Of a stretch of 64,000 nucleotides of DNA, positions 1 to 64,000 are shown one piece after another (position 1 is the stretch's first letter; the number at the start of each line of letters is the position of its first letter). The DNA comes from Diplonema japonicum (taxonomy: Eukaryota; Protista; Euglenozoa: Diplonemea): assembly GCA_964019335.1 (NCBI GenBank), contig OZ025708.1:62001-126000 (forward strand), written 5' to 3'. Position numbers and translations under genes: made by a program. The notes under the pieces were generated by a model, which was given only the letters and a program-made list of their open reading frames with translations, was not told the DNA's origin and did not search any database.

Positions 1-72
1 TCTCTGATGCTCCCGACCCGGCAGTGGAACAGATATTATTATTATTATTATTATTATTATTTAAAAAAAAAA
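1..72 (+). mobile_element. 3' terminus of family D retroelement (GGCAGTGGAACAGAT-(TTA)n-poly(A) tail)
   Basis: Reverse complement of 49261-49319 apart from tail length; same tail type as families B and C. Confidence 0.8.
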
Positions 73-100
73 GAACATATTATCATCGCGAAAAAAGTAC

Positions 101-2953
101 ATGGGCAAGAAGAAAGACAAGCACAAGGAGAAGGCAAAGCCGGAAGGGAACGGGGCCAGCACGCAGCTGGCCCAGTCCAAGGCCAGGGAGGAGCGGCGGG
201 TGGAGAGGATGCTCCGCAGCGCGGGAGCAGCCGGGGAGCTGGGGCAGCTCCTGACGCCGGAGCACCGGGAGAAGATGACGGGGGTGGTCACCGTAATTGA
301 CCTCCTCACGCCCGACGCCGCCGCCGCTACAGCCGGCCCAGCGACACCTGTCGCCTCCACCCCGACCGGCTCCGTCAAAAGGCCGGTTTCGCCTGACGCC
401 AGCGTCGCCACCCCGACCTCCAGCAAGAAAGCTAGGAGGAAGGCCGCCAGAGCCGCGCGCGCTGACGCTGCCGCCGAAGCCGCACACATAGCTGACGCCA
501 CACACCCCCTCGAAGCCGCACGCACTGCGGCCGACGTCGAACTCGCGGGAATCGCTGCTGATTTGGAAGCCGACGTGGTAGCTGCAGAAATAGCAGCTAA
601 GATGAAGGCTGCGCAGGAGGTGGCTGATGCTGCGGTTGTCAAAATGGCAGCCGAGACGGAAGCTGCTCGCGTGGCTGGTGTGGAGGCTGCTCGCAGAGCA
701 GTCGAGGCTGAGGAGAAGGCTCTGCGCGAGCGGTCTACTGCACGACTTGCGGCAGAGGAGAAGGAGGCTGCGCGTGCTGCGGCCGAGATGAAAGCAGCCG
801 AGGAGAAGAAGGCTACAGCCGCAGCCGCTGCAGCCGAGAAGAAGAAAGCCGCAGCCGCCGCCGCCGCCGAGAAGAAAGCAGCAGCCGCCGCCGCCGCCGC
901 CGAGGAGAAGGCCGCCGCCGAGAAGAAAGCAGCAGCCGCCGCCGCCGCCGCCGAGAGGAAGGCCGCAGCCGACGCCGCCAGGAAGAAAGCTGCAGCCGCC
1001 GCCGCCGCCGCCGAGAAGGAGACCGCAGCCGCAGCCGCCGCCGCCGAGGAGAAGAAGAAGGTCGCAGCCACCGCCGCCGCCGAAAAGGAAGCCGCCGCAG
1101 CCGCTGCCAAAAAGGAGGAAGCTTTGAGGTTGGCGGCCGCCAAGAAGGCAGATGCCCAGAAGGTCGAGGACGAAGCAGTCGCGAACGCTTCCGCCAACGC
1201 GTCAACAGACCAAGGCACGCTCCTCCTCAGCTCAGACTCTGACACCAGCTCTGGCCCTGAGGAGATGGAGGACGACCCTGCCCCTGCCCCTTCCACAACC
1301 CCGCGATGGGACCTGGTGCCAGACACATGGGACGCCCCGATCTACACCAACGTGTCCCCCCCGACGGAAACATCCCGCGCTGTCATTGCGCTCGACGATC
1401 CCTCCGGAATGGGGGTCGTGTGCTCCGCGTTACCTACGGCATCCATCACCTTTGTCCTTATGACAGAGGTCCCCGGTGTCACCACCCCCAGCGAGATTGT
1501 CATGGTCTCTGGGTCGCGCGCAGTGAACAGGAGGGTCCACGTCTCCACGTTCGGGCTGGACCCCCCCACCTACACCCCGCCTTCCACCTTCAACAGCGGA
1601 TCGGAGGTCGTCTACGTCTGTGTCAGTGCAGACAGCCTGAAGGAGGCGAAGGCCAGGGTCCTGGAGCTCGCCAAGGCTCAGGGCGCGGTGATGGAGGATC
1701 GTGCGGTCTTCCGCCCAAGGAAGTTCGGTGAGGAGGAACCGCGGGCGAGGCACTGGACCCACGAGGTGGGACTGCGCCTGCAAGCAGCACACGTCCACGC
1801 CGTCCTGCGCCGGTCCGGGGACGGGTGCTTAATGCGGACGACGGAGAGACGCGGGGGGTACGCTTATGTACCCATCGTGGCGGAAGGGAGGGCGGATGCC
1901 TTTCGGATTGCGGGGACGCTGGGTGGGTTGTCTCTCGGGGTGGCGCACCGTAAGGGATGGACTGTGCGGTGCCTACCGGAGACGGAACAGCGGCTCCGGG
2001 AAACCCTCGCAAAACTGCGTACGAAGCGCAAGTTTTTGCTCACCGGGGCCCCGCCGTCCATCACCAGGGCGGCCTTCGACGAAGTGATGGACCACATCGG
2101 TTGGAAACCATCCTCCGTCCTGCGACGCACGCAGACGATGTTCCAGGGCACGAGGCAACTCGTGTTCTTCATCGTCGTCGACAGCCCGCCCCCGAAGTCC
2201 AGGACGTGGCTCCTTGGGGGGCGCCTTGTCTGTCTCCGTGATGCGGACGACCACCCGACCGTCAAGCCGCCCCCTCTCATCAACAGGACGACACCTGCAT
2301 CTGCACCTGCGCTTGCAACGTCCTCGACCCCGGCACCCACATCTTCTCATGTACCTGCACCTGCGCCTACTACACCTGTACCTGACCCGGCACCTGTATC
2401 GGCGTCGACACCCTCGGAGACTGGCCCTGCGGTGAAAGCAACTGGGCTTCCTCCCACCAGCCCGTGGGCGTCCATACCGAGCTCGGTGGCTCCCCCCCAG
2501 CTCGACACTGTGACGTCCCCTACACCGCCCCGCAACGTGTCTGCGGGAAACAAGGAGGGAGTCCCTTCCGGGTCGCCTGAGGTCGCCGCTCTCACTGAGC
2601 TCGTCGCCACGCTGAAGGAGTCGATCGTCGGGCTGCAGAGGACGATCGACTCTCAGCAGGAGATGATCTCCGATCTGCGGACGACGCTCCGCCTCCTCCT
2701 GCCGCAGGCGGCCACGCTGACGACGGGAACGGCAGTGCCGCGGGACCCTACACCGGGGGCGACGACGACACACGACAGTGTCTGGAAAGGGAAGGGGAAG
2801 GGGAAGAAGGGGGCTCCTCCTCTCGCTACGACCTCTGAGGCTGCGGTGACGAACCTGGGTACGAGGGGGCGGGCCAGGTCGTTCGCGGAGACCAAAGATC
2901 TCTTCACCAATGGGGTCAAGGGGCGCTCTGCCTCCATGGGTCCATCCAATTGA
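101..2953 (+). CDS. Family A ORF1 (950 aa): basic N-terminus, Ala/Glu/Lys helical repeat, central possibly RRM-like domains, Pro-rich linker, C-terminal coiled coil
   Basis: Long ORF directly upstream of ORF2, intact in three copies with only in-frame indels; domain identity is inferred. Confidence 0.85.
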   Translation: MGKKKDKHKEKAKPEGNGASTQLAQSKAREERRVERMLRSAGAAGELGQLLTPEHREKMTGVVTVIDLLTPDAAAATAGPATPVASTPTGSVKRPVSPDASVATPTSSKKARRKAARAARADAAAEAAHIADATHPLEAARTAADVELAGIAADLEADVVAAEIAAKMKAAQEVADAAVVKMAAETEAARVAGVEAARRAVEAEEKALRERSTARLAAEEKEAARAAAEMKAAEEKKATAAAAAAEKKKAAAAAAAEKKAAAAAAAAEEKAAAEKKAAAAAAAAERKAAADAARKKAAAAAAAAEKETAAAAAAAEEKKKVAATAAAEKEAAAAAAKKEEALRLAAAKKADAQKVEDEAVANASANASTDQGTLLLSSDSDTSSGPEEMEDDPAPAPSTTPRWDLVPDTWDAPIYTNVSPPTETSRAVIALDDPSGMGVVCSALPTASITFVLMTEVPGVTTPSEIVMVSGSRAVNRRVHVSTFGLDPPTYTPPSTFNSGSEVVYVCVSADSLKEAKARVLELAKAQGAVMEDRAVFRPRKFGEEEPRARHWTHEVGLRLQAAHVHAVLRRSGDGCLMRTTERRGGYAYVPIVAEGRADAFRIAGTLGGLSLGVAHRKGWTVRCLPETEQRLRETLAKLRTKRKFLLTGAPPSITRAAFDEVMDHIGWKPSSVLRRTQTMFQGTRQLVFFIVVDSPPPKSRTWLLGGRLVCLRDADDHPTVKPPPLINRTTPASAPALATSSTPAPTSSHVPAPAPTTPVPDPAPVSASTPSETGPAVKATGLPPTSPWASIPSSVAPPQLDTVTSPTPPRNVSAGNKEGVPSGSPEVAALTELVATLKESIVGLQRTIDSQQEMISDLRTTLRLLLPQAATLTTGTAVPRDPTPGATTTHDSVWKGKGKGKKGAPPLATTSEAAVTNLGTRGRARSFAETKDLFTNGVKGRSASMGPSN

Positions 2954-3094
2954 AGGGGCCCCGCAGAACAGGGGGAGCAGCAGATCTACGACCATGCTCC
3001 CTCTCCTAGTCTCCCTCGCATCCTCCCCAGGAGACTCCTACCTCTCTGTTTCTTCACCGACTTTTCTGCACTGATCCCCACCCTACTCGGGAGG

Positions 3095-6000
3095 ATGTCC
3101 GTCAGGGACCTGCTGGGGCTGCTTGGGCTGGTCGAAACAAACCCTGGCCCACCCAAGAAGCTGCCGCCCCCGTCGCCTAAGGGTCTCAAGGTTGTCTCGT
3201 GGAACTGCAACGGCCTCGTTGCGAAATGGACCGTCGTATCTCGCCATGCTGACTTCTTGTCGCTGGACATCATCATGATACAGGAGACGCACCTGAGGGA
3301 AGGGCACGACACGCCACACCTGCCTGGGTACAGGTCATACAGGAGGGATCGGTTGACACCGGTGACTGACGGCACTGCGACGAGGGGTGGTGGTATTGTC
3401 ACGTATGTCCGCGACGATCTTGCCTCGGAGGAGGTTCCGCACGTACTCCCGGCTGGGGACTGTGTCACTGAGAGACTGGATGTGAGGATCTCCTGCGAGA
3501 AGCGTGAGCCGATCACTCTCTCCAACGTTTACCTTACACCGGTAAGCGCGAGCAGAGGCACGAGGGACCCTGAGTACCTGCGGCCTGGCAGCCTTCCCAT
3601 GGGGAAGAACACAGTCATAGCGGGTGACTTCAATGCTCACCACAGCTCCTGGGACGCCACGGTGACGACGCCGAACGAGAGGGGGAACGTGGTCAGGGAC
3701 TGGCTGGACACCCACGGGTACTCCGTCTACAACGACCGCAACGAACCGACGAGGGACTCGTCACGACACGTTCTGGACCTGGTTGTGGGGCGCTGCGCGA
3801 AGCTTGAGCCGAAGACGCTGGGCACGTGGGGCTCCGATCATAGTCCCGTATCCTTTCACCTGCCTCTTGAGGACGTCTACCGTTCGGAGCGCCCCTTCCC
3901 CACCTGGAATTTCAAAAAAGCCAGATGGGATGACTACACTGCTGCTGTTGCCCGCCTGCTTGCTGGTGTTGACACGGCGGCTCCGATTGACTCTGTCACG
4001 AAGGGGTTTACACAAGCCCTTTTGACTGCGGCGAACGACCACATTCCCCTCTGTGGGATGCGACGTGGCCCGACCCCCTGGTGGACTGCTGAGCTCGAGG
4101 ACGCCTTCGAAGAGCGGAACACCCTGCGCGAACTCCTGCTTCAAGAGGCGGACGTGGTGGAGGAGTACAGGGCGAAGGTGAAGGAAGTCAACCGACTCCT
4201 TGACGAGACGAAGCGTGAGGCATGGGGAAGGATGGCGGCCGACCTCAGCCGGAGCAAGGACCTCGGGGCTGCGTTCAGAGCGGTGAAGAAGCTGGACGGC
4301 AGGCACCGAAAGACACACCTTCCTGTACTCGAGGGAAGATTTGTGTCGGACAAGGCGAAGGCCGACCGGCTGGGGGCGCACTTCGCTAAGCTCTACGGCA
4401 GGCGTGGTGACGGGAACTCGAAGGACGCCGCTCCTTCTGCAAGCAGACTCGGGTGTCAAGCGTTCACCGTGGACGACCTCACCCGCGGCCTGAGAAGGAT
4501 GAAGACGCGCAGCGCGGCCGGGGAAGACGGAATCTTCTCGGAGATGCTCCTACACCTGAACTCGGACTCCCTCGGTGTCCTCCTTCTACTCCTCAATCGC
4601 TCCTGGCTGATGGGTGTCGTCCCCGGTGCCTGGAAGAAGGGAGTGATCGTCCCGGTACCGAAACCTGGAAAAGATGCGACTCTCTTGGCTTCCTACCGGC
4701 CGATCTGCCTGACCAGCTGCCTCTGCAAGCTGCTGGAGAGGATGATCGAGGAGAGGCTCACGTTTCTTCTTGACGCGGACGGGACGGGAGTCGAGGGACT
4801 CCACGACAGCCAGGCTGGTTTCAGACGCGGCCGCTCCACGGAGGAGCAGGTGGCAACCCTCACTGAGTGCATGTCGAGGAACAAAGACGATCGACGTCTC
4901 TCGGCCGCTCTGCTGTTCGACTTCTCTTCTGCCTTCGACCTGGTGCCCCATGGTGCCCTGCTGGACAAGATGCGAGGGAAGGGTCTCCCCGAACCCTTCG
5001 TGGAGTGGACGCGGTCCTTTCTATGCGGCCGTACTGCTGCGGTCACGATTGGACGGTCGAGGGGGTCGACGACGAAGGTGCGACGGGGTGTCCCCCAGGG
5101 CTCTGTCTTGGGTCCCATCCTGTACACCATCTACGTCGACGAACTCGCCAGGAGACTGGAGGGACTGGCGGACGTCTCGGTGCTCTACGCCGACGACGTG
5201 GCGGTTGTGATCTCCTCTGGACAAGGGGACGTGGCTGGGCTGGAGCGGAAGGCGCAGGCAGTGGTGGATGCGGTTGAGGACTGGTGCAGGGAGCGTGACA
5301 TGCTGCTGAGCACGTCCAAGACGCAGGCAGTCTGCGTCCCCCCCCAGAAACGTCTCGGGGTCTACTTCACTTCGTCACGAGTCCCCCTTCAGCCAGGTGC
5401 CTTCCAGAACCCACTCTTCGGCCTGGGGGTGAACGCCGATGGCACGATCTCCGGGGACCAGGAGCTGGCGGGCCTTCAGGTTGTGGAGGCGGGTGGTGTG
5501 CGGATCCGCTGCGTGCGGGACATGCATGCAGCCGTGCGACGGCCCGACGTGGATTACGTTGCGGCCCGTCCCCAGCCTCGATCTGAACACGCGAGGTACC
5601 TTGGGGTTACGGTGGACTCTGGGCTCACGTTCGGTGAACACGCACAGGACATCCTACGGCGGGCCAGCAAAAGGCTGAGGGTGCTGAAGCTCTTGTCCGG
5701 CACGTCCTGGGGCAGCAAGAGGGACACTCTGCGGTCTCTCTACGTTACGTACATCCTCCCGCTGCTGCGCTACTGCATGGGGGTCTACTACAGCAGGCTC
5801 GATGATGTCGGGAGGAAGGACCTGGCTGGGCTTCACCAGGAGGCGGCGGTGCTGATCACGGGCTGCTGGAGTGGCTCCGGAGGGTACAAGCTCCTAGCTG
5901 AGGCAGGACTGCTTCCCCTCGAAAGAATGGCGGAGGGTGCTGCGGCGACGATGACGGCGAAGGCCTTCTGCTGGCAGTCTTCCCCGGTTCACAGGGAGAC

Positions 6001-7243
6001 GGTCAAGCTGAAGCAGGCGAACAGGCTGGGGTGTGGGTGGCTGCGCTCTGGCTACCAAGCACTGCGTCGATGCGGGTTGGAACCAAAGGTGCACTTCGAG
6101 TACCTGTCGGCTACGCCCCTGGCGGCCCCGTGGCAGACAGGCATGGTCGACTTCAGGACTGACCTCCCCGGCGGGGTCACGCGATCGTCGCCAGACGCGG
6201 ACAGGCGGAAGGCGGCCGAGGCTGCTCTTGCGGCTCTCCCCCCGGGCATCCATGCCTACACGGATGGCTCGGTTGTACAGGTCGGACAGAAGGCGAAAGG
6301 TGGCTCTGGGGTTTATCTGCAGCTGCCTCCCCCCCTGACCCCTGTGTCTGTGTGCCATGGCGTCAACGACTTCTGTTCATCTTTTCGGGCAGAGGGCATG
6401 GCTGTGAAAACGGCGCTGGATATGGTGGCTACCCTCCGAAAAACACACCCTTCGCTGGCGAAGTCCCCGCTGTCGATCTGCACCGACTCCCTCTCCCTCG
6501 TCGAGCAGCTGCGAGCTGGCCCAACGCGACAGAGGGAGAAGCTCGACCACCAGACGTGGAGCCGGCTGGTGTCCGCGGCGCGCACGCAGGGGACACCGGT
6601 GGTCCTCCAGTTTGTGCCCTCCCACTGTGGGGTGGACGGGAACGAGAAGGCTGACGCTCTGGCCGTGGAGGGAACGAAGCGGAAGCAGGACAGGCCCTCC
6701 CTTGACTACCGATCAGTGAGGGCCCTGGTGCGACGGTGGGTGGTGCGGAGGTCCGCGGAGCTCATAACATCCCTCGCCCACAACTACGCGGTGGCGACCG
6801 AGCTTCGGTCTGCGCACTTCCCCCTTGGCTTCCCCAGACAAGCTGAAACGGTCATCTCGCGGCTGCGGATTGGTCACTCGGCTCTCTTCTTCGGCTTCCT
6901 GCAGACTGCTGGCCCGAACAGGAAGCACAAGGGTGTGCTCCGGTGCCCAGCCTGCCACGCAGCACCGATGTCCAGGGAGCATGTTGTCGGTGGGTGCCCT
7001 GTGATCGGGAGGGGGGCGATCGACACTCCTGCTGGTACTCCCTCCCTAGCGTTCTCCCTGTCGAGACGCGTGACCCAGATCTACGACCTCATTGTTGAGT
7101 CTGGCCTGCTCGCCTGGTCACGCTCCGGACTGTTCACCTCGCCATCATCCCTGGCGTCTACAGACGTCACTGCACCTTCAAACGTGCCGCCCCCTCCTCC
7201 GGTCTCTCTTGACGCCGGTCCCGCGGCCCCCGTGCTGCGCTAA
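3095..7243 (+). CDS. Family A ORF2: 2A-like peptide, APE endonuclease, reverse transcriptase, RNase H, CCHC zinc knuckle
   Basis: VETNPGP; SWNCNG, IQETH, GDFNAHH, GSDH (APE); YRPICL, FDFSSAFD, GVPQGSVLGP, YADD, YLG (RT); YTDGS, TDS, VPSHCG..GNEKAD (RNase H); CPAC..H....C. Confidence 0.96.
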   Translation: MSVRDLLGLLGLVETNPGPPKKLPPPSPKGLKVVSWNCNGLVAKWTVVSRHADFLSLDIIMIQETHLREGHDTPHLPGYRSYRRDRLTPVTDGTATRGGGIVTYVRDDLASEEVPHVLPAGDCVTERLDVRISCEKREPITLSNVYLTPVSASRGTRDPEYLRPGSLPMGKNTVIAGDFNAHHSSWDATVTTPNERGNVVRDWLDTHGYSVYNDRNEPTRDSSRHVLDLVVGRCAKLEPKTLGTWGSDHSPVSFHLPLEDVYRSERPFPTWNFKKARWDDYTAAVARLLAGVDTAAPIDSVTKGFTQALLTAANDHIPLCGMRRGPTPWWTAELEDAFEERNTLRELLLQEADVVEEYRAKVKEVNRLLDETKREAWGRMAADLSRSKDLGAAFRAVKKLDGRHRKTHLPVLEGRFVSDKAKADRLGAHFAKLYGRRGDGNSKDAAPSASRLGCQAFTVDDLTRGLRRMKTRSAAGEDGIFSEMLLHLNSDSLGVLLLLLNRSWLMGVVPGAWKKGVIVPVPKPGKDATLLASYRPICLTSCLCKLLERMIEERLTFLLDADGTGVEGLHDSQAGFRRGRSTEEQVATLTECMSRNKDDRRLSAALLFDFSSAFDLVPHGALLDKMRGKGLPEPFVEWTRSFLCGRTAAVTIGRSRGSTTKVRRGVPQGSVLGPILYTIYVDELARRLEGLADVSVLYADDVAVVISSGQGDVAGLERKAQAVVDAVEDWCRERDMLLSTSKTQAVCVPPQKRLGVYFTSSRVPLQPGAFQNPLFGLGVNADGTISGDQELAGLQVVEAGGVRIRCVRDMHAAVRRPDVDYVAARPQPRSEHARYLGVTVDSGLTFGEHAQDILRRASKRLRVLKLLSGTSWGSKRDTLRSLYVTYILPLLRYCMGVYYSRLDDVGRKDLAGLHQEAAVLITGCWSGSGGYKLLAEAGLLPLERMAEGAAATMTAKAFCWQSSPVHRETVKLKQANRLGCGWLRSGYQALRRCGLEPKVHFEYLSATPLAAPWQTGMVDFRTDLPGGVTRSSPDADRRKAAEAALAALPPGIHAYTDGSVVQVGQKAKGGSGVYLQLPPPLTPVSVCHGVNDFCSSFRAEGMAVKTALDMVATLRKTHPSLAKSPLSICTDSLSLVEQLRAGPTRQREKLDHQTWSRLVSAARTQGTPVVLQFVPSHCGVDGNEKADALAVEGTKRKQDRPSLDYRSVRALVRRWVVRRSAELITSLAHNYAVATELRSAHFPLGFPRQAETVISRLRIGHSALFFGFLQTAGPNRKHKGVLRCPACHAAPMSREHVVGGCPVIGRGAIDTPAGTPSLAFSLSRRVTQIYDLIVESGLLAWSRSGLFTSPSSLASTDVTAPSNVPPPPPVSLDAGPAAPVLR

Positions 7244-7684
7244 GGGATCGCCCGCGTGTATGTAAAGTGAAATGTTGTGTTTTCCACTTTCCTTTCCCTT
7301 CCTTCACCTTCCTCTCACTGTTTCCCATTTCCCCTTTTTATTTTATTTTCACACTCACCAATGATTCGCTCAATAGGAGCAATACCTCCCTGGGGGGCTT
7401 TCCGCCGGAGGTTCCAGCCAAAGAAGGACATCCAGCTGGAAGGTAGGCCCCCGTTTTTCTCTCACTTGACTGAGGGAATAATGTAATTCAGCCCTCTTCG
7501 GCTGTCCCAAAGCAGAGCACGGGTTGGTGGGGGACCAGGGCTCCTCCTGCTTGCAGAAGCCTGGTCCATTGCCCTCCCTATTTCCCCATGGTTTCCCTTC
7601 ACCTTTTTTTTCCCTTTTCTCAGGTGTTGCTCTCCATGGCGGCCCTGCATTGGTATTTTGAAAAAAAAAAAAAAAAAAAATATC

Positions 7685-7756
7685 GGGTACGTAGCTCAGT
7701 GGTAGAGCGTTCGGCTGCAGTCCGATTGGTCCCTGGTTCGAACCCGGGCGTGCCCT
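7685..7756 (+). tRNA. tRNA-Cys(GCA)
   Basis: Acceptor GGGTACG/CGTGCCC, D arm TAGCTCAGTGGTAGAGC, anticodon loop CTGCAGT, TTCGAAC T loop, U discriminator. Confidence 0.95.
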
Positions 7757-7757
7757 G

Positions 7758-7765
7758 TTTTTTTT
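7758..7765 (+). terminator. Pol III oligo(T) terminator of tRNA-Cys
   Basis: T8 run immediately after the tRNA. Confidence 0.75.
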
Positions 7766-7901
7766 AGCTTCTTGGTACCAGGGCAATGTAGGCTGCTGGG
7801 CACCCATCAATTCCAGCACTTCTCTCTCTCTCTTAACACTTTACACTTTTTTTTTTTTTAACAACAGTGAGCACCCCCATGCACACTGAAATTTTATCGA
7901 G

Positions 7902-8491
7902 TTTTTTTTTTTTTTTTATTTTTTGGCAAATAACAATGGACCCACCCGTGCGAAACTAGGGGGAAGAAACTAAAGGGAGGAGGATATCGGGGTGCACGGC
8001 TGAGTGAACAAGGGACGGGAAAGGCTTTTTTTATTTACTTTCGTTCTTTCTCGTTCACTGGGAACCAAGGAGAGGTAGGGGGGGAAAAAGGTGAAAAGAA
8101 GTTCAAGAAAGTTGGGGGGGTGGGAGGGCTATCGAAACTTGAGAGGAAGAGATGGAGGAGGGAAAAAGAATTAATTAATTTTTTTTTTTTTTTTTTTTAA
8201 AACCTAGAACCCATATCAAACAATCTTTTTCATTTTCTTTCTTTTAAACTTTTAAACTAGGAAGATTAAAAATTTTAAGATAGAAAGAAAAATAAGAAAA
8301 AGAAAGAAACAACAATAAAAATAAAACACAATTTAAGACTAAAACTAAAATTAAAAATAAAAATAAAAATAAGCTCGATGATTTAAAGGAAGCCGGTTGG
8401 GGCACCCTTTGAATAAAATAAATAAAAATAAAAGTAAAAATAGAGAGGGAGAAGAGAAGCAGACAATCAATTGCTTTCTTCTTTTTTTTTT

Positions 8492-8525
<34 letters not shown>

Positions 8526-8684
8526 CCCTTCCCTAAAGAACGTTTTGACCAAAACATTGTTAAGGGAAACAAGGACTAAATAAAATAAAAATAAAAATAA
8601 AAATAAAATGCATGTATGGGGGAGCGCTTTAACGAAAGCATACTAACCCTGTTTCTCTCCCTCTCTTCTTTCTCTCTTTCTTTT

Positions 8685-8729
<45 letters not shown>

Positions 8730-10382
8730 CTCCTTTGTAGTTTTCCCTATTTAACTATCCCTCTCAATTATACTCGCTGTCATCAACCCCCTCCATCTGA
8801 AGGGGGATGGGGCTTCGGGGGGTCGCGCCTTGGGAGCCCCCCTCCGAAGATGATGGTGACAACCTCCCGACATAGGTGTCCATCTCCTCCTGCGCCTCCA
8901 CCCCACGCGCAGGGGCGAGCTGTTTCCTGGACTTTTGGACCTCCACCGACTTCCCTTGTCCGTCCGGGGTTCCCACCATCGTCCCCTCGCTCCCCTCCCT
9001 CTGCCTCTTGTTTGCCCCTTCCTCCTGTTTCACCCGCCTCATCCCCGCCGCGAAATCCCTGTGTCTTTTCCGCGCCTCCAAGACCCTCTGGTACTCCGCC
9101 ACGGGGACCACTTCCCCACCCTCCTCTTGCACCTTCACCAGGTGCAGGTTCCCTTCGGTGCCGTTCGCCATGTTGCTCGCGACTATCCTCCACCTGAACA
9201 CCTCGGGATCCACGTCGGGCTGGGTATTGAGAGTGTAGCTCACCCCCTCTTCCGCCCCCGTGGGGAAGATAGTCACCCTCCTGCCTCCAGGCCGGACCTC
9301 CTGTGCTTGCTCTATCCTCGCCACAAGGTCGTACAGCCTCCCCTCTCCCCCGTCCGACGTGGTGCACTCGTCGCGCAGCAGCTGGGAGTACTCTTCGCTC
9401 TCCTCCCCGCTGCACTCCTCCATCACTTGTTTCACCCTCTGGAGCCACTCCTGTGCGTCGAACTGGGTCTCCCCTTCCGCGACCACATCCCCGTGGTGCG
9501 TGGCGACGACGATGTACGGCCCCTTCGGGTCACGCAACTCCATCTCCGGAAGAATGGCTTGGCTTCCCTGTGCGTCCTCGGCTTCGACCCCGTCGGCTGT
9601 GTGTGTTTGGATTGTGCCTGTCGTGGTCTCTGCCTGCTGGTCCTTCCCCTCGGTGCGTTGGTTAGCTGTTTGATTGTTTTCTGTGCCATCCACCGCCCCC
9701 TGGTTCCGGGCCCCTCCTTCCTCTCCGCTCCTCACAGGGCCAGCTTTTGTGTTTTGGATTGTGCCGCTCCCTGTCTCCTCCTCTCCCATCTCCGCGTCCA
9801 CCCGCTCCGCCGCTGCTTTTGCTGCCGCTGACGCTGCTGCTACCACCGCCGCGGCCGCCAGGTTCGCGGTCCTCCTCTCTGCCTCCTCCTGGAACTTGTT
9901 CTCCGCCGCCTTCGCCGCGGCCAGAGCAGCCATCCCTGTCAGGTAGAACGCCGCCTCAGCTACCTCCTCCTCCGTTCCTGTAGCCGCAGCTTCCCGTTCC
10001 ATCGCCTCCTGATCCTCCCTCTCCCTCCTCTCCTCCTGGGAGTGCTGCTCCGCTTCCGAGTCCAGCTCCATCTTCTCCACCAGGACCTTCCCCTTCCTAA
10101 TGGCCGCCCTCGCCACGCCCTTGACCACGGCCGCCGACACTGCGGCCTTCATGTCGTTGAAGACCTCCACCCTGTGTCGTCGCGTCCTCTTCGCTGCTTC
10201 AGATGCCACCTCCTTCAAGAACTCCCTGGCCTGCCCTGCCAGACCCCCAAACGTTTCCACCGCAAAAGGGCGGAACTGCTTGTGGGCCTCCTTGCACGCT
10301 TCCATGTGCTTCTTGTTCTTCGCCTCCTGGGCCTTGTTCGCAGCGTAGCCAGCAGTTTTTGAGGCCTGTTCCAGGTTGCCCA
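7902..10382 (-). mobile_element. 5'-truncated CRE/SLACS-like (RLE) non-LTR retrotransposon
   Basis: C-terminal half of an RLE domain, long 3' UTR and A-rich tail at ~7902-7924 on the minus strand. Confidence 0.7.
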
Positions 10383-10383
10383 T
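8764..10383 (-). pseudogene. C-terminal fragment of RLE retrotransposon ORF with long acidic/low-complexity extension
   Basis: AA..A...K.KKH...C.....FRPFAVETFGG..G.A..FL........SAAVVKGVA resembles the second half of CRE-clade restriction-like endonucleases; PD motif, zinc knuckle and RT absent; ATG is formed at the junction with the preceding poly(A). Confidence 0.7.
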
Positions 10384-10690
10384 TTTTTTTTTGGTCAAAT
10401 AACAATGGACCCACCCGTGCGAAACTAGGGGGAAGAAACTAAAGGGAGGAGGATATCGGGGTGCACGGCGGAGTGAACAAGGGACGGGAAAGGCTTTTTT
10501 TATTTACTTTCATTTCTTTCTCGTTCTCTGGGAACCACGGAGAGGTAGGGGGGAAAAGAGGTGAAAAGAAGTTCAAGAAAGTTGGGGGGAAGGAGGTCGA
10601 AACTTGAGGGGAAGAGATGGAGGGGGAAAAAGGAGGAAAAAGAAAATTAAAAAGAAAGAAATAAAAAAGTTTTCTTTTTCTTAAACCACC
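10383..10690 (-). mobile_element. Second, very short 3' end of the CRE-like element
   Basis: 10396-~10630 repeats 7927-~8165; both end in minus-strand poly(A). Confidence 0.75.
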
Positions 10691-10713
10691 CTCGGAATAG
10701 GTTCTTTTCTTTC

Positions 10714-11750
10714 TTTTTTTTTTTTTAATAATAATAATAATATTTGTTCCACTGCCAGTGGGGGAGACAAAAGGTGGAGGGAAGATAAAGAGGTTTGAAA
10801 CATCAAAAGTCTGTGTTGCACAGGGTGACATAATTGTGCCTGGCAAATCACAGGGTGAAGCAAGACGGTATTCAGTAAGGGGTGTGTGTGTATACTTCCT
10901 TTCAGATATTCCATTGTTCCATTCTTTCTTGGTCAAAATCTTCTCCTTTTGTATCGCCTATGGCGCAGTCAGTCTGCCTCTTGGCCCCCTAGTATATTCC
11001 TTCGACTGTCCTGCCCATGGCCACCTTTTTTCCTTTCCCCTGGTAGCGCATCCCCCTCAATAGGAAGGATCGTCTTAAGGATTTCGGGGCGACTCTTGCC
11101 TTCGACCGGCCCCGAGCCGTCCCCATGCCGGTTTTTGTTTGTCGTTGGGGCTTGAATAGTTTTTCTTTCTTTCTGTTGTTTATTTATATAGTTTTTATTT
11201 TTTTATTTTTTTATTTTTTTTTTTTTCTTTTCAATACACTGTACCGTCTTAAAAGGAGGGAGGGGTTTTTTGGCAGGGAACGATAATACACTAGGGGAGG
11301 GGAGTGAAGGGAGGATTGTTCGAAGCACTATTTATTCCTTTTTTTTTTCTTTTTTCTTTTTTTTTTTTTTTCTCATTCATTTCATTTCTTTTCTTTTTTT
11401 CCCTTACTCAACACCTTACTTGTCTCGCTCATGAGCCTAATGCTTTTAATAGAGGAAACTCTACCATCCCACGTAAAATAAGATTTATCTTTCAAAAAAT
11501 GTTTTTTTTTTTTAAAAATGTTTTAAAAATGTCTTAATTTATCTCATGGTCACCCCCTACAGCAAGCCAATCTCTTTCAAGAAAGACTCAACTCTAGGGG
11601 ATTCATCGGTCAGGAGTTCGGTGACGGAGTGCGAACCCAGGTGCCTCGCCCTCTCCACCTCGGTCCCCCTGCACTCAATCAGAAGATGCGTGAGGTTTTG
11701 CACCTCTCCACAGAAAGTGCATTTCACGTCCACCTCCCTCGCCCCTTCGC
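10714..11750 (-). mobile_element. Family C 5'-truncated non-LTR element (CCHC C-terminus, 3' UTR, (TTA)n-poly(A) tail)
   Basis: CTFCGEVQNLTHLLIEC...FLKEIGLL* (stop at 11557) is homologous to the family B C-terminus CHLCSMPQTLSHLLKEC...FLEQRGLL*; tail CTGGCAGTGGAACAAAT(ATT)nAn. Confidence 0.8.
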
Positions 11751-11946
11751 GAATTGACCCCACACCCGATCCCGGAACATCCTTACCTGAACTCCGACCC
11801 ACCGGATCCTGTCGACATGTATAAGCCAGGGGAGGTTTGCGAGCCGGAAGCGCCGAGCAAAGACGATGGGTGGGAAGAGCATCACTTGGTGGGGGGTCTG
11901 CGACACATTAAAAACAAATTTAAAAAAAAAAAAAAAAATTACAAAA

Positions 11947-13261
11947 ATGGACCAGACCAACGCGGACGCCTCCACGAGGCCCCCACTGGACAGCTTGCAG
12001 ATGCAAGTCGACGAAGCAGCCGCGGAGGAGGTTCCAGAGATAAATCTGGACCTCGAGAAGAAGGAGGAGAAGGAAGAAGGGAAGGGGCGTCCAGGGAACT
12101 GGGTCATGGGCCCCTTGCCGAAGAAGGTCGACGGGGAGGGAGCGGCAGAGATTCTCGCCGCAACGATAGCAGGAGAGACGGAAAAGGCCGTCATCCTAAA
12201 AACGGCAAATGCCGTCTTTTTACTTTTCTCCGCCGCCACCCCACCAAAACACACCCAAACGAAGGTGAACGGCCAGATAGCGACGCTACTACCTGCCGTC
12301 AAGGTGGTGGACCCCCTCGAGGCAAGAGAGGAAAAAAAGTGGAAAGGGAAGGGCGGAAAGAAAACAAAAAAAAGCCGCCTCAACAGGTACTCGGTAGATG
12401 GATTCTTAGCCCACTACGGGGAAAAGACGGGGTGGAGCCTCTACAAGGAGGCTGTCGAGGACTGGAAACAGAGAAGGGCTCCACCTCCTCCTTCCGCCCT
12501 AAAGTCGAGAGATCCTCAACAACAGCAGAGCCCAGAACACTTAAAGGTTCTGGAAGAGCTACGGGGACAGCAGCAGGTGCTGCAACAACAACTGCAGATG
12601 CAACAGCAACAGCTGCAGCTCCAACACCAGCACCAACAGCAACAACCTCCGGACCAAGACAAAATCCTGGAAATACTGAAGGGGCAGCAGCTACAACACC
12701 AGCAGCAGCAGCAACAACACCAGGAGCAGGTGCAACAATTCCAGCAGCAGCTACAAAAACAACAACAACAACACCAGGAGCAGGTGCAGCAATTCCAACA
12801 ACAGCTGCAGAATCAGCAGCAGCAGCTACAAAAACAGCAGCAGCAACATCAGGAACAGCTACAGCAACAGCAAGTAGCACACCAGGAGACGGTGAAGGGT
12901 CTCCTGGAGCTGGTAAAACAAAGCCAGCAGCAGCTGAAAAAGGACACCTCGGTGATCCAAAAGACACTGCACCAGTTATCACTGGGAAAAAAAAAAAAAA
13001 ACCGCCACAGACCCCGACCAGCCCACGGTAGCCCTGCAGGACCACCCCCTCTCTCTTACGGAGTCGGAGACCGAGCAGGAGGAAACCCCATTAGGGGCGA
13101 GAAGGAGGAGGGTGCCCGAGATGCTAGAGCATCAATCGTCGAGGGAGACCCCCTACAAAACGCCGGAGGGCAGGGGTTCGGCAGGTACTGCCGAAAAGAC
13201 AATCATGTCTACGAACGGGAGGAAGAAAGGCGGGAAAGGTTCCAAAGGTGTAAAGAAATAG
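11947..13261 (+). CDS. Family B1 ORF1 with Gln-rich coiled coil; one extra A in the A-run at ~12988-13001
   Basis: N-terminus MDQ..ADASTRPPLDSLQMQVDE is shared with B2 ORF1; after the A-run the shifted frame (ESETEQEETP..RRR..PY..KGGK) matches the B2 C-terminus and ends at TAG 13259-13261. Confidence 0.75.
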
Positions 13262-13603
13262 TGTTAGTAATAAACAAAAAAAAAAAGAAAGTGTTTTCCC
13301 TTCCCTTTACAAATTCACAAAGCCCCACCCCCCCATTACGTCATACCCCATAAAAAAAAAATAAAAAAAATAAAAAAAAATAAAAAAACAACATAAAAAA
13401 AAAAATTAAAAAAAAAAAACAAACAAAAAAAAAAAAAAAAACATAAAGAACATAAACGAGCTAAAAAAAAAAAAAAAACAACATCAAAAAAAAAAAAGAA
13501 AAACCAAAAGAAAAAAAGTTGTCAAAAGAAAAAAGGAGGACAACAACAACAACAACAACAAGAGGTCTGCAGAACAACACAAGCACTTTGCACAAGAGAA
13601 GTA

Positions 13604-13765
13604 TGTACGACTTGGCTACTTCCCGCGGTCGAATCCTGGCCGGCCCCAACCGAGGGTGTCCACGGGGGACAAGGCGTTAGTGGTGGCGACGAGAGGTCTG
13701 TTAGGGCCGGCCCCCCCCAAGTCGTACAACCCTATCTTCGAAGACCTGAAGGTAGGGGTGACCAC
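13604..13765 (+). promoter_or_regulatory. Conserved pseudoknotted RNA element upstream of B1 ORF2 (candidate IRES)
   Basis: Stems GTACGACTTGG/CCAAGTCGTAC, GGCCGGCCC/GGGCCGGCC, CCCTATCTTC/GAAGGTAGGG; loop AGACCT complementary to AGGTCT; GTGGT/ACCAC; conserved in B2. Confidence 0.6.
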
Positions 13766-13777
13766 ATAGGCAGTGCG

Positions 13778-16700
13778 TTGTTCTTGCAGTACCGACCTTC
13801 GACGGCCGCTTCAATGAGGAAGAGAAGATCCGGACCACATGGGATGGATATCTTGAGATGCGGCGACGTCGAACAAAACCCGGGGCCAGCCGTTGGTGGG
13901 GTGAGGAACGGGTGGCTCAAGATAGTCTCACTCAACGTAAGGTCCCTCAGAGCTAGGAAGGCCGAAATAGAGAGGGCTATCGATGAAATGGCGCCGGACA
14001 TCCTGTGTCTCCAAGAGACACACCTTACATCAGACGATGACATGCATGGATGGTTCGACGGGTACAAAGCCTTTCGGAGGGACAGGACGAGGCCGAGAAG
14101 AAGAGGATTCCCCATTAAGGGCGGCGGCTTGTTGACACTCGTGAAGGAAGGCATCAGCGCCAGCAGGGTTTCAGCGAAGGAGAGCAGGGACGTGACAGAG
14201 AGGCTGGACGTGAAGATCTACCCACCGGGACAGAAAGAGATTCTCCTAGTGAACATTTACCTCCCACCGACATCACCGTCAGATCCCAGCGATGACAGAC
14301 CTGCCATCGACTCATACTTCAACCCGTACTCACTTCCTACTGGAGACAATACCCTGATCATGGGGGACTTCAACGCCCATCACCCACTGTGGGATGGAAG
14401 GAAGAAAAAAGAAGACCCTATAGGAAGCAAAATCGCAGCGTGGATGGTCGATAAAGGGATGAGACCCTGGAACGACAGATATAAGCCCACGCTCCTTAAC
14501 ACAAGAGGGACACTATCCTCGCCAGACTTGGTTATAAGCGGACCTGACATGGAATCTACATCCTGGACAACCCTAGAGTCATGGGGTTCCGACCACATTC
14601 CCATGTCCACCGAAATCAGAACCAAGTTTGAAGTCAAGACGACAGAAAGGAGATTCTGCTTCAAAAAAGCGGATTGGGCTGGCTTCAGGGATTATCTTGA
14701 GCACGCCCTAAGGCACCTGCAGAGAACAGGTGACCCCGTGAAATTGAACAAACAGTTCACGAACGCGATCAAAGAAGCCGCCAGGCTCTTCATACCGAGA
14801 GGTGGAGCAAGAGGTGGGAAAGCGTGGTGGACAGAAGAACTAACGCAGTTAGTTGCTCAGCGGAACGCTCTGAAAAAGGAGATAATGTCAGACATTGGCA
14901 TCCCCTCGACTGAACAGTGCGAAAGACTCGGAGAAATCAGCCGACAAGTGCAGGAACAAATCGTCGTAGGAAAGAAAAGAGCGTGGGCTGAGTACACGAA
15001 GGAATTGTCACAGAAGAAAGACCTGGGGCATGCTTTCAGGACGATAAAGACGCTCGATGGTAGGAAGGGCAAAGAACCTGTGGCGCCGCTGATGGCTGGT
15101 GAAAGATTACACACCACAGCGACAGAGAAGGCAGACGCACTGGTGGACCACTACGCGGAGGCATTTGCACCGCAACTGAACAAGGACACCAAGAGAATGC
15201 TGGAAAGAGTAGAACGACTAACCAAGGAAAACGGTGGTCGGAATAACAGGACCGAGTGCCCCGATATAAGCATCGACGAATTGAAGTACGCACTGAGGCA
15301 ACTTAAAAAGGGGAAGTCCCCAGGCCCTGACGGTGTGTACAACGAGATGTTAAAGCACCTCGGGGAAACGGCCCTGGACGCGATGCTACATCTCTTCAAT
15401 ATGTCGTGGGAGAAGGGTGTAGTTCCGTCGGATTGGAAATACACACACATCGTCCCGCTCTTCAAAGGCAAAGGAAAGCTGAAGAGCGAACCGGCATCGT
15501 ACAGGCCGATCTCATTAACCTCGGGAATTTCAAAGACAATGGAGAGGATAGTGAAGATCAGGATCGACTACCACCAAGACGTGGGCGATGTAAAGAAGGT
15601 TCACAAAATGCAGTCAGGTTTCAGGAAGGGGCGTTCCACTGAAGAGAACGTCTTGCAGGTTACAACGAAACTAGATCGCATCAGAGGAGACGAGTTCTGC
15701 GGGGGTCTCCTGCTCTTTGACCTGAAAGGGGCTTTTGATACAGTCTGGCATAAAGGCCTGAACGCAAAGCTGAGATACAGCAAGTACCCGCAGAGGATAA
15801 CGAACTGGGTGCTGCCTTCCTGGACCAAAGGGTTGCAGCCGTCAAGGTGGACGGCAAGATAGGGAAACAAAGGCAGATAAAAGGAGGGGTTCCACAGGGG
15901 ACGATCCTGGCTCCGACCCTCTTCTCATTATATATGGACGACCTGTCAGCGATTTTCGCAAAGGAGGGAATTGACGCTGTGATGTACGCAGACGACATCG
16001 CGGTGGTGGTTCATGAGAAAGATGTTGAGAAACTGAACGAGAAGCTGTCGAGGGTCCTGAGGATCGTGGAGACTTGGTGTTCCTGGAACTCGATGGTGAT
16101 ATCAAAAGACAAGACAGAGTTCTTGCCAGTAGCGGGCATCTCATATCCCCAAAGGACCCTAAAAGGGAAGATATCGGCAACCTTTGCGGGGGGGGAAGAG
16201 CTCAGGGTAGTTGAAAAAACAAAGCTGCTCGGAGTCACGTTTGAGGAAGACATGTTTTTCGCCGCACATACGGCAGACGTCTTGAGAAGGGCGGAAAGCA
16301 GAGTCAGGCTACTGAGAAGACTGGCAGGGACGAAGTGGGGTTGCAAGAAAGTGGTAATGAGGGCACTCTACCTCACGTACGTACAGCCAGTTTTCCGTTA
16401 CTGTCTGGGGGCGTACGGACCTTTCGTGATAGGCGGGAGGGGCACGTACCACGAAGGAATCCAGAAGCTGCAGTACCGGGCAGCTTTAACGATCACAGGA
16501 TGTGTAGCGACATCAGAGACATTCGCTACACTAAACGAGGCTGGCTTGTGGACACTCGATGCGCTGATCGAACACGACAGTTTACTGCTGTACGAGTCCA
16601 TCATTAGGAAGGAGAACACAGCTGCCTTTCAAGCTACACAACCCCTGAAGGATCTGACCAGATACGAGGTACTGTTCCCGAAGAAAACATGGTCAGATCG

Positions 16701-17772
16701 ACAAAGGGAAGCAGCCAGGGCCTACAAGCTCCCAGAGAGAGCGGCAACACCATTCTCAGGTTATGCCTTTGAGAAGAAGTACAGAGTTACACCTTGGCAG
16801 AGATTCGAGGGTAAACTGATACTGGCCCCCTTCCTCGACATACATGTGAAGAGATCGGACACCAGTGAAGTCAGAAGGAAAGCAACAGAGGACACTCTGA
16901 ACCGGCTTATCGAGAAGCACGGAAAAGCCTTCTGCATGATCTTCACAGACGGGTCATTGAAGGACGGCAGGAACGGAGGAGCTGCTGCGATACTGTTGCG
17001 AGGGGAGAGAAAAGCTTCGTATGGGGTCAGCGGTGGATCCTATACGTCATCCTACAGGTGCGAGCAAAGGGCCATAGAGCTGGGGCTGCACCTCGCGACA
17101 AACCTCTCGAAGAGAGTGGGCACGAGCCAAGAGATGGTCCTTATTTGCACTGATTCGCAGTCGGTAATAAGGAGGATGTGCCAGGGGCACCTGTCCGCTG
17201 TCTCTGCAGACGAGTACAAACTGTGGCACGAGGTAGCGGGACTTGTAAAGAGAGGCCACAAAGTGGTCATACAGTACGTACCAAGTCACTGCGGATTCAA
17301 ATGGAACGAGATGGCGGACAAGAAGGCGAAGGAGACCTGCCGGGCAGTTGCCCACGAACAGAAGACCAGCATAGACATCGTGAAGTCACTGGTGAGAAAA
17401 AAGGTACTGGCGAGCCACCTCCTCTTCTGGAAAAAAACGGGTGTCAAGGAGACATACCGAGAGCTTTTCGCAGGGAATTTCGAGAAGTTTGAAGAGCTAA
17501 ACAGGGAACAAGAAGTTGCGATCATGAGGCTGAGAGTGGGGAAGAGCCCCCTCATAAGCGGGTATCTACTCAATCCCCCGGCCGATGTGGTCACATGCCA
17601 CCTTTGTTCGATGCCTCAGACGCTGAGCCACCTCCTGAAAGAATGCCAGGACGATGGTAGAGCTGACCAGAGAAGTCAGATCTTCGGTTCCTCCCTTCCT
17701 TCGCTCAAGGCCCTACTGTCAACTGACGCCGGGAAAACCGTACAATTCCTGGAACAGCGGGGCCTGTTGTGA
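13778..17772 (+). pseudogene. Family B1 ORF2 (2A-APE-RT-RNase H-CCHC) with a 1-nt frameshift at ~15810
   Basis: GDVEQNPGP; SLNVRSL, QETH, GDFNAHH, GSDH; GGVPQG, YADD; FTDGS, VPSHCG; GGGTGCTGCC here versus GGGTCGCTGCC in the copy at ~47630 (may be a sequencing error); start codon uncertain. Confidence 0.88.
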
Positions 17773-18641
17773 CCGACCGTGAGATATAATCCCCTTTATA
17801 AATTATATTATAAACTAAACTTTACTTATATACTTTTCTCTCAAATTATCCTGAGTTTGAAGCTGTACTGTTGTTATACGACTTCAGACAGCAATTGTTT
17901 CTAACTCAATCTCTCGACTCTGGCTTCACTCCTATCCTTTCTTTTCACCTCCCTCCCCAGTGTCTTCCCTTATTTTCCATTACCAGGCCCCTGACCCCCG
18001 CCCCCAGTGTTATTCAAAATTTTCACTCACCTTTCATATAGAAAGAAAAAAGAAAAAAAAAAAGAAAAAAAGAAGGACAGATGATTCAAGCTTCGGTGTA
18101 CACGATCGAGCTTGATTTGAATTCCTTTATTTTTGAGAAAAAAAAAAAAAAAGAAAAAAAAAAAAAAAGAAGAATATATATAAAAAAAAAAAAAAAAACT
18201 GTAGAACGAAACTTAATTGAATTGAATTTATTGGCTCCCGAAAGCCCAACAAGTCCAGCAGACGGTGGAGTTTCACAGTCAGCTGGTTAATTTTTCACAA
18301 TTGAAACTCCTCCAAAGTTCTTAAAATCTGGGAGGTCGTCTCTTGTTACTAGAGGCGGCTAATGCCTCGAGACCCAGGTGCTGCCTGGTGGGTGGGATCG
18401 GTTTTATTTTATTATGAAAAGAGCGTGGTGAGGGGGTCCAAGTAATTTACAACAGGGAGCAGCGGACCAGGACCCCTCGACCAATGGCTCAGTAACAGAG
18501 ACTGCTTTTCACGAATCACTTTCAAACACCTCTCTTGGTTTGAAGTGATGTCCCATTCCCTTTGGTTTTCTCTACTCCCCTTCGATCCTCCCGCCTGGTA
18601 GTGGAATATTTATTATTATTATTATTAAAAAAAAATCTATC

Positions 18642-19994
18642 CAGTTTGTGCCGTCCCACTGCGGGGTTCCTGGCAACGAGGCGGCAGACAGGCTGGCCGG
18701 GGAGGGCACGAAGCGCGAGCTGACTCGCCCCTCTCTCGACTACAGGTCGGTCAGGGCCCTGGTCCGTCGCCAGATTCAGCAGAGGTCTGCGGTCATTGTC
18801 GGGGAGGTGGCCCCGAGATACGCGAGGGCCACGGGGCTCCGAGCGGCGTGCTTCCCCCAGTCCCTCCCCAGGCTAGCGGAGACGGTCATCTCGCGGCTGA
18901 GGGTAGGGCACTCCGCTCTCTTCTTCGGCTTCCTGCAGGCGGCTGGACCGAACAGGAAGAAGGCTGAGCTCAGCTGCCCAGCGTGTGGAGCAAAGATGTC
19001 CAGGGAGCACGTTGTTGGGGGGTGCGCTGTGGTTGGACGGGGTTCGCTCGACGCTCCCAATGGACGCCCCTCGCTGGTGGAGTGCCTGTCAAAACGCGTG
19101 ACGCAGGTATTCACCCTCATCGCCGACTCTGGCTTGCTTGACTGGGCCAGATCCGGGGTCTTCACGTCGCCGTCTGCGGCAACGGCAGGTACCGCTGCCC
19201 CTTCGTTCATCCCGCCGGCTGTCTCCCTTGACGCCGGCCCTGCGGCCCCCGTGTTGCGCTGAAGTGAGTAGGGTGAGATCAACATTTCAATTCTTTTAGT
19301 GCTTACGTTCCCTTCCCCTCTCTTCCACTCCCTCTCATCCTTTTCTTTATCATCATCCGGCGTCTGGCCTTTCTCTTACCAGTATGCCCGTCCCCTTTTA
19401 AACTTTTAAATTTTTAAAATTAACATCCTCTTGTTATCGTGTGCCCTGACATTGTAGTCAAAAACGGATGGCCCGGCCTACTCTGAAGTTGCCCAGATGA
19501 GTCCTCTCATCTTCGCACGAACGAGTGTGGTACGGCCATCCCCTCCCCCCGCCAGCCGGAGTGCAGCGGGGAGAGCAAATGCTTCCCCTATCATCCCCAT
19601 GCGCACACGCACACTCGCTTCCCCTTTTGATTTTGAGAGATTTTACTCTCACCCTTTCATGTTTCGCTCAATGGAGCAAATCCCTCTCGAGGGGGCGACC
19701 GGGGCCAGTTCCGGTCACCAGAGGTCCCAGTTGAGAAAAACGACGAACTGGGGTCAAGGTCCCCGTCCGAGTCACGTAGGTCTACGCGGCTTGGAATTAA
19801 AGTAATTCAGCCCTCTTCGGCTGTTCCAAACAGGTGCACGGGTTGGCGGAGTCCACAGCTCCATCTGATTGCAGAAGAACTGGTCTTCGCCCTCCCTGTA
19901 ATATTTCCATGCTTCCCTTCACCTTTCCCCTTCCCAGGTGTTGCTCCCCCATGGTGGCACCTATTGGTATTTTGAAAAAAAAAAAAAAAAAAAA
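18642..19994 (+). mobile_element. Family A' (diverged relative of A), 5'-truncated: end of RNase H and CCHC (to stop 19262), 3' UTR, poly(A)
   Basis: QFVPSHCG..GNEAAD, RLRVGHSALFFGFLQ, CPAC, C-terminus VSLDAGPAAPVLR identical to A; terminal ATTGGTATTTTG(A)n shared with A. Confidence 0.9.
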
Positions 19995-20098
19995 TACTGC
20001 GGTGAGTGATCACGTGGGAAGCCCTGGTGCTGTATCCTCAAAAAGGTGGGGGGTCTGATACACTATCACATAATAAATTTTAATAAAAATTTATAAAA

Positions 20099-21481
20099 AT
20101 GGATCAGCAGACCAGCGCGGACGCCTCCACGAGGCCCCCACTGGACAGCCTGCAGATGCAGGTGGACGAAGATGCCGCGGCGATGCCAGAGTTAAATCTG
20201 GTATTCGAAGAAGAAGAAGAGAAGAAGAAGGAGAAAAAGGACGAGGTGCGGAAGGGCAACTGGATCATCGGTCCGCTGCCGAAGGGAGTGGAGGAGAAGG
20301 GCGCAGCTGCGATTCTCGCAGCAACGGTCTCAGAGCAGACCGAGAAGGTCGTCATCCTGACGACGGAAGGCGCGTCCTTCCTCCTCTACACCGCACGCAC
20401 CCCCCCCCACCACACCTGCATCAAGGTGAACGGCGCCACGGCAGAAGTCCTGCCGGCGATAAAGGTGGCCGACCCCCTGGAGTCCAGGGCTGCAGGAGGG
20501 AAGAAGTGGTCGAGGAAGGGGGAAGAAAAAAAAAAAAGAACAAAAGTCCACCAAGACAGGTACAGCCCAGAAGAATTTCTGGAATTCTACGGCCGGTCGG
20601 TAGGGTGGCAGCTCTACTGCAAGGCAGTAGAAGAGTGGAGGAAGAGGACCGCCACACCCCAAAAAAACACACAGGAGCCCCCCCAACAACAGCAACAACA
20701 GGCAACAATCTCGCCAGATATGGTAGCCCAGATGCAGAATCTGCATCAAGAAGTTGCGGCGCAGAGGGCCGAACTCTCGGCGCAGAGACAGGAGATCACC
20801 GCGCAGAGAGAGGAACTGCAGAGACAGAGGACGTCTCTGGCAGAAGCACAGTCCAGTTACCCGGCCCTGCAGAAACAGGTCAGTGCGCAAGGGGAGGCGG
20901 TGCTGAAGCAGGGGGAAGGACTGGCAGCCGTCCAGACCAGCATCCAACCCCTGCAGAAACAGGTAAGTGTGCAGGGGGAGGAGCTGCGGAAGCAGGGAGA
21001 GGGTCTGGCAGAGATCAGGACCAGCCTCCCGGCTCTGATGGAGCAGCTGAGGAGTCAACAGGAGGCTCTGGAGAAAGGGGTGCGTGCCATGATGGCCAAG
21101 CAGGAGGAGCGGGACGCGAGGGACACCGCCAGAAGAACGGCCCTAAAGGCCAAAAAGGCCCAAACCACCGCCACACCCACAGCCCCGACACCGTCCAAAT
21201 TCATCGGACCGGAGCTGGAACCGAACACCCCACAGCAACACCAGCCATCCTCGGGCTCGGAAACGGAGTTGGAAGACACTCCCGCCGGAGCAAAACCAGG
21301 AAGGCGCAGGGGCCAGGAATGGGCCTCTGCAAAGGTGTCGCTGAAGGCAGCGCCCTACGCACCAGGGGGCTCGAAGGGTTCGAAGGGGACAACCTCCTCC
21401 TCCACCTCGACATCGCCGACACCGAGCACACCGGACACAGCGAAGAAGTCCGGGAAAGGCGGAAAATCAAAGAAGAGGTGA
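20099..21481 (+). CDS. Family B2 ORF1 (460 aa) with Gln-rich heptad coiled coil and basic C-terminus
   Basis: Intact ORF homologous to B1 ORF1 (GNWI/VxGPLPK, AAxILAAT, LPAxKVxDPLE, RYS..FL..YG...GW.LY..AVE.W). Confidence 0.85.
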   Translation: MDQQTSADASTRPPLDSLQMQVDEDAAAMPELNLVFEEEEEKKKEKKDEVRKGNWIIGPLPKGVEEKGAAAILAATVSEQTEKVVILTTEGASFLLYTARTPPHHTCIKVNGATAEVLPAIKVADPLESRAAGGKKWSRKGEEKKKRTKVHQDRYSPEEFLEFYGRSVGWQLYCKAVEEWRKRTATPQKNTQEPPQQQQQQATISPDMVAQMQNLHQEVAAQRAELSAQRQEITAQREELQRQRTSLAEAQSSYPALQKQVSAQGEAVLKQGEGLAAVQTSIQPLQKQVSVQGEELRKQGEGLAEIRTSLPALMEQLRSQQEALEKGVRAMMAKQEERDARDTARRTALKAKKAQTTATPTAPTPSKFIGPELEPNTPQQHQPSSGSETELEDTPAGAKPGRRRGQEWASAKVSLKAAPYAPGGSKGSKGTTSSSTSTSPTPSTPDTAKKSGKGGKSKKR

Positions 21482-21831
21482 AAAAGGTGATAAGTTTTTT
21501 CCATTTTACCATAATAGATAAGAAAGAAAAAAAAAAGAAAAAAGAAAGTGTTTCCCTATTAAGCCCCCAACCCCCCAATTCGTCTACAAAAAAAAAAAAT
21601 AATAAAAAAATTAAAAAAAAAAAAAAAAAAAAAAACCATAAAAAAAAAAACAAAAACAAAAAAAAAATAACAAAAAAAAAAAAAAAAACATAAAGAAAAT
21701 AAAAGAACAAGAGAAAAAAAAAAAAAACAACAAAAAAAAAAAATAAAAATAAAAAAAAAATAATACACGACGACGACGACGACGACGACAACGGGTCACA
21801 GCAATGTCATCTCTCTGCGCGAAGGAAGCTC

Positions 21832-21996
21832 GTACGACTTGGCTACAACTCGCGGCTAAATCCTGGCCGGCCCCGCACGTATAGGGGTGTCCAAACGGGA
21901 CAAGGCGTTAGTGGTGGCGACGTAAGGTCTGTTAGGGCCGGCCCCCCCCAAGTCGTACAACCCTATCTTCGAAGACCTGAAGGTAGGGGTGACCAC
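21832..21996 (+). promoter_or_regulatory. Conserved pseudoknotted RNA element upstream of B2 ORF2 (candidate IRES)
   Basis: Same stems as 13604-13765; differences fall mainly in loops and linkers (GAGA versus GTAA, both GNRA). Confidence 0.6.
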
Positions 21997-22005
21997 AAAG
22001 GCAGA

Positions 22006-25000
22006 GTGACATACATGCTGAAACGACCCTCGACCACACCGAGAAAGATGCGCAAAGGTTGCGGACCACATGATATGGACATCTTGGCGTGCGGTGACGT
22101 CGAGCAGAACCCGGGGCCAGCCGCGAAAGACGGATGGCTGAAGATAGTCTCGCTGAACGTGAGGTCCCTCAGAGCTAGGAAGGCCGAAATCGAGAAGGCT
22201 ATCGAAGAAACAGCGCCGGACATCCTGTGTCTCCAAGAGACACACCTAACATCAGACGATGCGATCCACGGCTGGTTCGAAGGGTACAGAGCTTTCCGAA
22301 GAGACAGGACGCGACCGAGAAGGAGGAATTTCCCCATAAAAGGGGGCGGCTTACTGACTCTCGTGAAAGAAGGCATCAACGCTAGCGGTGTCGAAAGGAA
22401 GGAGAAGAAAAATGACGTGACGGAAAGACTGGACGTCAAAATATACCCGCCAGGTCAAAAGGAGATCCTCCTGGTGAACATCTACCTTCCACCAACATCG
22501 CCGTCAGATCCGAGCGATGACAGACCGAGCATCGACACCTACTTCAACCCGAACACACTCCCGACAGGGGACAGAACCTTAATCATGGGGGATTTCAACG
22601 CCCACCACCCTCTGTGGGACGGGAGAAGAAAGAAAGAGGACCTCATAGGTGACAAAGTCGCAAAGTGGATGATCGAGAAAGGGATGCGACCCTGGAATGA
22701 CAAAGCCACACCGACACTATTGAACACAAGAGGTTCCTTATCATCACCGGACCTGGTGATAAGCGGGCCAGACATGGACTCTAGATCCTGGACAACCCTC
22801 GATTCATGGGGGTCTGACCACATACCCATGTCCATCCGGATAAGAACGAAATACGAAACCGGACCAACCATTAAGAAATTCAGCTTCAAAAAAGCTGACT
22901 GGGAGGGGTACAGGAATCATCTGGAGTACACCCTGAGGCACCTGCAGAGAACAGGAGACCCGGTCAGGCTAAACAAGCAGTTCACTGAAGCCGTCAAGGA
23001 GGCCGCCAGGCTCTTCATCCCAAGAGGGGGAGCGAGAGGCGGGAAAGCGTGGTGGACTGAAGAGCTGACGCAACTGGTTGGAAGAAGAAACGCTCTGAAG
23101 AAGGAGATTATGTCGGACATCGGCATCCCATCGATAGAACAATGCGAGAGGCTTGGTGAAATCAGCAGGCAAGTGCAGAAACAGATCGATGAAGGGAAGA
23201 AAAGAGCGTGGGCCGACTACATGAAGGAGCTGTCTCAGAAAAAGGACTTGGGACACGCTTTCAGGACGATAAAAACGCTCGATGGCAGGAAGGACAAAGA
23301 TCCAGTAGCACCACTAATGGCAGGCGGCAAGCTACACACATCGGCGAAGCAAAAAGCAGACGTCCTTGTGGAGCACTACGCAAAGGCTTTTGCACCCCAC
23401 CTTAACAAAGACACAAAGAAGATGCTGGACGGTGAAAACAGGAAGTCCAAAGTGATCAAGGACTTGAGGGACAGGGTCACTTGCCCAGGGATAAGCATGG
23501 AGGAACTGAAGCACGCGCTGAGGCAGTTGAAGAAGGGGAAATCCCCGGGCCCAGACGGTGTCTACAACGAGATGCTGAAACACCTGGGGGGGACGGCCTT
23601 GGACACATTACTCCATCTGTTCAATATGTCATGGGAGAAGGGAGTGGTACCATCAGACTGGAGGTTCACGCACATAATCCCACTTTACAAAGGAAAGGGC
23701 AAGTCAAGAAGTGATCCGGCATCGTACAGACCGATATCGCTAACCTCCAACATTTCAAAGACAATGGAGAGGATAGTAAAGATAAGGGTCGACTACCACC
23801 AAGACGTGGGAGATGTGAAGAGGGTGCACAAAATGCAGTCAGGTTTCAGGAAAGGGCGCTCCACAGAAGAGAACGTCCTGCAAGTGACCACGAAACTGAA
23901 CCGCATCAGAGACGATGAGTTCTGCGGCGGACTTTTGCTCTTCGACCTGAAAGGAGCCTTCGACACAGTGTGGCACAAGGGTCTAAATGCGAAAATGAGG
24001 AGTAATGGCTACCCGCAAAGAATTACGGACTGGGTGGCCGCTTTCCTAGACCAGAGGATCGCTGCCGTCAAGGTGAGTGGCGAAACAGGGAAGCACGAAC
24101 ACATAACGGGTGGGGTTCCACAGGGAACCATCCTTGCCCCAACCCTCTTCTCGATCTACATGGACGACCTCTCAGAGACGTTCGAAAAGGAGGGCATTGA
24201 TGCCGTGATGTACGCAGACGACATTGCGGTGGTGCTGCACGAAAAAGACCTGGACAGCTTGAATGGAAAACTGATGAAGATCCTGAGGGTTGTGGAGAGC
24301 TGGTGCTCGAGAAACTCGATGGTGATCTCCAAGGGAAAGACAGAGTTCCTTCCCGTTGCTGGCATCTCCTATCCGCAGAGAACACTGAAGGGGAAGATCA
24401 GAGCAACTTTCAAGACCGGCGAAGAACTCGAGGTGGTCGAAAAAACAAAGCTGCTCGGAGTCACCTTCGAGGAGGACATGCTTTTCTCCGAACACTCCAG
24501 AGACGTCTTGGAAAGAGGTGAAAGCAGGGTCAGGCTGCTGAGCTGCCTTGCGGGAACGAGATGGGGTTAGGTGGTGTTGAGGGCTCTATACCTCACATAT
24601 GTGCAACCAGTCTTCAGATACTGCTTGGGCGTGTACGGGTCATTTCTCCCGAGCGGGAGGAACACGCCCCACGAAGGCATCAAGAAGCTTCAATACAGGG
24701 CAGCGGTGAAGATCACAGGCTGCATCGCGTCATCAGAGACATTCGCGACACTGAACGAAGCGGGGCTGTGGACCCTGGATGCGCTGATCGAACACGACAG
24801 CCTGTTGCTCTACGAGTCACTGATGAGAAAAGTGGACACCGCCGCATACCAGGCGACTCAGCCTCTGGAGGATCTGACCAGGTACGAGAAGCTCCTACCA
24901 AGGAGGACTTGGTCTGACAAACAGAGAGAGGCATCGAAAGCCTACAAACTCCCAGAGAGGACGGGCACACCTCACTCGGGCGCCGTCTTCATGAGGAGAC

Positions 25001-25992
25001 TCGCGGTTGCACCCTGGCAAAGATTCGAGGGGCAACTCGTGCTCTCCCCCTTCCTAGACACGCAGGTGAAAAGGACGGACCCAAAAGAGGTCAGGAAAGA
25101 GGCAACAACGAACACCCTGAACAGGTTATGCGAGAAACACGGCCGGGCATTCTGCATGGTGTTCACAGACGGGTCCGTAAAGGATGGGAAAAACGGAGGC
25201 TCGGCCGCCATCCTGCTGCACAACGGGTCCGATGCTGCCTACGGGATCAGCGGTGGACTGTATTCGACATCCTACAAATGCGAACTCAGGGCCCTGAGGC
25301 TAGGGATCCGACTGGCGACAAGACTCTCAGAGAGGAAGCTTGCAAGCCAAGGGATGGTTCTGATATGCACAGATTCGCAGTCGGTGATACGGAAGATGTG
25401 CCAGGGACACATGTCGGCAGCCTCCAAAGATGACTTCGAACTCTGGCAGGAGGTCGCGAGCTTGACAGGCAGAGGCCACAAGCTAATCGTTCAATACGTC
25501 CCGAGTCACTGCGGGTACAAGTGGAACGAGAAGGCGGACCAGAAGGCAAAAGAGGCGAGCGAAAGACTGGCCCACACCCGTGAGACAGACATTGAGGTGG
25601 TTAAAACTCTGGTGAGGAAGCATGTCATCAGAAGCCACCTCCGCCTATGGAAGGATACTGGCGTCACAAAGACGTACAGGGAGCAGTTTGCCGGAAGTTA
25701 CGAGAAGTTCGAGGAGCTGGACAGAAAGAAAGAAGTGGCGATCATGAGGCTGAGGGTGGGGAAGAGCCCACTCACTTGCGGATACCTACTCATACCCCCA
25801 GTCGAGGAGGTCCCGTGCCATCTATGTTCGCAACCCCAGACTCTAAGCCACCTCCTACGGGAATGCCAAGACGGAAAGAGGATCGACCAAAGGAGTCAGA
25901 TCTTCGGTAGCTCCCTTCCTTCCCTCAAAGTCCTCCTGTCCACCGACGCCTGTAAGACCGCCCAGCTCTTGGAGCGGCAGGGAACATTGTGA
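22006..25992 (+). pseudogene. Family B2 ORF2 (2A-APE-RT-RNase H-CCHC) interrupted by an in-frame TAG at 24568-24570
   Basis: GDVEQNPGP, APE/RT/RNase H motifs; a 6-nt deletion relative to B1 (WGCKKVV to WG*VV) creates the stop. Confidence 0.88.
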
Positions 25993-26814
25993 AAAAACTT
26001 ATAAATTATAATATGTTATACTCTCCAAACATTGAGGTCTGAAGTTGTTAAACGACTTCAGACAGCAATTGTTTCTAACTCAATCTCTCGACTCTGGCTT
26101 CACTCCTATCCTTTCTTTTCACCTCCCTCCCCAGTGTCTTCCCTTATTTTCCATTACCAGGCCCCTGTCCCCCGCCCCCAGTGTTATTCAAATTTTTCAC
26201 TCACCTTTCATATAGAAAGAAAAAAGAAAAAAAAAAAAAGAAAAAAAAGAAGGACAGATGATTCAAGCTTCGGTGTACACAATCGAGCTTGATTTGAATT
26301 CCTTTATTTTGAGAAAAAAAAAAAAAAAAAAAAGAAGAAGAAAAAAAAAAAAAAAAAAAAAAAAAAACTGAAGAACGAAACTTAATTGAATTGAATTTAT
26401 TGGCTCCCGAAAGCCCAACAAGTCCAGCAGACGGTGGAGTTTCACAGTCAGCTGGTTAATTTTTCACAATTGAAACTCCTCCAAAGTTCTTAAAATCTGG
26501 GAGGTCGTCTCTTGTTACTAGAGGCGGCTAATGCCTCGAGACCCAGGTGCTGCCTGGTGGGTGGGATCGGTTTTATTTTATTATGAAAAGAGCGTGGTGA
26601 GGGGGTCCAAGTAATTTACTACAGGGAGCAGCGGACCAGGACCCCTCGACCAATGGCTCAGTAACAGAGACTGCTTTTCACGAATCACTTTCAAACACCT
26701 CTCTTGGTTTGAAGTGATGTCCCTTTCCCTTTCCCTTGAATGGTTTTCTCTACTCCCCTTCGATCCTCCCGCCTGGTAGTGGAATATTTATTATTATTAA
26801 AAAAAAAATCTATC

Positions 26815-28913
26815 TGAACACGCGAGGTACCTTGGGGTTACGGTGGACTCTGGGCTCACGTTCGGTGAACACGCACAGGACATCCTACGGCGGGCCAGCA
26901 AAAGGCTGAGGGTGCTGAAGCTCTTGTCCGGCACGTCCTGGGGCAGCAAGAGGGACACTCTGCGGTCTCTCTACGTTACGTACATCCTCCCGCTGCTGCG
27001 CTACTGCATGGGGGTCTACTACAGCAGGCTCGATGATGTCGGGAGGAAGGACCTGGCTGGGCTTCACCAGGAGGCGGCGGTGCTGATCACGGGCTGCTGG
27101 AGTGGCTCCGGAGGGTACAAGCTCCTAGCTGAGGCAGGACTGCTTCCCCTCGAAAGAATGGCTGAGGGTGCTGCGGCGACGATGACGGCGAGGGCCTTCT
27201 GCTGGCAGTCTTCCCCGGTTCACAGGGAGACGGTCAAGCTGAAGCAGGCGAACAGGCTGGGGTGTGGGTGGCTGCGCTCTGGCTACCAAGCACTGCGTCG
27301 ATGCGGGTTGGAACCAAAGGTGCACTTCGAGTACCTGTCGGCTACGCCCCTGGCGGCCCCGTGGCAGACAGGCATGGTCGACTTCAGGACTGACCTCCCC
27401 GGCGGGGTCACGCGATCGTCGCCAGACGCGGACAGGCGGAAGGCGGCCGAGGCTGCTCTTGCGGCTCTCCCCCCGGGCATCCATGCCTACACGGATGGCT
27501 CGGTTGTACAGGTCGGACAGAAGGCGAAAGGTGGCTCTGGGGTTTATCTGCAGCTGCCTCCCCCCCTGACCCCTGTGTCTGTGTGCCATGGCGTCAACGA
27601 CTTCTGTTCATCTTTTCGGGCAGAGGGCATGGCTGTGAAAACGGCGCTGGATATGGTGGCTACCCTCCGAAAAACACACCCTTCGCTGGCGAAGTCCCCG
27701 CTGTCGATCTGCACCGACTCCCTCTCCCTCGTCGAGCAGCTGCGAGCTGGCCCAACGCGACAGAGGGAGAAGCTCGACCACCAGACGTGGAGCCGGCTGG
27801 TGTCCGCGGCGCGCACGCAGGGGACACCGGTGGTCCTCCAGTTTGTGCCCTCCCACTGTGGGGTGGACGGGAACGAGAAGGCTGACGCTCTGGCCGGGGA
27901 GGGAACGAAGCGGAAGCAGGACAGGCCCTCCCTTGACTACCGATCAGTGAGGGCCCTGGTGCGACGGTGGGTGGTGCGGAGGTCCGCGGAGCTCATAACA
28001 TCCCTCGCCCACAACTACGCGGTGGCGACCGAGCTTCGGTCCGCGCACTTCCCCCTTGGCTTCCCCAGACAAGCTGAAACGGTCATCTCGCGGCTGCGGA
28101 TTGGTCACTCGGCTCTCTTCTTCGGCTTCCTGCAGACTGCTGGCCCGAACAGGAAGCACAAGGGTGTGCTCCGGTGCCCAGCCTGCCACGCAGCACCGAT
28201 GTCCAGGGAGCATGTTGTCGGTGGGTGCCCTGTGATCGGGAGGGGGGCGATCGACACTCCTGCTGGTACTCCCTCCCTAGCGTTCTCCCTGTCGAGACGC
28301 GTGACCCAGATCTACGACCTCATTGTTGAGTCTGGCCTGCTCGCCTGGTCACGCTCCGGACTGTTCACCTCGCCATCATCCCTGGCGTCTACAGACGTCA
28401 CTGCACCTTCAAACGTGCCGCCCCCTCCTCCGGTCTCTCTTGACGCCGGTCCCGCGGCCCCCGTGCTGCGCTAAGGGATCGCCCGCGTGTATGTAAAGTG
28501 AAATGTTGTGTTTTCCACTTTCCTTTCCCTTCCTTCACCTTCCTCTCACTGTTTCCCATTTCCCCTTTTTATTTTATTTTCACACTCACCAATGATTCGC
28601 TCAATAGGAGCAATACCTCCCTGGGGGGCTTTCCGCCGGAGGTTCCAGCCAAAGAAGGACATCCAGCTGGAAGGTAGGCCCCCGTTTTTCTCTCACTTGA
28701 CTGAGGGAATAATGTAATTCAGCCCTCTTCGGCTGTCCCAAAGCAGAGCACGGGTTGGTGGGGGACCAGGGCTCCTCCTGCTTGCAGAAGCCTGGTCCAT
28801 TGCCCTCCCTATTTCCCCATGGTTTCCCTTCACCTTTTTTTCCCTTTTCTCAGGTGTTGCTCTCCATGGCGGCCCTGCATTGGTATTTTGAAAAAAAAAA
28901 AAAAAAAAAAAAA
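26815..28913 (+). mobile_element. Family A 5'-truncated copy A2 (RT thumb, RNase H, CCHC, 3' UTR, poly(A))
   Basis: Near-identical to ~5584-7680; ORF fragment ends at 28474. Confidence 0.93.
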
Positions 28914-28934
28914 TCGTAAGTTTGACAAAGAAAA

Positions 28935-29888
28935 ATGGGCAAGAAGAAAGACAAGCACAAGGAGAAGGCAAAGCCGGAAGGGAACGGGGCCAGCACGCAG
29001 CTGGCCCAGTCCAAGGCCAGGGAGGAGCGGCGGGTGGAGAGGATGCTCCGCAGCGCGGGAGCAGCCGGGGAGCTGGGGCAGCTCCTGACACCGGAGCACC
29101 GGGAGAAGATGACGGGGGTGGTCACCGTAATTGACCTCCTCACGCCCGACGCCGCCGCCGCTACAGCCGGCCCAGCGACACCTGTCGCCTCCACCCCGAC
29201 CGGCTCCGTCAAAAGGCCGGTTTCGCCTGACGCCAGCGTCGCCACCCCGACCTCCAGCAAAAAAGCTAGGAGGAAGGCCGCCAGAGCCGCGCGCGCTGAC
29301 GCTGCCGCCGAAGCCGCACACATAGCTGACGCCACACACCCCCTCGAAGCCGCACGCACTGCGGCCGACGTCGAACTCGCGGGAATCGCTGCTGATTTGG
29401 AAGCTGCACGCGAGTCGGCCGACGTGGTAGCTGCAGAAATAGCAGCTAAGATGAAGGCTGCGCAGGAGGTGGCTGATGCTGCTGTTGTCAAAATGGCAGC
29501 CGAGACGGAAGCTGCACGCGTGGCTGGTGTGGAGGCTGCTCGCAGAGCAGTCGAGGCAGAGGAGAAGGCTCTGCGCGAGCGGTCTACTGCACGACTTGCG
29601 GCAGAGGAGAAGGAGGCTGCGCGTGCTGCGGCCGAGATGAAAGCAGCCGAGGAGAAGAAGGCTACAGCCGCAGCCGCTGCAGCCGAGAAGAAGAAAGCCG
29701 CAGCCGCCGCCGCCGCCGAGAAGAAGGCCGACGCCGAGAAGAAAGCAGCAGCCGCCGCCGCCGCCGAGAAGAAGGCCGCAGCCGCCGCCGCCGCCGAGGA
29801 GAAGGCCGCCGCCGAGAAGAAAGCCGCAGCCGCCGCCGCCGCCGCCGAGAAGAAGGCCGCTGCCGACGCCGCCAGGAAGAAAGCTGCA

Positions 29889-29919
<31 letters not shown>

Positions 29920-31856
29920 AGAAGGAGACCGCAGCCGCAGCCGCCGCCGCCGAGGAGAAGAAGAAGGTCGCAGCCACCGCCGCCGCCGAAAAGGAAGCCG
30001 CCGCAGCCGCTGCCAAAAAGGAGGAAGCTTTGAGGTTGGCGGCCGCCAAGAAGGCAGATGCCCAGAAGGTCGAGGACGAAGCAGTCGCGAACGCTTCCGC
30101 CAACGCGTCAACAGACCAAGGCACGCTCCTCCTCAGCTCAGACTCTGACACCAGCTCTGGCCCTGAGGAGATGGAGGACGACCCTGCCCCTGCCCCTTCC
30201 ACAACCCCGCGATGGGACCTGGTGCCAGACACATGGGACGCCCCGATCTACACTAACGTGTCCCCCCCGACGGAAACATCCCGCGCTGTCATTGCGCTCG
30301 ACGATCCCTCCGGAATGGGGGTCGTGTGCTCCGCGTTACCTACGGCATCCATCACCTTTGTCCTTATGACAGAGGTCCCCGGTGTCACCACCCCCAGCGA
30401 GATTGTCATGGTCTCTGGGTCGCGCGCAGTGAACAGGAGGGTCCACGTCTCCACGTTCGGGCTGGACCCCCCCACCTACACCCCGCCTTCCACCTTCAAC
30501 AGCGGATCGGAGGTCGTCTACGTCTGTGTCAGTGCAGACAGCCTGAAGGAGGCGAAGGCCAGGGTCCTGGAGCTCGCCAAGGCTCAGGGCGCGGTGGTGG
30601 AGGATCGTGCGGTCTTCCGCCCAAGGAAGTTCGGTGAGGAGGAACCGCGGGCGAGGCACTGGACCCACGAGGTGGGGCTGCGCCTGCAAGCAGCACACGT
30701 CCACGCCGTCCTGCGCCGGTCCGGGGACGGGTGCATGATCCGGACGACGGAGAGACGCGGGGGGTACGCTTATGTACCCATCGTGGCGGAAGGGAGGGCG
30801 GATGCCTTTCGGATTGCGGGGACGCTGGGTGGGTTGTCTCTCGGGGTGGCGCACCGTAAGGGATGGACTGTGCGGTGCCTACCGGAGACGGAACAGCGGC
30901 TCCGGGAAACCCTCGCAAAACTGCGTACGAAGCGCAAGTTTTTGCTCACCGGGGCCCCGCCGTCCATCACCAGGGCGGCCTTCGATGAAATGATGGACCA
31001 CATCGGCTGGAAACCATCCTCCGTCCTGCGGCGCACGCAGACGATGTTCCAGGGCACGAGGCAACTCGTGTTCTTCATCGTCGTCGACAGCCCGCCCCCG
31101 AAGTCCAGGACGTGGCTCCTTGGGGGGCGCCTTGTCTGCCTCCGTGATGCGGACGACCACCCGACCGTCAAGCCGCCCCCTCTCATCAACAGGACGACAC
31201 CTGCATCTGCACCTGCGCTTGCAACGTCCTCGACCCCGGCACCCACATCTTCTCATGTACCTGCACCTGCGCCTACACCTGTACCTGACCCGGCACCTGT
31301 ATCGGCGTCGACACCCTCGGGGACTGACCCTGCGGTGAAAGCAACTGGGCTTCCTCCCACCAGCCCGTGGGCGTCCATACCGAGCTCGGTGGCTCCCCCC
31401 CAGCTCGACACTGTGACGTCCCCTACACCGCCCCGCAACGTGTCTGGGGGAAACAAGGAGGGGGTCCCTTCCGGGTCGCCTGAGGTCGCCGCTCTCACTG
31501 AGCTCGTCGCCACGCTGAAGGAGTCGATCGTCGGGCTGCAGAGGACGATCGACTCTCAGCAGGAGATGATCTCCGATCTGCGGACGACGCTCCGCCTCCT
31601 CCTGCCGCAGGCGGCCACGCTGACGACGGGAACGGCAGTGCCGCGGGACCCTACACCGGGGGCGACGACGACACACGACAGTGTCTGGAAAGGGAAGGGG
31701 AAGGGGAAGAAGGGGGCTCCTCCTCTCGCTACGACCTCTGAGGCTGCGGTGACGAACCTGGGTACGAGGGGGCGGGCCAGGTCGTTCGCGGAGACCAAAG
31801 ATCTCTTCACCAATGGGGTCAAGGGGCGCTCTGCCTCCATGGGTCCATCCAATTGA
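28935..31856 (+). CDS. Family A ORF1 (973 aa)
   Basis: Copy of 101-2953 with longer Ala/Lys/Glu repeat. Confidence 0.85.
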
Positions 31857-31997
31857 AGGGGCCCCGCAGAACAGGGGGAGCAGCAGATCTACGACCATGC
31901 TCCCTCTCCTAGTCTCCCTCGCATCCTCCCCAGGAGACTCCTACCTCTCTGTTTCTTCACCGACTTTTCTGCACTGATCCCCACCCTACTCGGGAGG

Positions 31998-34900
31998 ATG
32001 TCCGTCAGGGACCTGCTGGGGCTGCTTGGGCTGGTCGAAACAAACCCTGGCCCACCCAAGAAGCTGCCGCCCCCGTCGCCTAAGGGTCTCAAGGTTGTCT
32101 CGTGGAACTGCAACGGCCTCGTTGCGAAATGGACCGTCGTATCTCGCCATGCTGACTTCTTGTCGCTGGACATCATCATGATACAGGAGACGCACCTGAG
32201 GGAAGGGCACGACACGCCACACCTGCCTGGGTACAGGTCATACAGGAGGGATCGGTTGACACCGGTGACTGACGGCACTGCGACGAGGGGTGGTGGTATT
32301 GTCACGTATGTCCGCGACGATCTTGCCTCGGAGGAGGTTCCGCACGTACTCCCGGCTGGGGACTGTGTCACTGAGAGACTGGATGTGAGGATCTCCTGCG
32401 AGAAGCGTGAGCCGATCACTCTCTCCAACGTTTACCTTACACCGGTAAGCGCGGGCAGAGGCACGAGGGACCCTGAGTACCTGCGGCCTGGCAGCCTTCC
32501 CATGGGGAAGAACACAGTCATAGCGGGTGACTTCAATGCTCATCACAGCTCCTGGGACGCCACGGTGACGACGCCGAACGAGAGGGGGAACGTGGTCAGG
32601 GACTGGCTGGACACCCACGGGTACACCGTCTACAACGACCGCAACGAACCGACGAGGGACTCGTCACGACACGTTCTGGACCTGGTTGTGGGGCGCTGCG
32701 CGAAGCTTGAGCCGAAGACGCTGGGCACGTGGGGCTCCGATCATAGTCCCGTATCCTTTCACCTGCCTCTTGAGGACGTCTACCGTTCGGAGCGCCCCTT
32801 CCCCACCTGGAATTTTAAAAAAGCCAGATGGGATGACTACACTGCTGCTGTTGCCCGCCTGCTTGCTGGTGTTGACACGGCGGCTCCGATTGACTCTGTC
32901 ACGAAGGGGTTTACACAAGCCCTTTTGACTGCGGCGAACGACCACATTCCCCTCTGTGGGATGCGACGTGGCCCGACCCCCTGGTGGACTGCTGAGCTCG
33001 AGGACGCCTTCGAAGAGCGGAACACCCTGCGCGAACTCCTGCTTCAAGAGGCGGACGTGGTGGAGGAGTACAGGGCGAAGGTGAAGGAAGTCAACCGACT
33101 CCTTGACGAGACGAAGCGTGAGGCATGGGGAAGGATGGCGGCCGACCTCAGCCGGAGCAAGGACCTCGGGGCTGCGTTCAGAGCGGTGAAGAAGCTGGAC
33201 GGCAGGCACCGAAAGACACACCTTCCTGTACTCGAGGGAAGATTTGTGTCGGACAAGGCGAAGGCCGACCGGCTGGGGGCGCACTTCGCTAAGCTCTACG
33301 GCAGGCGTGGTGACGGGAACTCGAAGGACGCCGCTCCTTCTGCAAGCAGACTCGGGTGTCAAGCGTTCACCGTGGACGACCTCACCCGCGGCCTGAGAAG
33401 GATGAAGACGCGCAGCGCGGCCGGGGAAGACGGAATCTTCTCGGAGATGCTCCTACACCTGAACTCGGACTCCCTCGGTGTCCTCCTTCTACTCCTCAAT
33501 CGCTCCTGGCTGATGGGTGTCGTCCCCGGTGCCTGGAAGAAGGGAGTGATCGTCCCGGTACCGAAACCTGGAAAAGATGCGACTCTCTTGGCTTCCTACC
33601 GGCCGATCTGCCTGACCAGCTGCCTCTGCAAGCTGCTGGAGAGGATGATCGAGGAGAGGCTCACGTTTCTTCTTGACGCGGACGGGACGGGAGTCGAGGG
33701 ACTCCACGACAGCCAGGCTGGTTTCAGACGCGGCCGCTCCACGGAGGAGCAGGTGGCAACCCTCACTGAGTGCATGTCGAGGAACAAAGACGATCGACGT
33801 CTCTCGGCCGCTCTGCTGTTCGACTTCTCTTCTGCCTTCGACCTGGTGCCCCATGGTGCCCTGCTGGACAAGATGCGAGGGAAGGGTCTCCCCGAACCCT
33901 TCGTGGAGTGGACGCGGTCCTTTCTATGCGGCCGTACTGCTGCGGTCACGATTGGACGGTCGAGGGGGTCGACGACGAAGGTGCGACGGGGTGTCCCCCA
34001 GGGCTCTGTCTTGGGTCCCATCCTGTACACCATCTACGTCGACGAACTCGCCAGGAGACTGGAGGGACTGGCGGACGTCTCGGTGCTCTACGCCGACGAC
34101 GTGGCGGTTGTGATCTCCTCTGGACAAGGGGACGTGGCTGGGCTGGAGCGGAAGGCGCAGGCAGTGGTGGATGCGGTTGAGGACTGGTGCAGGGAGCGTG
34201 ACATGCTGCTGAGCACGTCCAAGACGCAGGCAGTCTGCGTCCCCCCCCAGAAACGTCTCGGGGTCTACTTCACTTCGTCACGAGTCCCCCTTCAGCCAGG
34301 TGCCTTCCAGAACCCGCTCTTCGGCCTGGGGGTGAACGCCGATGGCACGATCTCCGGGGACCAGGAGCTGGCGGGCCTTCAGGTTGTGGAGGCGGGTGGT
34401 GTGCGGATCCGCTGCGTGCGGGACATGCATGCAGCCGTGCGACGGCCCGACGTGGACTACGTTGCGGCCCGTCCCCTGCCTCTGTCTGAACACGCGAGGT
34501 ACCTTGGGGTTACGGTGGACTCTGGGCTCACGTTCGGTGAACACGCACAGGACATCCTACGGCGGGCCAGCAAAAGGCTGAGGGTGCTGAAGCTCTTGTC
34601 CGGCACGTCCTGGGGCAGCAAGAGGGACACTCTGCGGTCTCTCTACGTTACGTACATCCTCCCGCTGCTGCGCTACTGCATGGGGGTCTACTACAGCAGG
34701 CTCGATGATGTCGGGAGGAAGGACCTGGCTGGGCTTCACCAGGAGGCGGCGGTGCTGATCACGGGCTGCTGGAGTGGCTCCGGAGGGTACAAGCTCCTAG
34801 CTGAGGCAGGACTGCTTCCCCTCGAAAGAATGGCGGAGGGTGCTGCGGCGACGATGACGGCGAAGGCCTTCTGCTGGCAGTCTTCCCCGGTTCACAGGGA

Positions 34901-36146
34901 GACGGTCAAGCTGAAGCAGGCGAACAGGCTGGGGTGTGGGTGGCTGCGCTCTGGCTACCAAGCACTGCGTCGATGCGGGTTGGAACCAAAGGTGCACTTC
35001 GAGTACCTGTCGGCTACGCCCCTGGCGGCCCCGTGGCAGACAGGCATGGTCGACTTCAGGACTGACCTCCCCGGCGGGGTCACGCGATCGTCGCCAGACG
35101 CGGACAGGCGGAAGGCGGCCGAGGCTGCTCTTGCGGCTCTCCCCCCGGGCATCCATGCCTACACGGATGGCTCGGTTGTACAGGTCGGACAGAAGGCGAA
35201 AGGTGGCTCTGGGGTTTATCTACAGCTGCCTCCCCCCCTGACCCCTGTGTCTGTGTGCCATGGCGTCAACGACTTCTGTTCATCTTTTCGGGCAGAGGGC
35301 ATGGCTGTGAAAACGGCGCTGGATATGGTGGCTACCCTCCGAAAAACACACCCTTCGCTGGCGAAGTCCCCGCTGTCGATCTGCACCGACTCCCTCTCCC
35401 TCGTCGAGCAGCTGCGAGCTGGCCCAACGCGACAGAGGGAGAAGCTCGACCACCAGACGTGGAGCCGGCTGGTGACCGCGGCGCGCACGCAGGGGACACC
35501 GGTGGTCCTCCAGTTTGTGCCCTCCCACTGTGGGGTGGACGGGAACGAGAAGGCTGACGCTCTGGCCGGGGAGGGAACGAAGCGGAAGCAGGACAGGCCC
35601 TCCCTTGACTACCGATCAGTGAGGGCCCTGGTGCGACGGTGGGTGGTGCGGAGGTCCACGGAGCTCATAACATCCCTCGCCCACAACTACGCGGTGGCGA
35701 CCGAGCTTCGGTCTGCGCACTTCCCCCTTGGCTTCCCCAGACAAGCTGAAACGGTCATCTCGCGGCTGCGGATTGGTCACTCGGCTCTCTTCTTCGGCTT
35801 CCTGCAGACTGCTGGCCCGAACAGGAAGCACAAGGGTGTGCTCCGGTGCCCAGCCTGCCACGCAGCACCGATGTCCAGGGAGCATGTTGTCGGTGGGTGC
35901 CCTGTGATCGGGAGGGGGGCGATCGACACTCCTGCTGGTACTCCCTCCCTAGCGTTCTCCCTGTCGAGACGCGTGACCCAGATCTACGACCTCATTGTTG
36001 AGTCTGGCCTGCTCGCCTGGTCACGCTCCGGACTGTTCACCTCGCCATCATCCCTGGCGTCTACAGACGTCACTGCACCTTCAAACGTGCCGCCTCCTCC
36101 TCCGGTCTCTCTTGACGCCGGTCCCGCGGCCCCCGTGCTGCGCTAA
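31998..36146 (+). CDS. Family A ORF2 (2A-like, APE, RT, RNase H, CCHC)
   Basis: Same motifs as 3095-7243; intact 1382 aa. Confidence 0.96.
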   Translation: MSVRDLLGLLGLVETNPGPPKKLPPPSPKGLKVVSWNCNGLVAKWTVVSRHADFLSLDIIMIQETHLREGHDTPHLPGYRSYRRDRLTPVTDGTATRGGGIVTYVRDDLASEEVPHVLPAGDCVTERLDVRISCEKREPITLSNVYLTPVSAGRGTRDPEYLRPGSLPMGKNTVIAGDFNAHHSSWDATVTTPNERGNVVRDWLDTHGYTVYNDRNEPTRDSSRHVLDLVVGRCAKLEPKTLGTWGSDHSPVSFHLPLEDVYRSERPFPTWNFKKARWDDYTAAVARLLAGVDTAAPIDSVTKGFTQALLTAANDHIPLCGMRRGPTPWWTAELEDAFEERNTLRELLLQEADVVEEYRAKVKEVNRLLDETKREAWGRMAADLSRSKDLGAAFRAVKKLDGRHRKTHLPVLEGRFVSDKAKADRLGAHFAKLYGRRGDGNSKDAAPSASRLGCQAFTVDDLTRGLRRMKTRSAAGEDGIFSEMLLHLNSDSLGVLLLLLNRSWLMGVVPGAWKKGVIVPVPKPGKDATLLASYRPICLTSCLCKLLERMIEERLTFLLDADGTGVEGLHDSQAGFRRGRSTEEQVATLTECMSRNKDDRRLSAALLFDFSSAFDLVPHGALLDKMRGKGLPEPFVEWTRSFLCGRTAAVTIGRSRGSTTKVRRGVPQGSVLGPILYTIYVDELARRLEGLADVSVLYADDVAVVISSGQGDVAGLERKAQAVVDAVEDWCRERDMLLSTSKTQAVCVPPQKRLGVYFTSSRVPLQPGAFQNPLFGLGVNADGTISGDQELAGLQVVEAGGVRIRCVRDMHAAVRRPDVDYVAARPLPLSEHARYLGVTVDSGLTFGEHAQDILRRASKRLRVLKLLSGTSWGSKRDTLRSLYVTYILPLLRYCMGVYYSRLDDVGRKDLAGLHQEAAVLITGCWSGSGGYKLLAEAGLLPLERMAEGAAATMTAKAFCWQSSPVHRETVKLKQANRLGCGWLRSGYQALRRCGLEPKVHFEYLSATPLAAPWQTGMVDFRTDLPGGVTRSSPDADRRKAAEAALAALPPGIHAYTDGSVVQVGQKAKGGSGVYLQLPPPLTPVSVCHGVNDFCSSFRAEGMAVKTALDMVATLRKTHPSLAKSPLSICTDSLSLVEQLRAGPTRQREKLDHQTWSRLVTAARTQGTPVVLQFVPSHCGVDGNEKADALAGEGTKRKQDRPSLDYRSVRALVRRWVVRRSTELITSLAHNYAVATELRSAHFPLGFPRQAETVISRLRIGHSALFFGFLQTAGPNRKHKGVLRCPACHAAPMSREHVVGGCPVIGRGAIDTPAGTPSLAFSLSRRVTQIYDLIVESGLLAWSRSGLFTSPSSLASTDVTAPSNVPPPPPVSLDAGPAAPVLR

Positions 36147-36545
36147 GGGATCGCCCCGTGTGTGTGTGTTAAATGGAATGTTGTGTTTCCCACTTTCCTT
36201 TCCCTTCCCTTCCTTTCCCTTCCCTTCCCTTCCTTTCCCTTCCTTCTCCTTCCTCTCACTGTTTCCCATTTCCCCTTTTATTTCACACTCACCAATGATT
36301 CGCTCAATAGGAGCAATACCTCCCTGGGGGGCTTTCCGCCGGAGGTTCCAGCCAAAGAAGGACATCCAGCTGGAAGGTAGGCCCCCGTTTTTCTCTCAGA
36401 GCACGGGTTGGTGGGGGACCAGGGCTCCTCCTGCTTGCAGAAGCCTGGTCCTTTGCCCTCCCTATTTCCCCATGGTTTCCCTTCACCTTTTTTTTTCCCT
36501 TTTCTCAGGTGTTGCTCTCCATGGCGGCCCTGCATTGGTATTTTG

Positions 36546-36579
<34 letters not shown>

Positions 36580-36584
36580 GTAAG

Positions 36585-36667
36585 CCTCTCGTAGCTCAAT
36601 TGGTAGAGCGCGCGACTGTAGAACAATAGCCATCGCGCGGCCGCTGGTTCGATTCCGGCCGAGAGGA
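36585..36667 (+). tRNA. tRNA-Tyr(GTA) with 10-nt intron (36622-36631)
   Basis: CCTCTCG/CGAGAGG acceptor, CGCGA-CT-GTA-G[AACAATAGCC]A-TCGCG anticodon arm, TTCGATT T loop, A discriminator, followed by TTTT. Confidence 0.93.
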
Positions 36668-36702
36668 TTTTGCTCCCTGGTCAAATTGTCTCCTACAAAA
36701 AG

Positions 36703-36774
36703 GGGCTCAGCAGGGAATCGAACCCTGGACCTCTCGCACCCGAAGCGAGAATCATGCCACTAGACCACTGAGCC
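36703..36774 (-). tRNA. tRNA-Pro(CGG)
   Basis: Minus strand GGCTCAGTGGTCTAGTGGCATGATTCTCGCTTCGGGTGCGAGAGGTCCAGGGTTCGATTCCCTGCTGAGCCC, followed by T5. Confidence 0.95.
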
Positions 36775-37216
36775 GATAGATTTTTTTTTTTTTTTTTTTC
36801 AAAATACCAATGCAGGGCCGCCATGGAGAGCAACACCTGAGAAAAGGGAAAAAAAAGGTGAAGGGAAACCATGGGGAAATAGGGAGGGCAATGGACCAGG
36901 CTTCTGCAAGCAGGAGGAGCCCTGGTCCCCCACCAACCCGTGCTCTGCTTTGGGACAGCCGAAGAGGGCTGAATTACATTATTCCCTCAGTCAAGTGAGA
37001 GAAAAACGGGGGCCTACCTTCCAGCTGGATGTCCTTCTTTGGCTGGAACCTCCGGCGGAAAGCCCCCCAGGGAGGTATTGCTCCTATTGAGCGAATCATT
37101 GGTGAGTGTGAAAATAAAATAAAAAGGGGAAATGGGAAACAGTGAGAGGAAGGTGAAGGAAGGGAAAGGAAAGTGGAAAACACAACATTTCACTTTACAC
37201 ACACGCGGGCGATCCC

Positions 37217-40200
37217 TTAGCGCAGCACGGGGGCCGCGGGACCGGCGTCAAGAGAGACCGGAGGAGGGGGCGGCACGTTTGAAGGTGCAGTGACGTCTGT
37301 AGACGCCAGGGATGATGGCGAGGTGAACAGTCCGGAGCGTGACCAGGCGAGCAGGCCAGACTCAACAATGAGGTCGTAGATCTGGGTCACGCGTCTCGAC
37401 AGGGAGAAGGCTAGGGAGGGAGTACCAGCAGGAGTGTCGATCGCCCCCCTCCCGATCACAGGGCACCCACCGACAACATGCTCCCTGGACATCGGTGCTG
37501 CGTGGCAGGCTGGGCACCGGAGCACACCCTTGTGCTTCCTGTTCGGGCCAGCAGTCTGCAGGAAGCCGAAGAAGAGAGCCGAGTGACCAATCCGCAGCCG
37601 CGAGATGACCGTTTCAGCTTGTCTGGGGAAGCCAAGGGGGAAGTGCGCGGACCGAAGCTCGGTCGCCACCGCGTAGTTGTGGGCGAGGGATGTTATGAGC
37701 TCCGCGGACCTCCGCACCACCCACCGTCGCACCAGGGCCCTCACTGATCGGTAGTCAAGGGAGGGCCTGTCCTGCTTCCGCTTCGTTCCCTCCCCGGCCA
37801 GAGCGTCAGCCTTCTCGTTCCCGTCCACCCCACAGTGGGAGGGCACAAACTGGAGGACCACCGGTGTCCCCTGCGTGCGCGCCGCGGACACCAGCCGGCT
37901 CCACGTCTGGTGGTCGAGCTTCTCCCTCTGTCGCGTTGGGCCAGCTCGCAGCTGCTCGACGAGGGAGAGGGAGTCGGTGCAGATCGACAGCGGGGACTTC
38001 GCCAGCGAAGGGTGTGTTTTTCGGAGGGTAGCCACCATATCCAGCGCCGTTTTCACAGCCATGCCCTCTGCCCGAAAAGATGAACAGAAGTCGTTGACGC
38101 CATGGCACACAGACACAGGGGTCAGGGGGGGAGGCAGCTGCAGATAAACCCCAGAGCCACCTTTCGCCTTCTGTCCGACCTGTACAACCGAGCCATCCGT
38201 GTAGGCATGGATGCCCGGGGGGAGAGCCGCAAGAGCAGCCTCGGCCGCCTTCCGCCTGTCCGCGTCTGGCGACGATCGCGTGACCCCGCCGGGGAGGTCA
38301 GTCCTGAAGTCGACCATGCCTGTCTGCCACGGGGCCGCCAGGGGCGTAGCCGACAGGTACTCGAAGTGCACCTTTGGTTCCAACCCGCATCGACGCAGTG
38401 CTTGGTAGCCAGAGCGCAGCCACCCACACCCCAGCCTGTTCGCCTGCTTCAGCTTGACCGTCTCCCTGTGAACCGGGGAAGACTGCCAGCAGAAGGCCTT
38501 CGCCGTCATCGTCGCCGCAGCACCCTCCGCCATTCTTTCGAGGGGAAGCAGTCCTGCCTCAGCTAGGAGCTTGTACCCTCCGGAGCCACTCCAGCAGCCC
38601 GTGATCAGCACCGCCGCCTCCTGGTGAAGCCCAGCCAGGTCCTTCCTCCCGACATCATCGAGCCTGCTGTAGTAGACCCCCATGCAGTAGCGCAGCAGCG
38701 GGAGGATGTACGTAACGTAGAGAGACCGCAGAGTGTCCCTCTTGCTGCCCCAGGACGTGCCGGACAAGAGCTTCAGCACCCTCAGCCTTTTGCTGGCCCG
38801 CCGTAGGATGTCCTGTGCGTGTTCACCGAACGTGAGCCCAGAGTCCACCGTAACCCCAAGGTACCTCGCGTGTTCAGATCGAGGCTGGGGACGGGCCGCA
38901 ACGTAATCCACGTCGGGCCGTCGCACGGCTGCATGCATGTCCCGCACGCAGCGGATCCGCACACCACCCGCCTCCACAACCTGAAGGCCCGCCAGCTCCT
39001 GGTCCCCGGAGATCGTGCCATCGGCGTTCACCCCCAGGCCGAAGAGTGGGTTCTGGAAGGCACCTGGCTGAAGGGGGACTCGTGACGAAGTGAAGTAGAC
39101 CCCGAGACGTTTCTGGGGGGGGACGCAGACTGCCTGCGTCTTGGACGTGCTCAGCAGCATGTCACGCTCCCTGCACCAGTCCTCAACCGCATCCACCACC
39201 GCCTGCGCCTTCCGCTCCAGCCCAGCCACGTCCCCTTGTCCAGAGGAGATCACAACCGCCACGTCGTCGGCGTAGAGCACCGAGACGTCCGCCAGTCCCT
39301 CCAGTCTCCTGGCGAGTTCGTCGACGTAGATGGTGTACAGGATGGGACCCAAGACAGAGCCCTGGGGGACACCCCGTCGCACCTTCGTCGTCGACCCCCT
39401 CGACCGTCCAATCGTGACCGCAGCAGTACGGCCGCATAGAAAGGACCGCGTCCACTCCACGAAGGGTTCGGGGAGACCCTTCCCTCGCATCTTGTCCAGC
39501 AGGGCACCATGGGGCACCAGGTCGAAAGCAGAAGAGAAGTCGAACAGCAGAGCGGCCGAGAGACGTCGATCGTCTTTGTTCCTCGACATGCACTCAGTGA
39601 GGGTTGCCACCTGCTCCTCCGTGGAGCGGCCGCGTCTGAAACCAGCCTGGCTGTCGTGGAGTCCCTCGACTCCCGTCCCGTCCGCGTCAAGAAGAAACGT
39701 GAGCCTCTCCTCGATCATCCTCTCCAGCAGCTTGCAGAGGCAGCTGGTCAGGCAGATCGGCCGGTAGGAAGCCAAGAGAGTCGCATCTTTTCCAGGTTTC
39801 GGTACCGGGACGATCACTCCCTTCTTCCAGGCACCGGGGACGACACCCATCAGCCAGGAGCGATTGAGGAGTAGAAGGAGGACACCGAGGGAGTCCGAGT
39901 TCAGGTGTAGGAGCATCTCCGAGAAGATTCCGTCTTCCCCGGCCGCGCTGCGCGTCTTCATCCTTCTCAGGCCGCGGGTGAGGTCGTCCACGGTGAACGC
40001 TTGACACCCGAGTCTGCTTGCAGAAGGAGCGGCGTCCTTCGAGTTCCCGTCACCACGCCTGCCGTAGAGCTTAGCGAAGTGCGCCCCCAGCCGGTCGGCC
40101 TTCGCCTTGTCCGACACAAATCTTCCCTCGAGTACAGGAAGGTGTGTCTTTCGGTGCCTGCCGTCCAGCTTCTTCACCGCTCTGAACGCAGCCCCGAGGT

Positions 40201-41365
40201 CCTTGCTCCGGCTGAGGTCGGCCGCCATCCTTCCCCATGCCTCACGCTTCGTCTCGTCAAGGAGTCGGTTGACTTCCTTCACCTTCGCCCTGTACTCCTC
40301 CACCACGTCCGCCTCTTGAAGCAGGAGTTCGCGCAGGGTGTTCCGCTCTTCGAAGGCGTCCTCGAGCTCAGCAGTCCACCAGGGGGTCGGGCCACGTCGC
40401 ATCCCACAGAGGGGAATGTGGTCGTTCGCCGCAGTCAAAAGGGCTTGTGTAAACCCCTTCGTGACAGAGTCAATCGGAGCCGCCGTGTCAACACCAGCAA
40501 GCAGGCGGGCAACAGCAGCAGTGTAGTCATCCCATCTGGCTTTTTTGAAATTCCAGGTGGGGAAGGGGCGCTCCGAACGGTAGACGTCCTCAAGAGGCAG
40601 GTGAAAGGATACGGGACTATGATCGGAGCCCCACGTGCCCAGCGTCTTCGGCTCAAGCTTTGCGCAGCGCCCCACAACCAGGTCCAGAACGTGTCGTGAC
40701 GAGTCCCTCGTCGGTTCGTTGCGGTCGTTGTAGACGGTGTACCCGTGGGTGTCCAGCCAGTCCCTGACCACGTTCCCCCTCTCGTTCGGCGTCGTCACCG
40801 TGGCGTCCCAGGAGCTGTGGTGAGCATTGAAGTCACCCGCTATGACTGTGTTCTTCCCCATGGGAAGGCTGCCAGGCCGCAGGTACTCAGGGTCCCTCGT
40901 GCCTCTGCCCGCGCTTACCGGTGTAAGGTAAACGTTGGAGAGAGTGATCGGCTCACGCTTCTCGCAGGAGATCCTCACATCCAGTCTCTCAGTGACACAG
41001 TCCCCAGCCGGGAGTACGTGCGGAACCTCCTCCGAGGCAAGATCGTCGCGGACATACGTGACAATACCACCACCCCTCGTCGCAGTGCCGTCAGTCACCG
41101 GTGTCAACCGATCCCTCCTGTATGACCTGTACCCAGGCAGGTGTGGCGTGTCGTGCCCTTCCCTCAGGTGCGTCTCCTGTATCATGATGATGTCCAGCGA
41201 CAAGAAGTCAGCATGGCGAGATACGACGGTCCATTTCGCAACGAGGCCGTTGCAGTTCCACGAGACAACCTTGAGACCCTTAGGCGACGGGGGCGGCAGC
41301 TTCTTGGGTGGGCCAGGGTTTGTTTCGACCAGCCCAAGCAGCCCCAGCAGGTCCCTGACGGACAT
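37217..41365 (-). CDS. Family A ORF2 (2A-like, APE, RT, RNase H, CCHC)
   Basis: Intact 1382 aa, same motifs. Confidence 0.96.
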   Translation of the reverse strand: MSVRDLLGLLGLVETNPGPPKKLPPPSPKGLKVVSWNCNGLVAKWTVVSRHADFLSLDIIMIQETHLREGHDTPHLPGYRSYRRDRLTPVTDGTATRGGGIVTYVRDDLASEEVPHVLPAGDCVTERLDVRISCEKREPITLSNVYLTPVSAGRGTRDPEYLRPGSLPMGKNTVIAGDFNAHHSSWDATVTTPNERGNVVRDWLDTHGYTVYNDRNEPTRDSSRHVLDLVVGRCAKLEPKTLGTWGSDHSPVSFHLPLEDVYRSERPFPTWNFKKARWDDYTAAVARLLAGVDTAAPIDSVTKGFTQALLTAANDHIPLCGMRRGPTPWWTAELEDAFEERNTLRELLLQEADVVEEYRAKVKEVNRLLDETKREAWGRMAADLSRSKDLGAAFRAVKKLDGRHRKTHLPVLEGRFVSDKAKADRLGAHFAKLYGRRGDGNSKDAAPSASRLGCQAFTVDDLTRGLRRMKTRSAAGEDGIFSEMLLHLNSDSLGVLLLLLNRSWLMGVVPGAWKKGVIVPVPKPGKDATLLASYRPICLTSCLCKLLERMIEERLTFLLDADGTGVEGLHDSQAGFRRGRSTEEQVATLTECMSRNKDDRRLSAALLFDFSSAFDLVPHGALLDKMRGKGLPEPFVEWTRSFLCGRTAAVTIGRSRGSTTKVRRGVPQGSVLGPILYTIYVDELARRLEGLADVSVLYADDVAVVISSGQGDVAGLERKAQAVVDAVEDWCRERDMLLSTSKTQAVCVPPQKRLGVYFTSSRVPLQPGAFQNPLFGLGVNADGTISGDQELAGLQVVEAGGVRIRCVRDMHAAVRRPDVDYVAARPQPRSEHARYLGVTVDSGLTFGEHAQDILRRASKRLRVLKLLSGTSWGSKRDTLRSLYVTYILPLLRYCMGVYYSRLDDVGRKDLAGLHQEAAVLITGCWSGSGGYKLLAEAGLLPLERMAEGAAATMTAKAFCWQSSPVHRETVKLKQANRLGCGWLRSGYQALRRCGLEPKVHFEYLSATPLAAPWQTGMVDFRTDLPGGVTRSSPDADRRKAAEAALAALPPGIHAYTDGSVVQVGQKAKGGSGVYLQLPPPLTPVSVCHGVNDFCSSFRAEGMAVKTALDMVATLRKTHPSLAKSPLSICTDSLSLVEQLRAGPTRQREKLDHQTWSRLVSAARTQGTPVVLQFVPSHCGVDGNEKADALAGEGTKRKQDRPSLDYRSVRALVRRWVVRRSAELITSLAHNYAVATELRSAHFPLGFPRQAETVISRLRIGHSALFFGFLQTAGPNRKHKGVLRCPACHAAPMSREHVVGGCPVIGRGAIDTPAGTPSLAFSLSRRVTQIYDLIVESGLLAWSRSGLFTSPSSLASTDVTAPSNVPPPPPVSLDAGPAAPVLR

Positions 41366-41506
41366 CCTCCCGAGTAGGGTGGGGATCAGTGCAGAAAAGT
41401 CGGTGAAGAAACAGAGAGGTAGGAGTCTCCTGGGGAGGATGCGAGGGAGACTAGGAGAGGGAGCATGGTCGTAGATCTGCTGCTCCCCCTGTTCTGCGGG
41501 GCCCCT

Positions 41507-44362
41507 TCAATTGGATGGACCCATGGAGGCAGAGCGCCCCTTGACCCCATTGGTGAAGAGATCTTTGGTCTCCGCGAACGACCTGGCCCGCCCCCTCGTA
41601 CCCAGGTTCGTCACCGCAGCCTCAGAGGTCGTAGCGAGAGGAGGAGCCCCCTTCTTCCCCTTCCCCTTCCCTTTCCAGACACTGTCGTGTGTCGTCGTCG
41701 CCCCCGGTGTAGGGTCCCGCGGCACTGCCGTTCCCGTCGTCAGCGTGGCCGCCTGCGGCAGGAGGAGGCGGAGCGTCGTCCGCAGATCGGAGATCATCTC
41801 CTGCTGAGAGTCGATCGTCCTCTGCAGCCCGACGATCGACTCCTTCAGCGTGGCGACGAGCTCAGTGAGAGCGGCGACCTCAGGCGACCCGGAAGGGACT
41901 CCCTCCTTGTTTCCCGCAGACACGTTGCGGGGCGGTGTAGGGGACGTCACAGTGTCGAGCTGGGGGGGAGCCACCGAGCTCGGTATGGACGCCCACGGGC
42001 TGGTGGGAGGAAGCCCAGTTGCTTTCACCGCAGGGCCAGTCTCCGAGGGTGTCGACGCCGATACAGGTGCCGGGTCAGGTACAGGTGTAGTAGGCGCAGG
42101 TGCAGGTACATGAGAAGATGTGGGTGCCGGGGTCGAGGACGTTGCAAGCGCAGGTGCAGATGCAGGTGTCGTCCTGTTGATGAGAGGGGGCGGCTTGACG
42201 GTCGGGTGGTCGTCCGCATCACGGAGACAGACAAGGCGCCCCCCAAGGAGCCACGTCCTGGACTTCGGGGGCGGGCTGTCGACGACGATGAAGAACACGA
42301 GTTGCCTCGTGCCCTGGAACATCGTCTGCGTGCGTCGCAGGACGGAGGATGGTTTCCAACCGATGTGGTCCATCACTTCGTCGAAGGCCGCCCTGGTGAT
42401 GGACGGCGGGGCCCCGGTGAGCAAAAACTTGCGCTTCGTACGCAGTTTTGCGAGGGTTTCCCGGAGCCGCTGTTCCGTCTCCGGTAGGCACCGCACAGTC
42501 CATCCCTTACGGTGCGCCACCCCGAGAGACAACCCACCCAGCGTCCCCGCAATCCGAAAGGCATCCGCCCTCCCTTCCGCCACGATGGGTACATAAGCGT
42601 ACCCCCCGCGTCTCTCCGTCGTCCGCATTAAGCACCCGTCCCCGGACCGGCGCAGGACGGCGTGGACGTGTGCTGCTTGCAGGCGCAGTCCCACCTCGTG
42701 GGTCCAGTGCCTCGCCCGCGGTTCCTCCTCACCGAACTTCCTTGGGCGGAAGACCGCACGATCCTCCATCACCGCGCCCTGAGCCTTGGCGAGCTCCAGG
42801 ACCCTGGCCTTCGCCTCCTTCAGGCTGTCTGCACTGACACAGACGTAGACGACCTCCGATCCGCTGTTGAAGGTGGAAGGCGGGGTGTAGGTGGGGGGGT
42901 CCAGCCCGAACGTGGAGACGTGGACCCTCCTGTTCACTGCGCGCGACCCAGAGACCATGACAATCTCGCTGGGGGTGGTGACACCGGGGACCTCTGTCAT
43001 AAGGACAAAGGTGATGGATGCCGTAGGTAACGCGGAGCACACGACCCCCATTCCGGAGGGATCGTCGAGCGCAATGACAGCGCGGGATGTTTCCGTCGGG
43101 GGGGACACGTTGGTGTAGATCGGGGCGTCCCATGTGTCTGGCACCAGGTCCCATCGCGGGGTTGTGGAAGGGGCAGGGGCAGGGTCGTCCTCCATCTCCT
43201 CAGGGCCAGAGCTGGTGTCAGAGTCTGAGCTGAGGAGGAGCGTGCCTTGGTCTGTTGACGCGTTGGCGGAAGCGTTCGCGACTGCTTCGTCCTCGACCTT
43301 CTGGGCATCTGCCTTCTTGGCGGCCGCCAACCTCAAAGCTTCCTCCTTTTTGGCAGCGGCTGCGGCGGCTTCCTTTTCGGCGGCGGCGGTGGCTGCGACC
43401 TTCTTCTTCTCCTCGGCGGCGGCGGCTGCGGCTGCGGTCTCCTTCTCGGCGGCGGCGGCTGCAGCTTGCTTCCTGGCGGCGTCGGCTGCGGCCTTCCTCT
43501 CGGCGGCGGCGGCGGCAGCGGCTTTCTTCTCGGCGGCGGCCTTCTCCTCGGCGGCGGCGGCGGCTGCTGCTTTCTTCTCGGCGGCGGCGGCGGCTGCGGC
43601 TTTCTTCTTCTCGGCTGCAGCGGCTGCGGCTGTAGCCTTCTTCTCCTCGGCTGCTTTCATCTCGGCCGCAGCACGCGCAGCCTCCTTCTCCTCTGCCGCA
43701 AGTCGTGCAGTAGACCGCTCGCGCAGAGCCTTCTCCTCAGCCTCGACTGCTCTGCGAGCAGCCTCCACACCAGCCACGCGTGCAGCTTCCGTCTCGGCTG
43801 CCATTTTGACAACAGCAGCATCAGCCACCTCCTGCGCAGCCTTCATCTTAGCAGCTATTTCTGCAGCTACCACGTCGGCCGACTCGCGTGCAGCTTCCAA
43901 ATCAGCAGCGATTCCCGCGAGTTCGACGTCGGCCGCAGTGCGTGCGGCTTCGAGGGGGTGTGTGGCGTCAGCTATGTGTGCGGCTTCGGCGGCAGCGTCA
44001 GCGCGCGCGGCTCTGGCGGCCTTCCTCCTAGCTTTTTTGCTGGAGGTCGGGGTGGCGACGCTGGCGTCAGGCGAAACCGGCCTTTTGACGGAGCCGGTCG
44101 GGGTGGAGGCGACAGGTGTCGCTGGGCCGGCTGTAGCGGCGGCGGCGTCGGGCGTGAGGAGGTCAATTACGGTGACCACCCCCGTCATCTTCTCCCGGTG
44201 CTCCGGCGTCAGGAGCTGCCCCAGCTCCCCGGCTGCTCCAGCGCTGCGGAGCATCCTCTCCACCCGCCGCTCCTCCCTGGCCTTGGACTGGGCCAGCTGC
44301 GTGCTGGCCCCGTTCCCTTCCGGCTTTGCCTTCTCCTTGTGCTTGTCTTTCTTCTTGCCCAT
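41507..44362 (-). CDS. Family A ORF1 (951 aa from MGKKKD)
   Basis: Start set by homology to the other copies. Confidence 0.85.
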   Translation of the reverse strand: MGKKKDKHKEKAKPEGNGASTQLAQSKAREERRVERMLRSAGAAGELGQLLTPEHREKMTGVVTVIDLLTPDAAAATAGPATPVASTPTGSVKRPVSPDASVATPTSSKKARRKAARAARADAAAEAAHIADATHPLEAARTAADVELAGIAADLEAARESADVVAAEIAAKMKAAQEVADAAVVKMAAETEAARVAGVEAARRAVEAEEKALRERSTARLAAEEKEAARAAAEMKAAEEKKATAAAAAAEKKKAAAAAAAEKKAAAAAAAEEKAAAEKKAAAAAAAERKAAADAARKQAAAAAAEKETAAAAAAAEEKKKVAATAAAEKEAAAAAAKKEEALRLAAAKKADAQKVEDEAVANASANASTDQGTLLLSSDSDTSSGPEEMEDDPAPAPSTTPRWDLVPDTWDAPIYTNVSPPTETSRAVIALDDPSGMGVVCSALPTASITFVLMTEVPGVTTPSEIVMVSGSRAVNRRVHVSTFGLDPPTYTPPSTFNSGSEVVYVCVSADSLKEAKARVLELAKAQGAVMEDRAVFRPRKFGEEEPRARHWTHEVGLRLQAAHVHAVLRRSGDGCLMRTTERRGGYAYVPIVAEGRADAFRIAGTLGGLSLGVAHRKGWTVRCLPETEQRLRETLAKLRTKRKFLLTGAPPSITRAAFDEVMDHIGWKPSSVLRRTQTMFQGTRQLVFFIVVDSPPPKSRTWLLGGRLVCLRDADDHPTVKPPPLINRTTPASAPALATSSTPAPTSSHVPAPAPTTPVPDPAPVSASTPSETGPAVKATGLPPTSPWASIPSSVAPPQLDTVTSPTPPRNVSAGNKEGVPSGSPEVAALTELVATLKESIVGLQRTIDSQQEMISDLRTTLRLLLPQAATLTTGTAVPRDPTPGATTTHDSVWKGKGKGKKGAPPLATTSEAAVTNLGTRGRARSFAETKDLFTNGVKGRSASMGPSN

Positions 44363-44382
44363 TTTTCTTTTCTTTTCTTTTT

Positions 44383-44384
<2 letters not shown>

Positions 44385-44419
<35 letters not shown>

Positions 44420-44439
44420 CAAAATACCAATGCAGGGCC
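44385..44439 (-). mobile_element. Minimal family A 3' end (20 nt + poly(A))
   Basis: GGCCCTGCATTGGTATTTTG-A35 duplicated right after the tail of copy A5. Confidence 0.75.
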
Positions 44440-44443
44440 TTTC

Positions 44444-47400
44444 TTTTTTTTTTTTTTTTTTTTTCAAAATACCAATGCAGGGCCGCCATGGAGAGCAACA
44501 CCTGAGAAAAGGGAAAAAAAAGGTGAAGGGAAACCATGGGGAAATAGGGAGGGCAATGGACCAGGCTTCTGCAAGCAGGAGGAGCCCTGGTCCCCCACCA
44601 ACCCGTGCTCTGCTTTGGGACAGCCGAAGAGGGCTGAATTACATTATTCCCTCAGTCAAGTGAGAGAAAAACGGGGGCCTACCTTCCAGCTGGATGTCCT
44701 TCTTTGGCTGGAACCTCCGGCGGAAAGCCCCCCAGGGAGGTATTGCTCCTATTGAGCGAATCATTGGTGAGTGTGAAAATAAAATAAAAAGGGGAAATGG
44801 GAAACAGTGAGAGGAAGGTGAAGGAAGGGAAAGGGAAGTGGAAAACACAACATTTCACTTTACACACACGCGGGCGATCCCTTAGCGCAGCACGGGGGCC
44901 GCGGGACCGGCGTCAAGAGAGACCGGAGGAGGGCGGCACGTTTGAAGGTGCAGTGACGTCTGTAGACGCCAGGGATGATGGCGAGGTGAACAGTCCGGAG
45001 CGTGACCAGGCGAGCAGGCCAGACTCAACAATGAGGTCGTAGATCTGGGTCACGCGTCTCGACAGGGAGAACGCTAGGGAGGGAGTACCAGCAGGAGTGT
45101 CGATCGCCCCCCTCCCGATCACAGGGCACCCACCGACAACATGCTCCCTGGACATCGGTGCTGCGTGGCAGGCTGGGCACCGGAGCACACCCTTGTGCTT
45201 CCTGTTCGGGCCAGCAGTCTGCAGGAAGCCGAAGAAGAGAGCCGAGTGACCAATCCGCAGCCGCGAGATGACCGTTTCAGCTTGTCTGGGGAAGCCAAGG
45301 GGGAAGTGCGCAGACCGAAGCTCGGTCGCCACCGCGTAGTTGTGGGCGAGGGATGTTATGAGCTCCGCGGACCTCCGCACCACCCACCGTCGCACCAGGG
45401 CCCTCACTGATCGGTAGTCAAGGGAGGGCCTGTCCTGCTTCCGCTTCGTTCCCTCCACGGCCAGAGCGTCAGCCTTCTCGTTCCCGTCCACCCCACAGTG
45501 GGAGGGCACAAACTGGAGGACCACCGGTGTCCCCTGCGTGCGCGCCGCGGTCACCAGCCGGCTCCACGTCTGGTGGTCGAGCTTCTCCCTCTGTCGCGTT
45601 GGGCCAGCTCGCAGCTGCTCGACGAGGGAGAGGGAGTCGGTGCAGATCGACAGCGGGGACTTCGCCAGCGAAGGGTGTGTTTTTCGGAGGGTAGCCACCA
45701 TATCCAGCGCCGTTTTCACAGCCATGCCCTCTGCCCGAAAAGATGAACAGAAGTCGTTGACGCCATGGCACACAGACACAGGGGTCAGGGGGGGAGGCAG
45801 CTGCAGATAAACCCCAGAGCCACCTTGGTAAACGTTCTTCTTCTTTCAATCGATTGTTATATGTACTTATAAAATATAAAATATAGCGCGCATTCGACGA
45901 CACTGATCAAGCGACTGGCACCTTCCGAAGAAGGGCCTCCCACGTCCGCCGGGTTGAGCAGAGGATGCCCCGGGGCGGCCGTTCCAGTCTGATCATGTCG
46001 CACTATAATATATGCTCTCATCTCCAAGGAGAAAAGAGGTTTTTTGCCCTCGTAGCTCGCCGGGCCAGCACTCTTACTTGCGTAAGGTCTTGGTGGTTCT
46101 TGGGGGGTGGCGCTGTCCCACATTATGCCACTGCAGCGTGGTGAAGAACAGCCAGTTAGTGGCCACGAAGTAGTGATCCTTCAAGGCTCTCATATCTCCG
46201 TGCCGCGTGAACTGCTGCCGTCTCTCGACGTCCCCCTTCGCCTTCCAGCCATACCTGGCCATGATCCACGTCTTGTCAAAGTCCAGGATGAGGGCGAACC
46301 GGACAAACTTCATGTGAATCCCGAGTTCCTTCGCGGTTTTAGGCTCTTCGCCGAGCACGTGTTTGCAGACCCGTATCATGGCTTCTGGCGTCCACTCCCC
46401 TTCCGCTTCGACGATCCCGGCCGTCGCCAGTTTCGTGTGGGAGAGCTTATCTTCCAGACCCGCTCGATGTTCTTCAGCCAGGGCGTGAACGGCGGCCTTG
46501 CCCGACCGTCGGTTCGCCCTGAGGAGGTCCAAGCGGTCTTTCTTCTTTGCGGGCTCCGCTTGTCCGTCGCACAACTGCCCGCGCTTCGCGCTCTTGGACC
46601 GCCATTTGACGAGCAGAGGTGGCTCTGGTGCACGATCTGTGCTGGTCCTTACCAGCTTGGTGTCGTGGCCAAGGTACACGTCCGGGCATGCGCCTCCCTT
46701 TCGCTTCTTCTTGTGGTGGCTTGCGAGGGGCGGGGCCGGGGCTGGGGCTGAGTGTGGGGCCAGGGCTTCGTCGCCGTCGTGGGTAGTGAGGCATGCCAGT
46801 TCCAGCTCCTCCGTCCGTGGCGCAGGTTCCGCCGTTTCCGATGGCGGGGTCGAGGTCGGGGCAGAGACTTTGTCGTCGTCGTCGCCAGTCAGGTCTATGA
46901 CCACCTTCAGATTTCTCTGTGCCTCATCGGTCCCCCGTGGGGCAGGTCTCGCTGACTGAGGATGGGGGTCGTCGTCTGTTTGCGTCGACTCTGTGGGTGG
47001 TGGCTCCAGCATGTACATGTCCCCCTGTGGGGGAGGAGGAGGTTCCGTCGCAGCAGTCAAATCACCAGAGCCACCTTTCGCCTTCTGTCCGACCTGTACA
47101 ACCGAGCCATCCGTGTAGGCATGGATGCCCGGGGGGAGAGCCGCAAGAGCAGCCTCGGCCGCCTTCCGCCTGTCCGCGTCTGGCGACGATCGCGTGACCC
47201 CGCCGGGGAGGTCAGTCCTGAAGTCGACCATGCCTGTCTGCCACGGGGCCGCCAGGGGCGTAGCCGACAGGTACTCGAAGTGCACCTTTGGTTCCAACCC
47301 GCATCGACGCAGTGCTTGGTAGCCAGAGCGCAGCCACCCACACCCCAGCCTGTTCGCCTGCTTCAGCTTGACCGTCTCCCTGTGAACCGGGGAAGACTGC

Positions 47401-47587
47401 CAGCAGAAGGCCTTCGCCGTCATCGTCGCCGCAGCACCCTCCGCCATTCTTTCGAGGGGAAGCAGTCCTGCCTCAGCTAGGAGCTTGTACCCTCCGGAGC
47501 CACTCCAGCAGCCCGTGATCAGCACCGCCGCCTCCTGGTGAAGCCCAGCCAGGTCCTTCCTCCCGACATCATCGAGCCTGCTGTAGT
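44444..47587 (-). mobile_element. Family A 5'-truncated copy A5, interrupted by a 1238-bp insert and frameshifted near the C-terminus
   Basis: Matches family A from ~5788 to the poly(A); RNase H is split at GGSG. Confidence 0.9.
45827..47064 (-). mobile_element. Unclassified 1238-bp insertion (element F) with 13-bp target-site duplication
   Basis: CCAGAGCCACCTT at 45814-45826 and 47065-47077; carries a ~330-codon open frame, a structured 3' region and an AT-rich/(GAA)3 end. Confidence 0.85.
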
Positions 47588-48912
47588 CTTGCCGTCCACC
47601 TTGACGGCTGCAACCCTTTGGTCCAGGAAGGCAGCGACCCAGTTCGTTATCCTCTGCGGGTACTTGCTGTATCTCAGCTTTGCGTTCAGGCCTTTATGCC
47701 AGACTGTATCAAAAGCCCCTTTCAGGTCAAAGAGCAGGAGACCCCGCAGAACTCGTCTCCTCTGATGCGATCTAGTTTCGTTGTAACCTGCAAGACGTTC
47801 TCTTCAGTGGAACGCCCCTTCCTGAAACCTGACTGCATTTTGTGAACCTTCTTTACATCGCCCACGTCTTGGTGGTAGTCGATCCTGATCTTCACTATCC
47901 TCTCCATTGTCTTTGAAATTCCCGAGGTTAATGAGATCGGCCTGTACGATGCCGGTTCGCTCTTCAGCTTTCCTTTGCCTTTGAAGAGCGGGACGATGTG
48001 TGTGTATTTCCAATCCGACGGAACTACACCCTTCTCCCACGACATATTGAAGAGATGTAGCATCGCGTCCAGGGCCGTTTCCCCGAGGTGCTTTAACATC
48101 TCGTTGTACACACCGTCAGGGCCTGGGGACTTCCCCTTTTTAAGTTGCCTCAGTGCGTACTTCAATTCGTCGATGCTTATATCGGGGCACTCGGTCCTGT
48201 TATTCCGACCACCGTTTTCCTTGGTTAGTCGTTCTACTCTTTCCAGCATTCTCTTGGTGTCCTTGTTCAGTTGCGGTGCAAATGCCTCCGCGTAGTGGTC
48301 CACCAGTGCGTCTGCCTTCTCTGTCGCTGTGGTGTGTAATCTTTCACCAGCCATCAGCGGCGCCACAGGTTCTTTGCCCTTCCTACCATCGAGCGTCTTT
48401 ATCGTCCTGAAAGCATGCCCCAGGTCTTTCTTCTGTGACAATTCCTTCGTGTACTCAGCCCACGCTCTTTTCTTTCCTACGACGATTTGTTCCTGCACTT
48501 GTCGGCTGATTTCTCCGAGTCTTTCGCACTGTTCAGTCGAGGGGATGCCAATGTCTGACATTATCTCCTTTTTCAGAGCGTTCCGCTGAGCAACTAACTG
48601 CGTTAGTTCTTCTGTCCACCACGCTTTCCCACCTCTTGCTCCACCTCTCGGTATGAAGAGCCTGGCGGCTTCTTTGATCGCGTTCGTGAACTGTTTGTTC
48701 AATTTCACGGGGTCACCTGTTCTCTGCAGGTGCCTTAGGGCGTGCTCAAGATAATCCCTGAAGCCAGCCCAATCCGCTTTTTTGAAGCAGAATCTCCTTT
48801 CTGTCGTCTTGACTTCAAACTTGGTTCTGATTTCGGTGGACATGGGAATGTGGTCGGAACCCCATGACTCTAGGGTTGTCCAGGATGTAGATTCCATGTC
48901 AGGTCCGCTTAT
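47587..48912 (-). mobile_element. Internal fragment of family B1 ORF2 (APE end to mid-RT)
   Basis: Near-identical to ~14534-15859. Confidence 0.92.
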
Positions 48913-48914
48913 TA

Positions 48915-49250
48915 TTTTTTTTTGCAATAATAACCACTGGGGGGAAACTGGGGGTGGGGTGTGGGGTGTGTTCCAGTCTTTTGTCTGGAGGAACCGAGAG
49001 GGCCACCACGTGGGCTGAACCTTCCCTTCGGTGCTCCGTTCCCCCTTCCTGGGACAGCCGACCTGGCTGATTACATTCGGGGCGGTCCCCTCGAGGCTGA
49101 ACGCAGGGGCGTTCTCTTGCTGCGCCCTGCGCCCTCCCGGCCTTCCCTGTGGCTGCCTCCCGGGAGGTTGTTTCTTGGCCCATTTGCGTGTGAGTGTGTG
49201 TGTGAGTGTGTGTGTGTGTGTGGGGGGGGGGGAGGGGGGGGGGGGGAGGG
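48915..49250 (-). mobile_element. Family E: short 3' UTR and poly(A) of another A-related element
   Basis: Contains AATGTAATCAGCCAGGTCGGCTGTCCCA, matching the A 3' UTR AATGTAATTCAGCCCTCTTCGGCTGTCCCA; ends TTATTATTGC(A)9. Confidence 0.7.
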
Positions 49251-49260
49251 GGACCCGATA

Positions 49261-49860
49261 TTTTTTTTTTAATAATAATAATAATATCTGTTCCACTGCC
49301 GGGTCGGGAGCATCAGAGAAGGTTTGAAAAGGATAAAAGGAAAATGGGGAAAGGAAGAAAAAATCAACAAAGCTGAGTTGAAAAGCAGAGCTTGAGAAAT
49401 CAAAAATCAAAGTGAAGGTATCATGAGCCTTTCGCCCAAGAAGAGAACAAACAGCACCATAGGTAGGGGGGTTTTAGCACTCCCTCCTTCTGGTCTTTTT
49501 TTTTTCTTTAAAAAAAAGCTTCTGTGTGGCCAATTACCAACAGAGAGGAGCGGTGAGTACTGGGACACTGTCCTTCAAGATCCTTTTATCATTTCTTTCT
49601 TCTCTCCCTCTTCATTCCCTCCCACCCTTTCCTTATTGTTTCACCCCTTTTTATTGAACGCCGAAGGCCCGCCCAGTCTGGTTCTCGCCCCCTAATAAAT
49701 TCCTTTGACTGGGCGTCCTTGGCCAACTCCGCACATTCCCCGCCAACAGCGCATCCTCCTCAAAAGGTAGGATCGTCTTAAGGATTTCGGGGCGACCATT
49801 GCTTAAACCAGCACGAGACCGTCCCCTTGCTGGATTTGTTGGGTCGGTGGGGCGCTAGAT
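49261..49860 (-). mobile_element. Family D 3' region (may extend to ~50375)
   Basis: Tail matches 1-72; ~190-nt block 49667-49853 homologous to the family C 3' UTR 10963-11151. Confidence 0.75.
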
Positions 49861-50409
49861 AATTAAAACATAAAATGAAAAGACAAGGGGAAGAGAGAGG
49901 AATAGCAACAGAAAAGACCTGGCAGCAGAACAGGAGACATCGGGTGAGGTTTTGGGGGAAACTAAAAAGGGGGGGAAAGATGACTCTACTCTTCTAAGTT
50001 GCCCATGTCGAGGGCCCCGGTCGTCGTCGTCGTCGGCGCTGGCGTCAGGCAACCAGCGCGATGGAGCGGCAGGGCCAACTCGTGAGAGGAAGGTAGGGGT
50101 TGGGAGAGGGATAGTTGATGTAGAGGGCCGGTCGGGACCCGGATCAGCACGAAAAACGTCCCCCCGGCTCCGCTCCACTCGAGAGATGCCTTCGCTCAGA
50201 ACGAGTCTGTTGGTCTTACACCCCCCTCGTTTTGCTCGGCCAGGAGTCCAGCGTCACCACACGACTCACCCCACACGAGGGAAGCTGCCTCTTAGCCGTG
50301 CACCTTGCGTGCACGTTGCCCAGGGCCACCACTGGGAGGTGGGCAGCCACCACACACACTCGGGTCGGGCTTACATTTTCATGTGTGTGTGTGTATTCGA
50401 CCCCTAAAA

Positions 50410-50968
50410 TTATTAATAACTATTTATTGCCAACAAATTATGAGTCATTATTTAACGCGAGTTCCCGAATTTTTTGCACGAGGGCCCGCAGGGCCCGAGT
50501 GCAAAAAAACGGGTAACGAGAGTTAAATAATGGCTCATTTGGCGGCAAGTAAGTCGTTTTATTTCACTCTTCGTCATTTGAGTCACTCACTCTTCACTGC
50601 TTTCACTGCTGTTTTTTTTCACGCAGGTCAGCCTTTTTGGGGAGTTTCCTAAGGTAATATGGGGTTGCTATTTCGCCATGGCATTTAAAGGGGAAGTAAG
50701 GCACTTATTCCCACTTTTAAGGGCTGGAATGGCCTCAGATGGCCAAAAATAGTCAAAATACCCCCACCCCAAAAAAATTTTTCAAGGGGTTGGGTGCATT
50801 TTTTTCCACGGCGAGACTCATTTTCCCACTCTGAAGGGCCATTATTTAACTGCAAAATCTCATTATTTAACTAGTTAAATAATGGCGATTTCGCGTTAAA
50901 TAATGGCCATTTCGCGTTAAATAATGAGGCCCCTAGTGAGTGAAGAAAATGACGAAGAGTGAAATAAA
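50410..50968. mobile_element. Non-autonomous DNA element with terminal hairpin and subterminal inverted repeats (MITE/Crypton-like)
   Basis: TTTATTTCACTCTTCGTCATTT (50558) is inverted at AAATGACGAAGAGTGAAATAAA (50947); palindrome TGCACGAGGGCCCGCAGGGCCCGAGTGCA; repeated CATTATTTAAC in both orientations; family assignment from memory of the architecture only. Confidence 0.5.
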
Positions 50969-51443
50969 GAAATAAAACTTTTTTTTTTTTGGCTACTAAG
51001 GGTGCCGGACCTCAGTATCCTTTCCCCCCCATATTTTTTCTTAATTATACGTTATCGGGGGTGGGGAAATGTTTGTTTGTTTGTTTTGTTTGGGGAGAGG
51101 GGGGCTTTTTTTTTTCACACTGCTGCATCTGATTGGTCGGGTGCTGTGGTCGGGAGGGGGTAGGTTCTCTGTTTCCGCGAGAAACAGGATGGTACACTCT
51201 CTATTTGGGGATCAGGGATGGGATCTCGGGATTCTGATTAAATGACAAGTGCCTCAGCCGCCTTCTGATCGGCATGCTACTTCAGCAGGTTAGATGGTTG
51301 TTGTGGAGTTGTTGCGGAGGGGGGCAGGTCCCCGGTGTCTTCGAGGTATTGGATTGCTTTCCGTTGGTTTTTCCACAAAGATGTTTCTCAGCGCCAGGGT
51401 GTTCTTTTTTCTTCTTTTTTTCCCCTCTTTTTTTCTTCTTCTT

Positions 51444-53180
51444 CTAAACACCGACTTTTCTTTTTAAATTCAAGTCGACAGATTCTAGTTTTACGCACCC
51501 CTCCAAGAAGCCATCACCAATGGAAAAAAGATTGGTCAACGTATTCAAGTCGATGGTTTCTAGTTTTTCGCACCCAAACAAGAAGCGATCGCCAATGGAA
51601 AAAAGATTGGTCATCGCATTCAAGTTGATGGTTTCTAGTTTTACGCACCCAGACAAGAAGCAATGACCAATAGAAGAAAGATTGGTCATCGCATTCAAGT
51701 CGATGGTTTCTAGTTTTTCGCACCCAGACAAGAAGTAATGACCAATGGAAGAAAGATTGGTCATCGCATTCAAGTCGATAGTTTCTAGTTTTACGCACCT
51801 AAACAAGAAGCGATTACCAATGGAAGAAAGATTGGTCATCGCATTCAAGTCGATGGTTTCTAGTTTTTCGCACCCTTCCAAGAAGCCATCACCAATGGAA
51901 GAAAGATTGGTCATCGCATTCAAGTTGATGGTTTCTAGTTTTACGCACCCAGACAAGAAGCGATGACCAATAGAAGAAAGATTGGTCATCGCATTCAAGT
52001 TGATGGTTTCTAGTTTTTTGCACCTTTCCAAGAAGCTATCACCAATGGAAGAAAGATTGGTCGCATTCAAGTCGATGGTTTCTAGTTTTTCGCACCTATA
52101 CAAGAAGTAATGACCAATGGAAGAAAGATTGGTCATCGCATTCAAGTTGATGGTTTCTAGTTTTTCGCACCTGAACAAGAAGCGATCACCAATGGAAGAA
52201 AGATTGGTCATCGCATTCAAGTCGATGGTTTCTAGTCTTTTGCACCCATCCAAGAAGCGATCACCAATGGAAGAAAGATTGGTCATCGCATTCAAGTTGA
52301 TGGTTTCTAGTTTTACGCACCCATACAAGAAGTAACGACCAATAGAAGCAAGATTGGTCATCGCATTCAAGTTGATGGTTTCTAGTTTTACGCACCCATA
52401 CAAGAAGTAACGACCAATAGAAGAAAGATTGGTCATCGCATTCAAGTTGATGGTTTCTAGTTTTTCGCACCCAAACAAGAAGCTATCACCAATGGAAGAA
52501 AGATTGGTCATCGCATTCAAGTCGATGGTTTCTAGTTTTTTGCACCCACCCACGAAGATATCACCAATGGAAGAAAGATTGGTCATCGCATTCAAGTCGA
52601 TGGTTTCTAGATTTTTGCACTCATATAAGAAATTTTCATCAATGGTGGAAACATTGGGGAGGATGAGATCAACAGACATCAGGTGGTTGCACTCTTCAAG
52701 AAACCCAGAGCCTATCCTTGTAACACAGCCTGTGGAGTCGGTGACAACGAGGAACCGAAGTCTAGAAGGAAGGACCGTCGTCTTCATGGACAAGACTTCG
52801 ACAGCTGGCGAGTTCCCCACCTCCACCACCAGAACCAGCTCAGGGTCAGCTGTCACAAGCTCCTCAAGCTCTGAAACCACTTCTGAGCTCTCAAGCTCCT
52901 CCAGCTGAACGGTTCTCATCTTCGCCTCCACATGGACCACGCTGCCCTCCACGAGCCCGAGTTCCTGGATATCTTCACCCCCGTTCCTGTCCAGGACCTC
53001 TCCCACCCAAACCAGTTCGAACTTGCCTTCGAGTAAACCAGCAGCACACCCCGCCTTCTTGTACAGGATCCCCACCGTCTCCTTCCCTGACACTTCCACA
53101 TCGTGAACCCCGCCTCCCGTCTTCACGAACACTGTCATATCGTTCACCTCTTCACCTGATCCCTCTCTCTTTCCATTCAT
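51444..53180 (-). CDS. Ubiquitin-like N-terminal domain + BspA-type leucine-rich repeat protein (15 near-identical 25-aa repeats)
   Basis: MTVFVKT...TVG.L...G..L....LGLVEGSVVHV (Ubl-like); repeat CxKLETIxLNAMTNLSSIGxxFLxx. Confidence 0.85.
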   Translation of the reverse strand: MNGKREGSGEEVNDMTVFVKTGGGVHDVEVSGKETVGILYKKAGCAAGLLEGKFELVWVGEVLDRNGGEDIQELGLVEGSVVHVEAKMRTVQLEELESSEVVSELEELVTADPELVLVVEVGNSPAVEVLSMKTTVLPSRLRFLVVTDSTGCVTRIGSGFLEECNHLMSVDLILPNVSTIDENFLYECKNLETIDLNAMTNLSSIGDIFVGGCKKLETIDLNAMTNLSSIGDSFLFGCEKLETINLNAMTNLSSIGRYFLYGCVKLETINLNAMTNLASIGRYFLYGCVKLETINLNAMTNLSSIGDRFLDGCKRLETIDLNAMTNLSSIGDRFLFRCEKLETINLNAMTNLSSIGHYFLYRCEKLETIDLNATNLSSIGDSFLERCKKLETINLNAMTNLSSIGHRFLSGCVKLETINLNAMTNLSSIGDGFLEGCEKLETIDLNAMTNLSSIGNRFLFRCVKLETIDLNAMTNLSSIGHYFLSGCEKLETIDLNAMTNLSSIGHCFLSGCVKLETINLNAMTNLFSIGDRFLFGCEKLETIDLNTLTNLFSIGDGFLEGCVKLESVDLNLKRKVGV

Positions 53181-53494
53181 GTTCTTTTAATATTGTTTTT
53201 TTTTCTTTCTTTTTCTTTTTCTCTAATGTATTTTCCCTGTGTGCTTTGTCTCGAACGGCTGCAGGAGTCAAATGAAGAAGAAGAACCTCTAGAAAATAAA
53301 AAAACCTACTGTGAAACGAACATCTTCAAGAAAAAGGTGACGAATAACTATTTATTAAACTCAAAGTACAGGACAAGCCCCCGCTAGGCCGCCCTATGGG
53401 AGGGGGGGGTCTATCTGTTAATACTCCCCTTCTGAGCATTGCTTTCATCCCAATCGAGGTTGTGAGCGTCTTACGAAGTCGAGTGATGCGTTCC

Positions 53495-53826
53495 GGTCAT
53501 CGCATTCAAGTTGATGGTTTCTAGTTTTTTGCACTCATATAAAAAATTTTCATCAATGGTGGAAACATTGGGGAGGATGAGATCAACAGACGTCAGGTGG
53601 TTGCACTCTTCAAGAAACCAAGAGCCTATCCTTGTAACACAGCCTGTGGAGTCGGTGACAACGAGGAACCGAAGTCCGGAAGGAAGGACCATCGTGGACA
53701 AGACTTCGACAGCTGGCGAGTTCCCCACCTCCACCACCAGAACCAGCTCAGGGTCAGCTGTCACAAGCTCCTCAAGCTCTGAAACCACTTCTGAGCTCTC
53801 AAGCTCCTCCAGCTGAACGGTTCTCT
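53495..53826 (-). pseudogene. Truncated duplicate of the LRR gene (pre-repeat region plus start of first repeat)
   Basis: Near-identical to ~52580-52917. Confidence 0.8.
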
Positions 53827-53829
53827 AAT

Positions 53830-54535
53830 TTTTTTTTTCTCAAAAGTACCTATCCTAGGCCTTAATAGAGGAATTTAGTGAAGTGGGGTGAAAGTGAGAT
53901 GTTTGGGGGTCAAAAAAAAAGGTGCCCAAAAAAAACTATTTTTCACATGAACAAGTGGTCAAAAAACACCTGAAAAGTGGTTTTTTACCTCAGAAAAATT
54001 GATTTTTTTCCATAAGGGTACCTATATCAGGCCTAGTAATGGTCTATCTGTTGGTTTTCTCTCATTTATGACTTACCCTTCTCATTCTTTGTATTTACCC
54101 CCTTTTTTTTACTGTACTTTATTGGGTGCATGGGGTGCTGGAAAAAAAAAAAAAATAGTGTCCAAAAAAATTGCTTTTCCTCCCAAAAAAAGTGGCCAAA
54201 AACACCCTTAAATTGATTTTTTCTCAAAAAAATTTTTTTTCCCTCAAAGATACCTATTCTACTATTCTAGACCTTAATGAGGCTAATAGTGAAAGTGAGA
54301 TGGTCATGGGTCAAAAAAAAAGTGCCCAAAGAATTTTTTTCCTCACAAAAGAAATTGTCAAAAACACCTGAATAGTGATATTTTACCTCAGAAAATAAGA
54401 TTTTTTTCACAAAGGGCACCTGTACTTGGCCTAGTAATGGTCCATCTGTCATTTTTCTCCTTTATAACTTACCTTTCTCATTCTTTGTATTCCCCCCCCC
54501 CCCCCCCCCCTGTTTTTACTGTACTTTATTGGCAG
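53830..54535. repeat. Diverged tandem repeat, about two units of ~405 bp
   Basis: Shared blocks GTGAAAGTGAGATG, GGCCTAGTAATGGTC, CTCATTCTTTGTATT, TTTTTACTGTACTTTATTGG in both units. Confidence 0.7.
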
Positions 54536-55471
54536 GTTTTTTAAAAAATAACCTAACCCAACAGGACACCCCAATAGAACCAGAAAATCTGTCAGAAAAG
54601 ACTACCTGATAGCCTACCTTGGGTGGAATGGGGGCATGGCTGGCAATATTGGGGTTGAAAGGTCCCAGGATTGAGGTGAAGAAGGTGACACACTGCTATT
54701 GTTGGCAAAGCACTGGAGGTGAAGGAGATTGCAGCCAAGAAGAAAGACCAACTGCTATTGCTGGGCAAAGAACCAAAAAAATGAAATAAATTCCAAAAGA
54801 AAAAAGCAAGTAAGAGGTAAAAGGTTTGAATACATGGTTAAATGGACTATTAAATTCTTTTTTGATTAAGTAACCACAGCTGGGTACTTTAATTTTCAAC
54901 CCATTTTGGCAACACTGGGACTAAAAAATCTTGATTAGGAGATTTACACTTTCTTTATTAGGTTTAAAAATTAAATAGGTTCAGAAAAAAACTAAAGAAT
55001 AAATTCAAATGTGGGAAATTGTGTGTTTCCTGAAAAGTGAGTATAAGGTGGTAGAATGATATAAATCTTAAATTTTCGGAAGAAAGTTGATTTCTTGAAG
55101 AAAAAAAAATTCGATTAGGTAACCACAGCTGGGAAACCTACTTCAAGGGGAATTTTGCTTATCACGCAAAATTAGGCCAAAATTCCAAAAATACCATTCT
55201 AAAATGAAGCTTGATTTTGTGATTTTCAGGTGGCCATTTAGACCCTAAGGAAAATTCCTAAAGTGATTTTTGAAAGATTTTTTTCAGTCCAAGGGTCAAA
55301 ACTTTCCATTGGCTGTTCAGAATTCCATTTTCAGGACCAAATTGGGTGTTAAAAAAAAAAAAACTTTTTTTTTTTGCCCTCCCATTGTTATGAGAATGAG
55401 TTGCCCCCCTGAGATTTTCGGATTTTACTTACTTTTTACTTCAGAATATAGTTTAGAGATGTGTATTCCAC

Positions 55472-56744
55472 CTAAACACCTTTCTGAACTTTTTGGTTTG
55501 CAGAAATGGGTTTATAAGGTGTTCTGTTAAGTGCTTCCACCACATATACAAAAGCCAAGCAAAGGGGTGTTCTCCCCCCGTTGTCTTTTGCCTCGATGTC
55601 TGCCTTGTGTTCAAGAAGCAGGTGTACAGCAGAGGGGTGAACATCGGAGCCATGAAGAGCCGTCCTTCCTTCCCTGTCTCTCGCATTCACATCTGCGTTG
55701 TGTTTCAGAAGTACAGAAAGCTTGCTCCCACTCCCCGGAGCTTGCCTCTCACATGCTGCTCCGTGAATGACAGGTTCACCATAACTGTTTTTTGCGTTGA
55801 CATCAGCATTGTGTCTCAAGAAGTACTTCCGCCACCTCGAAATTAGCCAAGAAAAGGGGTGTTCTTCCCTCGTTGTCTTTTGCCTCGATGTCTGCCTTGT
55901 GTTCAAGAAGCAGGTGTCTGAAATGATTTTAAGTCAGAATAGAGAATGTGTACAGCAGAGGGGGGAGCAGAATTGAAGACATGAAGAGCCGTCATTCCTT
56001 CCCTGTCTCTGATATTCACATCTGCGTTGTGTTTTAGAAGTACAGAAAGCTTGCCCTCAGGATGCTCCTCATATGCTACCTGGTGAATGACAGGTTCCAT
56101 AACTGTTTCTTGCATTGACATCTGCATTGTGTCTCAAGAGAAGAGCCGCCACCTCCTCCGAAGTGGTCCGGTGAAGCGCTGTACACTTCACCCAATCGGC
56201 TGCTTTGCAATTTTCCCTCCAATCGTCACCAAGATCAACTTCTGAATTCACGTCCACAGAAGTGCGAATCAAGAGGACCTCCACACAAGAAAGACGATTG
56301 AGCTTGGCCGCCAAGTGAAGGGTTTCCTCCTCCCCACCACTCACCCCAGCATCCAGGAGAAGGTTCACAGCGCCTCGCACATCTTGTTCTCCTGTAAACC
56401 TGAACAGTTTTCAAATATCTCATGCAAGTCCCTTCCCTTCACTTCGATCCCCATCTCAGAGAGTTTCAACAGAGCCGCCTGCCTCTTGCACACCACCACT
56501 TCAAGCATGCTTCCATCCTCAAAAGGAAAATCTCCGACGAGCTGTCCACCGTTGTCAGCAGCCGTCGCCACCACCTCCCCATCGAAGGTAGGGTGAAGCT
56601 GTCCACATCCAACCCTCCCATCGATGCGATCCTCTCCCTCACATTCTTCATCTCCTCCGAAGCCACTGCCTCAATGCTGATGGTCTCAGAGGTGGGGAGC
56701 CTTGCCTGCAACGTCACTACCGATGGTCCTTTGCTTTCTTTCAT
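55472..56744 (-). pseudogene. Frameshifted Ubl + ankyrin-repeat gene
   Basis: Fragments in different frames: ARLPTSETISIE...RERIA (Ubl-like), TLHLAA, TALH, LL.HNADVNARD.EG.TALH, GRTPL. Confidence 0.75.
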
Positions 56745-57241
56745 TTCTTTTTTTTTTTTTCCCGAACTTTTTTTTCTTCTTTTCTTTTCCCTGTAATTCT
56801 TAAGATTCTTAAATTAGAACAAACAATTGCGCGGGGAAAAAAAAAAAGAAGACACCAAAAAAAGATAAAAAGAAACCACCCCAAGGGAAAAAACGTTCTG
56901 TGTTGTTTCTTTTTTTTTTTTCTTTTTTCCGAGCACGGACCCAGAAAACGATTTTTTTTTACCCTGCATCTTTTATAGTCAGTTGGTGGACCCCTTCAAT
57001 TGGCTGGGCAAAGCAAGCTATGTTGCTTGGAGTCTTTCAACTCAACTCTGCACCGAAAGCCAAGAGAACCTACTTCAACCCCGGCGAAAAAAAACCACCA
57101 CCAAAAAACAAAAAAAAAAAAAAAAAAAAAAAAACAAAACGAAAAATCACTGAACTGTGGCGTGGACCTGCTTGTTTTTCTTACCCGCCTTCAAGCAGCA
57201 AGAGAAAATGCAGTGTGACCACAACCACAGTGAACTGAAGA

Positions 57242-57284
<43 letters not shown>

Positions 57285-57310
57285 CCGTTTTTTGAATCCT
57301 TATATCTCCC

Positions 57311-58066
57311 CTAGTTGGCAGCGGCCTCAATGATTTCCACGAATTCAGGTTTGAGGGAAGCCCCACCGACGAGGAACCCGTTGATGTCCTTCTGTCTGTA
57401 AAGAAGGTTGGCATTCTTTGCATTGACTGAGCCACCGTAGAGGACTCTGGTGGAGGAGGCCACGTCGGCAGAGATGTTCTCCGCAAGCCAGGAGCGGATG
57501 GAGAGGTGAACGGCCTGAGCCTCCTCAGGGGTGGCGACCTTGCCGGTACCGATGGCCCAGACAGGCTCGTAAGCAATGGCAACAGAGCCCCATTTGTCTT
57601 TAGAGACAGCAGATGCGATGGATGCGAGCTGTTCCAGCACCACCTTCAGCGTGTCGCCGCTCTCGCGTTGTTCAAGTGTTTCTCCGAGACAGGCGATGGC
57701 GTTTAACTCGCCTTCGAGTACTGCCGTTACTTTGGTTGCGATCACTTCATTCGTTTCACCGTACATGGCCCTTCTCTCCGAGTGTCCCAAGATGACCCAC
57801 TCCGCACCGAAGTCCTTCAGTTGCACAACGTTGACCTCGCCTGTGAACGCTCCTGGTTTCACCGTGCAGTTCTGTGCTGCCAGCATGAACCCCGTGTCCT
57901 TCAACCCCTCCTGAACAAACCCCAAGTGTAGCAGCGACGGGGCCACCACTTTGTCCACGTTTGCACTGCACCCTGCTTCTTTGAACACCGCCAACAGCTC
58001 CCTGCCGCTCTCGAGAGTCCCGTTGGACTTCCAGTTGGCAACAACCATAGGGGTCGGCTTGGACAT
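57311..58066 (-). CDS. TPI: Triosephosphate isomerase (251 aa)
   Basis: MSKPTPMVVANWK, ILGHSERR, AYEPVWAIGTG, LYGGSV, GFLVGGASLKPEF; start set by similarity to kinetoplastid MSKP N-terminus. Confidence 0.97.
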   Translation of the reverse strand: MSKPTPMVVANWKSNGTLESGRELLAVFKEAGCSANVDKVVAPSLLHLGFVQEGLKDTGFMLAAQNCTVKPGAFTGEVNVVQLKDFGAEWVILGHSERRAMYGETNEVIATKVTAVLEGELNAIACLGETLEQRESGDTLKVVLEQLASIASAVSKDKWGSVAIAYEPVWAIGTGKVATPEEAQAVHLSIRSWLAENISADVASSTRVLYGGSVNAKNANLLYRQKDINGFLVGGASLKPEFVEIIEAAAN

Positions 58067-58305
58067 CGTTGGTGTGTCTCTAAAAAAAAAAGTAAGGTCA
58101 AAATCATGCAAAAAAAAAAAAAAAAAAAAAAAAAAAAGAAACAAGAAGAATAAAGAAACGAAAATGAATAATAACAGACTGATGGGCTTGGTGTTTGCCA
58201 CAGACACACCTGCATCAGTGAAGACGCGGGGCGGGGCCTTTCTTTTTTCTTTTTTCTTTTTGATATAAGACATGGGTTGCCGTGACGAGTTCAGTTAAAA
58301 CTGCG

Positions 58306-61300
58306 TCAAACAAAGGCAACCTCAAGGGAGGGGTTGGGGGCGTCGCTTTCATGGACCTTCTCGGGCCCCAGTTCGTTCATGTTGCTTGCAAAGAACTCTG
58401 TCATATACATCTTTCCTTTCTTTTTTCGCGCGCAGACCAGAAGCACTATAGCGGCGATCAAGGCCAAACCACCCACAGCAGCGACAATAGGGATCCACAA
58501 GGCGGTCCCACTAGACCCACTACTAGGAGCAGCAGCCATAGTGCAATTCACCACCTGTGAACCAGCAGCAGATCTCCTGTCGCTGCAGACACATGTGTAG
58601 TCATTCAGCACAGTCAGGCCTGTACCGTCCATGCAATCCTGGTCACCACATACACCCCCACCGCATTCTGTTGGTACTTCAGTCCCGTTTGCATAGGTAG
58701 GCGCAGGTGTTACCAAAGCTCGTGGTTTGCAGTCAGCAGCGCTTCCCTCATTGCTGCCATATGTGTCGCCAATGCATGTGCACACGAAGTCTTGAGTAGA
58801 ACTCGGTGCGGTATCGGGGTCGCTGCAGGTCTGAGTGAGCACAGGACATGGAGCAAGACTGTTCCCCCTTGGCTTGCATTCATCGTACACACATGTGGTA
58901 GGACCACCCACTGTCATCCCTTCACCAACACTGCAGGTGCACACAAAGTCACCAGCGTTGTTGACATCAGGGTCGCTGCACACTTGGTACTGACCGCATG
59001 GGCTGCTAGTACATTCACCAACTTTTTCACACTCGGCAGGCCCACCGACTTTCGAGACACCGTTCGGGCACGTGCACACGAAGTCGTTCAGGCTATCAGC
59101 CGAGGGGTTGGGGTCGTTGCAGGTCTCTACAACTTCCGGGTGTCCCGCCCAGTCGCAAGGGTTGCCTATATTGCCGACTTTGCATTCGTCGCACACTGCA
59201 ACAGGTGCACCAATGTTATGTTCTAACCCGAAGGGGCAGCTGCACTCAAAGTTGCCAGTCTTCATTGTGTCGGAGTCTTTGCACCCCTGTCCAGGGCCGC
59301 ACGGACTCGCCGTGCACTCATCTGCACCGCAGTTAGGCACTGCCTGCCCAATCGCCTTTGCATTTGTTGAAGTGCAGGTGCAGGTGAAGTCGTTTTTGCT
59401 TGCGAAAGTTGTATTTGGATCGTTGCAAGTCTGCCCGCTGCTGCAAGGGTTGACTGTGCACTCATCCTTGGTACATCTTGCTGGACCATCAGTCTGGACA
59501 ATGGTCATATCATTATCACAAGTGCAGGTGAAGTCGTGCTGGCTGTTCTTCGCCGGGTTGGGGTCATTGCATGTCTGGCCAGTGCCACAGGGAGCAGGTG
59601 TGGCGGCACACTCGTCGATCTCACAAGTGGCGGCGGTACCAGTGGCAACGACACCGTTGGTGCAAGTGCAGGTGAAGTCACCAGTGGAAGTGGTAGCGGT
59701 GGCGGGGTCGTTGCAGGTCTGACCAGTGCCACAGGGCATCGCATTGCACTCGTCCAGCAAGCACGTCGCCGCACTACCTGTCATCATCCCTGACTTGGGA
59801 GCCGTGCAGGTGCACACGAAGTCGTTCATCACTGCCACTGAGGTGTCGGGGTCGTTGCAGGTCTGCCCCGCCCCGCATGGACTGGCGTCGCATTCGTCCG
59901 TGGTGCAGGTGGCTGCCATCCCAGTTGCAGAGCCCGTCCCTGTCGTGCAGGAGCAGATGAAGTCGTTCGCCGGTGCCGATGCTTGGTCGGGGTCCACGCA
60001 GCTCTGACCCGTCGCACACGGGTTCGGCATGCACTCGTCGTTCGAACCCATGCTGCACATGGCAGGGCCGCCCACGTTGGTCGTCGCCATGTTCGGTGCG
60101 GGGCACGTGCACACGAAGTCCCCAGTTTTCGCAGCCGAGGTTTGCGGGTCGTTGCAGGTCTGCGTCATACCGCACGGTGTCGTGCTGCACTCGTCGTTCA
60201 CGCAAATGGCAGGACCGTCAGTCTTCACAATGGTCATGTCGTTGTCACAAGTGCAAGTGAAATCGTTAACACTGCTTTTAGCAGGATTGGGATCGCTGCA
60301 GGTCTGACCAGTACCACAGGGACCACTCCCACACTCATCATCTAAGCAGGTAGCAGGGCCACCAGTTGTCACAACACCGTTGGTACAGGTGCAAGTGTAG
60401 TCACTTGTAGATGAAGGCGAAGTGTTGGGGTCGTTGCAGGTCTGACCAGTACCACAGGGGGTGGTGGTGCACTCATCCTTGGTGCAGGTGGCAGGACCAT
60501 CAATCTTCACAATTGTCATGTCACTGTCACAAGTGCAGGTGAAGTCGTGGGACACGCTCGCCTTGGTGTCAGGGTCATTGCAGGTCTGTCCGGTGCCGCA
60601 GGGGGCAGGTGTGGCGGCGCACTCATCGATGACACAGGTGGGCTGTGCACCGGTGGCCGTGGTGGCGGAGTCGGCAGTGCAAGTGCACACGTAATTGTTA
60701 GGGGCGGTCTGGTCAGCGTCGTTGCACGACTGGTCACTGCCACAGGGGGCAGGTGTGGCCGCGCACTCATCGGTCATCGAGGGGCCACTCGTGCAGCCGG
60801 TGGCCGCTGTGTTGGGGCTCAGCACGTTTTGTGCATACTCCTTCCCTGCTCCCATGTACCCGAAGTTCCCAGCTGAGAAGTAATTGCACATCAGATACAC
60901 GTTGGTGAGACCACCTGATGCTGCCACATGGCACAGAGCACAGCCAATCTCAGTACTATCCTTCCACACAACTTGTGTCATGTGGCCTGTGGTGCCGGTG
61001 TTGGTGGCAGTACCGTAGTTCCAGCAGCCTTCCTCCTCGCAGAACCAAGCCTGGGTGCCGTCGGCAGGATCGTAATCGTGGAGCTCCTTGTTTCCGCCAA
61101 CCATTGCGATGTTCTCACCGTAGCGCTCACCGTTGTTGTCGGGGGGGTTGTTGTGGGTGAGCTGCTTTGTGCTGCAGGTGGTGGTGAAGCCAGTGCTGCT
61201 GATGGTGTACGCAGCGATTGCCTTCTTGTAGGTAAGGGGACAGGCACCGTGCTTGGCACGGTATTCATTGTGCTTGGCGAGAACGCTGTCTTCCTGCCAC

Positions 61301-61656
61301 TGAGCAAGATGGGAGTAACAAGGACTGCTGGTCTGCCCTGTGCAGGAACCGGTTTTTGGAGATGGGGGTGCGGCATTTGGATCGTAGGTACCAGGGGCGC
61401 AAGTGCATGCTGTGCACCCACCCATCCCTACCAGCTGAGGGCAGTCGTAGTTCGAAAGCAGGTCTTGACAGTTGTACATCCCAAACGTGTCAGTGCAGCT
61501 GCTTGCCTGCGGGCAGTATGCGAGTGTAGAGGTGCAGGCACCTAAGGTACGAGCAGCACGTGACCCGTCAAAGAAGTTCGACACCTCTTGTTTGCCAATT
61601 GTCAAGTTGTAGTGCGGGACTTGCCCAACTATGGTGAGGAGGAGCAAGGTATACAT
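58306..61656 (-). CDS. Type I membrane protein: signal peptide, CAP/SCP (PR-1) domain, ~15 EGF-like repeats, transmembrane helix, short cytoplasmic tail
   Basis: HNEYRAKHG, YGENI, GHMTQVVWK, IGCA, CNY...GN (CAP); repeated DEC..PC..GQTC.DP......DF.CTC; hydrophobic LWIPIVAAVGGLALIAAIVLLVC followed by RKKK. Confidence 0.9.
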   Translation of the reverse strand: MYTLLLLTIVGQVPHYNLTIGKQEVSNFFDGSRAARTLGACTSTLAYCPQASSCTDTFGMYNCQDLLSNYDCPQLVGMGGCTACTCAPGTYDPNAAPPSPKTGSCTGQTSSPCYSHLAQWQEDSVLAKHNEYRAKHGACPLTYKKAIAAYTISSTGFTTTCSTKQLTHNNPPDNNGERYGENIAMVGGNKELHDYDPADGTQAWFCEEEGCWNYGTATNTGTTGHMTQVVWKDSTEIGCALCHVAASGGLTNVYLMCNYFSAGNFGYMGAGKEYAQNVLSPNTAATGCTSGPSMTDECAATPAPCGSDQSCNDADQTAPNNYVCTCTADSATTATGAQPTCVIDECAATPAPCGTGQTCNDPDTKASVSHDFTCTCDSDMTIVKIDGPATCTKDECTTTPCGTGQTCNDPNTSPSSTSDYTCTCTNGVVTTGGPATCLDDECGSGPCGTGQTCSDPNPAKSSVNDFTCTCDNDMTIVKTDGPAICVNDECSTTPCGMTQTCNDPQTSAAKTGDFVCTCPAPNMATTNVGGPAMCSMGSNDECMPNPCATGQSCVDPDQASAPANDFICSCTTGTGSATGMAATCTTDECDASPCGAGQTCNDPDTSVAVMNDFVCTCTAPKSGMMTGSAATCLLDECNAMPCGTGQTCNDPATATTSTGDFTCTCTNGVVATGTAATCEIDECAATPAPCGTGQTCNDPNPAKNSQHDFTCTCDNDMTIVQTDGPARCTKDECTVNPCSSGQTCNDPNTTFASKNDFTCTCTSTNAKAIGQAVPNCGADECTASPCGPGQGCKDSDTMKTGNFECSCPFGLEHNIGAPVAVCDECKVGNIGNPCDWAGHPEVVETCNDPNPSADSLNDFVCTCPNGVSKVGGPAECEKVGECTSSPCGQYQVCSDPDVNNAGDFVCTCSVGEGMTVGGPTTCVYDECKPRGNSLAPCPVLTQTCSDPDTAPSSTQDFVCTCIGDTYGSNEGSAADCKPRALVTPAPTYANGTEVPTECGGGVCGDQDCMDGTGLTVLNDYTCVCSDRRSAAGSQVVNCTMAAAPSSGSSGTALWIPIVAAVGGLALIAAIVLLVCARKKKGKMYMTEFFASNMNELGPEKVHESDAPNPSLEVAFV

Positions 61657-64000
61657 GTATACTATGGTGGGTGTTGTTCAAAAGAAAAAGAGAGGGGGGG
61701 GGGGGGGGGGGAACGGAAAACAGCTGAGAAAAAAAAGAGGGGAGGAGACCAGTGGGTTAAGGAAAGAAAGGGGAGAATGAGCAGCACCCAGAAGATAAAA
61801 AAAAAAAAAAAGAAGTGTTCAGGCGCGGCGAGTGTTTGTGCGAAATTGTGCAAACAAAAAAAAAAAAAAAAAAAACACACACGCACACAGACTTGACCTA
61901 TAACACAAGGGTGTACTGTGGCTCAATAATTGAAAGGGAGGAAAGGGGAGAAGTTTTTTTCTTTTTTTCCTTCTTTTTTTTTTTCTTTCGTTAAAAAAAA
62001 AAAAATCCTTTCACGTTGTAGTACATATTTTTTTCTTTCCCCCTCCCCCGTTCTTCAACAATGAGAAATAAAAAAAAGGGGGGCTGCCTTCCTCCCCCCC
62101 CCTTTTTTTTTCCTTCTTCCCTTTGATCCCCTCCCTCCTCAAGAGCTAGCTCGTGTGGGGGGAACAGAAGAAAAATATCAATTAAACGGCGACCAACTTT
62201 CTTTCTCCCAGAAATTCTTAGAAGAAATAATAAAAAAAAAAAAAAAAACGGAAAGATAAAAAAAGAATGCCAAAAGGGGGAGGGTATTTTTTTTTTTTTT
62301 TAACGATACGTATTCATGTGTGTTTGTAGGTGCAGGCTTACTGTTGGAACCTTGAGGTGGGAAAGGGAGTGTTCAAAAAAAATTTTTTTTTCTGCCAGTG
62401 TTCTTGTTCCTTTTGTGTTCTGCTGCAGTTCTCGGCTACGCCTTTGGGAAGTGGGGGGGGAAAAAAAAACTAAAAAAAAAAATAAATAAAAAGAAAAGCA
62501 AACCTTCTTTTTTTTTCTTCTTTTTGTTGATCTGCTGTTTAAAGAAGATAAAAGTAGGGCCGGGAAAAAAAAAAATATTTTTTCCCCCTCTTTTTTTTTT
62601 TTTTTTTTTTATGTCTTCCTTTTCTTTCATATTCGTGCACATTCAAGTGCACCCCCTGAGAGGGAGTATAAGGGTTTACCCGGTTAAAGAGGAAAAATTA
62701 AAATAAGCAAAAAAAAAAAGTGGACTTTAAGTTTATAAACCTAGAGTACTGCAAGGGCGACGGTTTGTAGTGTTCTTTTCTTCTTCTTCTTTTTTTTTCT
62801 CTTTTTTTTTTTTTTTTTGCGCTGATGAAGTTTTTTTTTTTTTTTTTTTTTTTGTTTTTATGACAATGGTTCCCAAGGTATTCTATAGATACTAGCGCAC
62901 AAAGGAAGAGGGAGGGGGAGGAGAAAAAGAAAAGATTTAAAAAGAAAAAAAGAAGAGAAAAAAAAAGAGGGAGGTGTTGGTTGGTTTAATAACATATATA
63001 TAGAGCAGAATCTTTTTTTTTCCCCACCTTCTTCTTTCTTCAAAAAAAAAATGCTGCCATGCCTTATATGATAACACGCACTATGAATGGGAATAGGGAC
63101 GTGGGTTGGGGCATATACTTTTTTTTTTGTTTTTGTTTGTTAATAGAATAAAAACTTTTCTTGTTGATTTTTTTTTCTTTGTTTTCTTGAACATCGATCC
63201 GGAGAGGGGGGGGGGGGCAATTTTCCCTTCTTTTTTTTTATCATCAAAAAATATAAAGGGTGCTGGGGGGTGGCAGTTTCAAGCCAGAAAAAAGAAAAAA
63301 AAGAAAAAAAAACAGTTTTGCAGGGGGTATTTTTTTCTCCCCCCCCCCCGTTTCTAAATCGCAGAAAGAGATAAAATGGGGCAGAAGGAGTATCTGCTTT
63401 CTGTTCGACAAACAAAAAAAATTGCACCTCTGCACCTCCAGAACCTCCGGAAACCGTGTTGAAGGTGGTGTTTTTCTTCTTTTTTTTTCCTTTTTTTTTC
63501 CTCTTCTATTCTTCTCTTGACTTTTTCTTTTTATTTCTTTCGCACCCCCCCTTGTTTTTTTCTTCTTTTTTTCCCCCCTGCTTCCTTTGCAATTGTAGCC
63601 TTGTTCAAACTACAAAGCTAAAGAACAAAAAAAAAAAGAACAAAAAGAAGAAAAAGGGTGGAGGATACAATAAATAGGGAAAATAAAAAAAAACGATTCT
63701 TTTGGGGAGGGGGAAAAAAATGGAGAGAGTAAAGGGAAAGGCAGTAGGTCCGGGAAGGGGGGGGGGGGATTTGGCAGATTTCTTATTTTTTCCCCCCTAG
63801 AAAAGGATGGGGGGGGGGGGAAAGAAAAGAAAAGAAAAAGAAAGAGAAAAAAAAAAAGACAATTTGGCATATAGAGTGAACGGACACATTATTTAGAGTC
63901 TTCAAATCAACCCTTTTTTTAAATTTCATTGACTTTCGTTGCCAATGTCAACCTCAACAGAAGAAAAAGAGAACCCAAGGAAAGAAAAAGAAGACTTGGA

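Follow-up and report, generated by a model that had tools for sequence, protein, structure and literature searches.

LINE families of Diplonema japonicum positioned immediately upstream of tRNA genes

Three tRNA genes and the elements stacked before them

The window, i.e. the whole 64,000-nt stretch of Diplonema japonicum DNA analysed here, contains three tRNA genes, each preceded on its own strand by the poly(A) tract of a LINE. On the plus strand an A20 tract (7661-7680) and the retained leader TATC (7681-7684) lead into an intact tRNA-Cys(GCA) (7685-7756, 61 bits), which is followed by an oligo-T terminator. The second plus-strand junction consists of A32 (36546-36577), TCGTAAG (36578-36584) and an intron-containing tRNA-Tyr(GTA) (36585-36667, 58 bits). 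Convergent with this gene, on the minus strand, A19 (36781-36799) is followed by the leader TCTATC (36775-36780, minus-strand reading) and tRNA-Pro(CGG) (36702-36774). At all three junctions a common 3' UTR, ...CTGCATTGGTATTTTG, lies upstream of the poly(A) and belongs to a 7.6-kb APE-RT-RNase H element, referred to as family A. The original prediction had placed a family A poly(A) tract directly 5' of all three tRNAs and co-oriented with them, at 4, 7 and 6 bp, and the junctions are exactly as claimed. As the tRNAs, the leaders and the downstream flanks are different at each of the three loci, these do not represent one segmental duplication.

The element adjoining tRNA-Cys is a full-length family A copy (copy 1, 101-7680, plus strand) with ORF1 at 101-2953 (950 aa) and ORF2, encoding the APE, RT and RNase H domains, at 3095-7243. 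Residues 11-19 of ORF2 form the 2A-like motif GLVETNPGP (3125-3151), and a short 5' UTR lies somewhere within 73-100, its boundary being uncertain. The next element up in the stack is represented by the 3' end of a different LINE-type family (1-72, plus strand), which reads ...CAGTGGAACAGATA(TTA)n and then A10 (63-72).

Further plus-strand elements follow head to tail up to tRNA-Tyr. A family B element of 6.75 kb (11888-18635) with the tail ...GGTAGTGGAATATTTA(TTA)n-A9 has its ORF1 at 11866-13353 and a frameshift-split ORF2 at 13778-15862 and 15847-17772. Next to it lies A' (18636-19994), a 5'-truncated member of a diverged A-like family with 71-79% identity to family A, which follows TCTA(TC) and has ...TATTGGTATTTTG-A20 as its 3' end. 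In 19995-20043, the terminal ~44 nt of a 5S rRNA and another ~5 nt are fused to the 5' end of a family B2 element; this piece shows 98% identity to the 3' terminal part of the 5S gene at locus L124, and the joint is probably a template-switch product. The B2 element itself (20044-26808; 76-80% identity to family B; tail (TTA)n-A10) carries ORF1 at 20099-21481 and ORF2 in two pieces (22006-24570 and 24571-25992). It is followed by a 5'-truncated family A copy (26809-28913, equivalent to copy 1 positions 5578-7680, poly(A) 28891-28913), the 5' junction of which shows TCTA plus a TC microhomology. The sequence TCGTAAG at 28914-28920 is the left target-site duplication copy of the full-length family A copy 2 (28921-36577, ORF1 28935-31856, ORF2 31998-36146), while the right duplication copy constitutes the entire leader of tRNA-Tyr.

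On the minus strand, tRNA-Pro is preceded by the full-length family A copy 3 (36781-44384), with ORF2 at 37217-41365 and ORF1 from about 41510 to 44362. Behind it lie a minimal family A insertion, made up of just the final 20 nt of the 3' UTR and A35 (44385-44443) and more stacked fragments (44444-48912), namely a family A 3' part (44444-45826), a further A piece (47065-47587) and a B piece (47587-48912).

Genome-wide position of LINE tails

To read the context of family A 3' ends across the genome we used the HiFi/Hi-C assembly of the host (QV 59, PMC13598402), in which the family A tail pattern has 118 exact matches, compared with 0 for the reversed control. The flanks of the first 100 tails were read. 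A co-oriented tRNA gene lies 1-13 nt downstream of 36 of these ends, at a median distance of 6.5 nt and with 19 of the 36 at 4-7 nt, and the tRNAs represent 25 anticodons. The chance expectation is ~0.02 such ends, counting all 1,593 first-look tRNA candidates as real genes; the adjacency is far beyond chance. A 5S rRNA gene begins 8 nt past one end, tRNA-like genes adjoin ~7 ends and another LINE of a head-to-tail stack adjoins ~46, while ~10 ends are unclassified. The predicted position and orientation of 3' ends relative to tRNAs, checked genome-wide for family A, is thus borne out, and the converse situation, in which most ends would adjoin neither a tRNA gene nor a stack, does not apply: at least 90 of the 100 adjoin a tRNA, 5S or tRNA-like gene or a LINE.

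From the side of the tRNAs we analysed 42 genes from 30 loci, picked by tRNA score regardless of LINEs. A LINE tail is found 1-15 nt upstream of 16 of them (about 38%), comprising 6 family A tails and 10 tails of other families with (TTA)n-type ends. The family B tail, with 59 exact copies across the genome, occurs 4 nt upstream of a tRNA-Asp. Tail and tRNA are co-oriented in every case, both in the tRNA sample (16/16) and for the family A ends (36/36), and no downstream or inverted tail was seen at the sampled tRNAs except for those belonging to a convergent partner tRNA. Insertion 5' of tRNA genes is position-specific, as had been proposed, and orientation-specific; it involves any tRNA (25 anticodons), occurs genome-wide and is common to other families. 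Across Pol III genes the targeting is uneven, since a family A tail is present at only 1 of 17 5S genes and none of six U6 genes lies near an A or B tail among the matches listed, compared by coordinates only and, for family A, up to contig C75.

Coding anatomy and relation to known systems

The ORF2 proteins of families A, B and B2 all match the Pfam domains Exo_endo_phos, RVT_1 and RNase_H. In B2 the 2A-like motif CGDVEQNPGP occupies the same place as GLVETNPGP of family A, and the A and B2 ORF2s, both starting with the motif, share 34% identity. The ORF1 products are 950 aa long in A and 460-495 aa in B2 and B; that of family A has no Pfam domain, and BLASTP detects no similarity between the A and B2 ORF1s, although remote similarity is possible. 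A tree of 60 homologues groups A and B2 with two D. ambulator transcripts in a clade of their own (SH-aLRT 99). The poly(A) of family A ranges from A8 to A35 with a median of 19, and an Rfam search with the 5' ends of A, B and B2 gave no ribozyme match. Family A is transcribed, as a D. japonicum transcript is 100% identical to its ORF2. Copies 1 and 3 are 100% identical over copy 1 positions 994-7679 (6.7 kb) and are thus very young.

The elements had been described as Ingi-like. This is justified as far as the APE-RT-RNase H order and the N-terminal 2A-type NPGP motif of the RT protein are concerned, both of which are found in Ingi/L1Tc of the trypanosomatids, also euglenozoan hosts; however, a 2A-type motif is present in other LINE clades as well and is therefore not diagnostic (PMC3894237). 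Members of the Ingi clade have a single ORF without ORF1 (PMC3894237), whereas an ORF1 of 460-950 aa is present here. They are not known to be tRNA-specific and bear the Pr77 hallmark, an HDV-like ribozyme, in their first 77 nt. The 5' UTR of family A is only a 14-40 nt simple repeat, (GAAAA)n, before the ATG. No trypanosomatid protein and no dictyostelid protein was among the 49-51 homologues retrieved. Ingi membership is not supported.

With the tRNA-targeting non-LTR class (TRE5, TRE3, NLTR-A/B) the elements share the APE-type LINE organization, a short fixed distance at many tRNAs and the fixed orientation. NLTR-A of Dictyostelium purpureum is likewise an APE-type non-LTR element with two ORFs, in which an RNase H domain follows the RT (PMC5006619; PMC5911963). 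It occupies the same niche, 2-6 bp upstream of tRNAs (Spaller et al. 2016, PMC5006619) compared to 1-13 nt, mostly 4-7, for family A, and the earlier statement that known tRNA-targeting LINEs insert tens of bp away was overstated. NLTR-A differs in its amoebozoan host, its low copy number and in being a single family; no 2A motif is reported for it and its ORF1 overlaps ORF2 by 13 bp. TRE5-A of Dictyostelium discoideum, another APE-type LINE, keeps a fixed orientation in its insertions 5' of tRNA genes and uses 5S rRNA genes as targets too, and tRNA occupancy is large in both hosts (61% of tRNA genes with a TRE element vs 16/42 here). TRE5-A is targeted through the Pol III complex, with an ORF1p-TFIIIB interaction and B-box dependence. 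In contrast to the elements described here, its insertions lie about 48 bp upstream (37-41 bp at 5S genes), and it is a member of the L1 group that carries a zinc finger in place of the RNase H; the TRE5 class as a whole lies about 40-54 bp upstream and lacks RNase H, whereas here RNase H is present and the distance is 1-13 nt. Moreover, targeting of TRE5-A is determined by ORF1p, whereas the site described here is common to two families whose ORF1s are unrelated. Ty3 of Saccharomyces cerevisiae and DGLT-A of dictyostelids also insert a few bp from the Pol III start of tRNA genes and leave the gene intact, but these are LTR retrotransposons that use an integrase and no target-primed reverse transcription.

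Retrotransposons that target tRNA genes are a textbook case of how mobile DNA settles at safe sites in compact genomes, and diplonemids are among the most abundant marine heterotrophs. Our literature search found no report of tRNA-targeting LINEs in diplonemids or other Euglenozoa, and all described tRNA-targeting retrotransposons are from fungi and dictyostelid amoebae (review table, PMC5911963). The same strategy is now placed in Discoba, a distant branch of the eukaryotes, and given the distance between the hosts the targeting has likely evolved independently.

Target-site duplications and the probable route of insertion

The target-site duplications begin at the poly(A) and span the tRNA leader, and the tRNA is thereby left intact. 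Besides TCGTAAG in the window, they read GCAGGTCAGCT (L119/L120), GAAAACAA (L074/L073), TCTTGCAG (L077/L076) and TCCGTATCC (L108/L110). At two 5' junctions, where only the left copy was read, the tRNA itself is included, with 16 nt of a tRNA-Lys (L097) and 46 nt of a tRNA-Arg (L117). The second strand is cut precisely at tRNA -1/+1 in about half of the duplications that could be read, while the first-strand nick is spread over 13 nt, even at paralogous tRNA-Val genes with the same leader (L149/L150). One full-length family A copy (L078/L079), flanked by the duplication TAATAAT, has an A tail on one side and a truncated B2 on the other and lies kilobases away from the tRNA, demonstrating in at least one case that insertion at existing poly(A) junctions inside stacks also occurs.

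We consider it quite likely that these are active APE-type LINEs of D. japonicum which insert by target-primed reverse transcription at one narrow site and thereby build up stacks, with the site being read through Pol III, the determinant residing in ORF2 and the trait predating the split of A and B. The junctions show that the bottom (tRNA-template) strand is nicked just 5' of the gene, so that the poly(A) ends against the remaining leader, and that the second strand is cut at or downstream of tRNA +1. The leader, sometimes with the first 3-46 nt of the tRNA, is duplicated on the 5' side of the element and an intact tRNA gene is regenerated downstream of it. Repeated use of the same site by A, A', B, B2 and others yields co-oriented head-to-tail stacks ending at the tRNA. 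Given the variety of leaders and tRNAs and the insertion at a 5S gene, the cue may be the Pol III transcription complex, through TFIIIB, TFIIIC or Pol III itself at the start site, and not the DNA sequence; tethering to the Pol III machinery can reasonably be inferred, with indirect support from the 5S insertion and the ~7 tails at tRNA-like genes. The A and B2 ORF2s are homologous (34% identity, one clade) while the ORF1s are unrelated, which would locate the targeting determinant in ORF2 and suggests that tRNA targeting is older than the A/B split.

Alternatively, an element protein, i.e. the endonuclease or another ORF2 domain, might itself bind the DNA of the tRNA gene, at the A box or within its 5' half, and cut at a fixed distance upstream without Pol III factors, comparable to the sequence-specific APE LINEs of the R1/TRAS type. 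The placement of the site relative to the mature tRNA 5' end, with the A box constant at +8 to +19, the exact -1/+1 cut in about half of the readable duplications and the rare or missing hits at 5S and U6 genes would fit such direct binding. We nevertheless regard it as rather unlikely, because a 5S rRNA gene, which has no A box at +8, carries one clean insertion 8 nt upstream, 25 anticodon families with differing 5' sequences are hit, and the nick varies over 13 nt even for the tRNA-Val paralogues that share a leader. The elements could also home mainly into poly(A) junctions of resident LINEs, which would make the association with tRNAs secondary. The ~46 of 100 family A tails that adjoin another LINE, the L078/L079 copy and the 20-nt A tail with A35 inserted between two A copies are consistent with this. 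However, 36 tails lie directly at tRNA genes with 25 anticodons and varied leaders, implying that the founding insertion of each stack chose a tRNA, the tails in the tRNA-side sample lie 1-15 nt from the gene, and the same tRNA-proximal nick with leader duplication accounts for most LINE-to-LINE junctions, so that self-targeting as the main route appears improbable.

Neither selection nor a flaw in the assembly offers a convincing account. Random insertion followed by purifying selection, which spares copies in harmless places such as the regions upstream of tRNAs, draws on the general argument that compact, gene-dense genomes counter-select genic insertions (PMC5006619), but it cannot yield a 13-nt window, the strict co-orientation (36/36 and 16/16) or duplications matching the leader, and copies that are 100% identical and hence very young are already at tRNAs; we consider it very improbable. 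The probability that the three loci of the window are one segmental duplication or an artefact of assembling a repeat-rich region is smaller still. The window does contain long 100%-identical repeats, and Logan contigs assembled from independent runs end at the poly(A), leaving the junctions unspanned. On the other hand, tRNAs, leaders and flanks all differ, and the same type of junction recurs at 36 or more further loci spread across many contigs of the QV 59 HiFi/Hi-C assembly (PMC13598402).

Returning to insertion at a site read through Pol III, a more specific scenario is possible but tentative. A diplonemid LINE clade with the order 2A-APE-RT-RNase H and interchangeable, unrelated ORF1s might have evolved an ORF2-encoded docking on the Pol III initiation complex, with a template-strand nick near the start site and a second cut often exactly at tRNA +1, independently of the ORF1p-TFIIIB route of TRE5-A. 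The stacks would then be expressed as read-through Pol II units, which trans-splicing of the spliced leader and the poly(A) tracts encoded in the elements would divide into pieces. Since two families share the site but not ORF1, ORF2 is the place to look for targeting, and the elements, several families of which compete for the same ~10-bp window, provide an independent model in which to study how LINEs that use target priming read the Pol III machinery. The arrays bear on how tRNA gene promoters tolerate the full replacement of upstream DNA, and they matter for the annotation of diplonemid genomes. A spliced-leader-bearing retrocopy of a LINE is present at locus L106, a hint at read-through Pol II expression with trans-splicing.

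Family A tails and tRNA genes

The three tRNA genes of the window, tRNA-Cys(GCA) (7685-7756, plus strand), the intron-containing tRNA-Tyr(GTA) (36585-36667, plus strand) and tRNA-Pro(CGG) (36702-36774, minus strand), are called by ARAGORN and Rfam, and each carries a co-oriented poly(A) run immediately 5′, preceded by a shared 3′ UTR ending in ...CTGCATTGGTATTTTG. The spacers between poly(A) and tRNA are TATC (Cys), TCGTAAG (Tyr) and TCTATC (Pro); on re-reading, these and the co-oriented family A tails matched the original prediction exactly. All three tRNA-abutting elements are full-length copies of family A, a 7.6-kb LINE, and copies 1 and 3, which precede tRNA-Cys and tRNA-Pro, are 100% identical across 6,686 nt. 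As the tRNAs, leaders and distal flanks are unlike each other, the three loci do not stem from one segmental duplication, the origin that would have undone the prediction.

The genome holds 118 matches to a 22-nt family A tail pattern, against none for a reversed control. We read the sequence 3′ of the A run at the first 100 of these 118 places. A canonical tRNA gene begins 1-13 nt past the tail in 36 of the 100 (median 6.5 nt, with humps at 4-7 and 10-13 nt), always co-oriented (36/36) and representing 25 anticodons in total. By chance, even with all 1,593 first-look tRNA candidates counted as genes, ~0.02 of 100 random points would land so close (up to 13 nt) before a co-oriented tRNA. Within this family A sample, the distance and orientation of the 3′ ends bear out tRNA targeting. 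The sample includes places before tRNA-Gln and tRNA-Val genes (L065, L093, L071 and L150). One further tail lies 8 nt before a full 5S rRNA gene (102.6 bits), and ~46 abut another LINE, at either its 5′ end or a 5′-truncated body. Approximately seven precede tRNA-like genes, uncalled by ARAGORN and Rfam, that show A/B-box-like motifs and close with oligo-T, while ~10 have no classified target, none of them named by Rfam at relaxed thresholds. The tRNA-like genes (genomic places L067, L087, L096, L098, L116, L146 and L155; motif example GGTTCGAAT), for which ARAGORN was run at default settings, could represent SINE heads, further Pol III genes of another kind, or diverged tRNAs, as one of them shows a TCA anticodon-like loop.

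The association is also seen from the side of the tRNA genes. In 30 loci chosen by tRNA score alone, comprising 42 tRNA genes, a LINE tail lies 1-15 nt upstream of 16 genes (6 family A, 10 other families), again co-oriented in all 16 cases; the non-A tails end in (TTA)n-An or ...TTATTGC-An. The only tails downstream of the sampled tRNAs are those belonging to a convergent neighbour tRNA. Convergent tRNA pairs with co-oriented head-to-tail LINE arrays (stacks) on both sides recur, namely Tyr/Pro in the window and Trp/Arg and Asn/Asp elsewhere in the genome. The tail of family B, another LINE of the window, has 59 exact genomic copies, one of them 4 nt before a tRNA-Asp and opposite a family A tail before tRNA-Asn. 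Together these data establish a real, strong and genome-wide case of tRNA-gene-targeting LINEs. No tRNA adjoins the element in 80 metagenome contigs, which are too short to show flanks and so carry no information on conservation, and Logan contigs (901 bases examined) end at the poly(A) and are hence uninformative on junctions, RNA ends and read-through.

Insertion geometry and target recognition

In readable flank pairs the target-site duplication begins immediately after the poly(A). Around family A copy 2 it is TCGTAAG (28914-28920 and 36578-36584, plus strand); elsewhere, both flanks were read for GCAGGTCAGCT (L119/L120), GAAAACAA (L074/L073), TCTTGCAG (L077/L076), TCCGTATCC (L108/L110) and TGTGA with microhomology (L135/L134). 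Roughly half of the duplications end exactly at tRNA position -1. At two 5′ junctions with an unpaired right-hand flank the upstream copy holds part of the gene itself, i.e. 16 nt of tRNA-Lys (L097) and 46 nt of tRNA-Arg (L117). This layout is the one usual for target-primed reverse transcription, with a first nick on the bottom strand at the border between poly(A) and leader and a second cut on the top strand at or within the tRNA 5′ end, so that an intact tRNA gene is always regenerated downstream.

The leaders share no common sequence, the first base past the family A tail being T in 16 cases, G in 11 and C in 9 (hand count). The dissimilar leaders, the 25 anticodons and the use of a 5S gene at -8 favour recognition of a feature common to Pol III gene starts, for example TFIIIB or Pol III, over recognition of a DNA sequence. 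A uniform Pol III rule is disfavoured, since only 1 of 17 5S genes carries a family A tail and, by coordinate comparison only, no listed A or B tail is close to any of six U6 genes. The main rival to recognition of a Pol III start is an element protein that would read the A box or the tRNA 5′ half directly.

Precedent, proteins and relatives

The insertion position had been thought unlike that of known systems, which does not hold: NLTR-A of Dictyostelium purpureum, a two-ORF APE-RT-RNase H LINE, resides 2-6 bp ahead of the mature tRNA sequence (Spaller et al. 2016, PMC5006619) and is closest in behaviour to the D. japonicum elements. TRE5 inserts ~50 bp upstream of tRNAs, and six independent origins of tRNA targeting are counted in dictyostelids (PMC5006619); 5S genes are likewise among the targets of TRE5 (PMC5911963). 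The table of Pol III-targeting retrotransposons in a 2018 review holds fungi and dictyostelids only (PMC5911963). The position thus has a precedent, but the lineage is new. The genome note on D. japonicum YPF1604 is without a transposon analysis (PMC13598402), the D. papillatum genome paper names LINE-like gene models but no tRNA association (PMC10161547), and full-text literature on diplonemids, ingi/L1Tc and tRNA targeting yielded no report of such targeting in Euglenozoa. Targeting of tRNA genes by LINEs is thus now found in a lineage without a previously known case.

Family A has two ORFs, ORF1 (950 aa; no Pfam domain) and ORF2 (1,382 aa; Exo_endo_phos, RVT_1 and RNase_H), which share one frame, with a TGA and ~140 nt between them. 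A transcript-derived D. japonicum protein (EukProt) is 100% identical to family A ORF2. The ORF2s of A and B2, a further LINE family of the window, are 34% identical over 894 aligned residues, and both open with a 2A-like motif (GLVETNPGP in A, CGDVEQNPGP in B2). While the ORF1s of B and B2 are 42% identical, no similarity was detected between those of A and B2, and neither the A-type nor the B2-type ORF1 matched a solved structure.

The RT tree, built from a fast alignment limited to RT columns and from 60 homologues with no named reference clades among them, groups A and B2 with two D. ambulator transcripts in one clade (SH-aLRT 99). The nearest relatives are D. ambulator transcripts, at 41-44% identity, along with environmental contigs that bear no label; the protein Atlas matches are generic APE-RT-RNase H clusters only. 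Single-sequence and profile searches returned no named ingi, L1Tc, dictyostelid or trypanosomatid protein among the homologues. As the A and B2 ORF2s are homologous and fall in one clade while their ORF1s show no similarity, the simplest reading of the sequences would trace tRNA targeting back to the ancestor of the Diplonema A/B2 clade and place its determinant in ORF2. A remote similarity between the two ORF1s is possible.

The label 'Ingi-like' is weak. Domain order and 2A motif agree with it, but 2A is found in several LINE clades, the homologues retrieved include no trypanosomatid protein, and elements of the Ingi clade have no ORF1 (PMC3894237), whereas A and B2 have a large one. Both A (101-7243) and B2 (20099-25992) combine this large ORF1 with an N-terminal 2A motif in ORF2; 2A-bearing LINEs are mostly without ORF1 (PMC3894237).

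Stacks and their history

The stack before tRNA-Tyr in the window runs B, A′ (a diverged A-like family), a 5S fragment, B2, a truncated A and a full A. The An-TCTA(TC) junctions at 18636 and 26809 fit repeated insertion at the TCTATC leader of tRNA-Pro, with leader duplication and 2-nt microhomology, and a later inversion between the oppositely oriented A copies on either side of the Tyr/Pro pair. With this putative history, 'orphan leaders' generated by RNase P are unneeded. The 5S fragment (19995-20043) comprises the last ~44 nt of 5S rRNA between the A′ poly(A) and the first base of B2, is 98% identical to a 5S gene elsewhere in the genome (L124) and resembles the product of reverse transcriptase switching its template to 5S rRNA at the B2 5′ end.

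Short minus-strand LINE fragments with tails ...CCATTGTTATTTGCC-An and (TTA)n lie within 7757-11887. This minus-strand stack (from 7847) stops ~90 nt downstream of tRNA-Cys and is aimed at the 3′ end of that gene. The 83-nt gap between them yielded no Pol III gene, and a hidden repeated gene is ruled out because the gap is single-copy. A non-coding element of ~1.15 kb (49261-50405, minus strand) ends in the tail ...CAGTGGAACAGATA(TTA)n-A10, as at 1-72, followed by TATCGGGT, which is identical to 7681-7688, where the tRNA-Cys leader and the gene's first 4 nt lie; it contains a weak HDV-like ribozyme match (50283-50350, RF02682, 26.8 bits, E 0.027; gathering score 44).

In L106 (assembly contig G000:C51, 159588-159909, minus strand), a family A tail is followed by a near-complete spliced-leader (SL) sequence, ...CCAACGATTCTAAAGCTACAGTTTCTGTACTTTATTG, joined directly to the 5′ end of another LINE family (AAAAGAATC-ATGTCGACC); L097 has that 5′ end without the SL. 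Apparently, LINE mRNA can be SL trans-spliced and then retro-copied with the SL. Exact copies of the SL 3′ half number 210; they are dispersed, and many lie close to contig ends. Two loci of the same contig, L109 (497859-498180) and L111 (523792-524113), share the composite A tail, TACACGAAACG and the last 44-217 nt of A. The 11-mer TACACGAAACG is similar to the leader at a tRNA-Met site (L090), and the composite points to read-through with 3′ transduction of what was once a target-site duplication.

Runs of T16-T27 lie directly upstream of several 5S rRNA genes (L246, L251, L253 and L255), the one in L246 being preceded by the reverse complement of a hairpin-like sequence found 3′ of a family A tail in L100. 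The host genes beside the stacks (51444-53180 and 58306-61656, both minus strand) encode a BspA-type leucine-rich-repeat protein, with 75-nt tandem repeats in its coding sequence, and a CAP/SCP-domain protein.
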